Positions 1 to 64,000 of a stretch of DNA of 64,000 bases are shown piece by piece; within the stretch, counting starts at the first letter, position 1; every line of letters begins with the position of its first letter. The stretch is taken from contig JBLDXI010000002.1 in the NCBI GenBank assembly GCA_047495785.1, forward strand, positions 2,418,001 through 2,482,000, read 5' to 3'. This DNA is from Lepidodermella squamata (Eukaryota > Animalia > Gastrotricha). A model generated the notes under the pieces. It was not told the DNA's origin. It saw nothing but the letters and a program-made list of their open reading frames with translations, and did not search any database. The translations under genes were made by a program, and so were the position numbers.

Positions 1-991
1 TTGAATGAAATAGTTATAGGACGCAAACTCATGTTGATTTGCGAGGTTTATATCGATTCGAGTTGACCGAATGAATGGCCGATTGAATACAAAGCCGGTT
101 GGCTTCTGTAAAATTTGAAATAGGCCAGTTCGTGTTGACATGGCTTTCCTGGTCTTTTACTACAACCCAGTTGGGTTGGAAACCATTTATTCATTGCCAT
201 TTTTAATCCTGGAGGCCCACGAAGCCTTTAAATTTTTCAAAATTACGGAGTCAATTAAGATGGAGTTTCCACCGATGAGATCCCTTGGAGTTCGCTAACC
301 ACATTAGAATGATGAGCAAAATCAGATAGATTCATGGTCTAGTAACATTCGGTAAATTTAGAGAAATTTGACATGAAAAATGCTCCCGAATAAAAATACG
401 AGAAAAATGACAGAAATTGGGCACAAGTGTCCTCTGATTTAGGAATACGTATTTGGAAAGGCCTCGCACAAAGTAATCGAGCCACATTGGAAAATTGTTG
501 GAAAATCGCACCGAAAGCAAGCACATCTGCTGTGTTAACAATATTTTATTTATTTATTCACATCGCTAAACGTTATCTTTAAGCGCACAGTGGCACTGCG
601 GTTGTTTCCGATTCGTTTCGGGTTTTTATTTCTCATTGAAAATTTAATGAATTATATTATTTGCTAGCACCATTTACCACTATTTATAGGTAATTGTAAT
701 CTGAGATTTCCAATTTCTCTAAAAATTAAAAAAAATAACCACTGGGTTTGTTGGAACTTTTATTGCTTATGCTGATGCATATCTTTATCCTAATACAAGG
801 TAAGTTTCTTCGGGCCTGTAATAATTAAATACAGAGCGATAATGCCAAATAATTTATTTATTAGAATAAATTCTGCATAAATTGACTATCTCAGTCTTGA
901 ATAATAAAGAAGACTGTCATTCATAAAAATCGTAAATATCAGTAAAAATCTCAGCTCTCTGCTCAGCTCGAGATTCTGTCTCAGTGAATCT

Positions 992-3900
992 TCAACCTTC
1001 GCTCCTGTACCTATACGATTCGCACACGGCCAAGTCCGCGCCAGCATCACATCTCACATCATCCAAGTAGTAGCCCTGTGGGAAGGTCTTGAAAGCCGGG
1101 AAGAACCTGTAAACCGCACAATCATCGACATTTTGCGGCTCGTCAGTGCTATCAGTGCCACCCCATTGTCTCGCAGTTGAAAGAGGCTCGAAATTGGTAC
1201 CGTCAATCCACTTCATAGTACCAATTGCAATCGGTACTCGACGCACTCCAATCATGCTTTTAATAGTGCTGTTGGGACGCTGAATAACACTCCTCAACGA
1301 AGTTTGGTCCGCTGGGGATTTAACAGTTGCTAGCTGGCCAAAATTTTGCAAGCAGATTCGCTGAGCCTCTTGAAAATACAATATTTGCTCATTCGGATCA
1401 ACGACGAAGTATCTCTTAGCAGCCTTGACGCAACTCAGTCTATCCGGGAAGTAAATATCGACCGGCACTTGAGTTTCGCTATCCCAACACTCTGAAACAG
1501 AAGAAAAATAATATATTGTTTTCCTAAAAATTCCAATCTCACCCAAAGCTCGGCAAGACACTCTCCCATTCGGTCCGATGCAACGAACGTATCCAGTCTG
1601 TGGAACAATTAAATTTTAGTTATTAATGTAGGTTGAGCCCAAAATACCTGAGGATAAAGATAATTCTCACATATGACGCCAGTAATTCCCTGACTGCAAT
1701 CTTGAAGTTCCAGGTAAAGGTCAGTTAGCGTTTGGTAAAGAGTGGTTTTTCGCAGTTTCGCGCACCATGCCTTTTCATTTCCATCATAATCATAATCGGC
1801 ATTCATTATTGCTGCATATAAAACAACGTTATTAATTAACATTAAGAAATAATTATGCTGAGAAACCTGGAAAAGGTGTCGAACTCAACGACTCGTCAAT
1901 AGCCTTCAAGGGTGAACCATCGACCCATGTAGCTCCACCCAAAGGTTTAGGGTCAATGCCCATCCAAAGCTTTGTATCAACGGGGAAACTTTTGCCTTCG
2001 CGGCGTAGCCTGATCAAATCTGACGAATTTTGAAGTGTTGCCAACTGTCCCCCTCCGATAGCGCAGTAGGACCTCGCATCGGTGAAGTTTGGTGACATTG
2101 CAGTATCAAACGCTGTGTACACCCGTTGTGCCCTCTTGCAGTGATCCAATGTCAGGAAGGCCTGCGCCTTCGGCAGTTGCATCTCAGTTGACGAGCATTC
2201 TTCAAATTTCAGGAATTAATAAGTTGGGCAATTGTTGGTCAGGAAACTTACGATCTGGGGGTAGAACGCATCTGGCGAATCCCGTTCCATTGACGCATCG
2301 AATAACTCCGGCTGTTCGTGCTGAAGTCGTTGAGGAGGACGAGGACGATGACGATGATAAGGATGAAGCAGGTTTCATGGTCTCGCAAATGGCGCTGGAA
2401 ATCACATCTCGGTAAACACATGGAACGTCGTTCATATAGTAATTTTGATTTTCGTTGTAAAACTTGATAGAACCGCAATTATCAGGACCTATAAAATAGA
2501 TATTTATGATGACATATTTACATTGAAAATTGCTTTCTACCATTCGGCTCAGGATCTGCCCAAACTTGGAAACCTTGAGGAAAAGGAGCTCCATCGACCC
2601 ATTCGTATTTGCCCTGATTACGGACAAGACCCGTCCAGCTGCCTGATACGGGCATATTGATTTTGGTGACAGACAAGTTTTGCACCGCCGTCAATTCTTG
2701 CTGAGTAAGGATCGTAACTGGTTGGCCGCCGTCGACATTGCACAATTGGAAAGCGCTTTCGAAAGTGTTGACCTTGATTGATTGATAAACGAAGTAAAGA
2801 TCTTTCACAGCCGATTCACATTCTGCCTGGGTAGCGAATCCGACGCCAAGTGGCATTTGCCTCTCGTTCGCTCCGCTACAACCTTTGAAGCTAAGTTAGA
2901 CGAGCTATTGAAGCGATAAGCGATGACTACCTTCAGCTGTAGGAACGCATCTTTTCCAAGAGCCACCATCCGAATTGACACATCGAACGAAGCCGGTCGC
3001 CTGGAATACAATGGAATGGTTGTCAATATGTATAGTGGTAAGGACCTACCGGGGGATCGTAAGTTTCGCATACAGCAGCAGTGAAAGTTTCCTCACGGTA
3101 ACAGGTATCATCATTGAGGTACATGTCCTTCGGAGCTGAGCCGACCTTATTGAACATAACAAACTCTGTGCACGTTTCCCAACTTTGCCCTAACATCAAG
3201 ATATTAGAATTTAGCGCGAATTCAAGCTATTATACGACAGTCCTGGTACCATTCGGCTCACCGTCACCCCAAAGACCGGGTACGAACTGGTACGGTGAAC
3301 CATCATGATATCGGAATCCATCGTCTGATTTTCCAAGACCAAACCATGCCACGTAAGTTCCCTCGCCGATGAGCCCATTCGCGTGAATGACCCCTCTGAG
3401 TTGTTCCAGCTCAGCTTCACTCTTCACAGTCGCCAGTTGTCCTCCAGCTTCACTGCACCGTTGCCTCGCTGCCGAAAAAACATGTCATTTCATGCGATGT
3501 GCCGTTTTTACGCCTACCTGCGTCAAAGCTATCAATATAGTTCAGATCATCATTAACAGCAAAGAATCGTTTCACGGCTCCATCGCAGTCGGATTTCGAA
3601 GAAAATGACTTCGTTGGCGGCATCTGGTAAGAGCTGTCACCGCACCCATCTAAAATCCAGTATAACGGATCAACAGGTCATGGATTCATTCCGAGCATAC
3701 CAGCAGATGATTTAGGCACACAGCTAACTGCCCCGTTCGTGATGTTAATACACCGAATATGTTCGACGTTGGTATTGGTTTGCGGCGCCTTCACCTCTAC
3801 ACCAAAAGTTTCGCAGATCGTACCTCTGCCTGGCGAGGCTTTGTCTGCGACGTTGACCATGCCAGAGCGCGTGTAAATAGCCCTTGGATATTGACTCGCA

Positions 3901-6900
3901 GGTTGGATAGGAGCGCCACTTTGCCAATTTGCGTATGTCACTTTTTCGTCATCAATCCAAAAGTAAGTAGCAAGAAGGTATGTTACCCCAACCCAGCCAA
4001 CATCCAGGCCTTCCTTAGCCATCACATCCAACAGCATTTGATGCTCGTCCGAATTTTTGACAGTCGCCAGTTGACCATTTGCGCCCAGGCATAAATCGTT
4101 TGCTTGACTAAACGTCCCAACGCTCTGACCAGTCGGTGGCTTTATCACGAAGTAAGACTTCTTGGCATTCTGGCAATCTGACTCTGTAAGAAATAAGCGT
4201 TTTGGGGGCATCTGCCTGTTCCAGGAATCAGCGCAACCTGAAAAAGTATAATGAAATCATCATTAGGCAACAGCTTTCTGTCACGAAACTGTTAATATTG
4301 CCAAGGAAGCAAGTCACAGCACCGCCTGTACTCGCGCGAATACAGCGACGCCATCCAATCTTTTCAAAATTCAAATGATTAAATCAGGCTTTATTTCAGT
4401 TTAGAAGTCGCTTACGAAATTGATACAATCAACATAATTTGGTTCGAAATATCTCGATCGATTAAACACTGCCATCTAAACATGAAAAATGCCTTTCCTA
4501 GGCCAAGTCAGAGAAATTGGAGACACATACCTCAGTCTCAGTTTGAGCATCACAAACATCGTCAGAGCACCGGAAGGTTCCGTCTTTTTTGGCGCAATAC
4601 CTAGCTACCTATTTGGTTGGAAATTGAATGACTACACATGAGTTAGGAATTCGTCGACTGGCTTACTCCAAGAGTGCACTTTTCAATGCTACTGTAAACC
4701 GTGTTGCTCAGCGTTCTCTATGTGTAGGAGGAAAGCAGCCTTCCAAGAGTTGGAAAATGTGGACAGGACTTACATAGCCCGGCGAGCATCCAGGTGTTTT
4801 TGGGACGCAGCTTGGATCCCTTCGATCTGCGTCAACGCATCGTATTATCTCAACCTGAAATATTAATCAAGCGTGAGAACAATTCCCTATGGGTGATCTC
4901 AACCTACGTTTGCCTTGCAAACTTGGAGAGCGCGGCTGTAGTTTTCCTCCAGATCGTTAAAGCTGTCGAAAACTTCGATCTAGTAAAAGATAGATTGAAA
5001 ATCGAGCCTGATAACAGTTATCCTCTCATTTTACCGAGGTGCCCTTGTAGCAGTTGTAAGTAGAAACTGCGTATTCATTCGTAGCACTGTTGAAGCAACA
5101 CATAGCGGTCTAAAAATTAATACTCAAAATTGCAATAATTTAATTGATTGCCATACCCCTGTTTGACACAGATCCAACGTCTGGAAGTATTGAAGCGAGG
5201 CCGCAGGATCTAAAGGGGTGAGCTGTAATCCAAAAAATATATCCACATTGACGGGACTACAAAACGGCTTTTACATCTACAGCGCCGAGATTGCTACAGC
5301 CGGGTGACATCCGTTGACAACCTTTGAACTGACGGGTGCTAGGATCAATGCAGCGGGTGAAAGGCGCTGAAAAATGCATATTTTACTCACTCTTTACAAG
5401 GATTCAATAGGAACTAACTGCAGTCGGGTAGTAAGCATTGGTCAGTTTTATCGATGCTAGTATAGCAATAAGCGACTTTCTGACCCTCTGGGTTGCGGCA
5501 AGTAGCGGCCGATGGAAGCACTGCGCCTCCGGGAAACAACAGAGGGCTCAGGTTTGTTTTCATCGTCCACGAAATGCAAGGATCCGCACGGGCAGTGGTA
5601 GCCATGGAACCTTCGTAGTCGTAACCAGTGTTCGTGAACGTACACTCCTTAGTTAAACGCGTTGCCCTTTGAGCCCCGCAAGTCGCGTAGGCGACCATAT
5701 AAAACGATATAGTAGCTGTCGAGGGGTCAGGATAGAGTTGCTGGTTGTGATGCAGCGTCATAACAACCCATTTAGAGTTAGTCTCAAACAATCGACCAGC
5801 CTTGACGGAGCTCAAACAGATCCTGTAAAAACCACAATATTGAACGTTACTCAAATTAATTCTAGGCTCACTTATTTTTAGGCTCGGCGAAATTTGGTGG
5901 CGCTCTTATTTCAACGTAGCTCCAGCAACCATTTTCTATCAGAAAATGCAACCGAAATTAACTAAAATTAAACTCAAAGGAGTTAGGGCGAACCATCACC
6001 CCCGAGTTCGGGAGATCTCTCCAGCGCGAAAACCAAGCCGGTGCCAGTGGTTGACACGTTCCAGTAGCATTCGCCACTGTTGTAGATACCGGAGCCAACG
6101 AAAATTCGGCTTTTACCACAGGGTGGGACTTGAACCGATCCGCCGCAGTTCGGTAAGGACGGAGGCATGGTGTCACAGTTCGGGGCGGAGAATCCGCGGG
6201 GACATAGGCACGTCGAGCAAGTGCTAGGGTTCATGTAGCCGTTGTTCTCGCACTTGATATCTGTAGCTCCGCATCTCAACGCTTAAAAAATAGCCAGAAA
6301 AATTATTGGTTAAATATTAATAAATGATAAATAATCGAAAAATTCAGATAATGTTAATAAATTTATTAACTAAATTAATTATAATTATTAATTAATTAAT
6401 AGATTTATTAATAATTAATTATAATTATTATATTAAATAACACTTGAAAATCGGGCAATACAAGCTTTCAACTATTTTTTCGAACGTCCAAGCTATTACC
6501 AAATCGATTCGTATTTTAGAAAAAATTATTTTCTGTTTTGCGGGTTCCCATAAAAGTCAAGGAAAAGCAATCGATTTCACAGACTTGCCTTTGCAATTAT
6601 AGTGGAGATTTATTTTTTGAAAGTCAATGAAAGAGATGAATTGTGTTTGACCAAGGTTGTATTGAAGACGAGGATCTACTGTCGTGATAGTCGGCTTGTT
6701 TGGCGTGCTTTTCCAGAACCAACTAGGATGGGTACTCGACTCTGTATCGTAGCTTGTGCCGTAGTTGTTGTCGTTCGGATCAATAGCGAACAGCGCAGCC
6801 GAAGATCTATTTTTTGCAATTAAAAGCGTGAGAATGATTCAGAAAAAATTTGCTCACGCAGGGACATTTGCCGTTTGCACAGAAACATATGTATCTCGAT

Positions 6901-7549
6901 CAGTTCTGACATGCTCATAATTCTGAAATTTTTACAGAAATTAAGCGTCCTTTTAGGGTGGGGAAAATAGGCGAGCGTACCAGCCCCAATGCTCGGCCAA
7001 TCAAGGCTGAAATCTGCGGAACCTAGTAATTAGGAAAAAATTAAATTAATTCCCAACATTGAATTTCGAATTTATTTACGCTCGTCATGCATGACTGACC
7101 CAAAATGACGTAGTTAGGAGGCGCCGTCATGCCAACTTTTGCGAAGCACCTGGGTATATGAAGATAAATTCAAAATTCAAAATATTTTACGAATTTTCGT
7201 TACTCTTGGCCTAGCGTGAATATCATCACGTTTGGCGTTGTGATATCGAATTCTGGAGACCACGTGTCGGGTAGTGGAGTAAAAACTATGCACGTTGATT
7301 TGGACCAAATAGTCATCGCAATTTTTATGTTGTTGACGTAACGACTAGCTTGAACCCGCCAAAATCGATCGCAGGGACAATTTATAAATTTAGACAATTT
7401 AGACAATTTAGCTCACCCAAGTTTGTAGTATCGATAATGTAGTTCACAGTTGCGTTAGGCCATAAGCCAGCTGACCGGGGAATTCCATCTACTCCGCAAT
7501 GGCAACACAGTCCAATGACGATAAGAACTCCAATCGCAGAAATTTTCAT
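992..7549 (-). CDS. Secreted mosaic protein paralogue 1 (multi-exon): signal peptide, inactive astacin-like domain, EGF, CUB, kringle, Cys modules, 5 C-type lectin domains
   Basis: ATG at 7549 (MKISAIGVLIVIGLCCHCGVDG|IPRSAGLWPNATVNYII). Astacin-like exons include ALIGRALGL|NYEHVRTDRD and YDTESSTHP. EGF: CENNGYMNPSTCSTCLCPRGFSAPNC. CUB: CGGSV...CYWNV...CWSYVEIR. Kringle: YDYEGSMATT...CISW...CRNPEG...YCYT. Five CTLDs (C...GQLATV...W.DG...EPN/EPQ...C...D..C...CE). GT-AG introns; stop at 992. Confidence 0.88.
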
Positions 7550-8814
7550 CGCAAAATCTCCCATAAATTTTATGAATTTCCGCATTATATCGAATGGCCG
7601 GTCAACTTGTTTTTGTGAAATTTTGTTATTCGCGCAATGAAATGGCACGTGTCGTTCATAAAAACTTACAAAAACTTTGAAAAAAACAGTACTCTGGGAG
7701 CGTGCCTACTAGATGAGACGTTTTTGGCGTTTTGGCTGATCAGGAGAATCGTAATTTATGAATCAAATCTTGAGGTCAAGCTTTTCCACATTTATAGCCT
7801 CGCCACTATTTTTTTTATTACATGAAGTATATATTTTTTGGATAGTGCAAGCGAGCAAAAATTTCGTAGTGCTAATTGCGCATTTATTTCGCGGTTATCA
7901 GTGCTGCGCCAGGGTTTTGGTGGGTTTATTTATCAGAAATAAAAATGTGGCAATATTTGCAATTTTCAATTTTGTTGCTTGGAAATGAACAAGACTACAA
8001 ATTTTTACGTTTTTATGGCGACCGGCTACCCGGGCCACTTCGGTCATTACTGACCTCATTCACATTTTTTACTGTTAGACTGATCGGAATTAAGTCGAAA
8101 ATCGTTCTATTAATTTTTTCTTTGTTCTCAATCATAAACCAAATCAATGAGCATTATGAGCGACCCGTAAAGATTAAAACCGAAATTTTTGCCAAAATTA
8201 CGTGATTTTCCATTTAAACCAGCCAGACCAAATTTACGGTGAGCGTGACCAAATTTTGCTAATTGGAACTAAATTTCAGATTATTCTAGCGACCTGAAGT
8301 AACTTTTCGGAGATTTCTTGCGGGTCAAAATAGACCGCAATTATTCGAAAAAAATCACTATTAAATTCAACACTTAACTTTTCCACATGACATAGTGTTC
8401 AACTCAAAACTCGTGCTTCGTCGGAAATTAGTAGAAATATTATAAAATAGCAGCGGTGTTTCACGGCCTTTGATTCCAAATCGATTCTCCAAAGCGTAGA
8501 TATTTGCCGAAATCTGCTACAATCACAATCGAAGACTGAAAATGAGAGAATAACCGGCAACCCAAAAATATTGTGTAATTACCGGCGCTTTCAACTTGAA
8601 AGGACTTGGAATTAACCAGTTATAGCTTATAGCTACGATCTTGAAAATGTGTTCGATAAATCTTTATTGAAATCGATAAATCACAAAATATACGCACGAA
8701 AAAAATATGTTTAAAGCTCAATACATTAGTGGATATCGGACAATTTTATCAAGCATCAATGTCACATAAATTAACCAGGAGACTTTTCGAATTAAATCTC
8801 ATTCTTTGTTTCGC

Positions 8815-11800
8815 TTAACCACCATAGTTGCCACTTGACCCTTTCGATTTGCTATAAGTCTCGCATACGATCACGTCTGCTACGCAGGCGCTGTCGTCGA
8901 GGTAGTAGCCCTGCGGGAAGGTCTTGAACGCTGGGTAAAACTTGTACACCCCGCAATCGCCGTTGCCTTGCGGCTCGTCAACTGCATCAGTCCCGCCCCA
9001 TTGCCTTTCGGGGCTAATTGTTTTGAAATCGGAGCCGTCAACCCAAATGCCCGCGGTCGTACCCGCAACTCTGCGCAATCCGATCAGGCCAGAAGGAGCG
9101 TTGGGGAAGCGTTGAAGAGCAATTCGCAACGCATTTTGCTCCGTTCCAGTCTTAACAGTTGCAAGCTGGCCGTAATTTTCCAAGCAGATACGCTGGCCAT
9201 CATCGTAAGAACGTATAGTCTGATTCAAATTAACTACGATGTATCTCTTCTCAAGGTTCCAGCAGGTAGTTCTGTCCGTGTAAAACGTATCAACCGGAAC
9301 TTGGGTTTCGCCAGGTACACAAGCTGAAATGAAAATTCGAAAACTATGATTCAAAAAACATCAAAAATTGATACTTGAGAGTCTGCAAGTAACTCTTCCA
9401 CCAGCGCCTACGCATCTGACGTATCCATCCTAAGCATATGAATCAATTTTAGCCATGTCAAAGCCATGTGTAGAGTACCCGAGGAAACAGAATGTTTTCG
9501 CAAATGAGACCGGCGAATCGTTGGTTACACATTGACATCTGGGAGTAGAAGTTGAACACGCGATCAGGTATTACAGCGTAGAACATTGCCGCGCAAGCCG
9601 TCTGGCCTGAGAAGTAATATAACGGCTTCATTTTTCCGATAAATAATTGTAAAAACCTGAGAAATTCGGATTCCCATCAATTAGAGCCTGTTGAGGTGTA
9701 CCATCGAGCCACTTGAGAGCGGATGGGGGACTAGGAGCCAAGCCGATCCAGTGCGCCGAGCCGATGGGAACTGTAAATTTCTCGCGGCGAAGTCTGACCA
9801 AGTCAGACGCAGTAGGAACAATTGCCAACATCCCGTCTCCCGCAGCACAGTGTGCCTTGGCTTCTTCAAACGATCGCGACATAGCGGTATTCACCACAGT
9901 GTACACACGCTGGGCCCTCATGCAGTGGTCAATCGTTAGAAAACGCTGTGATCTGGGCAGCTGCATCTCATTAGAGGCGCAGGCTTAAAGATGAAACAAT
10001 AACGTTGACAGAGATATCGAAGATGCAAACTAACTATTGGGCGCTACGACGCATCGAGCGGACCCAGTTGAATTGTCAACACATCGGATGACGCCAAGTG
10101 ATGAAGACGAAGACGATGAGGATGATGTCGAGCTTGTGGCAGGTTTCATCGTTTCGCAAAGCGCAGCGGAGAAGAAGTTTTTCAGCACACATGGGACGTC
10201 GTTCAGGGCGTATTCGGCATTGTAGAGTTGCAAACCGCCGCAGCTATCAGGACCTATGAATAAGGAGTAAACTCTGGGAGTTAATTATTATTAACGTACC
10301 GTTAGGCTCAGAGGGGCCCCAAATGCTGAAAGCTTGGCTGAAAGGAGCTCCATCGACCCAGCGGTATTCGCCATCCTGGGGTCGCGTTAGTCCAAGCCAT
10401 CCCGGCCTCTGAACGTTGGCGTCGGCGGTTACGAAGTCTCGCAAGGCTATCAGTTGACTCTGATCTAGAACAGTAGCTGGCTGGCCACCTGCAGCGTTAC
10501 ACAATTGAAAAGCGGCCTCGAAAGAGTTGGGCGTGAAATCATTTGACACAGTGTAAAACTCCTTAACGGCAGCTTCACAATCCGCCTGGGTAGGGTAACT
10601 AACATCCAGAGGCATCTGTCTCTCAATTGGTCCGATACAACCTGTGATGAGACAAATTAATTCGCTCTAGTCATTTCAAATCAAGCTCGTCATCACCTTG
10701 ATTAACATCAACGCACTTCTTCCATGCATCATCTTGCGGGTTCACACATCGTACAAATCCCTTCGCCTGAAGAACATTATGACAATTGTCGTAATAATAA
10801 TGATAAATGTCATAAAATGAAGGAAACCAACCGGGGGATCATATGTTTCGCAGAGAGCTGCGCTGAAATGGGAACCGTGTTCGCAGGTATCATCATTTAG
10901 ATAGACATTTCTCGGAGTCGAGTCCGTTGGTTCGAAAATGGCGAACTGGGTGCAAGCCTCTCCACTTCCACCTATAAAGTCATATACCTCACAAGTTATT
11001 TCAGTCGACCATCAAGGGCTTAAAGCTACTTGCCATTAGGCTCATTCGGGCCCCAGAGACCAGGGACAGCTGTGAAGGCTGAACCGTCATGCCATTTTAA
11101 TTCACCACTGGCAGATTTTACGAGACCGAACCAAGCCACGTACGTCCCTTCACCAATCAACCCGTTTGCGAAAATAGCTCGCCTGGCGTTCTTCAACTCA
11201 GCCTCACTCTTCACCGTCGCCAGCTGCCCACCAGCGTTCCTGCAGCGTAGTTTTGCTTTTAAGAATAAAACAAAGTTGAAATGTCATCAGCATACCAGGA
11301 TAGCTATAGATTACCTTGATCGAGATTCTGAATGTTTTGAAAATCATCATTTATTGCGAAGAACCGTTTAACAGCGCCGTCGCAATCATCTTTATTTGCG
11401 AATGATTTTTGCGCTGGGACTTGATTGGAATTACCGCATCCTAAGGAAATTCAACAAAATTAGACATATAAAATAAGAACATTCCCGATATTTTCACCAG
11501 TAGATTTCGGCACACAGCTAACCGTTCCGGCCAAGCTGTCAACGCATCGGACATGTTCAACATTGGCATTATTGGGTTGCTTAACCTGCTCAAATCTTAT
11601 CGTGAATGAAATTATGCTAAGAAATAGCTTTCAAGTAGATAACCTCATCACCGAATGTTTCGCAAATCGCTCCTCTGCCTATTACATTAACCTTCTCGGA
11701 ATTCGATAGGCCGGATTGTGTGTATATGCCGTAAGGGTAACGGTCGACTGGCTGCAAAGGACTGCCACCTTGCCAAATGGGGATCGAGAGTAGCTCGCCG

Positions 11801-14800
11801 TCGTTCCAAATAAAAGTAGAACCACTGTATAATACCAGCCCAACCCAGCCATCTGTCAGGCCCTGCTTATACATCAAATCCTGCAACGCCATGTTCTCGT
11901 CCTGGCTCTTTACAGTCGCCAAATCACCGTTGGCGATACGGCAAAGTTCTCTCGCTTGCTCCCAGGTGCCCACGCTTTGCCCGGCCGGTGGTTTTACCAC
12001 AAAAAATGACTTCGTAGCGTTTTCACAATCTGATTTTGTGAGGAATATGCGCCTTCGAGGAACTCGCGCAGATTCGAGGCATGCTGCAAGTAAAAATTAA
12101 GCGTCACTAACATTCAGGCGATAGTGGAATCTCCAAACCGTCATAATTTGCTGTACGGCAACTAGCGGAGGGCTTCAGCCCCACTATTACACAGCGAACC
12201 CAACCAACCTTTCCAGAATAGAAAAGTGAAATAAAAACGATAATATTGAATCGATTCGCCTACAAAGTTGATGCACGCTCCGTAATTCAGGTCAAAAAAT
12301 CTCTCTTGATTGAAGACTACCGCCTGTGGAAAACGTTCTCAATGATTAGAGCCATTGATTGTAGCAGGCTAACCTCTGTCTCAGTTTGGCCGTCGCAAGC
12401 ATCTTCAGTGCACCGGAAGGTTCCGTCATTTTTGGCGCAATACCTTGCAATCTATTATAGTGAAAAGAGAAGATCATCTATAAAATAAACGAGTTTTCAT
12501 GTTGAGCTTACGCCAAGAGAGCACTGATCGAGGCTACTGTAGACATCCCTGCTCAATTCCATCTGTAATTTAGAGATAGTGATTATATAACATGTTCAAG
12601 TTGATAGCTTACAGAGCCCGGCGGGCACCCTGTTGCCTTAGGAACGCATGCGGGGTTTCTTTGATTGGCATCAATACATCGTACCAAGTCGACCTGTAAT
12701 CAACGCACTGAACCGCTTAAAAATTGGCAAACTCGCCATGAATATCAACCCACATTTGGCTTGCAGACCTTTAGGGCCGCATTGTAGTTGTCGTCAAGAT
12801 AGGGAGAACTGTCATAAACTGCCACCTGTAAAATTGCAAACAAGAACTCCATCGAATAACTCTTTGCATGGGTTTATACTGTGTTGTAATTGGAGCAGCC
12901 GTAACTTCCTGGAGCCACTACGTATTCATTTGTAGCATTGTTGTGGCAACAAAGAGCAGTCTGCAATAGCAGGAATTCGTGAAAGCGCAATTTTGAGGCA
13001 TATTAAACCTACCCCTTTTTCGCAGATATCCAAAGTCTGGAAAGTTAGTACCCGAGTCGCAGGGTTAATCGGAGTGATCTTTATATAAGGGATTAAAATA
13101 TGTTCTGGCATTTCCTTCGTTTATAACTTACTTCGACCAACGGCTTCTTCTCATTGCCGCTACACCCAGGTACAACCATTACACAGCCAGCGAACGACCG
13201 AGTGTTTGGGTCAATGCATCGACTATAAGGAGCTGTGATGTCATTCATAAGGTCATTAAAGATTCGGCAGATTAAATCAAAACTAACTGCACTTAGGAAC
13301 TATGCATCGGCCTGTTGTACTGGTGTCGTTGTAACAATAGGGAAACGTTTTTCCCTCTGGGTTGCGGCACGCTGCCCCAGACGCTTGCAGGTCGCCCTTA
13401 GGGAAGAGCAGCGGGTCCAAATTAGTCCTCGACCATGACATACAAGCTTGGCCACGGGTCGCCCTAGCCATCGAACCTTCGTAATCGAGGCCAGTCGACG
13501 TAAATGCGCATTCCTTCGTCAGAGATGACACCCTCTGGCTTCCGCAAGTCGCGTAAACGGTCATAGTGAACCCGATTGAAGCTGCGGCTGGATTTTGGTA
13601 AAGTTGCGGGTTGTGGTACAGCATCATCACAGCCCAATTGTTGTCCGTCTGAAACAAACGGCCGGCTCTGATTGTGATGTTGCAGATCCTAAAAAAACAA
13701 CGATGATCACACGCCAGTAGTTTGGCTGGAAAATGGGCGCACTTGTTCATGGGGTTAGAGAAAGGTTTCGATCTTATCTCTAGGTAACTCCAGCAGCCAT
13801 CGTACTCTATAAACAAAGGCCCAATTTTCGAACAAATAATGGAAAAATAGTTGGCAGTGGCTTACGAGCTCCGCCGAGGTTGGGCAAATTCTCCAGAGCG
13901 AAAACCATTCCGGTGCCTTTTGTGGTTACGTTCCAGAAGCACGCGCCTTGGCCGTAAACGCCTGGAGTTAAAGAAATTTGAGCTGTCCCGCAAGGCGGGA
14001 CATCGACTATTCCACCGCAATTTGGTATCGTTGAATCGGCCAGTCGCTCGCAGTACGTGCCGGCGAACCCAGGCGGACAGTTGCACGAGGTACACGTGCT
14101 GGGATTCATGTAACCGTTGTTTTGGCAGTCCATCTCAGCTCCCCCGCATTTCAAAGCTGAAATTAAAGTGGTTGAGAATTTTTCAATGAAATGATTAAAC
14201 CGAGTGCCATTTTGTAGATAATTTCGAATGTTCTCCAAGTGAAATTCTGCTAACTATATTCATGCCAACATTTTCCCGCGATTAATGACTCCCGGGGGAT
14301 CTTGTTGATCATCTTAAATTTATAATCGCTCAAACTTAAAAAATTTCCCTCACGTGTCTCCGATGATGAAATGTATGCCAAATGCCTTTTGATTTGATTT
14401 AAAGGGTAACTAAAACTTCCGAAATTCAATACTTTGCGAACAATTTAGCAAAAAGCTGGAGGACGCCCATTTTTTTTAAATATTATCGAATGTTATTATT
14501 TACCTTTGCAATGATAATGTAGATTTATCTTCTGAAAATCGACGAAAGAGATGAATTGAGTTTGACCAAGAGTATGCAGCATGCGCGGATCCTTCGTCTT
14601 CAATGTCGGCTTGTCCCTATCGGTTTGCCAAGCCCACCAACCAGGATGCGAGCTAGACTCATAGTCATAGGGCGTATCGTAGTTGTTGTCGTCCCTATCT
14701 ATGTTGAACAACGCTGCATCCTCCCTTTTGATCAAAAATCAAGGTAATCAAAACAGTTCAGATATTTTCGACTAACGGTTCGGTATTCTCTTGTATCACT

Positions 14801-15432
14801 GAGAGGTAATTTTCTCGATCAGTTCTAACATGCTCGTAATTCTATAATGAGTGGCAAATTCATTTTGAAGTTGAGAAAAAAGCCAAAACTTGCCAATCCC
14901 AGTGCTCGGCCAATTAGGGCAGCTATCATCGGAATCTATAATAATAAATACCACTAAGTATGATAGCGGCTGGCATCAAATAATTCCCTTGATACTTTTT
15001 TAACGCAAGTAAACGCCAGGATCACATAATTAGGCGGTGAATTCCTGCCAACTTTCGTAAAGCAGCTAAAATGAAAAAATTGAAGTTGGAATAAAATTCT
15101 GGCTAAAATAAATTACTCTCTGCTGTATGAAAATATCAAAAGATTCGGTATTGTGACGTCGAAGTCCCGTGTCCATGGGATAGGCAACTGCTTGAAAGTG
15201 ACGCACGTAGATTGGGACCACATAGCCATCGCCGCCTCAATGTTTGCGACCGATTCACCTTTTGAGTCAATAAAAATTCAGTCAACTTACTATCGTGAAA
15301 TCGCGACAAACCCAAATGTGTCGAATTATCGATAATGTATCTCACGGTTGCGTTCGGCCATAAACCGGCAGATTTCGGGATGGCTTCTACCGCCGATTGG
15401 CAGAGTAGAGCTAACACGAAAATATAGATCAT
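8815..15432 (-). CDS. Secreted mosaic protein paralogue 2 (same architecture)
   Basis: MIYIFVLALLCQSAVEA|IPKSAGLWPNATVRYII; ALIGRALGL|NYEHVRTDRE; YDYESSSHP; EGF-CUB (13807-14160), kringle (13283-13520) and five CTLD exon groups colinear with paralogue 1; stop at 8815. Confidence 0.88.
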
Positions 15433-15913
15433 TGCTCTTTTAAGCTCAGAGATGCCAGTCCAGTTACGCTATAAAAATGAATTGAAACTTTTATTTAGGT
15501 TAAAATTGCTGGTAGAAATCGTGCGCGTACTAAATTTCATTCATTTTACAGACACGCGCCATAAAAAAACTCGTGCTTGCGTAAAAAATAAGCGCAACAG
15601 ATGTTTCAGGAGCCGTAATTTTCGAAATCAATTGGAGAAAACAACATGTCTCCTGAGTCCTGAGTGTTCAGAAGTAGGGCATTCTAGCCGCAGAGTAGTA
15701 CTCATAACTTTGGCTATACCCTATCGAAAATCCGTAGAACGGAGATTGAGTTTTTCGAAAAATAGGCAAAAATTTCGAAAACGCAGAATCCGCAGAATGG
15801 AACCAATATTAATTTTAGTCTTTTATACATAAAGTTAGGAAAAATATATATTTTTCGGGGTAAACTGGTTTATTTTGTCGCAAGCATACTCTCATAAATT
15901 GTTGTAAATATTG

Positions 15914-16082
15914 ATTATGAAAATGTTTCACACAAAGCATGAGCCTCTTCTTGTAGAGAGCAAGCGTCCCAGTAAAGACCTGGCTCAGCGCCGACCTCGA
16001 GCTGGGCTGATGGGTAATTAATGAAGCGAGCAACGAAATCACGACCCGGATTTGAAGGCTCCATTGTTGGCACTTGGCACCG
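15914..16082 (-). pseudogene. Orphan copy of the 3' end of the small C-type lectin gene (26895-27060)
   Basis: Highly similar to 26895-27055 and reads VPTMEPSNPGRDFVARFINYPSAQLEVGAEPGLYWDACSLQEEAHALCETFS*. No upstream exons; it starts just past paralogue 3's AATAAA (~16094-16099). Confidence 0.8.
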
Positions 16083-16287
16083 TCCGTTAAATATTTATTG
16101 AAATCGATAAAGGGAATAACCACGAAAAATATACTAGTATCAGTGCATTGATATTCTGTGAAATAAGACGATGTTATAAGACTGACTTCAATTCTTCTCC
16201 AATTATCGTCATTCATCTTGAAATGTCTCTATAGGAAAAGTGTGGAATTGCATTTAAAGATCTTTTCGGCTTAACCATTAAGATCGG

Positions 16288-19200
16288 TTAACCATTGCCC
16301 CTTCCTCGTTTTGATTTGGAGAAAGTCTCGCAAACGATCAAGTCCGCTTCACATGCGCTGTCGTCGAGATAGTAGCCTTGCGGGAAGGTCTTGAATGCTG
16401 GGAAGAATTTGTAAACCCCACAATAGCCGTTGCCCTGCGGCTCGTCAACTGCATCAGTTCCGCCCCACTGCCTTTCAGGGCTAATCGGTCTGAAATCGGT
16501 GTCGTCAACCCACGTGAATCTCGTGGTCGTACCAACTCGGCGCAAACCGACTAGGCCAGAAGGGGCGTTGTCGAAGCGTTCGAGAGCACCTCGCAGCGAA
16601 ATTTGCTCCGCTGCAGTTTTAACAGTTGCAAGCTGGCCGAAATTTTGCTGGCAGATACTCTGGGCATCACCGAAAGATCTTATGGTCTCATTCAAATTAA
16701 CGACGATGTATCTTTTCTCCGCCTTAAGGCAGCTAAATTTGTCGAAGAAATACTTATCCGCTGGGACCTGAGTTTCGTCTTCATTACAGGCTAATAAAAA
16801 GAAAATGCATAACCTCACATTAAATGAAAGAGCATGAATACATACCTTCTGCTCTGCAAGCTACCCTATTTTCAGGGCCGCCTTGGCATCTAACATATCC
16901 AGTCTGAAATAACTCTCATATTAATATGTCTCGCTATCTTCACTATAGACTACCTGAGAAAATAGAATGTTTTCACATGCCAGGCCAGAAAATTCTATTT
17001 CGCAGGGAGACAACTTCTCATAAAAGTTGACCACCCGAAAAGGTAGTTTAGCTTTGAAAACTGTCGCACAAGCCGTCGCACCTGAGAATGACAATAACCT
17101 GCCTTCGCAAAACTTTTATGAGGAATGTTTCTGCAAACCTGGGAATGGCGATGAACTGCCATCTACGAGAACAAATGATGAACCATCGAGCCACTTGAGA
17201 TTTGAAGGGGGACTAGGAGCCACGCCAATCCAGAGTGTCGTGCCAATATCAACGTTTATGTTCTCGCGGCGCAGCCTGTCCAAGTCGAACGTAGTAGGGA
17301 TCGTTGCCAACTGCCCACCTCCCGCAGCACACTGCGACCTTGCATCGGCGAACGTTCGCGTCATAGCGGTATCCAATACAGTGTAAATCCGCTTCGCCTT
17401 CATGCAGTGTTCGATCGTTAGGAAATATTGTGCTCTGGGCAGCTGAATCTCACTCGCAGCGCAGGCTTTATAACCAAACAAAAATACTTGGTGTGGTCAG
17501 AAATCGAACTTCTGAAAACTAACTCTTGGTAGCTACAACGCATCGAACTGCCCCAGTTGAATTGTCTACACATCGCGTCACGCCAACGGTTAGAGCTGGC
17601 GTTGAAGAAGAGACCGAGTTCCCTGCAGGTTTCATTGTTTCGCAAAGAGCTGTGGAGAAGAAGTTTTCTAGCACACATGGTACGTCGTTCATGAAGTAAA
17701 CGATATCATCGTATAGTTGCAACCCGCCGCAGCTTTCGGGGCCTGTGAAAAATGAATAAAAAGGGGTAAAAGATCAACTTTCATGTCGCATAAACGCACC
17801 ATTCGGCTCCCCGGGACCCCACAGGCCAAAGTTGTCGAGGAACGGTGCTCCATCGAGCCAGCGGTATGAGCCCTGGATTCGCATAAGCCCGAGCCAACCC
17901 GGTCTCGGTATCTTAGCGTTGTCAAACGGAATTAACGTTACGAAATTGCGCAAAGCTGTCAATTGTTCCGCGTTGACAATAGTAGCTGGTTGGCCACCTC
18001 CAGCATAACACAGTTGAAAAGCGGCCTCGAACGAGTTGACCGTGAAATTACTATTAGCAACGTAATAAAAATCCTTGACGGCAGCTTCACAATCTGCTTG
18101 GGTAGGGTAACTGACACCCAGAGGCATTTGTCTCTCATTCGGTCCGGTACAGCCTAAGATGAGACATAAATTTACTATAATAAATTCGATTATTCGATTC
18201 ATCTAAGCTTGAATAACCTTGATTAACATCAACGCATTTCATCCAGGAGGGGCCAGTTTTCGAGTTCACGCATCGCACAAACCCTTTCGCCTGAAAATGA
18301 TTTCGACGTCAAAAAATGACCTTTTTCAAAGACGGAAACCAACCGGGGCGTCATAAGTTTCGCAGACAGCTGCGCTCAAGTGCGAACCGTGCTCGCAGGT
18401 ATCGTCTATTAGATAGACATCTCTAGGAGCCGATTCCGTTTCGTCAAAAATTACGAACTCTGTGCAAGGTTCTCCACTTCCTCCTATACATAGGAAAAAA
18501 ATGATGTTGGTTATATTTTAGTCGTTCGTCTTCGATTGAGGCAACTTTCCATTAGGCTCGTTCGTGGCCCAGAGACCAGGGACATTTTGGTACGCGGAGC
18601 CATCATGCCATTGAAGTTCGCTGCCAGATTTCACGAGACCGAACCAAGCAACGTATGTATATTCGCCGATCAACCCGTTAGCGTAAATAACTTTCTTAAC
18701 TTTCTTCAATTCAGCCTCATTTTTCACAGTCGCCAACTGCCCACCAGCTTTCTTGCATCGCAGTTTTGCTATTAAGATTAACCATTGAAATGCAATATTT
18801 CACGGTGAACATATTGGCTAAACTACCTTCGTTGAGATTTTGAATTGCATGGAAATCATTTACAGCAAAGAAGCGTTTAACTGCGCCTTCGCAGTCATCT
18901 TTACTCGCGAATGATTTTTGCGCCGGCATTTGACTGGAATCATCACCGCATCCTGTCCAAATTAATACAAATTCCGCCATTTTAGGAACATTTCAATGTT
19001 ATACCAGTAGAAATTGGCACACAGCTAACCGCGCCGTTCGAATTGCTCACACATCGAACATGTTCAATATTGGATTGCTGCGCCTGCTTAAATCTCATTG
19101 TCAGGGGAAACACTGGGTTAGTTCTCAAGTAACCTCATCACCGAAGGTTTCGCAAATCGCCCCTCTGCCTGGCACTTTAGTGTTTTCGGCATTTGATAGG

Positions 19201-22200
19201 CCAGCTTGGGTGTATATACCCCAAGAATAGCGATCGGTTGGCTGTAAAGGAGCGCCACTATTCCAAATTGAGATCGACAGCTGCTCCCCATCGATCCAAG
19301 CAAAAGTAGAGCCACTGGACAATAACAGCCCAACCCAACCCTCATTCAGGTTTTCTTTAACCATCAAACCCTTCACCATCGTGTCCTCGTCCATGTTCTT
19401 AATAGTCGCCAATTGGCCGTTGGTGGCCAGACATAAATCTTTCGCTTGCTCGAAGGTGCCCACGCTTTGCCCTGCCGGTGGATTTACCACAAAATATGAC
19501 TTTTTCGCATTGAGGCAATCAGATTGTGTGAGAAATAAGCGTTTCCGAGGAACTCGCGCAAAGTCAGCGCATGCTGGAAAAAAATTAATTGTCTTATAAT
19601 CATTAGACAATAGGAAAAACCTCCCAACCGAAATTAGCTGCATAGCACTTCACACCATCATCGATGCAGCGAACCCATCCCACCTTCCCGAAATAGAGAA
19701 AAATATAGAACCATCCATAAAAATGTTGAATGGAGCTGCCTACGAAGTTCGCACATTCGCCGTAATTCGTGTAGAAAAAATTCGATTGATCAAAGACTGC
19801 CAACTGTGGAAATTGTTTTAATTACATGAGTCAATATTTGTAGGCCTGATGCTAACCTCTGTCTCAGTTTGGGCGTTGCAAACACCGTCAGTGCACCGGA
19901 AATATCCATCGTTTTTGGCGCAATACCTAACTATCTATGATGAAAAGAAAACATTCATTCATTTAGAACGAGGTTTCAAGTTGGGCTTACTCCGAGAGTG
20001 CACGTTTCGATGCTACTGAAGACTCTGCCACTGTCTAACTCTGTCTGTAATTAGGAGATAGGTATTGATGTTATAACACTTAGAGATACATTAAGATATA
20101 ACATATAGAAATCACACTGATAACATACATAGGCTATTGGGCATCCTGAAGCTCTCGGAACGCAGGTGGGATTTCTTTGATTGACGTCAACGCATCGTAT
20201 CAACTCAACCTGCAATTGAAAACAATTCAACACTGATGAACTCCCATGGAGCTCAACCTACGTTTGCCTTGCAGACCTTAAGTGCCGGATTGTAGTTATC
20301 CGCTAAGTAAACTCTGCTATCGAAAACTGCCACCTAAACGACTCGATGGGAAAAATCCTTTTTAATAATATTCGCAAAAGTTTACCACAGAGTAATCGTC
20401 TCCACTCGTGTAGCAGTTGTAATTTCCAGGAGCCACTACGTATTCATTTGTTTTTTTGTTCAGGCAGCAAACAGCAGTCTGCAAATGAAAGACACACTTG
20501 AATGCGTGATTTTAGTGCTACCCACATACCCCTGTTTCGCAATCATCCTCAGTCTGAAAGTATTCAATCGGCTTCGTAGGGTCCATTGGAGTGAGCTTCA
20601 TATGAGGGATGGAAATATATTAAACAGAATGATAGTATTATCAAAGTAGCTTACATCGATTAACACCCTCTTCGCCGTGCCGTTACAGCCAGGGGCATTG
20701 ACCTTCTCGCATCCTTTGAACGACCTAGTGATCGGGTCAATGCATCGACCGTAAGATGCTGTGAATTTATCAAACATATAGAAAACCAGCAAATCGGCAG
20801 ATTAATGAAAAGTCACCGCAATCGGGAACTGAGCATTTGCCTGCTGAGACAGCTCCGGTGTAACAGTAAGGCGAAACTTTTTTCTCGGGGTTGCGGCACG
20901 CGGCTCCAGACGCTAGCGGGTCGCCCTTTGGGAAGAGCAGTGGGTCCAGATTTCCAGGTTTGGTCTTCGTCCACGATAAGCATGCTTCATTACGGCTCGT
21001 CATGGCCATTGAACCTTCGTAATCGTAACCAGAGGTCGTAAATTTGCACTCCTTTGTAAGACGTGTCGCTCTCTGGGTCCCACAGGTTGCATAAACAGTC
21101 ATGATAAACCCGATTGAAGCCGTCGACCGATCTGGGTACAATTGCGGATTGTGGCGCAGTATCATCACAGCCCAATTGTTGTTAGCCTGATATAAGCGGC
21201 CAGCCGTAATTGTATTTTTGCAAATTCTGAAAAAATAATGCTGATATGACGCGCATCGATGTTTCACTGAAAAATGGGCATACTTGTTCTTGGGGGCAGA
21301 GAAAGGTTCCGATCTGATTTCCAAGTAACTCCAGCAGCCATCGTCTATGAAATAGAGCAATTTTTGATAAATGAAATAGAAACGAGAATTGCATTAGCGT
21401 ACCAGCTCCGCCGAGATCAGGCGATTTCTCGAGGGCAAAAACCAAACCTGTCCCTTTTGTCGTCACGTTCCAGAAGCACTCGCCTTTATCGTAAACACCT
21501 GGATTAATGGAAATTTGAGTTGTTCCGCAAGGTGGAACCTCGACAGTCCCGCCGCAAGTCGGTATCGAGGAACCAGCCAGTCTATCGCAGTGCATGCCGG
21601 CGAACCCAGGCGGACAGTTGCACGCGTTGCACGTGCTCGGATTCAAGTAACCGTCGTTCTGGCACATCATGTCAATTCCTCCACATTTGGAAGCTGAAAT
21701 AATAAGAATTTTGAATTAATTAACGAAATTGCGCAGTCAAAAAATTAATTGATTTTATGAACAATGAAGCTAGTAGCCTGATGTAATGGTTTTGCCTCCT
21801 AATTAATTGAGCGTATTCTCACATAGTTTTCGCAATTCATTTACGTGTGGTTCCCCACGTCTCAAAGCTGAAAATGTACAATCAAGTCTAAGGTATCAAT
21901 AATAATCTTTTCTTGTCCCAGCATATCGGAAAGCTCAAGCTAAAGCAGCGGATGAAAGATTTTCCCAAGTAAACACCTGATATTATCAGGAGATGAAGTC
22001 TTCTAAATAGCTCTATTTTTGCATTTCAAGGAGAGCCTCAGAAGTGGGCGATCCGGAAATTCGGAATTCGGTACACCCTTCGACGAAAAAATTCGTTGAA
22101 AATGAGCTGTTTTTGCGAAATTTTTCGCTGAATTTCTCCAGCTTCAGGAGGATGGAGGGTGCACATATTATCGGCCCAACTGCTGGCAATCTCTAAGTTC

Positions 22201-25200
22201 AAGACGAGGTCTATTCACCATAAAAAAAAATCCAATTTGAAGTAGTACAGCCGGATAAAAGCTTTGCCGAAATTGGAGGGTTTGTGCGAGAAAAGTGAGC
22301 TAAAAAACCCGCGCATTTTGTAAAAAAGATCCTGATTAAAGAGAACCACTTTGAATTAATGTTCAAGTTTTGCAGCCCGAGTTTCCTCTCCTGTACTTCT
22401 GTTCCGCCCCAGTGAAAATTTCGATTGCAGAATAACGCAAAATTTAGTATTTTAAGGCCATTTTCCGGCTTTCAGATTAGCGCATAATAAAGCACTTTTT
22501 GAGACCCCCGAACAAGACTATAATCTGAATTTTGGCTTGGATAGGTCGGTGTGCAGAATTCAGAATGCGCAATTTTACAATATGACAGCTATGTTATAGC
22601 TACCCTAGTGAAAATTTCGATCGCAGAATATTGCAAAATTTAGTGTTTTTAAGGTCATTTTCCGGCTTTCAGATTAGCGCATAATAGAGCACTTTTTGAG
22701 ACCCCCAAACAAGACTAATCTGAATTGTGGCTTGGATACGTCGGTGTGCAGAATTCAGAATGCGCAATTTTACAATATGCCAATTTACCGGTTTTCGTGT
22801 ATTTTCGTGTATGTCAGATATCGAACCGTAAAGGTACTGTATAGGTAACGTATGGTGGGTGGCAGGCCATTTGCCAGACACCTTTTAGGCCTTATGGACA
22901 GCTGGGGGCCCTCACGGCCATCAAGTGCCGCAACTCGAAAAATGTGGAAATCATTAAAATTTTAAGGGCATTTTTACGTTGGGTGTGGGTGAAATTTTTC
23001 AAAACCAGTAAATTCGTTTGCATATGCACCACTGCCCTAAACCAAAACCTACAAGTCCACGCCAATGAGCATGGTTAAATGTGCCAAAATGCATTTTACT
23101 CGTTAGCAAATGTAAAATAACGCATTCTTGGGTTTCATTGAACCATGCTTAAAGTGGCTTTGAAAAATTTTACCCCATATTTTCACTAGGGTATACTATG
23201 ATGCTCATTGGCGTAGACTTGTAGGTTTTGGTTTAGAGTAGTTGTGCATATGCAAGTGAATTTACCTGTTTTGAATGTAATTTCACCTTATGACCCACAC
23301 CCAAAGTAAACATGCCCATAAAATTTCAATGATTTCCACATTTTTCGAGTTGCGGCATTTGATGGTCGTGAGGGCACCCTGCTGCCCAAAAGGCGTAAAA
23401 GGTGTCTGGCAGATGGCCTGCCACCCACCATTCGTTACCTATACAAAACCTTTACGGTTCGATATTTGACAAAAATACACGAAAACCGGTAAGTTGGCTA
23501 TCATAGTATAGCTATAACATAGCTGTCATATTGTAAAATTGCGCATTCTGAATTCTGCACACCGACGTATCCAAGCCACAATTCAGATTAGCCTTGTTTG
23601 GGGGTCTCAAAAAGTGCTTTATTATGCGCTAATCTGAAAGCCGGAAAATGGCCTTAAAACACTCTCAATTTTGCGTTATCGCGAAAAAAACGTCGCAGAA
23701 AAACCTGAATAGTTTTTAAACGACACCATCTACCCTAGTGAAAATCGGTTGCACAAAACTGACGAAAAATGCAGATTGCACCAAAATGCTGCTTAATTTG
23801 GCACCTCCACTCTGAGGTATTTAGCAAAAACTTTCAAAATTCAATTCACCATTTTTCAGGCAAAAATTTTTGTAGAAAAGCGCATTGAGCAACTTTTAAA
23901 TGGTGAATTTTGAAAGTTTTTGCTAAATACCTCAGAGTGGAGGTGCCAAATTAAGCAGCAAATTATTGGAAAATCTCGAAACTATCAATGGAATTACATT
24001 TTTCCAGGTATCTTTTCGAATTTCCCATAGGTTGCGCAACTATTTTGTAATCTGGCAACCTTTCGTAGGAAATTCAACTAATTTTATCAAATTAAACATA
24101 CCGAGAGAATATTCCATGTTTTGTCCGCGATTTTACCGGAAAGTATTAAAAATTAATTTTTGTAATTTTCCGATGGTAACTTCGATGGTAACCCCGATGG
24201 TAACTTGTTCGGTAATTTTTAGTATTTTACCCGGTTAGACAAAATTTCTCCGAGTTGACATATTTAATCCCATTAGTGGCATACTCGCTTACTATTCTCG
24301 TGATTTTTCGAAATTTTCAAAAAAAATTCTGGCCACAAGATGGGTTTTCCAACGGTACCAAATTCGAGGCATAATGGAAGTTACCTGTCTTCAACAAAAA
24401 TAGAAAAGGTAGGATGTCTCTAAACGTCGATTTGGGACCCCCTATTTCCCAGTCAATCTGAATTTTTTCTTGAAATTTTTACCAGGGGCTACTGACATCA
24501 TGAGCTCTCGACTGGCAAATAAAAGTTGACCTTCGTCGACGGGAATTCGGTACAGGAGACCTCAAAGTTTAGGCCTCACGTGGTGCAATTTTGGACATAA
24601 TAAATGCGTTGAGCTAAAAATAGCGGGAAAAAATTTGAATCGAGTTTGGATGACGTCATCAGTATCTTGGCACCATGTGCGCATTTTTCGGAATTTCAAT
24701 AAAAGTTTCAAGTTCTGCACGCATCCCGACAATTATGAATATGCAAATGAGGTGTCAAAATTTACCCCATAAGTGTCCAAATTTAGCCTAACCACGAACC
24801 ATTTTTATAAAATCAAGGTAACATGGGAAAACTACCAAATTTTGCACAGAAATGTGAAGTGGCCCCCCCCCCCCTCATGCCCTGAAATTTTCACGTGTGT
24901 ATAATTTTTTCCTGATTTTCTAGAGCTGAAAACCATGTTTTTGTCCAAAATAACCACCATTACGGTAGACAAAAATGGATGGAGACGCCAAAAATAAAAT
25001 AGACAAATCGATAGAGACAAATCCATTTAAACAGAGAGAAGAAAATCCATCCTTTAAAACTCGCCTTTGCAATTGTAATGTTGATTGATCTTTAGAAAAT
25101 CGAGGAAAGAGACGAATTGAGTTTGACCAAGAGTGTATAGCATGAGAGGATCTCTTGTTTTGAATGTCGGATTGTTTACTTGGCTTTGCCAGAACCATAG

Positions 25201-26016
25201 AGGTTGCGCGCTCGACTCAAAGTCATACGGCGTGTTGTAGTTGTTGTCGTCATTATCGATGCTGAACAAACCTATCGTGGACCTTTTGATTAAAATTAAT
25301 TATTTAACTAATAAATTAAAATATATCATCTTTAGATGTAAACTAACGGTGGAACATTTTGCGATACCACTGTGAGGTAGCTTTCTCGATCAGTTCTAAC
25401 ATGTTCGTAATTCTATAGAAGGCAATCAATAATTTTTACAGTTGAAGATATGAAATTGGCAACTTGCCAATCCAAGCGCTCGGCCAACCAGGCCAGCAAT
25501 AATTGGAATCTAAAAATGAACTTAATTTAGTTCAATATTAGCAGATCTCCTATAGTACTTTTGTCGCGCAATGGCTCCCCAAGATCACGTAATTAGGCGG
25601 CGAGGTCATGCCAACTTTCGTAAAACACCTGAAAATCAAAAATTCAAAAAATTACGGAGGATTGTTTTGCAAAAAAGTACTTTTTGCCGTATGAGAATAT
25701 CATAACATTTGGCGTTGTGACGTCAAAGTCCGCTGTCCAAGCGACGGGCAGCTTGGTGAAAGTAATACAGGTGTATTGGGACCAAAGCGCCAATGCCGCC
25801 TCGATGTTCGCGGCATATTCACCTTGAGTCAGTCAAAATTAAATTAGCATTTAATTGTTGAATTATCTACGAACCCAAATGTGTCGAAGTATCGATGATG
25901 TATCTAACGTTTGCGTTCGGCCATAAACCGGCAGATTTCGGGATGGCTTCTGCCGATTGGGAGAGTAGACCCAAGACAAGAATGCAGAGTGGCCAGAGCC
26001 TGCTGACCCAGTTCAT
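16288..26016 (-). CDS. Secreted mosaic protein paralogue 3 (same architecture; ~3.4-kb repeat-filled intron)
   Basis: ATG at 26016 (MNWVSRLWPLCILVLGLLSQSAEA|IPKSAGLWPNANVRYII); GLVGRALGL|NYEHVRTDRE; YDFESSAQP; EGF-CUB from 21694 downward; kringle ~20815-21060; five CTLDs; stop at 16288. Confidence 0.87.
22408..23680. mobile_element. Composite nested MITE-like / foldback repeat in the paralogue 3 intron
   Basis: Direct duplication (~22408-22585 vs ~22603-22780). Long imperfect inverted arms (~22630-23072 vs 23201-23680). Internal unit 22603-23191 is bounded by CCCTAGTGAAAA/TTTTCACTAGGG with TA on both sides. Confidence 0.8.
23787..23960. repeat. Near-perfect inverted repeat (~60-bp arms)
   Basis: tgctgcttaatttggcacctccactctgaggtatttagcaaaaactttcaaaattca ... 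tgaattttgaaagtttttgctaaatacctcagagtggaggtgccaaattaagcagca. Confidence 0.9.
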
Positions 26017-26894
26017 TTTAGAGCTCAAAAACACGTTAATTTTGGTATATAAATAAACCTAGGTATTTACAAGGCTTTGGAGTTGATTGAAGAACGTTTA
26101 GAAGATTTGAAGTAAAATTTCAACCAATCTTTATTGACGCGTGCTATTCAAAAAAACTCGTGCAGGATCAAAAATAACAGAAGCAGAAGTTATAGGAACA
26201 TGGAAATTCGCGAGATATCACGGACTTCGAAAATCAATATTTATTATCGATATTATCAATATTTCCATAGCGATATTGGACAATTAAAAAATATGGCGAT
26301 CTAACCCAGTTGAATTCGTGTTAGGATTCACGCCCCGAAAACGCGAGAAAAGTATGTTATGAGCTTTGAGGAGAGTTCAATAATGGTAAAAAAAACTTCT
26401 TAACATATCGATCGTGATCGACATTTCCCCCGTTGGCTTGTTTGCTGATCAGAAGCGTTAAAGAAAGAGCGTGAACTTAGGTAAAACAAAGTTCATCGCC
26501 TTTTAGAAAGCCGCCCAGAGCTTGGAAATCAAGTTTGCCTTATGTAAAAGCTTTATCTTTGTATCTGTTTAAAATTACCTCAGGCTAACTTGTTTACGAA
26601 ACCTCATCCAGTCTTTATTGACGCGTGTTAATCGAAAGGAACTCACGTGAGATTAACAAAACCGCCGCTTCGATAAGAGCGTGCTGTCCTAATTTTTTCG
26701 GATCACGGAATTCGACCATCTTTCTCCTCTTGACGACAAAAAAAAGAAGCTGACAGGAAATAATTTAGTCGGGAACTTCTCTCTTTATCTCGAACGTTTG
26801 AGAGCAGCATTTTTCAATAAAATGAAGAAAAAAATGATCAAATTGTTGGTGATGGTTTTATTCCGTCGCATATTATTATCTCAAACATTATTGC

Positions 26895-28206
26895 TTATGA
26901 AAACGTTTCACACAGAGAGTAAGCTTCTTCTTGTAAAGAGCAAGCGTCCCAGTAAAGACCTGGCTCAGCGCCGACCTCGAGCTGGGCAGATGGGTAATAA
27001 ATGAAGCGAGCAACGAAATCACGACCCGGATTTGAAGGCTCCACTGTTGGCACCGTTGGCGCCCATTGAGGGGTCACTCCTCGACCACTAGCCGGGTTCA
27101 CGTAACTCCAAGCTCTAGGATTGGCTGCATTTTTCACTCGATAACCAAACCAAACCCCAGCAACAGCGGCAGTCGCTGAAAAGCAAAAATTTGAATTTTG
27201 AATTGTTTTATTTTGAGGGGGAATTTACGATGCGAGGCGATGAGCTCTTTCGCCTCCTCAACTTCATCGTCATTATCGAACGAGGCTAATCGACCGTTAT
27301 TTTTAATGCAGGATTCATTCCGAGCCATCAACCAAGTTACGAGCCCGTCGACAATAAAGAATGATTTCTTGAAAAAAGTAGTCAGTACAATTTAAAAAAA
27401 ATCATTAAGGTGTCACCTCAGCATTTTTGCAGGTTGTGAGAGAATTGAAAGTGGTAATCGGCGGGGACTTGAAACAAAAGAACAGTAGGTAATTTGGCAA
27501 AAAAACGGCATTTCTTTACTTGAACTTCGCAGCCTTTACATTGTATTCGGCAGCTAACAATTCCGTTGAATTTGTTGAGACATCGGCGGAAGGTGCTCTG
27601 AATTTTTAAATTTTTAAATAGTTTCATATCAATTTTAAATTACCAACATTTTCGATAAATTCAGTACAATCTTCTTTGGTCGTAAATGTTCTCAATCCAA
27701 CGCTTGAGGTGATAAACCCACGACCAGCCGGGTGATCGATTGGTCGACACATGTCGTAGTCCATGCTGCCTTGAAAAATTGTAAAAATAGCAATAAACAA
27801 GTTCAAAATTCGGCCTACAGTAGAACTCTGGCGGCGATTGAGCATCGACACAAGGTAAGTATATCTAAAAATCCGCAAAATCAGCAAAAAATCAAAACGC
27901 TGAAGTAACTTACGAAATACCCCTCGCAATCTTCGTCCGATTCGAAATAACGATCGGGTAGCTATAGGAACAATTTTGCTGATCCAAATTCCGAAACCTG
28001 GTCCATAGACTCACCTGTGTCATAGGTAATTTGCATGAATCAGCCTCGTAGCAGTCAACGTAAAAAATCTGCTTGTTTGGGTTTCTCGGGCTGGGCCTGG
28101 AACCCCGGCATCTGACCCAATGACCATCGGCGACCCAAATAAATTGCAGAAAAAGCAGCAATATCGGCAGGAAAGGTCGCCTGATAGCACCTTGGGAAAA
28201 AGTCAT
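26895..28206 (-). CDS. Small secreted protein with Cys modules and one C-type lectin domain (multi-exon)
   Basis: Signal peptide MTFSQGAIRRPFLPILLLFLQFIWVADG. Cys modules HWVRC...DCYEADSC and RTFTTKEDC. CTLD: ARNESCIKNNGRLASFDN...EPSN...YWDACS...LCETFS*. Confidence 0.72.
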
Positions 28207-28368
28207 TTTTCTCACAAGGTAAAAAAAAATTGAATTTTCATTCATAAACGTCACGTACGAGCGTTTGAAGTCGCACGTGCCTGTAACAAATTCTGGACGC
28301 GCAATAAAAATTAAATTTTCTGGTATGAACTAGAAAAATATTTTATTCGATGTTTCAAACCATTTTTG

Positions 28369-31300
28369 TCACACATTTTCGAATCCAAAAATATCAAAAT
28401 CTGTTTGAAAATGTTTTTGCATAACTTTTCGAAGCAGATCACGTGGTACAGCATTCAGCACATTTCGCCGCTGAGATTCGACATAGCGATTATCAGGTAT
28501 AGGCATGACTGGTAGCTTTTTCCGGCCAGTAATACGGCGCAAGAAATAATTCAAGTCGCAGCTGATATTTTCCATGCGCCCGATGAAGTCGTAGTCGATT
28601 TGACAGTGGCGGCAAACGTTGAGAAGAGGACGCCAGTGCTGGTCCATTGCTTCAGTGGCGTTCTCTTCTGCCAGGTATTGTAAAAATTCATGGAAAGTTA
28701 CCGGCAAGCCGATATCCATCTCATCTTTGGTCGCATTTTGCCGATATTTCTTCATAATATACGAACCTAATGTCTGAAAATCCGCCGGAAAATCTCGAAT
28801 TATAAGAATGTTTCTTCGGAAAATTACCATGTAGGCAAAGGTGAAAATTCCGTCCGAGTTGATCGATCCTAATTTATCGTGCCATGCCGAAATGAGTCGA
28901 TCAACTGGATGCCTGATGAACGTGAACTTATTGTAGCTTTTCATGATGGATTTCGCAATAACTTCCGGGTAGGTTGTTAGACGTCGCTGCAGTGGCGATT
29001 CCGCATCCCAGTAGCGATGAACCTCGAATAGCTGCGTCAGATTGTATTGGTAAATTGGCCGGTCAGGATTCTTGGCTATGTGGAGCAAATAATTCCGAAC
29101 ATTTGTGGAACCCGTTTTCGGAGCTCTGGGGAAAAAAGATTCAAATAAATCCTATTAAATTGTTTGAAGTACTCACGAGCAATATAAAGCCTTGATTGAA
29201 TCGATTCCATAGAAAAGTTCCCACCATTTAGAACCATTACTATAGACAAAAATTAGCCAAAAATTCATGAAAATCTGGATAATTATTCCTTACAAGATAT
29301 TGACGAAACCGTCCCATTTCAATGGCTTTATTTTGCCGAGTTTGGCGCAAGATTTTTTCACACGATTTATCAACGCTCTACTTGCAGCTTCGATGTCGTC
29401 GTCCGGCTGTTAAAAAATTTGAAAAAAATCCGATTTGTTTGAGGAATTCAAGTTGCCTACCGGGCAACGAGGATCTCTTTCAGCCCAGTCGAACGCGGGT
29501 CATATGAAAGTTATATAATTTTCTGCGATTCCATCATATTACTAGTCACATGTGATTGCAATATAGGAAATGTCGTTCTTTGTAGCTAACTTTTGAAGAA
29601 AATGTCACATCGATGGTTATATAACCGGCATATGATCTTCATATGACGTTGACTCAGAAGCTCATTAGCATATGCAAATATTTAGAACCCAATTAGCAAT
29701 AATTAAAATTGTAATTACTCAGCCCCCTGAGGTCTCAGGCGCCGGTAACCATTGCAGATCCCCTCCAAACATTGTTTGAAAGAATCGAAAGACAAATGGG
29801 TCGAAGTTGACTTGTGTCGTCGGTTGGAGTCGAACCCGGGTCGCCTTGCCTTAGAGGTGGACGCGCTACCACTAGACCAGCTGGCCACTCTTATACCGTG
29901 ATGGTTAATAGGGGTATATAAGTTTCCAGTCGGTTTTTTCAATTTTTTGACTCGAGTGTGAAGGCAAGTAAGGTGGGTTTGTTTGCTCATAGAGCAGTTG
30001 GAGGCAGGTCCATGAACACCCATGTCACTCGGGGTACACACAGAGGGTGCCTTGTTCGCGATATCGGTCATTTTGTATACCTATGCTTTATTTTTATTTA
30101 TTTTTATTTTGAAAATGTTTCCTACTGTAGTTTTTCGTGTGGATTCTAATGGTGAAATCGGTTTCCACGTAGGACACATAGTCATTATGATATAGCCAAA
30201 TGAGGTATAGCCTATTTGTATCTGTACTGAAAAGCCAGCATTTGTATCTATTAAGTCAGGGTATTTTTAAGATTTCGTTTGGTGTTTACAAAATTATTTT
30301 TGGTGTTTACACATAAATACTTGCGAATTATAGCGAATATACTGAGCTTCCTGGCGGCTATCCTGGCATGCCCCGTATCCCGTTTCTCGACAGGAAAATT
30401 CGCGAACCTTTCCCTTTCTAACAAGTCAGACGTTTTTAACCTTAAATATTCTGCATTGCTTAGCATGGTCGAATACCGGAATTCTAACTTTTATTCCTTA
30501 GAAACTCATTTCAAGTACGCAAGATGTCGAAAAATATATTTTTCTATGAATTTTTAATTTTTGCTAGGGTCTGGCTACACCGGCCATTATAGGCGTGGAA
30601 TTTTCCTGGGCATGGTAACCTACTGCAAAACGGACCAAAATGACGCCTTTTTCAAGAGCTCCAATAGCTACAGTGAAAGTGGGATATAGTTTCAAGAATA
30701 TGAATATATTCCTGAGTTTTCATGAAACTAGGACATTCTTAGTTAACTGCCAAAAAACGCAGATAAATTTGAGCAGTTGGAAGTTGGAATAAGGTTACGA
30801 AAAATCAAAGATAATTTTTTCGGCTGTGTCTTTTTTCATCTTGCCAAAATCTTTTTTCATCTTGCCAAACATCTTTTTCTATCTAACCAAAATTTTGCTC
30901 TGGAAATTAATTTAATTGTTAAATCTAGTGTAAATTCGCAATAAATCTTTTTTCATCTTGCCAAATCTTTTTTCATCTTGCCAACGTCTTTTTTCATCTT
31001 GCCAACATGTTTATCAATATACCAAGTAAATTAAACACATGTTTAATCGGGCAATATTTCTTCCATGATTTCCTTTCAATCTAACTCCTCGGGAGATCTT
31101 CAGCGACCATTGGTAGTACGGCGGCCGCGGTCTAGGACTACGCTCCGCAACGCGACCATAACTGCTTCGAGCGGTACCGGGCGGCCGTCCTATCCTTGGT
31201 CGATTCGAAGTTCCTAAAGAACAGGCCTAAATCAACGGATGGGCTTGGCTTGAGGAACAGAATCGTTAGATTGATTTTTTCGATTACCCTAAGCGTACTG

Positions 31301-32426
31301 ACCACTTGGGTGGTAGGCTATTGAAGATTTCGTTGTGAGACGCGTGGCCGCAAAAAAAAACAACTGAAACACGCGGCAAGATGAAAAAAGATGTTGGCAA
31401 GATACGAAAAGATATTGGCAAGATGAAAACAGATTTTTCGTATTTTTCACGCGAGAAAATGCTGGTTAGATGTTAGATGAATAAAGATGGAAATTTTCGG
31501 TTAGATAGAAAAGATGTTTGGCAAGATGAAAAAAGATTTTGGCAAGATGAAAAAAGATTAACCCATTTTTTCGTAATTTTTTTGACATATAATTATCAAC
31601 TGTGAGGGATCGGAGTATTAATTAGCACCTTATTCATATAATATTATACTTATTCATATTTTCTTTACAACTATCAAAACTTAGTCTGTCCGAGTTGCAC
31701 TTGTATGGTATAGCGTGAGTAACAAGTTTATATCTGAACGGAGCCGGAGGCGAGTTGAGATGAGTAAATCGAGTACGGCGAGTTCAGATATAAACGATTT
31801 ACGAATGTTATGCCGTAAAAATTGGCCAAGCTGCTCGACCTATATTTTTGACGACAATTGTATATTTTTTATTTTTAGCTGACCCAAGCTGACCCAAGCT
31901 TGGAGTGAAAATAGTTCGGGCGGGTGTGAGAAATTTTTAGATTCCTGACCGTGCTAACTTTTAATTTTCACTATAGGATCCTAACCTAGGCCTACAGGAT
32001 TTAGACTTTGATGTATAACAATCATATTTCTGGCGTGTAACTAATGTCATGCTCACTTAGTACGAAAATCATATCAAAAGTATGCTGCAAATCACTGTGA
32101 CATGAAGGTAATATGAAAATGGCATTACGAAAAAGTTGCCACGTGGCCGGCATACGACATGTTATATGAAAATGGCATAACAAAAAAGTTGCCATGTGAC
32201 TGGAATATGACATTTATATAACTTCTTCGTTTCGAAATGTGACCCGCGTTCGACTGGGAGCCAATTCTGATTCAGTGAAATTCAGCTGTCCCACGGGGAA
32301 TCGTTTCCCTGGCGTGGGAAAATTCCAATAAGCGAACAGTGTTGCCAGGAGAGTTGTCCCAGCAGCGAGGCTTAATAGTATAAGCCAGCATTTTAACGAA
32401 ATTTTCCATTTCGTACTTCTAAACAT
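28369..32426 (-). CDS. Carbohydrate sulfotransferase (CHST8-14/HNK-1ST family, type II Golgi protein); exon 1 interrupted by a transposon
   Basis: N-terminal TM (MFRSTKWKISLKCWLILLSLAAGTTLLATLFAYW). The spliced 5'-PSB-like motif YCSAPKTGSTN, the 3'-PB motif FIRHPVDRLISAW and DQHWRP..C..C.IDYDFIGRMEN are all present; C-terminus DFDIFGF. Confidence 0.85.
29715..29888 (-). mobile_element. tRNA-derived SINE-like element / tRNA pseudogene nested in the transposon
   Basis: Pol III A box TGGTCTAGTGG (29879-29869) and B box GGTTCGACTCC (29836-29826) at tRNA-like spacing, but stems pair poorly; followed by a non-tRNA body. Downstream end is approximate. Confidence 0.6.
30829..31560. repeat. Inverted arrays of a ~20-21-bp unit (TCTTTTTTCATCTTGCCAA), likely a nested non-autonomous element
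   Basis: Unit repeated at 30829-31006; its reverse complement (TTGGCAAGATGAAAAAAGA) is repeated at 31375-31558. Confidence 0.8.
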
Positions 32427-33000
32427 GGGAATTTTTTATCTATACTACGCAGGAGCTCTTTCGAACTTGCACCATATAAGAATGACCTCGTTTTATGAAA
32501 GAAAGTGCCGACCTTTTAATCGTCAATAGAAGGCAGTAAATGGGTGTTTTCGTTATCCGTGCAGTTGCGTTATAGTATAGAGCTCATTCAATATAACGGA
32601 AAAATCATTTATTTTAAACCGTGAATTCTCAAAGTTAATAATGAGTTTCTTGCGTGGAAATGAGACATCATAATTTACATGCGATAAGTTATAGGTTCAA
32701 GTTATAAATAAGCATATAGCCGATTTTTTGACCACTCTTGCGCGCAACTTCTCAAATAAATAATTCCGCACTTGAAAGAATTCATGAGATTAAATTGGTG
32801 TAATGGAAATTTCAGCTGATTTTTAATCATTGATATCAGCTATATTTGAATATATTCATTTGAGAAGTCGTATTGAGTGATAAGCTAACATCTGATATAA
32901 GACAATAGTTAATTTTTCACCATATCGGCAAGTAAATGATATAATTCAATGAAAAAGTTTGCATAATTAGTGACATATCAGCCGCATCTCCGCCTTAATT

Positions 33001-33978
33001 TTATGCCTTCTTATTGACCCAAGCTGTCAGAAGCTCGACAGGCAACGGGAACACTATTGTCGAGTTCTTCTCGACGGCAATCTCGTGCAGCGTTTGAAGA
33101 TAGCGGAGTTGCAGGGCGCCGGACGATCCGGACAGCACTTCGGCGGCTTCCTTCAGCGCCTTCGAGGCCTTCTGCTCACCCTCAGCTGCAATAACCTTCG
33201 CACGGGCGTCTCGGTTGGCTTCAGCCTGAATAAAATTGAAAAATCAAATCGATTCAAGGTAACAATTCGAGGTCAAACCTCAGCAGCCATAGCTCGCTGC
33301 ATGCCGACTGGAAGTCTAACGTCCTTCAATTCAACTCGTTCGACCTTGACTCCCCAGTTGTCTGTAATAAATTTCATAATTTTCGTAATATTTTTAACCT
33401 AAATTCGACCTACTGGTGATATCATCCAGCATGGAGCCAATCATGTGTGACACGTGTTCACGGTCGGCCAGAATCTCGGCGAGGGTCTTGGTGCCGAGAA
33501 CAGTTCGCAGGGTTGTAGCTGCCAGCAGCGACGTCGATCGGTGGTAATCTTCGATATTGGTAATAGCGACGCAGGCGTCAGCAACTCGGTAGTAAATGAC
33601 GCCATCAACAGCAATTGTCAACGAGTCACGGGTCAAAATTTCCTGGGGAGGAATGTCCCAAGATTTCGTCCGCAAATCAACGCATCGGTATTTATCCATG
33701 CATGGTAAAATGAAGAAAAGACCCGGGCCTTTCGCGCCGCCAGGCAACAGGCGACCGAGGCGGAAGATGACGGCGCGTTCGTACTCCTGAACTACTTTGA
33801 TTGTGAAGAAAATAGCGATTGGGAAAGTCAGGATGAATATCGCGATTGAGATGAGGGCGACGCAAACTTCGCAGCAAGCTGTCGCGCAAGACCGCTTCGG
33901 CGCGGTGTTACTTCGAACGACTACGTGAGGAGTCGCCCCGGTTGCTTGTCCATTGGATCGCTCTTCCATCGGCATCAT
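33001..33978 (-). CDS. Stomatin / band-7 (SPFH) membrane protein, 3 exons
   Basis: [46 protein letters not shown]...VDLRT...[10 protein letters not shown]...; later exons [47 protein letters not shown]; stop at 33001. Confidence 0.95.
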
Positions 33979-35326
33979 CAGCTAGTGAACCTCAGTTCTA
34001 GTAACAAAGCCTAAATAATTAGCATAACTAATTTTTTTCAGTTGCGATTAACTCATAACTTCATGTATATAGAGGGCTAAGAATCGAATGCGAATTGAAT
34101 GATTGTAAAAAATATAATGAAATGAAGCAGCACGGTGAGCTGTATACCTGCATAAATAAAGAACGGCATGCTGATCGACGCAAAATTTTTATGGGCGCTG
34201 GGGGCAACGGCGATATCGATCGGCCCACAAGACTGATGGTTAGGTGGGGGCTGAGGCATGACGCTTGACAGCAAACAGCTATTGGCAAACTCAACCTACC
34301 TGACGTGATATTATTACGAATTCTCTGGTATTTTTTTTAGCTTATCACATGTTTTTCGTTACTAATGGCTAAAATAACATGCGCACTAGATTTATCGAGG
34401 TGCAGTGATTTCGAACTTTTCGTCTCCGATGTATCACCTTTGCATCGCTGAGACTGGTCAAGTTAAGAACCCCTAAAACGAGTGTTACTATTGGCAATGA
34501 AAACAAAAGGCAGGCCGATAAAGACAATCGAGTAAAAAAATGCTGAATATAAACGCTGGATAAATTATAAGCAGACAATGATTCAGCAAAAATTTGCCTA
34601 TTTTTGGTAATGTTGCAGTTCAAATTTAAGGCGGATTTAACATTTTTATCTAAGGCTGGTAATTTCCTCGAAGAAAATATATTTTGGCGATGAAATCGGG
34701 CAATATCTCCGGGGCAAATTGTTCCGGTGATGCTGCAAGCCGAATTACTAGAATAAAAAATGAGATAAATTTAGCTGGTTTAAACGACGGTAAAAACAAT
34801 TTTCTGCTGCGTACTTACCAATTTCTTATACGCGTAATTTCAAGCTTTTTTCATCGTAAACATAATCAAGTTCGAATTAGTCTTTTATACTTATACGCCC
34901 TCAACTTTTTTCCGTCGTAGGTTCGATTTTTTTCTTCATAAATCACGTTCTTCTTTATTATTACAGGTGCTCATCCTTTCAATACATCGTTTTTCCACAA
35001 CAAATGAAAAGATTATAGATTTTGAAGACGATTGAACAAAATGCGTCCCGACGATGATATTTCGATCGAGATTACAGATTGAGGATCAGGCAGAAGTATA
35101 TATATATCATGTCAACATGAATATAACAACTTTTATGGCTGCTTTGATTCGGCAACTAGAAGCGAAATCCGCTTGAACACAACACGCGCGAAATACAACA
35201 AAATAGAAGAAGAATTAATAACCTGTTATTCAGGTTAATCGTCTAGAAAGTGACATTTACAAAGACGTGTCTATATACGTTATAGATTCGAAGAGCTGTA
35301 CAAAATAGGCACGGCCTATGTCGGTT

Positions 35327-37904
35327 TCAAGGCAAAGGATTGTGAATGCCCCATGGGATGTGGTTGTCACGGTCCCAGCGACAAACCCTGCGGCCACAGC
35401 ATACAAGTGAAGGGTCCTTATTCACATTGTCGTAGTAAATGTCCCCACAGCATAGTTGGTAAGGATCGGGCCGGATTCTGAAAATCAACCGATAAATATT
35501 CATAAACTCTCGCAATCAATCCTTACCTAATCAATTGACCACCACAGCAGAAATGAACCTTGTCATCGAAGGGTTGGCCGTTGCAAAGTAAGGAATACTC
35601 GTAGCCGTAAGGGCTAGCGGGTAAGGGTCTTGCTTTCTCAACAGGCGGCCGTGACGGTTCGCCGTTGAATGTTGGAGCATCACGTGGTTGCAAATACTGG
35701 AAACGGTACGTAGCTGGTTGAGTCTCAACGCCGGCCGGGATGCTGATAGACGCACCCGGGATGCCTGGCCACGGGACACGGACTGATGCATTCGTTCGAC
35801 GCGCATCGCTGATTTGTTCGACGTTAGCCAGAACTGCGACTTGGCCGTTTGGTAGATGCGAAACCGGCCCAGTTGGTACTACGGCGCCGTAGTAGGCGTT
35901 CAAACGCGGCTGTTCGAACACCTTAACATTAGGATCTTCAACCTCGCGTTGTTGCTGTTGTTGTTGGTGGCGCAGGAAGCCGAATGGGAGAGCGTCGTTT
36001 TGAATGAACGATTCGCCGGCTGGTTGTAGCAGCTGGTGGTTGCTGGCATCTGCCCGTGGTACTAGGAACTTGTCACCCGTATTAGGATTTCGCTCCGCAT
36101 ATTGGCCGCGAGGGACCAAGACGTGGCCGTTCAAATGATGGCCGACCTGTCCCAACTTAGGGATTTCGGACTGAATTGTTAGCGGCAGTTGCGGGAAAGC
36201 GTCGTGCTGTTGCTGATGAATCTGAGGTTGTTTCACGTCCAATGATGGCCTGCCGTGTAAAGGCAGGAAAGAGCCGTGATTTCCCTGTTCATTCTTAGCC
36301 TGGTGATTATTGTCGCCAGCACCAGCTAGAAGTGATGGGTTTGCAAGGTTTTGCCAATATTTATGGGCCTGCGATTCGAAACTTTCAGTTGGCGGTAGAT
36401 ACAACAGAGACGGCTGGGGTAACGGGGCGCCATTCTTAAAAAAAAGAATCGAATTCATTAAGGATTTTTAGCAATTTAAGATTTCCTTACGAAGAAGACA
36501 ATGCCACTGCGACAGGTGTGAATCTTCGGCAAGAATAGAGCGGAGCCACAACACTGGCCATTTCGGTCGGAATTAGGGTAGTAGAGACCTCGGCAACAAA
36601 GACCGTCAAGCGCGCGATTTGAGTCATATGGAACGGTGCCACCACAGTACCGCGGTAGATTGATGTTATTCACAATTGTAACTGTTGCTGGTTGCAGTGG
36701 GATGATGTGATAGTCCTGGCAGCGGTAGTGATATATGTCGTACACATTCTTGCCACAGCAAGCCAAATTCGGATGAACCTGGATTTAAATACAAAAAAGT
36801 AGGATTAAGACTCTAAAATTGCGTGAAAAAAATAATAAAAAATTCCACCTTAAAATTAAAAAATTACGCATTTTTTCAACTAACATTTGCGTAGTAGACA
36901 TCGTCGCAACACAAGTATCGGCCGATTGAGTTGTTCGCGATGAAGACGTTACCGCAGCACGAGTCTTCAAGCGGGTTGTAAATGCGATCGCCGCAGTAGT
37001 CGAGCGGCTTCGGGCCGCCCTTGTCGATCGGGCGAACCGTGCAGTCCTTGTCGCAGGTTTGCGTCGCCGTGTTGTAGAACGAGTCGCAGCAGCACGCGTA
37101 GCTGGCCTTGTCTGGAACTGTGAAGAAGTTGCCGTTGCAGCATAGGGCCTGTGATGAGTTTTTAGGCAGAACGCTCGAGCCGCAGCAGTAGTCGGTCTGC
37201 GGGTTGTAGCCCTTGCCCTGGCAGAAGTCGGTCGGCACGAACGGCTGGAGGGGCGGGCGGCGCGGCACGACCTCGAGCGGCGGCGTGCACATATAGAAGC
37301 GCGTGTCGTAGGCGTTGATGCCGCAGCACGCGAGAACGCGCTCCGGATTAACAACCCAGCGCCCGTTGCAGCACAGCGAGTACTGGTCGGTTTTGTTGAC
37401 AACTTTCCGGTCGCCGTCGCCGCAGCAGCCGCAGCAGTACTGCGTGTTCGGGTCGTACATGTTCGCGCCGCAGTAGTAGTTGGTCGGCACTACGCGGTCG
37501 AGAACTTGCTGCCGAACATGCCCGAACGGCAACAGCCCGCCGGCATTTCCCGACAGCAAGAAAGTTTTCGAACTGAAAAAGCGAAATTAAACTCGAAATT
37601 AGACAAAAATCGTTAACTCACCCGTCGCAACCGAAAAGCCGCGTGTCGTAGAAGCCCGATTGGCAGCAGGCTTTGTGCAAGGAACCCGGTATGTTCGGGA
37701 AGTGGTAGCCGTTACAACACAAGTCGCTAGCATTCTGATGGAACGGAAATTTCCCGCAAAATGGCTGTGAGAAGCTAGGCAATGGCGCTAATAGTTGACC
37801 TAAAATAACGAAATGTTGTACAATTCAGAGTAAACAGCTGAAAATTTACCATGAACGACTGCGACGGCGAGGAGCAGGAGGACAGATATTTCTTTGTAAA
37901 TCAT
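35327..37904 (-). CDS. Secreted galaxin-like dicysteine-repeat protein with a Gln/Pro/His-rich linker
   Basis: Signal peptide MIYKEISVLLLLAVAVVHG (ATG 37904). Many CG..xY(N/D)P....CC(G/N) repeats across exons, a long low-complexity Cys-free block at ~35600-36430, then terminal CC repeats. TATA-like element ~37955. Confidence 0.8.
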
Positions 37905-39288
37905 TCTCGGCCTCCTATGAAAATGAAAAGGGGAGTGGCAAATGCGAGTCTTATTTATACGTTAGAAAGTGTTAATTTGCGCACTTCCTCGATTTTTAAT
38001 AAAATGTGAAGTTTAAATTCAGGACGCTTGAGTTATAATTGGCAGGTGAGGTTTTGCGACTTTGACGGGACGCGCGGCTAATTGCGGAGGTAATTAATTA
38101 GAGGAGTATATATTGACAAAGCAAATTAACACATCGAACGCAAATACACATCGGCGTGACAAAGAGCCGTTAGTTAGCAGGTTTATTATTTTTTAAGCAG
38201 GCTCGCAGCCGGCCTGGCTTGGAAGAGGGCTTATTGTTTGCGCGCATGGCGCAAAAGTCGAGCGGCGATAAAAATAAAAATAATTACCCACGTGAAAAGC
38301 AGGGAGGTTGAAGCGAATGTGACGGTTTTACTGCTTTGTTGCGGCGCTTGCCGAAATAACGGCGGTACCTCGTCAAAACCCGAGTTTTGTTCTGCGTTGT
38401 CGTGCGCGCACGCGCTCGCGCGAAGAGTCGCGGACGACGACGGTTGTCTGTTGCCTGCGCTATTTATTTATCACTCTTTTATTGCCCCCTTAACAAAACA
38501 ATTCAGCCATCGAGCTGCTGCTGCGGTACTTCTCACTATCGTGAGACTATTCACCGCACGTCTAAAAGTCGCTATAAGCCAAATAGTGGTGAGCGCAAAA
38601 ATTAATGCGCCTCATTGCTAATAATTTTGCGGCAAGTGCGCGCGCTTGCAACTCACCGGCGCGCTTGTGTTTATCTATTCACAATTAACAATCGCTATCA
38701 TAATTATACTATTATTATTATAATTTGGAAAATCTGCTCGCAAAAATAAGAAGCCTTTTATTAATTCATACCGTCGCTCGCATTCTCTCAAATTTCTTGG
38801 CGTCGTCCTCACGCGTCCATGGTAAAAAATCTAACAGCCTTCATCTCACTTTTGTTTGTCTATTGGCCACTTAACTCGATGCGCAACTTTCAAATTATTA
38901 CCGCTGATGCTGCTTTGTCTCAGGAAATGTACTGCACAGAGCGCGCGTAATTATCATTTGTCGGCTTTCATGTTACCTATTTGAATAAACATTTTTACAA
39001 CTTGTCGCGCTATTGCGATTATCATCATCTCATCAAAATTACACGCCAACATTTAATGAGAAAACACGCTGGGAAAAAGCGGCCCGCATAATATCAGGTG
39101 AAAAATATAAAAATGGAAAGACAAGGAAATTCTCAATTTCACGTTTTATTATGAAAAACTGATCTCTTTTCGGAGTCAATAATCGCCTACGTCGGAGATG
39201 GGTGACAGTATGAAAAAGCTATACAAATGAGGCGCAAAATACGAAAATGACTTAGTTTTTTCTACAATAATTATACACGATTTCAACG

Positions 39289-41100
39289 CTACTCGGCCAG
39301 AATAAATATGAGAGCCATTATAGATATGGTTAGTGTGACTGATTTCAGGGTTATCGGCGACTCGGCACTACTCGCCTTTCGTTGCATTTGATCGACCAGC
39401 GACGTTTCGACGACATTCTCGCCGTCAGGTATCATCGAGTCGTCGGCTTTATTCGCGCCGGTTTCCGCGCTGTCGACGACCTCGGCCGGCGCTAGTTCAC
39501 TAGCTATCACGTCGCGGCACTCGTCGTCACGCGCGTTGGCCACCCACGCGTCGTTGAGCAGCAACTCGCTGTGCATTTGCGGCATTAGCAGCGCGTACTT
39601 GCGCAGGTCGGCGCAAATGTCGACCAGTTTGTCCTTGAACCGGCTGATCAGCACGGCGGTCTGCGGGTCATTGCACGGGATCGGATTGCCAGCCAGCCGC
39701 AACTCCTCGCCCACGCTGGTCAGGGCGAGTTTCCAGAATTCAGATTTAGCCAGGTAGCGAACCCCGATTTGGGACGCGTCAAGGATCCGCAAGCTTGATG
39801 CTACGTCACCCCCTGGCGATAAAAGTGGGACAAGGCCCTGAGGGTTACCGAAATCGATAGCTCCGCCACTTCGGCTGATGTACAACTCTTCGATCGGGCC
39901 AGCCCGGCAGAACGCGCCGGTAACTAGCCTCAAACCAGGGCAGTCGGACAAATCGACCCGTTGTAGCACTGTTGAGAAAGCGAACGATTTCGGCAGAACA
40001 GCTAGCTTTGAGTTGTTGGATAAATCCAAAATCTTAAGACCAGTCAATCCGAGGAGGGTGAAGCTGTCAACCTCTAGTAACCCATTTCCAGATAAATCCA
40101 GCTCAATAAGGTGCTCACCCAACGGGGCGAGTGTCCCAACGTCGATTTTCACGATACCGCAATCGCTTAGTAGCAATTTTTTTACTTTCGCACCTTGGAA
40201 TGAGGACCGATGTAGGCGTAGGCCGATGTTCCGGCTCAAGTCAACCAGTTCGAGTTGCACACCGGAGAAAGAGTTAGGCAGCAAGTCTTTGATGTTGTTG
40301 TTATCGAGGTAGATACGTTTCAAGCTTCGTAGCCCGGAAAAGGCCCAGCCTTTGATCTCGCGAATCGAATTCTGGCTGAGGTAGAGGGTCGACAGTGAGT
40401 CGGCCATAGTCGCATGGCCGAGATTCGGAACTTCGCCCAATCGGCAGAGGACGAGAACTAGAGTTCGGATCACAGCGTCACGGAACGAATTCGGCGTCAA
40501 AGTCAGACCGCCGCGTAATTTGTGAAGAAAAACCGACTCAAGCTCGGCGCCTGCAAATGCATCATCTCGAAGCACGACGGGCCGCGAATTTTCGGCGAGT
40601 TCAAAATGCTTCAGCGATTTCAACGGGCGAAATGACGCTGGTAGAATTTCCGCCACTCCGCAGTTTCGCAGGATAATTTCGGTAATATTCAGCGTTCGAG
40701 TGAAATTGCCCTGTCCGATGTGGTCGTAATTAATCCTATTCGAGCTTATGTAAAGAAACTGAGCATTGTCTGGAATAAGGGTCGATTCCTATAATTCAGC
40801 AAAAAATTGAATAATTCAACAATTTCAGAATCAATTTCTCACCTGGAGAGGCTCTACGTCAGTGTCGTTACAGGCAACTGTTGTGTTTTCCGAGTTGCAA
40901 TAGCAGTTACTCATATTCCCCTCTAAAGGGATCATCGTAGCTGCGAGTTCGTCCAGCAATGCCCCAGCTGGGTCTGTTGTAGTAGCCAGAGCGTCACCTG
41001 AAGGTTGTAGTACGATGTCGTAGAGGGCTGAAGCAGGGCCAGCGAGAGGCATCAGGATTAACACCGTCGCAAGAAAAATCAAACTGCTGCGCTCAAACAT
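39289..41100 (-). CDS. Extracellular leucine-rich-repeat protein, probably GPI-anchored (2 exons)
   Basis: Signal peptide MFERSSLIFLATVLILMPLAGPASA; LRRNT-like CYC...VAC; many LxxLxLxxNxI/L repeats; LRRCT start LAGNPIPC; C-terminal small residues (ASSA) then a hydrophobic tail with no cytoplasmic domain. Confidence 0.85.
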
Positions 41101-44100
41101 CTTCCTTAATAAAAAACGCTTCAACCACCTAGTGCGAATAAAAAAGTTTCGATTAATAACAGCTTCTTTAGGGCAACATGGCCGGTGCACTTCATCTGCA
41201 TATTTATCGCTAAGAGTAATTCAATAAGAATGTGGTCTCAAAAGCTTATGAGCTAAAATATTCAAAATAAATTAAGAAAAAATAGCAATAAATAATTTAT
41301 TATTATTACTGGCATGTAAAATGAATTGCTAAACAAAGAAAACCAGGAAAAAATAGGGAAAAAACGTAACAATTTTTATAAAATTGAATATACCAAAAGT
41401 TCATGCGATTTGAGTTTGGTAGAGCGTTAAAATCATTACTAATAGCGATGTCCTAATGTAGTAACGCTGGCGATCAAGTCGTGTTGCAATTTTTCTAACG
41501 AGTTTACTGCGCCAATTGAAAGGGCGAAACGGGCGTCGCGGCTGCTGAGGACAGTAGTAATAGGGGTCGAGCGGCGCCAAAGTGGTGTGTAATCTTCGAG
41601 TGTGTTCAGATGTGATTTATATCGCTACAGCTGGGCGCAATCGTTATTATTATTACTACCGCCGAGCGTCAAAATATTCCCTGTTATAAGTAAATAGCAG
41701 AACAAATGATCACTGCGCGTTTATGGACTGCTTTATATATATAAGGACGCGCAGTGTCCGCGCTGCTCTCTCCTCATCCGTCATCTATCGCCATCGTCCG
41801 ATCGCGTTTCCAATGAAATATTTCAATTTCGATAATAATAATAATAATAATAACAAGGCATTTAAAGATGACTGCTGTCCAGCGCGCGCTGTCGCGGTTA
41901 TTATTACGCGCAGCGCCTTGGCGGCAGGATCGCGCGCGAGACCAAGCGCAGGGGCCAGGGCGCAGAAACAAATTGGCCACTTTGCTGCAGTGTAAGGCAT
42001 AAACACGCGCGCAATAACAACAACAATAAAAGACAAAGGAGGATAAGCGTTTGCGAATTTATTACACGCAATAGCGCTATTAATATGAAGCAGAATGTCA
42101 AGATTTTGCTGCCGCCACTGCCGCCGCCGCCGCCGCCTTTCAATTCGATACACATTTGTAGCAATTTGGCTAGTACGCGCCATCGATTTTTCTTAGAGCC
42201 AGGCCTAGCGCCTGAGCGTGTGACGGCTTGTCTGGCTGGCCGCTAGTTACATGTCTCTTGACTCTTTCATGACTAGTTATTTCGGCCATTCATTCACTCG
42301 ACGCGCTCATTCAATCAGCCGGGCGCGTGCGGGTCGCGAACTCGCAAATGACAGTAGCCAGGCATTCGCTGCTTCACAGGGATTTGATTTCTTGACGTTT
42401 CGTCCACAGCCGCGTTGGCATCTTCGGAAGCGTTAGTCAAGCTGTTATAGCCGATCGTAATTATTTTACTAGATTACTATAAATAAATAAAATAGTCTAC
42501 CCTTTTAGTAATCGTTAATATTAGGACGCGCACAATATTTGCTCGGCCTAAAGTTTTGATCGTACTTATTCGGCCGATAAACATTCGACCACCTTATTTT
42601 TCGTCTCGGTTCACTGGAAAAATAACGTAATAAGAAACGAGCTTTATTTCGGACGCAACATTCATTTTGAGTGATTGCCGTTTTTGAAATAAAATATTCG
42701 AAAATTAGGTTGATTGCTGCGACGTAGTTCCGTGATCCATATAAAACCAATAAAATCCAACACCACCAAGGAGAATTAGACCAACAACAATGAAAGTCAC
42801 CGATATCTGAAATGATAATTACAGACAATGGAAATAATTATTTACGTTTTTTCTCACCAGTATATCTGTTGTTCTGTCGCCAGTTTCACCCATGTTCAAT
42901 AGCTATCGATTATAGCAGAGTTGAAAAAGCGGTCATATAAGCTAGGTAAGTGGTCTGCTGGCTCGAAGTAATGACTAACAGAGGACAAATAAATTATATG
43001 AAATCCGTGTAGTAAAACTATGAAACCAGAAACAAAACACAGCGCTGGGATTCACCATCCGCGGATATTGGCTTTGTTCTAGCTATATATATGGCTTCAT
43101 CAATCTTTTTATAATAATACATGCCAATTGTCAAAACAATGACTGCTGCTCATTACTAATGGTCCGCTGGAGCAAAAGCCATTATTTTTTTAGAATACAA
43201 AGTCAAGTTTTTGATTGGAATCGCCGCAAATTGGAAATGACCCAGTAAAACAATGGCACTGCTTGGAACAATTATTCCTTTGAAAAAATGCAACGCGGTA
43301 TAGCCAAAAAAATTGGAACAAAATGACGAAATGTCAAACTGACCTTCATTTTATACAAGACGACAAAAACAGCACTTGTCAAAAGTTTACAACTTTATTA
43401 TCGTCATTTACATCAAATTAGAATCGAGTATTTTTTCCGAGGTGTCAGCATTTGATGGATTCACAACAAGTATTTGTAACGAAAAAAAAATAGAATAAAA
43501 CCCAGATACCAAAACTAAATAAGATTCTGCATCAATGGCGAAGAAGGTGAAGCAGCAGCATCATCGATGGCACGATCTCCAAATTATTTTATACACATGC
43601 TGTGACGATACTGCGATTTCAAGTATGGCTTTGAGATAAAAGCTACAGCGTCGAATGAGCAAAAAACACGGCGAATAGATATTGCGACTGCAGCGTTATA
43701 CAAATACAAGGGCGGTGATTCGGTCGATTGTGCTGTTAAGTTTGTCCCGAGTTGACATAGAAGGCTAGATATAGGGTCAAGCAAGCCGCCGCCAGGGTGA
43801 ACATTGCTGCGAAGAGGGCCAAGAACGAGCCGGTAATATTGTAGCAATTACTATAACCCTTTGATGTATCCGCGGCCATTTTGCCGAAAAGTCAAACAGT
43901 CTCACAAATAAAACCTAAAAAAAAATACAAAAAATTATAATTTAGTAACCAAATTTTTTATTAATATAAAGATAATATATAACAAGCAGGCAGGTTACCG
44001 CGCCCCGCTTCGAGTGCCAGCGAATTGTTGTGTATTGCTCGGTAATAGCTCGACATTATTGTCCCTGTTGTTGAGCGGGGTGGAAAGAGTGCAGCGTATT

Positions 44101-45272
44101 TGCAGACCTTTACACAATAGGGATTACCAATAGGGGCGGACAAATACGGCCTAATTCGAGGTCACGTCATGCTACCGGGGTGCGGTAACGATGCCGAATC
44201 TTGATACTGCGGCTGCTGTCAAGAGATAATGAACATTGAGCACACACTTGTTGCGATTGAAGTATGCATCCGATAATGTTGGGATTATACAGAGTATTTC
44301 GAATAAGTTGCGTCCGCGTTGCCTTAGGTTTGCCCTGAATTCACGTAGAAGGCTAGGTAGACGGCCACCCCGGCGGCTATGATAACGGCAAGAGCTGCGA
44401 TCAGCGCCAGGAAGGAGGCAGCGATCGTGTAGCCGTTTGCAATGGTTGTCGCTGCCATGTTTTCTCACGTTACTTGCAACGTGTTTCAATCAATTACAGA
44501 AGAAACACACAATCCTAATGCAAGCAATAGGAAATCTTACAAACATCGCAGCAAATTTTGTGAAAGTTTTTGACCACCTGTGGATGCCATGCAATATTAT
44601 TATTTTAGCGTGGAAATTTCTTTGTGCGAAGCCCGCGGAGCGTGCGCGCTTCTGGCCACCGTTCTTTGCAACAACTTTGCAACAGTGTTTTCAAACTCTT
44701 TTTAAGCAACGCGCGTCGCCTGCTGTCGAGCTTCTTTTTTCTGCTGCGTGACACTCGCAGTTGTAAACAATGCCGAATATAATAGCTGGCGAAGATCCGG
44801 CTCGGTTGACCGCAGCAAGCCGACACAATCAAGCGTCAATTACTGTTGCAATGCGCTGCTATACATACTCTTGGAAAATATAATGAGCGCGTAAACAAAC
44901 AGCTCTGTAACGAAATTTTTCCAACGGCTTTGCAAAAACACAACATGATGGATATGATGGCTGAAACGTGCTACTGAGCTTTACTCGCGCTGGCCTCATC
45001 GTTTCACTGACAATTTTTCTCAATAGTAACCGCGCGTCTCGCCGACAACGGCCTCATCGTACAGTTTTATTCGACCTTTTTCAAAGCCAACTTATTCTAA
45101 AATAGGTCATTTTCGCCTGTCATTTTTTGTTGACAAACTAGAGGCTGCTCTGTCCCTTGTGAAATAAGGCTTAAAGCACTCAGGCAATAATGACCTCCTC
45201 TAACCCAAATAGGAAAAGAAGTGTTTATTTCTAACAATTTTCCCGAACAATTATTCAGGCTATTTTATTAGT

Positions 45273-45923
45273 TCAACTGACTAAAATTCCAGCTTCGATT
45301 TGGCCGTAGAGTCTAGCCCCTTCACTGCGCTCAGTTTTTGTCACAGAGGCATCGTCTAACATTTTCAGTTTCGGAAATTTCGAAGCCACGTAACACCTAT
45401 TTTTTTTCATAAAATTAAGAATTTAAATTTAAGGAGGCATTATTATTTACCTGTAGTCGTGAATTTCGAATGTTGTCGAAGCCATTGTAGGGCCGTTGTT
45501 TTGAGGGAATCGGTCGAAACCTTCCCCATAGGTCAAACCGGGAGTTCCAGGGTTCATCATCAAGCTTAGCCAAGTTAGGTTAGGTAGGCTAACACACAAT
45601 CGATCGACAAAGAAGGCTGTTAGATATTTCGCAGAAATAAGAAATTAATTATTAAGGCGGCCTTTTTACTTACTTAAATTGTCAATTTTATTGTTATTCA
45701 ACCATAATAACCGAAGCTCGGGCGAGTAGGGGAAGACCACGTGTGAAGTAATCGCATTTCTATCTAGCACTAGGGAGGTTAGCTTGGGGAAGTCACGGAG
45801 AAAGGCCACGTCCGAAAATTCATTCCCAGTCAAGTCCAACTCAGCGATGCCATCGGCTCCCCGAACAACCCAATCCGGCAAGGCTGCTAGTCCCTGCCCG
45901 GTAAGATTGACCTTCTTGCTCAT
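45273..45923 (-). CDS. LRMDA (C10orf11)-like small LRR protein, 3 exons
   Basis: LTSLVLDRNAI...LRLLWLNNNKIDNL, then LSLMMNPG, then YRCYVASKFPKLKMLDDASVTKTERSEG (LRRcap-like); stop at 45273. Confidence 0.75.
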
Positions 45924-46058
45924 AGTGCGGAATATACTATCCTATATCATCCGGCTTTTCTTGGGCATAAACACTTTTTCCAGAAAACACTGATAAGATA
46001 ATATAGTTTATCGTAATATTAGTTTATTTTTGTAACAAGCGCATGAATCATAGTAGCC

Positions 46059-46298
46059 TCAAACAAGCTTCTCCCCGGCACGTGACCTCAATTGATAGCC
46101 GGCGTAGTCAGCGGTGGTAGTGGTAAGGCCAGTTCGGTCCTTACTTTTATCGTCAGCGTAGTCAAGTTGAATTTCGTTCTTTTGATCGACAGTCGAGCCA
46201 ACGTAGTAGAAAATAGCAGCTCCGATGAATAGAACAGTCGCGACTATGAACATTACGCCGATGAGAGCATGGCACTGTTGCACAGTTAGGAAACTCAT
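46059..46298 (-). CDS. 79-aa single-pass membrane protein of unknown function
   Basis: MSFLTVQQCHALIGVMFIVATVLFIGAAIFYYVG followed by a polar tail; TATA-like element ~46320; AATAAA at 46028-46023. Confidence 0.6.
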   Translation of the reverse strand: MSFLTVQQCHALIGVMFIVATVLFIGAAIFYYVGSTVDQKNEIQLDYADDKSKDRTGLTTTTADYAGYQLRSRAGEKLV

Positions 46299-46686
46299 AA
46301 TGTGTAGTTGGTTTGATATTATAAAAATGTAAGAAATACTGCGTTGCGAACACGATATTCTTGAGCGCAGAAAATTGCCACTGCGTGCGACCGCGGTCGA
46401 GCTGTTTTCTTGCTTTGTTTTTGTCGTGACCGGGCTATTGTATTCGCAACGCAAACGCGCGGCAAACAATAGCCTTCAAAAAATTGGCGCAAGTTTCAGC
46501 GCGTAAATATCCAACTTCAATGGGGTAACAGAGAAGAACTTAACAATGATTCCATTTTTGTTTAAGTACCTAAGGTCCAAAATTTTTGTAAGAAATCAGA
46601 GTGAAGGCTTAGTAATTACGTATTTTTCGACGTATTTTAGAATTTTTTATACCTAAATTGGGCGATTTGTTAGACCGGCAAATCGA

Positions 46687-46821
46687 ATGGGAACAAGCAA
46701 CATCAACACTTACACAATCGTTATAGCGATTCTCGGCTTCATCGCCGCCGTATTGGGCATCATTAGCTGCATGTTCTTCCTCTACAACGCCTACTACACC
46801 CAGGCTGCTCTGACCAACTAA
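46687..46821 (+). CDS. 44-aa single-TM microprotein, copy A
   Basis: MGTSNINTYTIVIAILGFIAAVLGIISCMFFLYNAYYTQAALTN*; paralogous to copies B and C with many third-position differences; AATAAA at 47021. Confidence 0.88.
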   Translation: MGTSNINTYTIVIAILGFIAAVLGIISCMFFLYNAYYTQAALTN

Positions 46822-47373
46822 AACGGCGGGAAGCATGCATCGCTTGGCTCAACTGCTCATCTATCGTCATACGATTATTCGGATCTCCGTTATAATTGCC
46901 ACTTGTAAATTGCCTGCATGAGTTATATTAATATCCACCTTAATATCTCAACACTTTATTTTGCATGCTCAATCGATTATACTCGCATGATTTTACTGTC
47001 GGAAATTGCGCTATTATTTTAATAAATTTCTTGCCTTTGGAATATAATTGCATCGCTCCTATCTTCGAAATCGGTGAAAGGCATGTATCGCTGTTCTGCA
47101 TGTAAAATTGAATTTTTTATTAAGAGGTCGAATGACAGAAATGTCTACTTTTGCATGATATCTTCACTTGGCCTGCGCAGTTTCGATGTTCCAGTTGCGA
47201 CTTAAGTGCACGCTTAAAAACTAAATTAAGGTGGATAAGGCGCTGACTACATTTTTGTCTATAAACGGCCACCTTAATTGTTCATGATATCCGAATCTAT
47301 CTCATTCCACTGTTTTGAGAAATTCTTTCTAGTTGGCTCTGTAATAGGTGTTTCAATAATACGCTGATATATT

Positions 47374-47508
47374 ATGGGAACAAACAATATTAATACCTAT
47401 ACTATCGTCATTGCTATTCTTGGATTCCTCAGTGCGATCCTGACCCTCATCAGCTGCATGTTCTTCTTGTACAACGCCTACTACGTCCAGGCCAACCTGA
47501 CGAACTGA
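47374..47508 (+). CDS. 44-aa single-TM microprotein, copy B
   Basis: MGTNNINTYTIVIAILGFLSAILTLISCMFFLYNAYYVQANLTN*; TATAAA at 47260. Confidence 0.88.
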   Translation: MGTNNINTYTIVIAILGFLSAILTLISCMFFLYNAYYVQANLTN

Positions 47509-47725
47509 CGGACATCACCTGCGCAACGACAACGTGTAAAATCAAAAACGAATATGCAGCTAATATAAAAAAAATGACGCAATCTTCTGTTTTTTTTCTG
47601 TGCAAATATTAATATGAAACTCACCTTGAAATTTTTGCTCAAATGAACACGTTTTTTTATTGATGATTTCTACTTTTTTTTTAGGTGGATTGATTTATTT
47701 GATTTATTATCTCATTTGAGCTATA

Positions 47726-47910
47726 ATGGGAACAAATAACGTCAACACTTTCACAATTGTTGTCGCTATTGCTGGATTTATCGGTAAGTCATTCCGGTTT
47801 TGCTGTAATTTTTGTCTCTATCATTTTTTTTAGGCGCTGTCATCACTATGATCAGCAGTATGTTCTTCCTCTACAACGCCTACTACACTCAAGCCGGCCT
47901 AACCAACTAG
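47726..47910 (+). CDS. 44-aa single-TM microprotein, copy C (exons 47726-47783 and 47834-47910)
   Basis: Removing the 50-nt GTAAGT...TTTTTTTTAG intron (47784-47833) gives MGTNNVNTFTIVVAIAGFIGAVITMISSMFFLYNAYYTQAGLTN*, gap-free against A and B; AATAAA at 48044. Confidence 0.88.
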
Positions 47911-48651
47911 TGACATTGGAGCTGGGCTCTAATGATCGAACTTGCCTAAAAGTTGCCAAATACTCGCCATTATACAACTGATGAGAATATTGAAGAAAGC
48001 CAATCATTATTTTCTTCATCATCTTGCTCAACACATTTTGCCAAATAAATTACGAAAAAAAAATATCAACAATTCGCGTCGTCTTTACTTTCAATTTTTC
48101 TTTTCGTTTCTCAAAGAACAATAGGTTTGGTCAGCAAGATGAGTCTTGATGCTTGTTATAACACAAAGAAGAGGAGACAAAATCATCACTGTCGCATCAA
48201 CAATTTTACAAAATGCTGTGAATGAAATATAGCAGTAGAATGTCACATTAGGAAAAAATGCTATTCCAAATAAATTGCACTGAAATTTTTGATAAAAAAT
48301 AATAAAATATAATATGACCTTCATCGCCGATATACCGTGTTTGAGGGTGATGATGATGATGATGAACAATAATTTTCTCGAATAATATAATCCATCAAAA
48401 CAGCAAGCGTGAAATGAGAGTAGTATAGTTGAAAAATAATAAAATCTTTAGTAGTTTCACAGCCGAATTCACAGTAGTATAATGTCCGAACATCAGCGAA
48501 AAATAGTATAATCTGTCGCCCGGGAATATTCATCATAATATATATATATATATATATATTAATAAACAGCTGCGTATACACTTGCAATCGTGTGAGCAGT
48601 TCATCAACAATGAGTCTAGAAAACAAGATAGAGAAGTGAGTTGAGATTCAT

Positions 48652-51600
48652 TCACGAGCGTAGGTGCGTGCGAGAGGCCGACGGGAAAACGATGCCGCCA
48701 CTCGAGCCGTTGTTGTTGTTGTTATCAGGCGTCGACGGGTTCGGCTGGACTCGAGGCGTCATCAGGTCAATCGGCTGGTTATTAGCCGGCGGCGAGCTGA
48801 GATTCGCGGAGATCGCAGCGCGCGATTGCGTGAATTGCTGCTGCAAACGGCCTAGCAGGGCCGGGATCATTACCGAATGCGGTAGAAGCCCGGGTGATGA
48901 GGCCGGTTTCGGCGCGGCTTGCTGCGATTGTTGCGCCTGTTGCTTCAAATTGAAAAATATCGAAGTTAGACGCGGGTCTGAAATCGAGTCCGACGTTGAC
49001 AGGAATTGACTGAAGGGATCACTGGCAACGTTCGACGCCGGCGGTGGGGTGGCTTTTGGGGCGGGAGATGGGCTGCTGTCCTGGCCGGACCCAACGCCTG
49101 AGTTGCGCATCAACCAACAGAATAAATTGGGCGACTCGCGGAAATGCGACAGGTGGGCGTGGAGCTGGGCAATCCGCGCCTCGGCGAGTTCAGGTGTTGG
49201 AAAACTTCGTCGAGCGAATAATTCTAGCGCTCGTTGGTACTCGGCGGCGACCGCGGCAACTCGCGCCGGCTCGGTCAGGCCGCGTTGTTCCGTGTTGAAG
49301 AACAACATACCACACATAATAGCGAATTCTGTGATAGTCATCCTCGCGGTTTTTACAGTACCCGGGGCTGTTGCGCCCCGCGCCGACGCTCCGGTCAGGT
49401 ACTTGATAATGACTTCACGCATGAGCGGCGACGCCTGTGGCAGTTGCAGGCGCTGCGCCTCAACCGGGTCAAGGGACATTTGCGCGAAGAAGAGCGGGAA
49501 CGCGGCGTCGACGAACAGCAAATTGCGGTCGGCGAAGTGGATGTGTGAGTGGCCGAACAGCGATCGGACGTACTGCAGCAGCTGGTTGGCGTTGTCTTCG
49601 AAGTGGCGCATCAGCGTCGACCACACCTGGTCGATGGTCATGCCGGGCGAGATGATGTTGCGGCCTTGCTGCGATAGCGCCTCCAGCACCTTGACGCTGC
49701 GAACGGCCTGCGATGCCAGCCACTCGCCGCGAGCTGCCGCTACGAAGTTCGAGACAGGCCCGTCCGGCTGGGCGCCGGCTAACCCCGCCGCTGGCCAGTT
49801 GTACGGCGAAGATGCGAGCATGAGCGACGCGTCATTCGCCGGCGCCGATTGCCCGCCAGACGCCGCGGCTGGGTTCTGCAACTCAGCGGTCAGCGCTAGG
49901 CCGGTCAGGTTGAATCGAGCTCGAGCGCAGTCGAACAGCCATGCTAGATTTGCCAGCCTAATACAATAGAAAATAGGGTAATTTTCAGGTCTTTCACATT
50001 GTAATCATAATAATTTTAGAGAATCATGTGGTTCATGATGCTTGTTTTTTCAATTTGTTCAGCAGGGCAGACGTTGATTTAAAATGACACGAAAGTCCGA
50101 ATTTGTCGTAAAACAGCTCATTAAGGGGCATACATTGTATTTGTAACAAATTATATGATTAGCCCAGTTATCTATGTCCTAGGTCTTTCAGAAATTAATG
50201 GAATTGGAACTGCCACTACGAATCAAAATCAATCAAGGATATGACCCAATATTACCGCTGAGGCGTGAATCAACGTCATATCAGATATACGGGGTGAAAC
50301 TAATTGTCTCAATTGCTACTCCAAGGTCAACCAGAAAATTACGCATTAAATTTTGCGTAATACATATTTTACGTTATGGACAGATCATGCACTCGAAAGA
50401 TGAGCGCATTTCGTAAAACTATCGTCCTTGCACCTCGAGATCAATTTTTTAGAAAGAAACACGAGCTATTCTAGATCCATGAAAAGAGGATTCAATGAAG
50501 CTTTTCGCCAGGTATTAATCGGATTTTCGGATATTCAATTGAACCCAAAAGGGTACCAAACCTTGTTTGTTGGAAAATCAGCGAAAATAAAAAAGCAACC
50601 TTAATTTTTTTAGTATATTTTTTCAGAAAACTTACGAAGGTGAAGGAGCCGGCGTTGCGATTGATGCGGCATTAGTCGGCGACTGAGCCGAGGCCCGAGC
50701 AAAGCTTTCAGTTATCAGCGAGCTGAACGGCAATGATGCAGTCGGTTTAGGCGACTGGTCTGCCTGCTCGGCGTGTTGTCTGCTCGCGGCGATGGCTGAG
50801 CGCAGGCTCGCGAACACTGACTCCTGGACGCTGCTGGCGAAGTTTTGCGGCGGTGGTTCGAGATCAGCGCGAGGCGACGGCTCCGGCGGCGCCATCTGAG
50901 CGCCGGAACTCGCTTGCTTGAGCATAGCCATAGCCATCAGCATGCGATTTGCCACTGCCATTTTTGCATCAGAGCTTCCACAGTCTGTCGACGCTGGCCT
51001 ATCAGCGGTAGATGGCCGCTTGTCGGGCGGCGGGGGCGAGTCGTCATGCTGCGCAACAACTTCGCCGCCGAATCCGCCGAGCGGGCGCTTTCGGAATGGT
51101 AGGCAACTGCCATCAACGGGCGAAATCGAAGGGCTGTCGCTGTTGTTCGAAACGGCGCTGACGGATTGTTTGAGATTGACCGGCTGCTGGCCTGGATAAG
51201 GTGAAGTCGACATGATGTCAATTTGGCAACAAAAGCCACGTGAAAAGCTATGTGGCCGCAGCAAAGCCGCAGCAGCTATTACTATAGGGGACCCGGTTAT
51301 ATTGTGAAAATGCAACTTATTTACGCTTCTGCTTCCATTGTTTTGCCGGCGCGGGTGCTTTTCAAATTAAACGAGGCGCTTTTTGCCTACACGCGCTCAA
51401 AAAAATGTGTGTTGTATAAAGCGAAGCCAGGGTCGTGAGATGAACGCATACACATGCCGCGATGCAAGACTAAATTGCCTCGTCGCGCGCGTCCTCGAAA
51501 CAAACTTTTTTTTTACCTGAAACAGTGGCGCTATCCAGTTCATTGGCCGTCGCTCGGTTGCCGTGATGATTCATCGCGGCGATAAATGACTGCGGGACAT

Positions 51601-53242
51601 TGTTGGGCCGTTGTTGCACGGCTGCCATGAGGCGCCACAGCTCGGCCGGCGAGTAATTGCCAGGTGATGACGTAGTCTGTTGTTGCGGGTTAAAAGCGTG
51701 GCAGTTGATCATCGACTCAGCAGCGGTTTTTTGGCGAAGTTGCGCCAACTCGAGTTCGGACGGTTTCGCCTCGTGTATAGCGACAAAAGCGCTGTTAGGC
51801 GTGACGCAGGGCGCCGAATTTCGGTGGTTCTGCGCCTTCGCCACGGGTGATGACGATGAGGGTAGGCTGGGCCCGGGCGAGTCGCCTTGCGCGCCAGCTT
51901 TCGGCTTTTGACGCCGGCGGAAACGGAGGAGAGGCGCGGCGAGTAGCCGGTTTTCAGCGCGTAGTTGCTCGACATGGCGATGCGTTTGAATGCGGCGCAA
52001 ATATGAATGGCGCCCGGTTTTGCCGCCCTCCGTCGTCATGCCCATCTCCTGGCACAGGTCGAAGCGACATTTTTTGCACTTGCGACCCAGCGCCTGAATG
52101 CGGCACCGGATACCGGTCGATTGCGCGTTGAAACACGTATAGGTCTGCTCGAGGTTGTGAGTCATGGTACGGCGGAAAAATCCCTGAAAAAAAATTGCGT
52201 AAAATCCAATTTTCAGGATATAAATAGTAACATATTATTTTTATCATTCGCAAACAAAAAAAAATTAATTTTTCAGATCGTCCCCGACATTGATCGATAA
52301 ATCTTTATTGGTGTCAGAAATTAGGTCTTATCAATTTTTTTTGCCCTGATATGGAATCGACACATTGGAACCCGTCTTAATACAGGCTGATCCTTTACAA
52401 AAACTCAAGACAAAAAATGTCCTTAGTTTATTATACGAGGCAAAGCATGCCATTGAAATTTGAGGATCAGCTGTAAAGCCACGTTCTACGCCTCCGCAGG
52501 TATTTTTTTCCTCAACTGACGAAATAGGGTAAAATTTTGAACCCGTAAAATGGATAAAGTGTTCCATGAAGGTAATAAAGAAGGACAATTTCGAGGCCAA
52601 ATACTGACACTAAAGATTAGCATCAATTTAATGAGTCTAGTGAGTGGGTCGGAAAAAAGTTTAAAAACTGAGATGACTCACTTTACATCCTTCGCAGCTG
52701 ATTACTCCGAAATGATAGCCACTAGATGATGCGCCGCAGATTTGACACGGAACGAGGCGTAGGTCGACGGACCATCTCACAGAGCCAGGGTTGCCACCAG
52801 CTGAACCCGGGCTGTGATGCGGGGACTGAGGGCTGAGCGCCTCGGGTTGTTCCAGTTTCAGTTCGGCCTTATCGAAGGACGGCCAGGCGTAGTCGTGACT
52901 TTCCGGGTCGATTTCCGCATCGCTGGCCACGCACAGGTGCGATTCTTCATCGTCCGAAGCAACGTCCGGGATTATTTCGGCCTCAGTCGAGGAGCAGGCT
53001 GCAGAGCCTGGGCGTACCAATAACGCCATTGGGGTTACATCCGTTTGGTCTGAAATTCTGTTTTCCTCGTTTTCAGGCAACGGGGAGGTGGTCGTCTGAT
53101 TTTCCTGCCCAACGTCAACTTGCGGCGGTATTGAGTTCAACATCGCTGCCATTTGATGTTTAGGCGACGGCGGCGAGTCAATGTGACCACTGATATTTGG
53201 GCTGTCTTCTAATGGCCATGAAGCGTTTTGTTCAACATTCAT
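48652..53242 (-). CDS. Divergent nuclear hormone receptor (NR1-type P-box), ~4 coding exons
   Basis: DBD CQICGASSSGYHFGVISCEGCK|GFFRR...C...C...CKKCRFDLCQEMGM...GRHS. The last exon (49957-48652) splices in frame and has degenerate LBD signatures (LQYVRSLFGH...DRNLL; MTITEFAIMCGMLFF..E.RGL). The acceptor near 51280 is uncertain. Confidence 0.82.
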
Positions 53243-56200
53243 GTGTTCCTTGAAAAAAATTGAGATGAATGAGGTTATTAGAGTAATTGGCCTGAAAAAT
53301 GTCCCAGTGACCCGGGGGACATATGTGAAAAGGCGGACGTACCTGCATCGAAGTTTCGATTTTCTACCAAAACAACACTGCTTCGCGATTTAAAAAGCGG
53401 CGATATGCGCCGGTGTGTCGATCGAAGTTGCGCGGCGGGTTTGGCGCGAAAAACTGTCTAATAAACGTGAAAAATCTATAAAAGAGCCAGAAACGGAGTA
53501 TGTAGGCTATGATGCACGCGCAAAAAGTGAATAATTGTGTTTTAAGCAGGTTTTTTGATACACAATTGAGTACAACACGGTGCTTATTGTAATATTGGTT
53601 TTAATAATAATAATAATATAACAAGAAAAGGCCTGGTAATTGTAATAATATATGATAAGGGCTAGAATTATAGGTAAAAGCATACTGAAGGTATTATTTA
53701 TAGCTCAACTATTAGCTGCTATCTGTGAAGAACATGGCCGCGTGAAACGGCGGCGGGTGCAACTTGGCGAGTTTACTACAACAGCTTGTGGCCCCAAAAG
53801 TCTGAAAAAACGTCCTACTTAATTTTCCCATGCGTGCGCGCGCGCACATGTTTGCTATTATTATTTTTTTTACCTTGAAATTTTTTAGTGGAGCGGCCGA
53901 CGCACCGGCGTGCTCTCTCTGTTAAATACTACCATGCTTGTCAGCGCATTAATATTAATAATTTTTTATCACAACTATAAACTCGACCATTATTTACACG
54001 TAAATAAAGCCGTAATAATAAGTTTTATACGCGAGTTTGGGACAATTCTATACTCTGTAGCCGTCATCACCCGTTACGCGGGCAAGCCTTCACGTATGAT
54101 GTGATGAAAAAACGTCATGTAGGTTGAATAGTACCTACAAACATAAGCACCTATATATTCTCATACCACAAAATGGCTTTTTTTTTTACCTAGTAGGTGC
54201 TTTCAGGCTGTTCCACTAAAAAAAACTCTCAAGTTTTCGAATGAAATTCGGCTGCGCAAATATGAGATGAAAAGAGAAGCAGACGGTACGGATCTAAAAG
54301 TACGCGGGCACAGACAGTTTGAATCAATAGAGAGGCGGACAAAAAAATTGGGCAGTTGGTGGATAAACTGGTTCAATTTAATCAAAAAGGTCCGGCTTTT
54401 GCTCAGATGCGCGATTCAATGGCTCGCAGCAGGGTCTGCAATCTTAATTACAATTCTAATAGACAAGCGAGAAATGAAAATTATTGCTATGGACAGAAGG
54501 AGGACGTAAGTCGCAAAAAGCGGGATAAAAATAGCAAGTATAAGGTGAACCCATCTATATTGCGTGAGCACCTAAAAGTATTTCATTTGCGCAGGTAGGC
54601 AGCTATCCATTTTAACCCTGTTTTAAAGATAGCCATAGGTTCAGCACTCGTATAATTCGATTGCCGCGCGAGCGCATTACGGCAAATCAGAACGCCTGTC
54701 ATTGTGTGTGGTAATCAAAACAAAGTTAGCGAGATTAAGTAAACCTGAAGCCTAGCGACCGCTAGGCGTGTCCGAATATAGCAGCTATAATAAATCGGTC
54801 GACCTAGATAGACACTAGATTGACGCATATAGACATTTTTGAAAAAAGTAGGCTTTATCGGCGCGCGCTGCTTTCGTCATCATCATCGCAATGCACGGGG
54901 AAGGTATTTAGGTGGGACACGCAGCCGAGCCGCATATCGACCGTAAATTTAATCCTGGACGTCGAAAAAGTTGCGTTTTTGCGTGATCCGAATGAACCTA
55001 GATAAGACTTTCACGGCAGAACTGGGATTAAAAATAAATAGCAGTTTTTGTTCACAATTTAGGACGAGGCTAAGCAAAAGACTGCCGCGTAAATCGTTGG
55101 GGATAAAAAATTTCCATCGCTGAAAATAGGAGATATCGACCGGGGCTGAATTAGGTTTGGCTTGCCCTATATACTTTGCGTTGTTTATGAAATAATAATT
55201 AGGCTGGCAATTACGGATGAGCTGAAATTATGATGTGCGCGGAAAACCGTACTGAACCTCAAATTCAAAAGGCGGTTTTCAAGCTGATTAAATCTACGAC
55301 TGTCACCCGTTGCAGGTTACCCTTCTCCGCACTCAGCAAAAATAGCAGACTAGTCGGTGACTGAATCCCTCACTCATCACTGGGACTGGGGGCGTGTTGA
55401 AAAGAGTTGAAAACCGGAGAAAGGGAAACTTGAGATTTATCAAGCTTATAGCATGAAGGAGGTGAAATTTGACTCTGGAAAGGCGACTGAAGCCATCAAC
55501 TCAGAAACATTTGTCCGAGTAGTTCTACGCAAATTTCTCTAGCGAATCGAGGACGGGGGATGGCGAGAAATCAGCGCGTGTGTCGTACAGCAATAGTAAG
55601 TACTAGCCGCTTATTATGCGCTCTATCACACTGGCGATGTCCCCCCCGTAAAAAAGCTATACTGCGAAATATTGGGGTTAGCGCAGGTGCGCGTGCGGCG
55701 TGTCGATTTTTGTTCCTTTCCAGAACTCCGGACAAGTGACGAAAATAGATCAATCGATGGCGATAGCGCGAAATTCGCCCGCAAAAGTATTGATGTGTCT
55801 GTGCCGTAGCCTAGTTGCTTACGCGTTGCCGTGTTCGAAAGTATATAACCCAGACTTCGAGACAAATTCCTTCGGTGAGGTTCAATACCAATATAGTTGA
55901 TCTATAAATTCGGACAAATTGGCAAAATTGGCATTTTTAGGTTTTTATTAATTGAATAAAAAATGTCCTGGAAATTAGCGCTCGAATAATATTTTCTTAA
56001 ATTAGAAACGGTAACACGCCGAATTCAATTATAGTTAATCTAGCGAAAACTTGGACTTTGTACTCATCGAACGGGTTGGTTAGAAGGGACAACCATTTAG
56101 GTCGACCTAGTTTTAATGAATTTGAACGCAGGAAAAACATCGCATTCGTGCGGCACGCAAACCAGCAGTGCAACAAATGAAAAAAGCTAACTAATATTTT

Positions 56201-57422
56201 AGATTGTCTAAGATTAAGTGGAGAATGTTATGTTTTAGCAGATTTTCCACCGAGTTTTTTTCAAACTTGAAATAACCTACGCTGGAAATGACTAAAAATA
56301 TACTCGGAATCGTTAAGAAAATTACGAGGGACATTTAACAAGCACTGGAACAAAGCAAAACTATAGTAGCGTCGGTTCCAGCTTGGAGTCGGAGTTAGGA
56401 TAATTACAGTGGATGCTATTAATTCTCTTGTGAAAAGATGAGCAGTAAATATTCACCAGTTGTCCCATTGAAATGCACGAAAAGATGCAAGCTTTTACGG
56501 TACTATATAGCGCGGCACACTGCTTTATTGGACGAAATAATTTTAATAACTAGGGTTGATCGGTATAAGACAACCTACTTGGGTGAGTGACATATGCAGT
56601 TCCATTTTCACAGACGCTGAGTAGGCGCGGAATGTGTTTAAAATTATCCCTAGTTTTAAGGATTGATTCACTTCGTCCACCGGACAGTTCGAATTAATAG
56701 CGCACCTTTCATATTAGGTTGGATACTGAGAAAAAAATTCGCTTCTGTCTTTTAGAATTTGATACTTTCGCGTTTATTCATTTTTTCTTTCCCGAAAAAC
56801 TATAAATTATAAATTATTATAATATTATAAATAGCAATATTGTGTTATTACATAGCAAAGAATATCAATAATCAGCGCGGTAGAAAGTTGCATACGAAAA
56901 GCGAGCAACAATAACAAAAAAACGTCATGTTTCGAGGAAAAGTCGATGATATATATATTATTAAATATGTAGGTTGTATTATTTTCGGTCCCCAACAGCG
57001 CGCGAAGCTGCGCTGCAAGGCCGGTTTTCATTTCGCATCGCAGTGCGCGCATGCACCTGCGCAAATATTACAACACATCGGCGAAAAAACACAGACTTTT
57101 CATCATCGTCAAAATATTATATGCGATGATTATTGGAAAATCTAGCACACTCGCAGCTTTCACCACCTCTCGCACTGAAATGCGCACTGCAACCCGGACG
57201 TAGCCGCGTTGATAGGAGACATTTTCAAGTTTATCCGCGGCAGTTGAAATCCATAGACAGCGCATAATAAGTTTATCACACGAATAAGATACTTTTAGCA
57301 GTCATGTATATTAATAATAAGTTACAGAAAAGTAGCTGTAGCTTGAAATGTGATACACCGCACACCGCACGGAATATGAATCATCGAATTAAGACAAAAC
57401 AGGGTTATTTCAGGTACACACA

Positions 57423-58400
57423 TCACCACGGCCGCCAGACTGAACCCGAAGCTGCTGCAACAGCGGCTGCTAGGCTGCGGACGAGGGGTGGCGATGCACA
57501 GGACGAAGATGCTAACGACGAAGAGCCGGATGAAGAAGAGGGCGATGGAGTTAACGGCGAGTGCCTTTCATTCGAAGACGAAGGCTGCGACATGGGTGTA
57601 GTCATCGCTAGAAGTTGCTCAAATCCAGACGGCACTGGTGAAGATGGGGATGGGGATGAAGTTGGCGAAGATGTCTCGTTATTGATTCTCGAAGGCGATG
57701 AATTGACAAGGGAAAAGGCGCTCGCGAACAGTTGTTGCTGCTTTTGTTGTAACAAGCATTGCGCAAGTGTCGCTAGGAGTTGCTCATTCGCTTGTTGAGG
57801 TTCCGCCTTGACCGGTGATTGCGATTGATCCATCGCCATGCTCGAACTAGCAACTACGTCGAGGCCGACCTTGCAGTTCGATAGATGCTCGACTAGCCTC
57901 GAGCCGGTTTGTTCGCTTATTTCCGACTTGCTTTGCGGCGTTTCGGACACATAACGCGCAACCTCAGCCGCACATTCAGTGAAACCAAGTCGATATCTAC
58001 GAAAAAATTATTTAAAATATGTTTGTAAATTAACGTTCAATTAGCTAATTACCTTGTCATTACAGTTGGGTCGACAACAGCAGCTCGACCCATTTGGTCT
58101 CGCTGAACAGTGCGAAGATATTTGACAGTAAGTTCGAGAATATCGGCTTTTTCTAATTTCGAGTAGTGCGTGTTCTATTAATAAAAAAAATCGTAATTTT
58201 AATGCGTTATTAAGGAGGATTTTTTGTAAACTTACGCTCTTCCTCGTTGCTTCTAGGACTAGCTGTTTCAGCTCTGTGAGGCAGCGATTGATGCGTTCCC
58301 GGCGTTTCTTCTCCATCAGGGGTTTGTTGGCTTTACGAATTTTAAAAGCCGATGACTGTTGGCTTGAAGACGACGATTGACGGTGAGCCAAGTGGGCCAT
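57423..58400 (-). CDS. hes: Hairy/Enhancer-of-split (HES) bHLH-Orange repressor, 3 exons
   Basis: RKANKPLMEKKRRERINRCLTELKQL; SKLEKADILELTVKYL; Orange domain YRLGFTECAAEVARY...RLVEHL; C-terminal WRPW. Confidence 0.96.
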
Positions 58401-58601
58401 TTTCAGTGATAGTAAAATCAGAATAACTCTAAAAAGGAAGAGAATTGTTAAAATGTTGAGGCGATGTTGAAGGCAGGTCGTAAAAGTGACTTCTGTCGCG
58501 GCTAATGACTTGGCGAGTGGCGCGCGCGAGGTGTATTTGCCCGAGAGTGGCACACATAAGCCGACGAGTGGACTTGACGCCACGTCGCTTGTTGTTGGGC
58601 G

Positions 58602-60244
58602 TTCCCACACGCGCACAAACACAGGGCGAAGCGCGGCCGTGTGCAAAACTCTTGCGCGCGCCCGTGTGCGCTGATTGGCCGCATCGCGCCTCGCACGGCC
58701 GCAAACCTGATACCGCGCGGCAACAAGTGGCCAGCGCATTCCCACGCCCGTCAAATTGCGCCTACAGGCGACAATAAAACAGCGACAACGCTCGTCATGT
58801 GCGGCTCCGGCGCCGCCGCTGCCGAACGTGGGAAGGACAACGCGTGCTGGCGTAAAACTATCGCCTTAAACCGCTACTGCATATATAGCTTTAATGCGAT
58901 GACACTACTACTACGTCGAGACTTTTCGCAAATAAGACATCATGGTTCTCGCGAAGATCGAATTCTGCTATTATGACGTGGAAAAAAATGCTATTAAATG
59001 TTCGCACGTGCCAGGGAAAAAGTGCGCACTTTCGACATGAAAGGCTACGTGCTCAAGATGTAAAAACTTTCGTTTAGTTACAATAACGATGCAGGTGGGG
59101 TGCGCGAGCAGTGAGATAGCAATCGGCGCAAGGTGAATTGGAAGCAGAATCGCGCTGTGATTTCAAGATGCTACTGAGATAAATGGTCGCGATAGTTATC
59201 GCAGCGGCGAAAGCGAAAACAGAACCTCTCTGCGCCCGTGTTTTTCAAAGATGCGCCGCGCCTGTATGGTGGTAGTTGGCGACCCGTAGCCAGGCTCGCG
59301 ATTTAGCACGTGCGCACGCGGTTAATTGCTCCGCGTGTGGATTAGGCCGCGGCGCCCATTTATGATTGCGTAAAAATCGTTTTGCGCGTGCACAAGCCAT
59401 AAAGGGCAGATGATCGGCCGGGGCACGTGGCCGGGCGCTGATGGGCGGCAGCGCCTTTCTTGTACCGCCGTGATTTGCGGCCGCCGGCGACGATCAGCAC
59501 GCGTAATAGCCGTCGTGTCAAAGGCGCTGACTTTGACCGGTGACGCGCGGATGTTTGTGCGTGTCATCTGCTGCTCGACGACGACGACTTTGCGGTGCCG
59601 CGGGTAATCTTCACGAGCGACAAAGGAGCAGGACAACAGAAGTCGTTTTCCGCGGTATTTACGTTAAAAGACGCGTGAAAAATGCGGAAGAGGCACACGT
59701 CTGGTTCCGCGCCCGGTTCCGCGAGCCTGATGCCTCGGCAACTTGATCCTTAACGCCAACAAAATGTAGGTCATCCGTGCGTCAAGTACTTACCTGGGCG
59801 CTGCTCTCGGCAATCTCGCATCTCATCACGGCGCGCGAGAGACAACACGCTCAGGCGACAATATTATTATTATTACTAGCCACACCATGCGCAGTATATA
59901 GTATATAGGCAGGTACTGCTGACAATAAACAACAACAATAAAGACGGCTTAACGAGCCACTCGCGCACCTGCGAGTGTGTGACTTGCCTATGCCACTGGC
60001 GTACGAACACGGCTAATAATCGTTTTGGCGTTGTCGCGCAGCATGACTTTTTGCGGCGGCGGCGGCAACCAATGTTTTGGCGTCGACACGAGGCAAAGCT
60101 GCGATTACCCGCCGTTCGGCGCACTCGTTCTGCAGCGCGCGCTAAACACTGTGACATGTACACCATAGAGCACGTTCGATGAGCGGTCGCGAGTGGCCGT
60201 CTCCGGAGCAATAACAAAACCGCGTGTGCCGTCTCGCGTGGGAA
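58602..60244. promoter_or_regulatory. HES upstream region with CSL/Su(H) sites and bHLH-repressor sites
   Basis: YGTGGGAA matches at 58602-9 (-), 58739-46 (-), 58827-34 (+) and 60237-44 (+); CACGCG at 58608; GCACGTG at ~59004, ~59306 and ~59422; CCAAT box ~58674. Confidence 0.6.
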
Positions 60245-61366
60245 ACAAGTCAATCGGCGAACGTGCCCGCGGTCAAGATCTCGAGCGTTTTGACTTGTGC
60301 CGCGCGCCTAACCTCCTGGCACGGAGTCAATAATTTGTCGGTGCGCGCTCGCTGCGGGCAAACAAATCGGACGACAGCGCAGATAATAAAGCAATTACAA
60401 GAACAACACAGGAGCCGGCGAGTGCTAATAGCGCATGATGTGGAAGCACGCCCAAGTGGAAGCACGTAACCCCGGCGCGGACACCGTGCCCTTCGGCGGA
60501 TGCTACATCGAAGGAGGATTGCTCTTGAGATAAGATGACATTTTGTCAGGTAGACACATCTTAAGCAGAAAGGCTAAAGTCACCGCGCCGAGGTCAAAGC
60601 GAGGGCGGCGGAATCGCCCATTCCATCGGCGAGCTGCCAGAATAAAAGTCTCGTCGCCCAGGCAATTTTCGCCTCGCTGCTCATATTATAACAAAAAAAA
60701 CTGCGCGTAATTAAGTCATCGGCCTCGCCTCCTACTACAACCACAACCCACAAAATAATTTTCACGCGTGAGATATCGCAAAAGTTGGGAATCATTGAAA
60801 AGGAGATTCAAGTGCGTTGTATGTCCATTTCTGAGCTTTTGAGATAGTCGAATATAATTGTAGTTGGTCATTTGCTGCCGACACGTGCCGTCGATGGGCG
60901 CCAAGATCTGCAGGGTGTCATTATAGGCCCTAGGTAATTACTGGTTGATACGTCTCCTGACAACCTGTGATAAGGTTACTGTGATGAAAGTAACAATTAT
61001 TTCTATACGTTGTCAATTTTTTTCGATTTTATTGAGAACATTAAGAGCCTGATTTCACAATTTTTGTGGGACATTTGCATCAGGTTAGATACATTATTAG
61101 GAAGACGAATTGCCATTGATCAAGAAAATTGCATAGGTTTTCATCAATTTGCTTGTTCGTCTCAGGATAAACCGCCATTTTCAGGGATAATCCAGCGATG
61201 AGTCACGAATGACCACTCTCTACAGCAAAAAATACATTAGAATTTGACGATTAATTTTACAGAAAGGACAGCTTTCAAGACGCATAGGAGAAAGTGAAGA
61301 AATAGCCAGAAAAATAGAACAGGATGAAAACCGGAAATGAATGACACAGTGAAGTAAGTATAGATA

Positions 61367-62643
61367 TTACACAGCAGAATGCTTAGCAGTGTCGAGGAAA
61401 CTGACTTTCGGCGGGCGGGTCAAGCTGTTTTGGCGATAACTACTAATACTGCTACTTCGCCTTGACGAGGATTGCGGGGGTGGCATTAACTGCATCGGCG
61501 GGGCTTGTTCCTGTATATTTGAACCCAATATCTCGTAAGCAGGGGGATTGCTAGCTGAAGTTACCGATGATACTGCACCGCTTATTGCTGACATCGGAGT
61601 AAACCCACCGTCTATCACGATTTCAGGGGTAGCAGCTGACATGAACAGCCCGGACGGAGCCGCTGAAAATAAATTATCATAAAATCTCCCGAAATTTCGA
61701 ATAAAATCCTATATACCAGTTGTACCAGATCCTCGGGAGTCTGTGCGGAGAAGAGGGAGATTCGGGGTAGAGGCGAAACCTAACAAAGGAGTTCGGGCTG
61801 CATCCTCTCTCTCAGCCTGGTTTTTCGATACCAAGCTGCTGTATTGGTGCCCTTTATTGCCCTTGGCCTGGGTAGCAGATTCGCTCTCTTCTTCAAACGA
61901 AAAATTCTGAGGTTCCGATTCGCTGAAACACGCCTCGCAAGCTCCGCATACAACAATTAAAGCCTTCGTAAATTAATCGTTAAAAATTCTAGAAAATTCT
62001 CGAAAATAAGGTTATACCTGACCAACGATTCCTATCACAATGACAAGTACCAGCAGTGATATTGCTGCAATTAATTGGACCTCATGTTCAGCGTGTTCAT
62101 GCGACGGTTTTTTGCCGCTCGAGACAATCGATTGTTCGAGGGTCAAACCGCCATGAGGCGGGCCACCATGCGCGTTGTGGCCGCTGCTGGCGATATCAGC
62201 CAGAACTGCGGTGTCCTCGTGACTACCAGCCGCTGCTAACATTGGCAATAACCGCGAGGCCCTAGTTGAAACTGTTGTCGCTGCTGTGAGCATCCAAGCG
62301 GCTGACGCTGCTCTCGCCTCGTTGCTAACCACCGCCGGTCGACTCCTGTTTTGCTTCACCTGAGTTTCGGTGTATGAAAATGACGCTGATGCGATGATTC
62401 CGCCATCACGCGGCGACCCAATCATTTTCGGCTCTTGTCGAGGTGTGTAGTAACCTCGCATGCTATTGATCATGATAATTGTTTTGCTCTCAAAATTGCG
62501 ACTATATTTAAAATTGAAAATTTTTACCGCGTGTTGCGTATGCGGGCCGCAGTAGACGGAGTACTAGTGCCCCAACGGGAGTCGGCGTCACCTGACGGCA
62601 ATCGAAACGTTCCATTCTCGTAGAAATTTACCTGACTAATCAT
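61367..62643 (-). CDS. Uncharacterised single-pass membrane protein (~4 exons)
   Basis: Exons splice in frame: MISQVNFYENG...NTR|KTIIMINS...; TM VQLIAAISLLVLVIVIGIVGQ|ALIVVCGACEAC; the tail has PPAY, KVSF and terminal HSAV*. The start codon is uncertain. Confidence 0.65.
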
Positions 62644-63614
62644 TATCGATGTCAATACGTCTCAAGGGCCATTGTGACGCTATATAACATCTATGATTAA
62701 TAAATAAAAGGTGCAATTAGTGGGCATGCAAGGTCAGTTTTCAGCGGTAATAGAAGAAAATACTGACCAGAGCGATGACAAAAAAAACCGCACACGACAT
62801 TTGAAGGAATGACATTATTATTGTGCGTCGAATAACAATTATTATTTTCCTTCCGCCTTGATCGATTGTGATGTTGTCGAATAATTAATAAGAAAGCAAA
62901 ATGTCGCGTCGGCTTCGTTTACTTTTATGTCACCTGCGATGCTTGCCGGCTGTATGGTTTTCCACCACCATTTCCTACACTGATGCGATCAATTGTGACC
63001 GCGCGTGCGCCGGGCGGGCGACAAAAGCCATAAAAAATGGCGCAGAGCATACAAGAAAGTGTGCGTGATCCCATAAATATGCTCATGCGATACATTTTTG
63101 CGCAAATAATTGTTTTTACAGGCGAATAAAGTTATTAGGCGTCACGTTGGTCTCGTGCGTAATTTTGTTATAATATCTTGACTTGCGCGCCAAAAAATTG
63201 GCCTCGGTACAAAGTTATTGCATATTATTTGGAATAATTTGCAGCTTAAATGCTCATCTCATGGGGTCAGAAAAATGTGAGAAAATAGAAGGAACATACG
63301 CCACAAAAAACCGACTGTCTTTAAGTTGCATTCCGATTTATTTCCTGATTTGACGATCGTGAAGCTGTTCAGGTGTCCACAAATTTTCGATATTTTTCCT
63401 TGTCAGTTCTATTAATAATAGCACCGAGAAAGTGCTATCCGTTCTCCTTTTGTTTATTCATCAATTCAGGCTAAACAGTTGAGATTGGATTCGGTAAAAC
63501 CGCCCTCACAAAAGATGCAACAGCTAATAAAACGTAAATATTTACTGCGAAAGATTGAGAACAAACCCTGGTGCATCGGCCTATATCAATCGTGGCTATT
63601 TGTTGGCTGCGAAA

Positions 63615-64000
63615 ATGAAATTTCGGCTGATTTTCGTAGGCTTGATATTGAAAATTGTGAAGACCTCTTCATCAGATGTATCTTCGGCGCTTTTTTGTGA
63701 ACCTATCCAACAACTTCAGCCGGCAGTATGCGCCAATGCTATCGACTACAACGTCACTATTCGACCGAATCTATTCGGCCATATCAACCAAGAAGAAAGT
63801 CACAAAGCCGTAAAAAATCATGCGATTTTCTTTATTATTGATAAAAATAGATTTTTTTCGTAGTTACTCGAATATGGGAAGTTGTTCGGAAATGCCGAAA
63901 CCAGTTGTTCGGAACTTTTCGAACTCTTCGTCTGCGCCCTGTATCTACCGCAATGTGTGATTGTCGACGAGCCGGCCGATCAGCCGGCAATTGCTATGAA
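63615..64000 (+). CDS. Frizzled-type cysteine-rich domain protein (sFRP/Frizzled-like), 5' part only
   Basis: Signal-like MKFRLIFVGLILKIVKTSS; CEPI...C...YNVTIRPNLFGHINQEE; intron ~63810-63862; then CSELFELFVCALYLPQC. Runs off the window. Confidence 0.85.

Follow-up and report, generated by a model that had tools for sequence, protein, structure and literature searches.

Predicted inactive astacin homologues with a kringle and five C-type lectin domains form a multigene family in the gastrotrich Lepidodermella squamata

Three neighbouring genes, A, B and C, lie on the minus strand of the stretch of DNA analysed here (the window: 64,000 nt of Lepidodermella squamata contig JBLDXI010000002.1, positions 2,418,001 to 2,482,000). 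In all three, a signal peptide is followed by an astacin-like domain, an EGF module, a diverged CUB domain, a kringle, a Cys-rich linker and five C-type lectin domains (CTLDs). Judged from its sequence, the astacin-like domain is catalytically dead yet maintained. We consider it likely that the genes encode functional, secreted, non-catalytic astacin homologues rather than decaying copies, and that their products would act as soluble multivalent lectins or binding proteins.

Gene structure, transcription and domain order

An initial gene model built from open frames alone over-extended the exons and was superseded by models guided by paralogue conservation (Table 1). Some linker exon borders in these models are still uncertain, as are, in gene C, the ends of the gene, the junctions near 16800-16950 and those flanking a single 3.4-kb intron that contains an inverted repeat. 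The joined spliced models were used for alignment, dN/dS and hydropathy, and the domain searches were run on single exons. A search of the full 64-kb window against Rfam returned zero matches. A conserved 175-bp element upstream folds without any special structure.

Table 1. Positions of the features in the window; all lie on the minus strand.
Feature	Gene A	Gene B	Gene C
Gene (conservation-guided model)	992-7549 (borders approximate)	8815-15432	16288-26016
Size	~29 exons, ~1,605 aa	~30 exons, ~1,565 aa	~30 exons, ~1,600 aa
First exon: signal peptide, then mature-domain start	7405-7549	15312-15432; MIYIFVLALLCQSAVEA, then IPKSAGLWPNATVRYIID	25875-26016
Exon with former zinc motif	6981-7022; VPQISALIGRALGL	14894-14935; IPMIAALIGRALGL	25468-25509; IPIIAGLVGRALGL
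Donor of that exon	GT	GCAAGT (GC-AG intron)	GCAAGT (GC-AG intron)
GRALGL	6981-6998	14894-14911	25468-25485
Exon opening NYEHVRTDR in gene B, and equivalents	6858-6922	14773-14841	25348-25412
Last astacin exon (in B, ESSSHP and C-terminal helix/Cys KINLHYHC)	6581-6806	14504-14720	25061-25282
Former Met-turn	6725-6739; SSTHP	14643-14657; SSSHP	25201-25215; SSAQP
Intron after last astacin exon		14157-14503 (347 nt)	21694-25060 (3.4 kb)
EGF, diverged CUB and kringle	5419-6281	13288-14156	20817-21693
Introns interrupting the CUB		13807-13865; 13689-13742	
Cys-rich linker, very short exons	4290-5366	12139-13232	19629-20758
Five-CTLD array	992-4237	8815-12083	16288-19573
CTLD1		11644-12083	
CTLD2		10832-11440	
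CTLD3		10035-10641	
CTLD4		9479-9983	
CTLD5		8815-9323	
Introns joined in RNA (GT..AG)		10642-10696; 12694-12753; 12826-12879; 13079-13131; 13807-13865	

Gene B is transcribed and spliced. The RNA evidence comes from one whole-animal run (X1) and covers gene B only; it contains five joints, three of them inside the Cys-rich linker, and leaves the 347-nt intron with zero coverage. Depth over the gene in this run was modest, and no single RNA contig of run X1 extended from the astacin half through the lectin half. The lack of such a full-length contig, together with the uncertain linker borders, could be taken as a sign that the genes are decaying pseudogenes, or that the models artificially join separate astacin and lectin genes. 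We regard this as extremely unlikely. The reading frames are open throughout the roughly 30 exons of each gene, every domain is under purifying selection (dN/dS 0.14-0.45, well below 1, with dS up to saturation), and the lectin half has neither a start codon nor a signal peptide of its own. Moreover, RNA joints connect the CUB with the linker, a further joint lies between CTLD2 and CTLD3, and most other copies in the genome are colinear with genes A to C (two on C3 and one on C48 matched only partly).

The modules that follow the astacin-like domain were not equally easy to recognise. The EGF module is supported by hhalign against nematode astacin EGF modules (98% probability, E 1.3e-13). On single exons no Pfam EGF family reached its threshold, and the lowest E values, 0.006-0.02, came from gene C. 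Pfam CUB (PF00431) gave no match on single exons because the CUB is spread over three of them; the second of the two introns that interrupt it in gene B is an in-frame intron of 54 nt. A single-exon CUB was not found in any family copy, and hhalign of the CUB exons against nematode CUB bodies was not significant. Support for the domain comes from an in-genome paralogue, whose own CUB, used as reference, passed Pfam CUB with 27.6 bits: the EGF and the N-terminal half of the CUB match this paralogue by BLASTP at E 2e-16, and the C-terminal half plus the kringle at E 3e-23. The kringle was detected directly, Pfam PF00051 scoring 37.9-40.6 bits where the cut-off is 34.3 (E ~1e-9 to 3e-10; 1.6e-09 in gene B), and comparison with plasminogen (E 1.2e-17) brought its Cys into register, so that both the profile and the six-Cys pattern identify it. 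No Pfam family matched the Cys-rich linker, in which hairpin-like motifs of the form xxRC[VI]-x(5-9)-C-x(3-8)-C occur, as they do ahead of each lectin domain. Each gene product contains 76-79 Cys and 5-12 N-glycosylation sequons.

The lectin array and the kringle had both been proposed from the letters of the window, and Pfam Lectin_C and Kringle bear them out. All five lectin exons of gene A score 23.2-30.7 bits against the Lectin_C (PF00059) cut-off of 22.6; in gene B four of the five pass, and the remaining one, CTLD4, reaches E 0.016 in Pfam and matches other lectin domains by BLASTP at 1e-11 to 1e-12. The canonical calcium/sugar site has EPN or QPD, WND and a Glu ahead of the Cys; a pattern of this type, EPN...[ED]xC...[LM]ND, is found in CTLD2 and CTLD3. 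EPN...ND is kept in CTLD3 of all three genes and in CTLD2 of A and B only, since CTLD2 of gene C reads LID and has lost the Asn. CTLD5 carries an atypical EPQ...DD, and the pattern is missing from CTLD1 and CTLD4. As far as these residues indicate, up to two of the five lectin domains retain the canonical EPN/ND calcium and sugar-site pattern.

The former zinc site and its scaffold

Set against HExxHxxGxxHE, the genes carry A/G-L-x-G-R-A-L-G-L-N-Y-E, which retains nothing of that motif but the Gly and the last Glu. After splicing, the motif reads ALIGRALGL/NYEH in A and B and GLVGRALGL/NYEH in C, the slash marking one short intron that is canonical GT-AG in A and GC-AG (GCAAGT...AG) in B and C. 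In NYEH, the third zinc His is replaced by a Tyr; the adjacent, family-specific Glu is kept. The HMMER alignment places this Tyr on residue 102 of 1AST, which we take to be the third zinc-binding His in astacin numbering, and in the PDB alignment the exon that begins NYEHVRTDR pairs with 1AST residues 102-124 and also with BMP1 and TLL1. In the last astacin exon, which in gene B was aligned to meprin alpha, HCE1 and ZHE1, HMMER sets SSSHP against the S[LI]MHY of meprin and fish hatching enzymes. The Met-turn SxMHY, with its Tyr zinc ligand, is thus absent, SS[TSA][HQ]P standing in its place in each of the 14 copies described below. Indeed, none of the three zinc His, the catalytic general-base Glu, the Met of the Met-turn and the zinc-binding Tyr survives. 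The same replacements are found in 14/14 copies, the substitutes being Ala/Gly, Leu, Arg, Tyr, Ser/Thr/Ala and Pro. An intact motif hidden in an alternative exon had been named as a check on the original prediction; HE..H..G..H is absent from every frame of the 64-kb window, and the gene regions contain no usable H[ED]xxH and hence no alternative HExxH exon. The motifs that had been quoted were all located where they had been placed, on the minus strand. These replacements suggest that the astacin-like domain has lost metal binding.

Might the domain still be an active protease, working through other residues or another metal site? A His does remain in NYEH and in the SS[TS]HP of most copies, but with every canonical ligand and the general base exchanged, and with Gln instead of the Met-turn His in gene C, we hold this to be highly improbable. 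A further point against it is the N-terminus. In the gene models the signal peptide abuts IP[KR]SAGLWPN, and because it joins the start of the mature domain directly there is no prodomain, a latency requirement of active secreted astacins (PMC9848320). Hydropathy of the gene products shows the signal peptide only, with no transmembrane segment or membrane anchor, in agreement with the secretion that had been proposed.

The scaffold around the former active site is, on the other hand, well preserved. On the last astacin exon, Pfam Astacin scores 43.7 bits in B (3.3e-11), 36.7 in A (4.4e-09) and 31.2 in C (2.1e-07), above the cut-off of 22.5, which assigns the domain to PF01400 (MEROPS M12A), and the PDB matches of the astacin-like exons include meprin, HCE1, ZHE1, BMP1 and astacin. 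The motifs W...TC, R.DR..Y and KIN.HY.C are present in all three genes. Four Cys stand at the expected sites in A, B and C (STC, CFTKVG, TC before the helix, and HY.C), their pairing (C42-C198 and C64-C84 of astacin) having been assigned by eye from astacin numbering. Other fold markers that are kept are the motif Gly, the Glu that comes after the third His site, and the C-terminal helix. With a dN/dS of 0.14-0.33 the astacin-like domain belongs to the most constrained domains of the proteins, and the cleft scaffold and former active-site helix rank among their most conserved parts. The prediction of a dead domain on a retained scaffold is supported by the profile, the alignments to solved astacins and the selection analysis.

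Family size, in-genome relatives and known systems

The family is larger than the three genes first proposed. A fourth tandem copy lies just beyond the window and ten further copies with the same dead motif lie elsewhere, so that four copies stand in tandem and the genome has at least 14 in all. Because 14/14 copies carry identical substitutions, inactivation appears to have preceded the duplications, as had been predicted.

The genome also contains active-looking paralogues with the layout astacin-EGF-CUB-kringle-2xCTLD (contig C20, 2663500-2672000). They share the domain order of the dead family, and their zinc-motif intron sits at the same site, but it splits HALGM/..HEH and not RALGL/NYEH. 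They retain HEFAHALG..HEH and S[AS][LM]HY, both of which the dead family is without, and between the signal peptide and W..P..YYID they have an acidic-rich prodomain of ~250 aa where the dead family has none. Their CUB is Pfam-positive and they have two lectin domains, whereas the dead family has a diverged CUB and five; identity between the two groups in EGF, CUB and kringle is ~31-34%. Since active-looking paralogues with this domain order exist in the same genome, the architecture would be older than the inactivation. The original prediction cited no known extension of astacin-EGF-CUB into a kringle and five CTLDs; a kringle and lectin domains do follow astacin-EGF-CUB in these paralogues, and S-PRO-CD-CLEC-KRING proteins are tabulated for the annelid Dimorphilus gyrociliatus (A0A7I8VBN4) and the mussel Mytilus coruscus (A0A6J8CIB2) (PMC9848320 supplement). 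Compared by domain content only, those proteins resemble the dead family in being secreted and in combining astacin, C-type lectin and kringle, but they have a prodomain, a listed catalytic domain and a single lectin domain that precedes the kringle, and their tabulated domains include no EGF-CUB.

No orthologue was found when a profile built from the last astacin exon was searched against 1.84 billion representatives. The top-scoring match was rejected as a spurious tandem-repeat protein, and the best true match was a Caenorhabditis auriculariae astacin (1e-13). A word-index search with the CUB and kringle exon, in an index covering proteins of 105-336 aa, returned nothing. A nematode SL1 leader was found neither by pattern nor by Rfam, where the control gave no match either; the assembly contains no mitochondrial COX1, and stomatin homologues, the closest of them on a metagenome scaffold, carried no taxonomic signal. 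For the last astacin exon, the database proteins that match best are nematode NAS-type astacin-EGF-CUB proteins. These have in common with the dead family the domain order astacin-EGF-CUB and an EGF of the pattern C.NGG...P..C..C.CP.G[FY].G..C; they are distant (best E 1e-13), however, and lack a kringle or lectin array. A Parastrongyloides trichosuri astacin-CUB protein (UniRef100_A0A0N4Z5H7) likewise has neither the three His nor the Glu, Met and Tyr. Its substitutions, Q..Y...S, are unlike those of the dead family, so it was inactivated independently.

Pseudo-proteases are well documented among ADAMs, rhomboids and caspases. Within peptidase family M12 they include ADAM2, 7, 11, 18, 22, 23, 29 and 32 and unc-71, and a 2024 review of inactive metallopeptidases lists no astacin-type pseudopeptidase (PMC11266112). 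Like the dead family, the ADAM pseudoproteases are metzincins in which the zinc ligands and the general base are substituted and which are kept for extracellular binding or scaffolding; they differ in belonging to the reprolysin branch, in being membrane-anchored, in usually keeping the Met-turn, in keeping the prodomain and in having no lectin domains. The mannose-receptor family consists of membrane-bound endocytic receptors with a ricin-type head and 8-10 lectin domains. There too a non-lectin head and a small disulphide-rich kringle-like fold (FNII versus kringle) precede tandem CTLDs, only some of which have sugar-site residues, a likeness to the dead family that is an analogy of layout only.

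Possible functions of the family

What could an astacin without catalysis be kept for? In the scheme that we favour, an ancestral astacin, whose lectin and kringle modules probably served to target it, would have lost catalysis and latency control while its lectin array grew from two domains to five. The product would be a soluble, multivalent, Ca2+-dependent glycan-binding protein, sugar binding being expected of CTLD2 and CTLD3, with the kringle, the CUB and the frozen astacin cleft as putative protein-binding modules. Its targets outside the cell may be glycosylated surfaces or matrix, which it would tag or cross-link in recognition, agglutination or matrix organisation. The roles in mucus, adhesion and immunity suggested by the original prediction are candidates of the same kind.

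The same proteins might instead be decoy or dominant-negative regulators, which would share glycan or matrix targets, substrates or inhibitors with the active paralogues and so tune proteolysis. The active-looking relatives of the same domain order are consistent with this idea, as are the very large astacin repertoire of the genome (154 exon-level matches) and the conservation of the cleft scaffold and former active-site helix, and pseudoenzymes commonly regulate active relatives (PMC11266112). Nevertheless, with five lectin domains against two and only ~31-34% identity, shared targets are no more than putative, and we think this role possible though unlikely. We give still less weight to structural or adhesive components of a matrix such as cuticle, egg envelope, mucus or glue, with the domains serving mainly as cross-linkers and not as glycan sensors; this would fit large, secreted, Cys-rich proteins with N-glycosylation sequons and the tandem expansion of their genes, and a transcriptome paper on the Exaiptasia pedal disc (adhesion) mentions astacin, kringle and C-type lectin together (PMC6626399). 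A matrix role is improbable, however, given that low-complexity or repetitive structural segments are absent save for a short Ser run, that RNA depth was modest in the single whole-animal run and that the conserved EPN/ND sites suggest specific sugar binding.

Returning to the soluble binding proteins that we prefer, a bolder version of this reading, speculative and by itself rather unlikely, is that the 14 or more genes of this little-sampled lineage encode "born-mature" pseudo-astacin lectins, derived from a lectin-targeted astacin protease, in which the frozen cleft, with an invariant Arg at the second zinc His position and a conserved Trp-rich former S1' wall, has become a ligand site that forms a soluble recognition or agglutination system together with the Ca2+-dependent lectins. 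If true, the astacin branch would thereby gain its first pseudoenzyme family with a defined function.

The family clearly illustrates how an enzyme can be converted into a probable binding protein, although its building blocks and the combination of astacin, lectin and kringle were already known. Its value would lie in a natural experiment, in which one genome holds the same layout in an active-looking and a dead form, the latter having lost its prodomain and catalytic residues in one fixed pattern, gained three lectin domains and then multiplied under purifying selection. The family could show how an astacin scaffold is used without catalysis and how lectin domains steer extracellular proteases.

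Replacement of the zinc-site residues

The catalytic residues of an astacin have been replaced in genes A, B and C, the three minus-strand paralogues of the window. A six-frame motif scan recovered the motif strings of the original prediction exactly in place and all on the minus strand, including the former Met-turns SSTHP, SSSHP and SSAQP and the scaffold motifs W...TC, R.DR..Y and KIN.HY.C. HMMER alignments to solved structures pair the Tyr of NYEH with crayfish astacin (1AST) residue 102, the third zinc His in astacin numbering, and show that the Glu after it is kept; counting back via the conserved Gly, ALIGRALGLNYE falls on HExxHxxGxxHE. All three His and the catalytic Glu are replaced, as had been proposed: the first His by Ala (Gly in gene C), the Glu by Leu, the second His by Arg and the third by Tyr. 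Likewise, ESSSHP aligns to the ES/SS/GS-[LI]MHY of meprin alpha, medaka HCE1 and zebrafish ZHE1, with Ser, Thr or Ala at the Met of the window genes and Pro at the Tyr ligand.

Could an active site be hidden elsewhere? HE..H..G..H was absent from every frame of the window, and the search of the region for an alternative HExxH exon returned two H[ED]xxH strings only, both off-frame readings of EGF exons; hidden catalytic activity is very unlikely. Four Cys lie at the places expected of the scaffold cysteines, and the Glu retained after the third-His position is the residue by which active astacins hold the N-terminus of the mature protein (PMC9848320). In the models of genes A-C the mature-domain start, IP[KR]SAGLWPN, comes directly after the signal peptide, and therefore no prodomain lies between them. 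Gene A splits the former zinc motif with a GT-AG intron, genes B and C with a GC-AG one (GCAAGT donor).

Gene models, transcription and domains

All-against-all BLASTP of stop-free minus-strand pieces gave three paralogous gene bodies, colinear and with exon series that match one another. Their models come from a local splice-aware dynamic programme scored on conservation among paralogues, and borders are approximate for the Cys-rich linker and at either end of gene C. Each predicted protein has about 1,565-1,605 aa, and introns are mostly 50-60 nt long. The limits first proposed were exact, 992 being the last base of the gene A stop codon and 26016 the A of the gene C ATG.

Gene B is transcribed and spliced, because contigs from X1, a public run recorded as 'RNA?', are at least 99% identical to it while skipping 53-60 nt whose ends read CT..AC on the plus strand (GT..AG on the minus), because X1 coverage is zero across a 347-nt intron, and because none of these joints is present in the DNA run X2. 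Four of the five joints listed agree with the model, and the fifth sets the borders (exon end 10697, next exon start 10641); the zinc-motif GC-AG junction is not among them. Gene B also has a 54-nt in-frame intron with a strong polypyrimidine tract, at a place where gene A has one too. None of the X1 contigs joins the astacin half to the lectin half.

The last astacin exon scores 43.7 (B), 36.7 (A) and 31.2 bits (C) against Pfam Astacin, and the kringle 37.9-40.6 bits; human plasminogen matches the kringle at E 1.2e-17 with six of six Cys aligned. Gene A passes the Pfam Lectin_C cut-off in each of its five lectin exons and gene B in four of five, the remaining one being related to the other four by BLASTP. 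The EGF exon is below Pfam thresholds, and a profile of it from 11 family members matches nematode astacin EGFs with 98% probability (E 1.3e-13). The next domain, spread over three exons in every copy, has no match by Pfam or hhalign; we accept it as a diverged CUB because an in-genome paralogue with a Pfam-positive CUB matches its exons at E 2e-16 and 3e-23. The linker from the kringle to the first lectin domain (CTLD1) is Cys-rich, made of very short exons and without Pfam match; the motif xxRC[VI]-x(5-9)-C-x(3-8)-C occurs in it and before every lectin domain, with as many as seven occurrences per protein. The calcium/sugar-site pattern is kept in CTLD2 (EPN-x3-GE-x-C...LND; LID in gene C) and CTLD3 (EPN-G-P-[DE]-x-C...[LM]ND), reads EPQ...DD in CTLD5 and was absent from CTLD1 and CTLD4 in the motif check.

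Features of the window (window coordinates) and relatives elsewhere in the genome (contigs C2, C7, C20 and others)
Feature	Position	Strand	Remarks
Gene A	992-7549	minus	~30 exons; conservation-guided model
Gene B	8815-15432	minus	~30 exons; conservation-guided model and X1 RNA joints
Gene C	16288-26016	minus	~30 exons; conservation-guided model
GRALGL	6981-6998 (A), 14894-14911 (B), 25468-25485 (C)	minus	motif scan; short gap, then NYEHVRTDR each time
Zinc-motif introns, B and C	14936-14995 / 14842-14893 and 25413-25467
Gene B RNA joints (X1)	10642-10696, 12694-12753, 12826-12879, 13079-13131, 13807-13865	minus	the five joints listed; thirteen further joints
Gene B 347-nt intron	14157-14503
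Gene B in-frame intron	13689-13742
175-bp element	15909-16081, 26889-27063		0.5-1 kb upstream of gene B / gene C ATG
Gene C large intron	21694-25060		inverted repeat especially at 22633-23674; 173-182-bp repeats at 22407-22782 and 23509-23679
Carbohydrate-sulfotransferase-like ORF	28369-29088	minus	ordinary animal gene
Stomatin/band-7 exon	33394-33978	minus	Pfam PF01145 homologues; ordinary animal gene
Leucine-rich-repeat membrane protein	39289-40656	minus	ordinary animal gene
Nuclear-receptor-like zinc-finger gene	51470-53242	minus	ordinary animal gene
Hairy/E(spl)-like bHLH	58041-58754	minus	ordinary animal gene
Gene D, fourth tandem copy	C2:2410245-2416576		just before the window; same motifs and lectin half
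Ten further copies	C9; C32 (2); C2 at 1.71 Mb; C48 (2); C10 (2); C3 (2)
L014	C7:88500-98400		HExGHALG astacin cluster
L015	C20:2663500-2672000		two tandem active-looking astacin genes; signal peptide, prodomain, EGF, CUB, kringle

An old family and its active-looking relatives

The genome (121 Mb in 151 contigs) holds 154 exon-level astacin matches, and at least 14 genes share the inactivated motif. All 14 copies read [AT]A[ALT]IGR[AT]LGL and then NYEH, with AGLVGRALGL as the gene C variant, and all have ES[SI][STA][HQ]P in the Met-turn region; the colinear architecture is common to most, with a partial match only in both C3 copies and one C48 copy. In a tree built on two exons the genes of the window cluster do not form a single clade: gene A groups with the C2 1.71-Mb copy and gene B with the C9 copy, gene C is sister to them and gene D stands apart, while the C48 pair and the C10 pair are each nearly identical. 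Since the dead motif is common to all 14 and the cluster is not a clade, inactivation is older than the whole family. The proposal that it preceded a triplication thus holds for the order of events and falls short in scope, as the event predates at least 14 copies.

Pairwise dN/dS is 0.14-0.45 across all domains and 0.14-0.33 in the astacin-like domain, with dS of 0.67 (B versus C) or saturated at >1.5 (A versus B or C), all from first gene models that read through one in-frame CUB intron in B and C. By these measures genes A-C are old, constrained genes, and gene decay is very unlikely.

A 175-bp non-coding element precedes genes B and C; its two copies, the only ones in the genome, are 92% identical, whereas synonymous sites of B and C differ at dS ~0.67. 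The element shows neither an Rfam match nor an unusual fold, and may serve both genes as a regulatory element or represent an untranslated exon upstream. Gene C carries a single 3.4-kb intron where A and B have introns of ~300-350 nt; its self-complementary inverted repeat (~1.1 kb, 79% identity) resembles a foldback-type insertion.

The kringle repertoire of the genome is hugely expanded (at least 150 among the matches listed), and kringles frequently lie beside astacin matches. In the L014 cluster, at least two of three genes have two kringle signatures. The two L015 genes, which are probably the dead family's active relatives, have the zinc motif HEFAHALG[ML] and then ..HEHSR.DR, a Met-turn S[AS][LM]HY in which the first copy has Leu for Met (SALHY), a Pfam-positive CUB and an intron at the same place in the zinc motif as in the dead family. 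Unlike the dead family, they have a prodomain (~250 aa, rich in acidic residues), and the first gene, the one viewed in full, has two Lectin_C domains instead of five. Because these active-looking genes have the same layout, the astacin-EGF-CUB-kringle-lectin order predates catalytic loss; the dead family would have shed the prodomain and acquired three extra lectin domains.

Known systems and possible roles

Kringle and C-type lectin are named as accessory domains in a review of astacins, whose supplement assigns the layout S-PRO-CD-CLEC-KRING to proteins of Dimorphilus gyrociliatus and Mytilus coruscus (PMC9848320). The library protein P0050 is astacin-CUB-Lectin_C-TSP1-F5/8C, and P0007, from Parastrongyloides, is a dead astacin with CUB domains that was inactivated independently. 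A review of inactive metallopeptidases treats ADAM pseudoproteases and names no astacin-type one (PMC11266112). Exon-by-exon queries found no close relative of the dead family in the protein libraries, which evidently do not include the proteome of the source organism. The top profile match (P0001, E 3e-66), a 5,520-aa tandem-repeat protein, was rejected as a false positive: on inspection its score came from a 28-residue stretch matched weakly 56 times, and its repeat, ..QDDHNT.AT.AAEVSPAPSWWYRH.., is unrelated.

The N-terminal signal peptide is the only hydrophobic segment, and therefore the proteins are predicted to be secreted; they are constrained, lectin-bearing and, by every sequence criterion, non-catalytic. 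A structural or adhesive role is possible. In a closely related alternative, the dead proteins compete with active paralogues for common targets. In the reading we prefer, the product would be soluble and would bind glycans multivalently and in a Ca2+-dependent manner, and its kringle, CUB and frozen astacin cleft would supply protein contacts.

What the first reader, a model, noticed from the sequence alone, without database searches (positions are those of the whole stretch)
46687..47910. Hidden tandem triplet of 44-aa, completely uncharged transmembrane microproteins
Seen: three same-strand ORFs missed by the ORF track encode exactly 44 aa each and align without gaps (MGTxNxNTxTIVxAIxGFxxAxxxxISxMFFLYNAYYxQAxLTN). 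Many differences are synonymous (e.g. ACT-TAC-ACA-ATC-GTT vs ACC-TAT-ACT-ATC-GTC), the stop codons differ (TAA/TGA/TAG) at the same position, and the flanks are unalignable. None contains D, E, K, R or H. Each has a ~23-residue hydrophobic core with regularly spaced small residues and an invariant aromatic tail MFFLYNAYY. Inference: this is purifying selection on a real microprotein family, which could be a regulatory subunit of a channel or pump (by analogy to regulin-type peptides), an oligomerising proteolipid, or a structural hydrophobic peptide. I do not recognise the family.
Basis: partly seen in the sequence, partly recalled or inferred. Interest (0 to 1): 0.9.

Follow-up and report, generated by a model that had tools for sequence, protein, structure and literature searches.

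The report
Orphan membrane microprotein gene cluster, gastrotrich
A tiny freshwater animal, probably the gastrotrich Lepidodermella squamata, has five mini-genes for roughly 44-residue proteins that are each one membrane-spanning helix with a smooth packing face; they are transcribed, kept by selection and present in the same order in a related animal, but match no known family and their job is untested.

Summary
Real genes, with corrections. dN/dS is 0.11-0.18 (p<3e-5). Two more distant paralogues (D, F) lie 2-3 kb away on the minus strand. cDNA contigs cover A, B, D and most of F; D has a poly(A) tail. One unnamed metagenome relative keeps the same head-to-head layout with five members. Nothing else matched in Pfam, PDB, PHROGs, the Atlas or 1.84 billion proteins. 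'Completely uncharged' is not a family trait: six of ten members carry charges. What is conserved is no net-positive flank, Tyr33, and a heptad stripe of small residues (100 degrees, same phase in both subfamilies), the Small-X6-Small pattern linked to antiparallel helix packing. Best guess (0.4): self- or hetero-oligomerising, possibly dual-topology helix bundles; accessory subunit of a larger protein is close (0.35). Regulin motifs are absent. This scan already noted three similar orphan microprotein arrays elsewhere in this genome, so the kind is recurrent here. New family, known class, function untested.

The parts
46687..46821 (+). Copy A, 44-aa single-helix microprotein (A-type subfamily)
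   Evidence: ORF; dN/dS; cDNA contig 46662-47238; orthologue P0121 68-70% identical; one helix 8-43, pLDDT 82
47374..47508 (+). Copy B, 44 aa, TGA stop
   Evidence: ORF; dN/dS; cDNA contig 47313-47649
47726..47783 (+). Copy C exon 1 (19 codons + 1 nt)
   Evidence: two allelic SNPs here are both synonymous; no RNA contig laid here
47784..47833 (+). Inferred 50-nt GT-AG intron of copy C, phase 1
   Evidence: only cut that restores the 44-aa gap-free frame; four allelic SNPs inside it, GT and AG kept; splice not seen in RNA
47834..47910 (+). Copy C exon 2, TAG stop
   Evidence: cDNA contig covers only 47894-48030
44324..44458 (-). Paralogue D, 44 aa, uncharged (D/F-type subfamily)
   Evidence: segment-shuffle p<=0.002 against A, B, C; cDNA contig 44523-43941 with untemplated poly(A)
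43736..43879 (-). Paralogue F, 47 aa, one Asp and one Lys
   Evidence: D-F pS 0.70 vs pN 0.29; cDNA contig 43484-43868
43915..43962 (-). D/F junction: AATAAA, poly(A) site of D at 43941, then a strong unpaired acceptor-like T-run-AG 26 nt further and 35 nt before the F start
   Evidence: operon-like, trans-splicing not shown
47667..47684 (+). Strong acceptor-like T-run-AG 41 nt before the C start and 35 nt after the end of the B cDNA contig
   Evidence: score 13, reached by 1% of AT-rich background windows
45273..45923 (-). Syntenic neighbour: three-exon gene for a 180-aa leucine-rich-repeat protein, between the two subfamilies
   Evidence: Pfam LRR; both introns seen as RNA joints; exon 1 59% identical to the relative's gene at the same place
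46059..46298 (-). Syntenic neighbour E: 79-aa single-helix protein with a charged tail; not shown to be of this family
   Evidence: orthologue in the relative; no significant match to the family; almost no RNA

Best explanation
Five small genes in two head-to-head groups encode single-pass membrane microproteins. SHOWN: coding constraint, transcription of four copies and the 3' end of the fifth, conserved gene order in a second species, one long predicted helix with a 23-residue apolar core between aromatic belts (Tyr9; Tyr33, 36, 37), and a face of small residues at 13/14, 17, 20/21, 24, 27/28, 31, 35 kept in both subfamilies. INFERRED: the peptides are translated and inserted in a membrane; the smooth face packs against another helix along its whole length in the left-handed Small-X6-Small mode; because neither flank has a net positive charge in any of ten members they have no strong orientation signal and can sit either way up, so they pair with each other antiparallel, as homo-oligomers or as A-type plus D/F-type hetero-oligomers. 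Such bundles would act as small membrane scaffolds or shapers. They have no catalytic, metal-binding or pore-lining charged residue. The tissue and process are unknown.
For: dN/dS 0.11-0.18 among A, B, C; pS well above pN across species; cDNA coverage and poly(A); synteny in L005-L009; helix 8-43; side-chain volume periodicity peaks at 100 degrees, shuffle p=0.001, phase 249 vs 246 degrees in the two subfamilies; heptad register R2 0.67, p=0.003, period 4 not significant, no GxxxG, all ten have Small-X6-Small-X6-Small; Small-X6-Small is linked to tight left-handed antiparallel packing and can drive self-assembly of TM peptides (PMC12541321); flank net charge 0 or negative in all ten.
Against: No protein-level data. 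The same paper says the motif also gives monomers, parallel dimers and mixed trimers, and occurs at interfaces with other proteins. D/F-type members of the relative have an acidic C-flank (-1 to -6), which may fix their orientation. Only two species, so column statistics rest on few independent sequences. No multimer model could be run.
Confidence: 0.4

Rival explanations
1. Accessory or regulatory subunits that dock the smooth face into a groove of a larger membrane protein (pump, channel, transporter, respiratory or translocation complex), working like regulins, FXYD or KdpF without being related to them; paralogues give tissue-specific tuning.
For: Size and one-helix build match regulins (PMC8396278); a Tyr-rich C-terminal tail recalls the functional luminal tail of sarcolipin; in DWORF small residues form a smooth face for SERCA binding (PMC13368986); conservation of both the core and the tail across species.
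Against: No regulin, FXYD or other Pfam hit at E<=1; no Leu-x-x-Asn, LFxxF or FXYD motif; no basic cytosolic flank; no candidate partner in the conserved block (neighbours outside it differ between species).
Confidence: 0.35
2. Structural proteolipids of an extracellular or stored lipid layer, like lung surfactant protein SP-C; in a gastrotrich the membrane-like lamellar outer cuticle is a candidate site.
For: Extreme hydrophobicity, no positive-inside signal, several co-located copies, all expressed. The lamellar exocuticle is recalled from general knowledge; three paper searches found no text on it.
Against: No propeptide or secretion signal; SP-C has a poly-valine helix, a di-cysteine and basic residues (own knowledge), absent here; no localisation data.
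Confidence: 0.12
3. Precursors in which the helix is a signal or intramembrane-protease substrate and the short aromatic C-terminal tail is the released active peptide.
For: The tail is the most conserved part of the A-type group; small residues at 27/28 could be a cleavage site.
Against: No basic n-region; the helix is continuous through the tail; the core keeps an invariant five-residue block and a packing face that a disposable signal would not need; tails differ between subfamilies and in length.
Confidence: 0.08
4. Not protein-coding: a degenerate repeat, structured RNA or exons of a larger gene.
For: No protein evidence; C's intron is inferred.
Against: Third-position bias and dN/dS far below 1; start and stop kept at the same codon with three different stop codons; flanks unalignable; no Rfam hit; cDNA runs unspliced through the stops with no joints to other exons.
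Confidence: 0.03

Closest known systems
SERCA regulins (phospholamban, sarcolipin, sarcolamban, DWORF)
   Same: smORF-encoded single-helix membrane peptides; short polar flanks; Tyr-containing C-terminal tail as in sarcolipin; can oligomerise
   Different: No sequence match; no Leu-x-x-Asn inhibitory pair or GxxxG; no basic N-terminal flank; core is one third small residues in a heptad stripe
Small-X6-Small (Ala-coil) transmembrane packing motif, as in EmrE TM4, tetraspanins and designed one-pass dimers (PMC12541321)
   Same: Small residue every seventh position over three to four heptads, large apolar residues between, no period-4 signal
   Different: A motif, not a family; here it makes up nearly the whole protein and the small face is wide (three positions per heptad), which may allow more than one partner helix
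Surfactant protein SP-C and other free proteolipids (own knowledge)
   Same: Very small, very hydrophobic, almost all helix
   Different: No precursor, no di-cysteine, no poly-valine, no basic residues
Other orphan one-helix microprotein arrays noted in this genome (s1-384305, s1-430002, s1-368324)
   Same: Tandem mini-genes, one helix, selection, kept in a relative, no known family
   Different: Other loci; their sequences are not shown, a look-up by sequence was blank (not informative), so kinship is untested

Membership tests
SERCA regulins | Single transmembrane helix in a peptide under 70 aa | tested here: met
SERCA regulins | Sequence match to phospholamban or sarcolipin profiles or solved chains | tested here: not met
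   no such Pfam hit at E<=1; no PDB hit below E=1
SERCA regulins | Leu-x-x-Asn pair (PLN L31/N34, SLN L8/N11) or the DWORF Pro kink and GxxxG | tested here: not met
   absent in all ten members (motif positions)
SERCA regulins | Binds SERCA and alters its calcium affinity or rate | not testable with these tools
   needs reconstitution
FXYD / KCNE ion-transport subunits | FXYD motif or profile match | tested here: not met
SP-C-like proteolipid | Di-cysteine, poly-valine helix, large precursor | tested here: not met
   no CC in any member, 6-11 L/I/V in a 23-residue core, complete ORFs of 43-67 aa; SP-C features from own knowledge
Small-X6-Small helix-packing motif | Small residues in heptad register on one helix face | tested here: met
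Small-X6-Small helix-packing motif | Antiparallel left-handed helix pair actually formed | not testable with these tools
   single-chain folding only; needs multimer modelling or disulfide-exchange assay
Phage or viral small membrane proteins | Profile match or viral context | tested here: not met
   PHROGs best E 0.005, unnamed families; no locus in viral contigs; context is spliced animal genes
SL trans-spliced operon | Downstream gene's acceptor shortly after the upstream poly(A) site | tested here: inconclusive
   fits D-F (26 nt) and loosely B-C (35 nt); weak acceptor before B
SL trans-spliced operon | Leader sequence joined at that acceptor in RNA | not testable with these tools
   only assembled contigs were served and none covers the 5' ends of F or C

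The most novel reading that the evidence does not exclude
An animal family of dual-topology one-helix proteins: two co-located subfamilies with no orientation signal assemble antiparallel through a Small-X6-Small face into a membrane lattice or ring, possibly the protein component of a gastrotrich-specific lipid structure, and are one of several such microprotein arrays expanded in this phylum.
Probability: 0.12. Interest if true: 0.8.

Novelty: new variant of a known kind. Interest (0 to 1): 0.45.

Why it matters
Conserved membrane microproteins are a known blind spot of annotation, and this cluster is a clean new example in an almost unstudied phylum. The proteins are nearly a natural version of the minimal designed Small-X6-Small helices, so they are a ready test of whether natural one-helix proteins without a positive-inside signal insert both ways and pair antiparallel. 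With three similar arrays noted elsewhere in this genome, gastrotrichs may use many such peptides. Against that, the family is so far limited to two species and has no demonstrated function.

Tried and rejected
Homologue searches with no further result: word-index search with the window's four unspliced ORFs (none) and with nine members (only the relative's three); JGI metagenomes, two scans; viral contigs; Pfam, PHROGs, PDB (noise only); Atlas by features (best 0.79, unnamed) and by shape (generic helices, uninformative); Rfam. The 248-aa gene called at L005 339-1085 reads through two TGA codons and fuses unrelated frames: rejected as a gene-caller artefact; the 78-aa P0123 is the relative's second A-type copy with an upstream in-frame extension. 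Gene E as a sixth member: not supported. The tree splits A-type from D/F-type (100/99) but resolves nothing inside, so one-to-one orthology and the order of duplications are not claimed. Paper searches on gastrotrich cuticle and trans-splicing gave nothing usable. Contig depth was not used to rank genes. Spliced copy C: never sent joined to a shared search tool (exon 2 alone); I did join its exons inside local scripts for dN/dS, alignment, the tree and a local tblastn against the window and the fetched loci. The database search of the joined model was left out.

Full report
Observation. The window is animal DNA with short GT-AG introns and about 43% GC. Copies A (46687-46821) and B (47374-47508) are intact 44-codon ORFs. 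Copy C (47726-47910) is not: read straight it ends after 35 codons, and it matches the others without gaps only when a 50-nt phase-1 GT-AG intron (47784-47833) is removed. The three share 32-36 of 44 residues, lack D, E, K, R and H, end in TAA, TGA and TAG at the same codon, and differ mostly at third positions. Nei-Gojobori dN/dS is 0.11 (A-B), 0.18 (A-C) and 0.12 (B-C), Fisher p from 2e-7 to 3e-5. Their flanks do not align.

More members. A scan of the window found two further paralogues on the minus strand, D (44324-44458, 44 aa, uncharged) and F (43736-43879, 47 aa). They score above shuffles that keep the helix position (p<=0.002) and the two subfamily profiles align over 39 columns without gaps (probability 78%, E 2e-5). 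Between the groups lie a three-exon leucine-rich-repeat gene and a 79-aa one-helix gene E that is not demonstrably related.

Expression. Run X1 behaves as a SMART cDNA library: it carries SMART primer ends and both introns of the LRR gene as joints. Its contigs cover A (from 46662, nothing upstream), B (to 47649), D (44523 to 43941, with untemplated poly(A) about 20 nt after AATAAA) and F (43868-43484). For C only 47894-48030 is covered, so the intron is not confirmed by RNA; indirect support is that a second allele has two substitutions in exon 1, both synonymous, and four in the intron. No joint links any copy to another exon. Coverage is unbroken from A to B, which fits one RNA or overlapping UTRs; contigs cannot decide, and eleven ATGs between A and B mean B would need its own 5' end. 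F and C each have a strong unpaired acceptor-like site 35-41 nt before the start and 26-35 nt after the end of the upstream RNA (score 13, 1% of background). This is operon-like. Earlier notes report a spliced-leader RNA and similar gene pairs in this genome; I could not test leader addition.

Organism. The scan has covered 1993 windows on 147 pieces, about 123 Mb; the published Lepidodermella squamata assembly is 122 Mb, 157 contigs, 43% GC (PMC11660948), and holders are a 2015 cDNA run and a 2024 run. No named animal exceeds 70% on the window's stomatin fragment. The gastrotrich assignment is thus probable but indirect.

Relatives. An exhaustive HMM search of 1.84 billion proteins returned two hits, P0121 (E 1e-13) and P0122 (E 1e-4), both from one unnamed animal in ENA metagenomes. 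Its contigs keep the layout: three D/F-type genes on the minus strand, the LRR gene, E, then two A-type genes on the plus strand. Synonymous sites are near saturation (pS 0.5-0.8) while A is 68-70% identical to its counterpart; pS exceeds pN significantly in most cross-species pairs. The LRR exon is 59% identical, so the A-type peptide is at least as conserved as its ordinary neighbour. Beyond the block the right-hand neighbours differ (aspartic protease there, nuclear-receptor-like gene here). All other searches were blank or noise.

What is conserved. Across ten members only Met1 and Tyr33 are invariant; F and all five members of the relative carry charged residues. So 'completely uncharged' is a local trait. 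Three things hold throughout. First, a 23-residue apolar core between aromatic belts, predicted as one helix (residues 8-43, mean pLDDT 82). Second, no flank with a net positive charge. Third, a face of small residues at 13/14, 17, 20/21, 24, 27/28, 31 and 35: side-chain volume oscillates at 100 degrees (p=0.001) with the same phase in both subfamilies, heptad register explains 67% of the variance (p=0.003), period 4 does not, and no member has GxxxG. This is the Small-X6-Small pattern, which is linked to tight left-handed antiparallel packing and can drive self-assembly of one-pass peptides, though it also gives other geometries (PMC12541321).

Mechanism. The anatomy says 'helix that packs on another helix' and little else: there is no catalytic, metal-binding or intramembrane charged residue. 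I put 0.4 on family members pairing with each other, antiparallel and possibly in both orientations, with the two head-to-head subfamilies as possible partners; 0.35 on docking into a larger membrane protein as an accessory subunit; 0.12 on a structural proteolipid of a lipid layer such as the lamellar cuticle (recalled, not found in the paper library); 0.08 on a cleaved tail peptide; 0.03 on non-coding. Coding, transcription, synteny and the small face are shown; translation, insertion, topology, partners and function are inferred.

Comparison and verdict. It resembles regulins in size and build (PMC8396278, PMC13368986) but fails their sequence tests, so it is not filed as one; that does not exclude a regulin-like role. 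It is an undescribed family within the known class of smORF-encoded single-pass membrane microproteins, distinctive for a full-length Small-X6-Small face with no positive-inside signal. The scan has noted three other orphan one-helix arrays in this genome; I could not test kinship. Interest 0.45: solid and testable, but limited to two species, recurrent in this genome, and without a demonstrated function.

Method note. The joined model of copy C was used only inside local scripts on session data; it was not sent to any shared database, where only unspliced ORFs and exon 2 were searched.

Noticed in passing
window 46059-46298 (-): Gene E: 79-aa one-helix protein with a charged tail, no Pfam family, orthologue at the same place in the relative (47% over the first 34 aa); a separate orphan microprotein with almost no RNA in X1.
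   Followed up: partly
window 45273-45923 (-): 180-aa LRR protein, three exons, both introns seen in RNA; five allelic SNPs in exon 1 all synonymous. Its pattern recalls LRMDA/C10orf11 (from memory, not tested). It starts 136 nt after E's stop, operon-like.
   Followed up: partly
   Followed up: partly
window 45938: A cDNA contig has eight non-genomic letters joined just before an AG, 15 nt upstream of the LRR start; could be the end of a spliced leader or of the template-switch oligo.
   Followed up: no
window 43862: A DNA contig of X2 matches a short stretch of F's N-terminal coding part and runs on into unrelated sequence: chance match or a further remote paralogue elsewhere in the genome.
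   Followed up: no
L005 437-640 (-): One D/F-type member of the relative has a 20-residue acidic C-terminal extension, showing the tail length is free to change in this subfamily.
   Followed up: partly
window 1000-21700 (-): At least three tandem copies of a multi-exon gene with several C-type-lectin-like modules, an EGF/CUB-like part and a kringle-like module (read from ORF translations).
   Followed up: no
window 35523-37559 (-): Cysteine-rich protein with repeated CC motifs, galaxin-like in pattern, followed by a Gln/Pro-rich part.
   Followed up: no
window 48652-53242 (-): Nuclear-receptor-like gene: C4 zinc finger hit but the putative ligand-binding exon has no Pfam match.
   Followed up: partly
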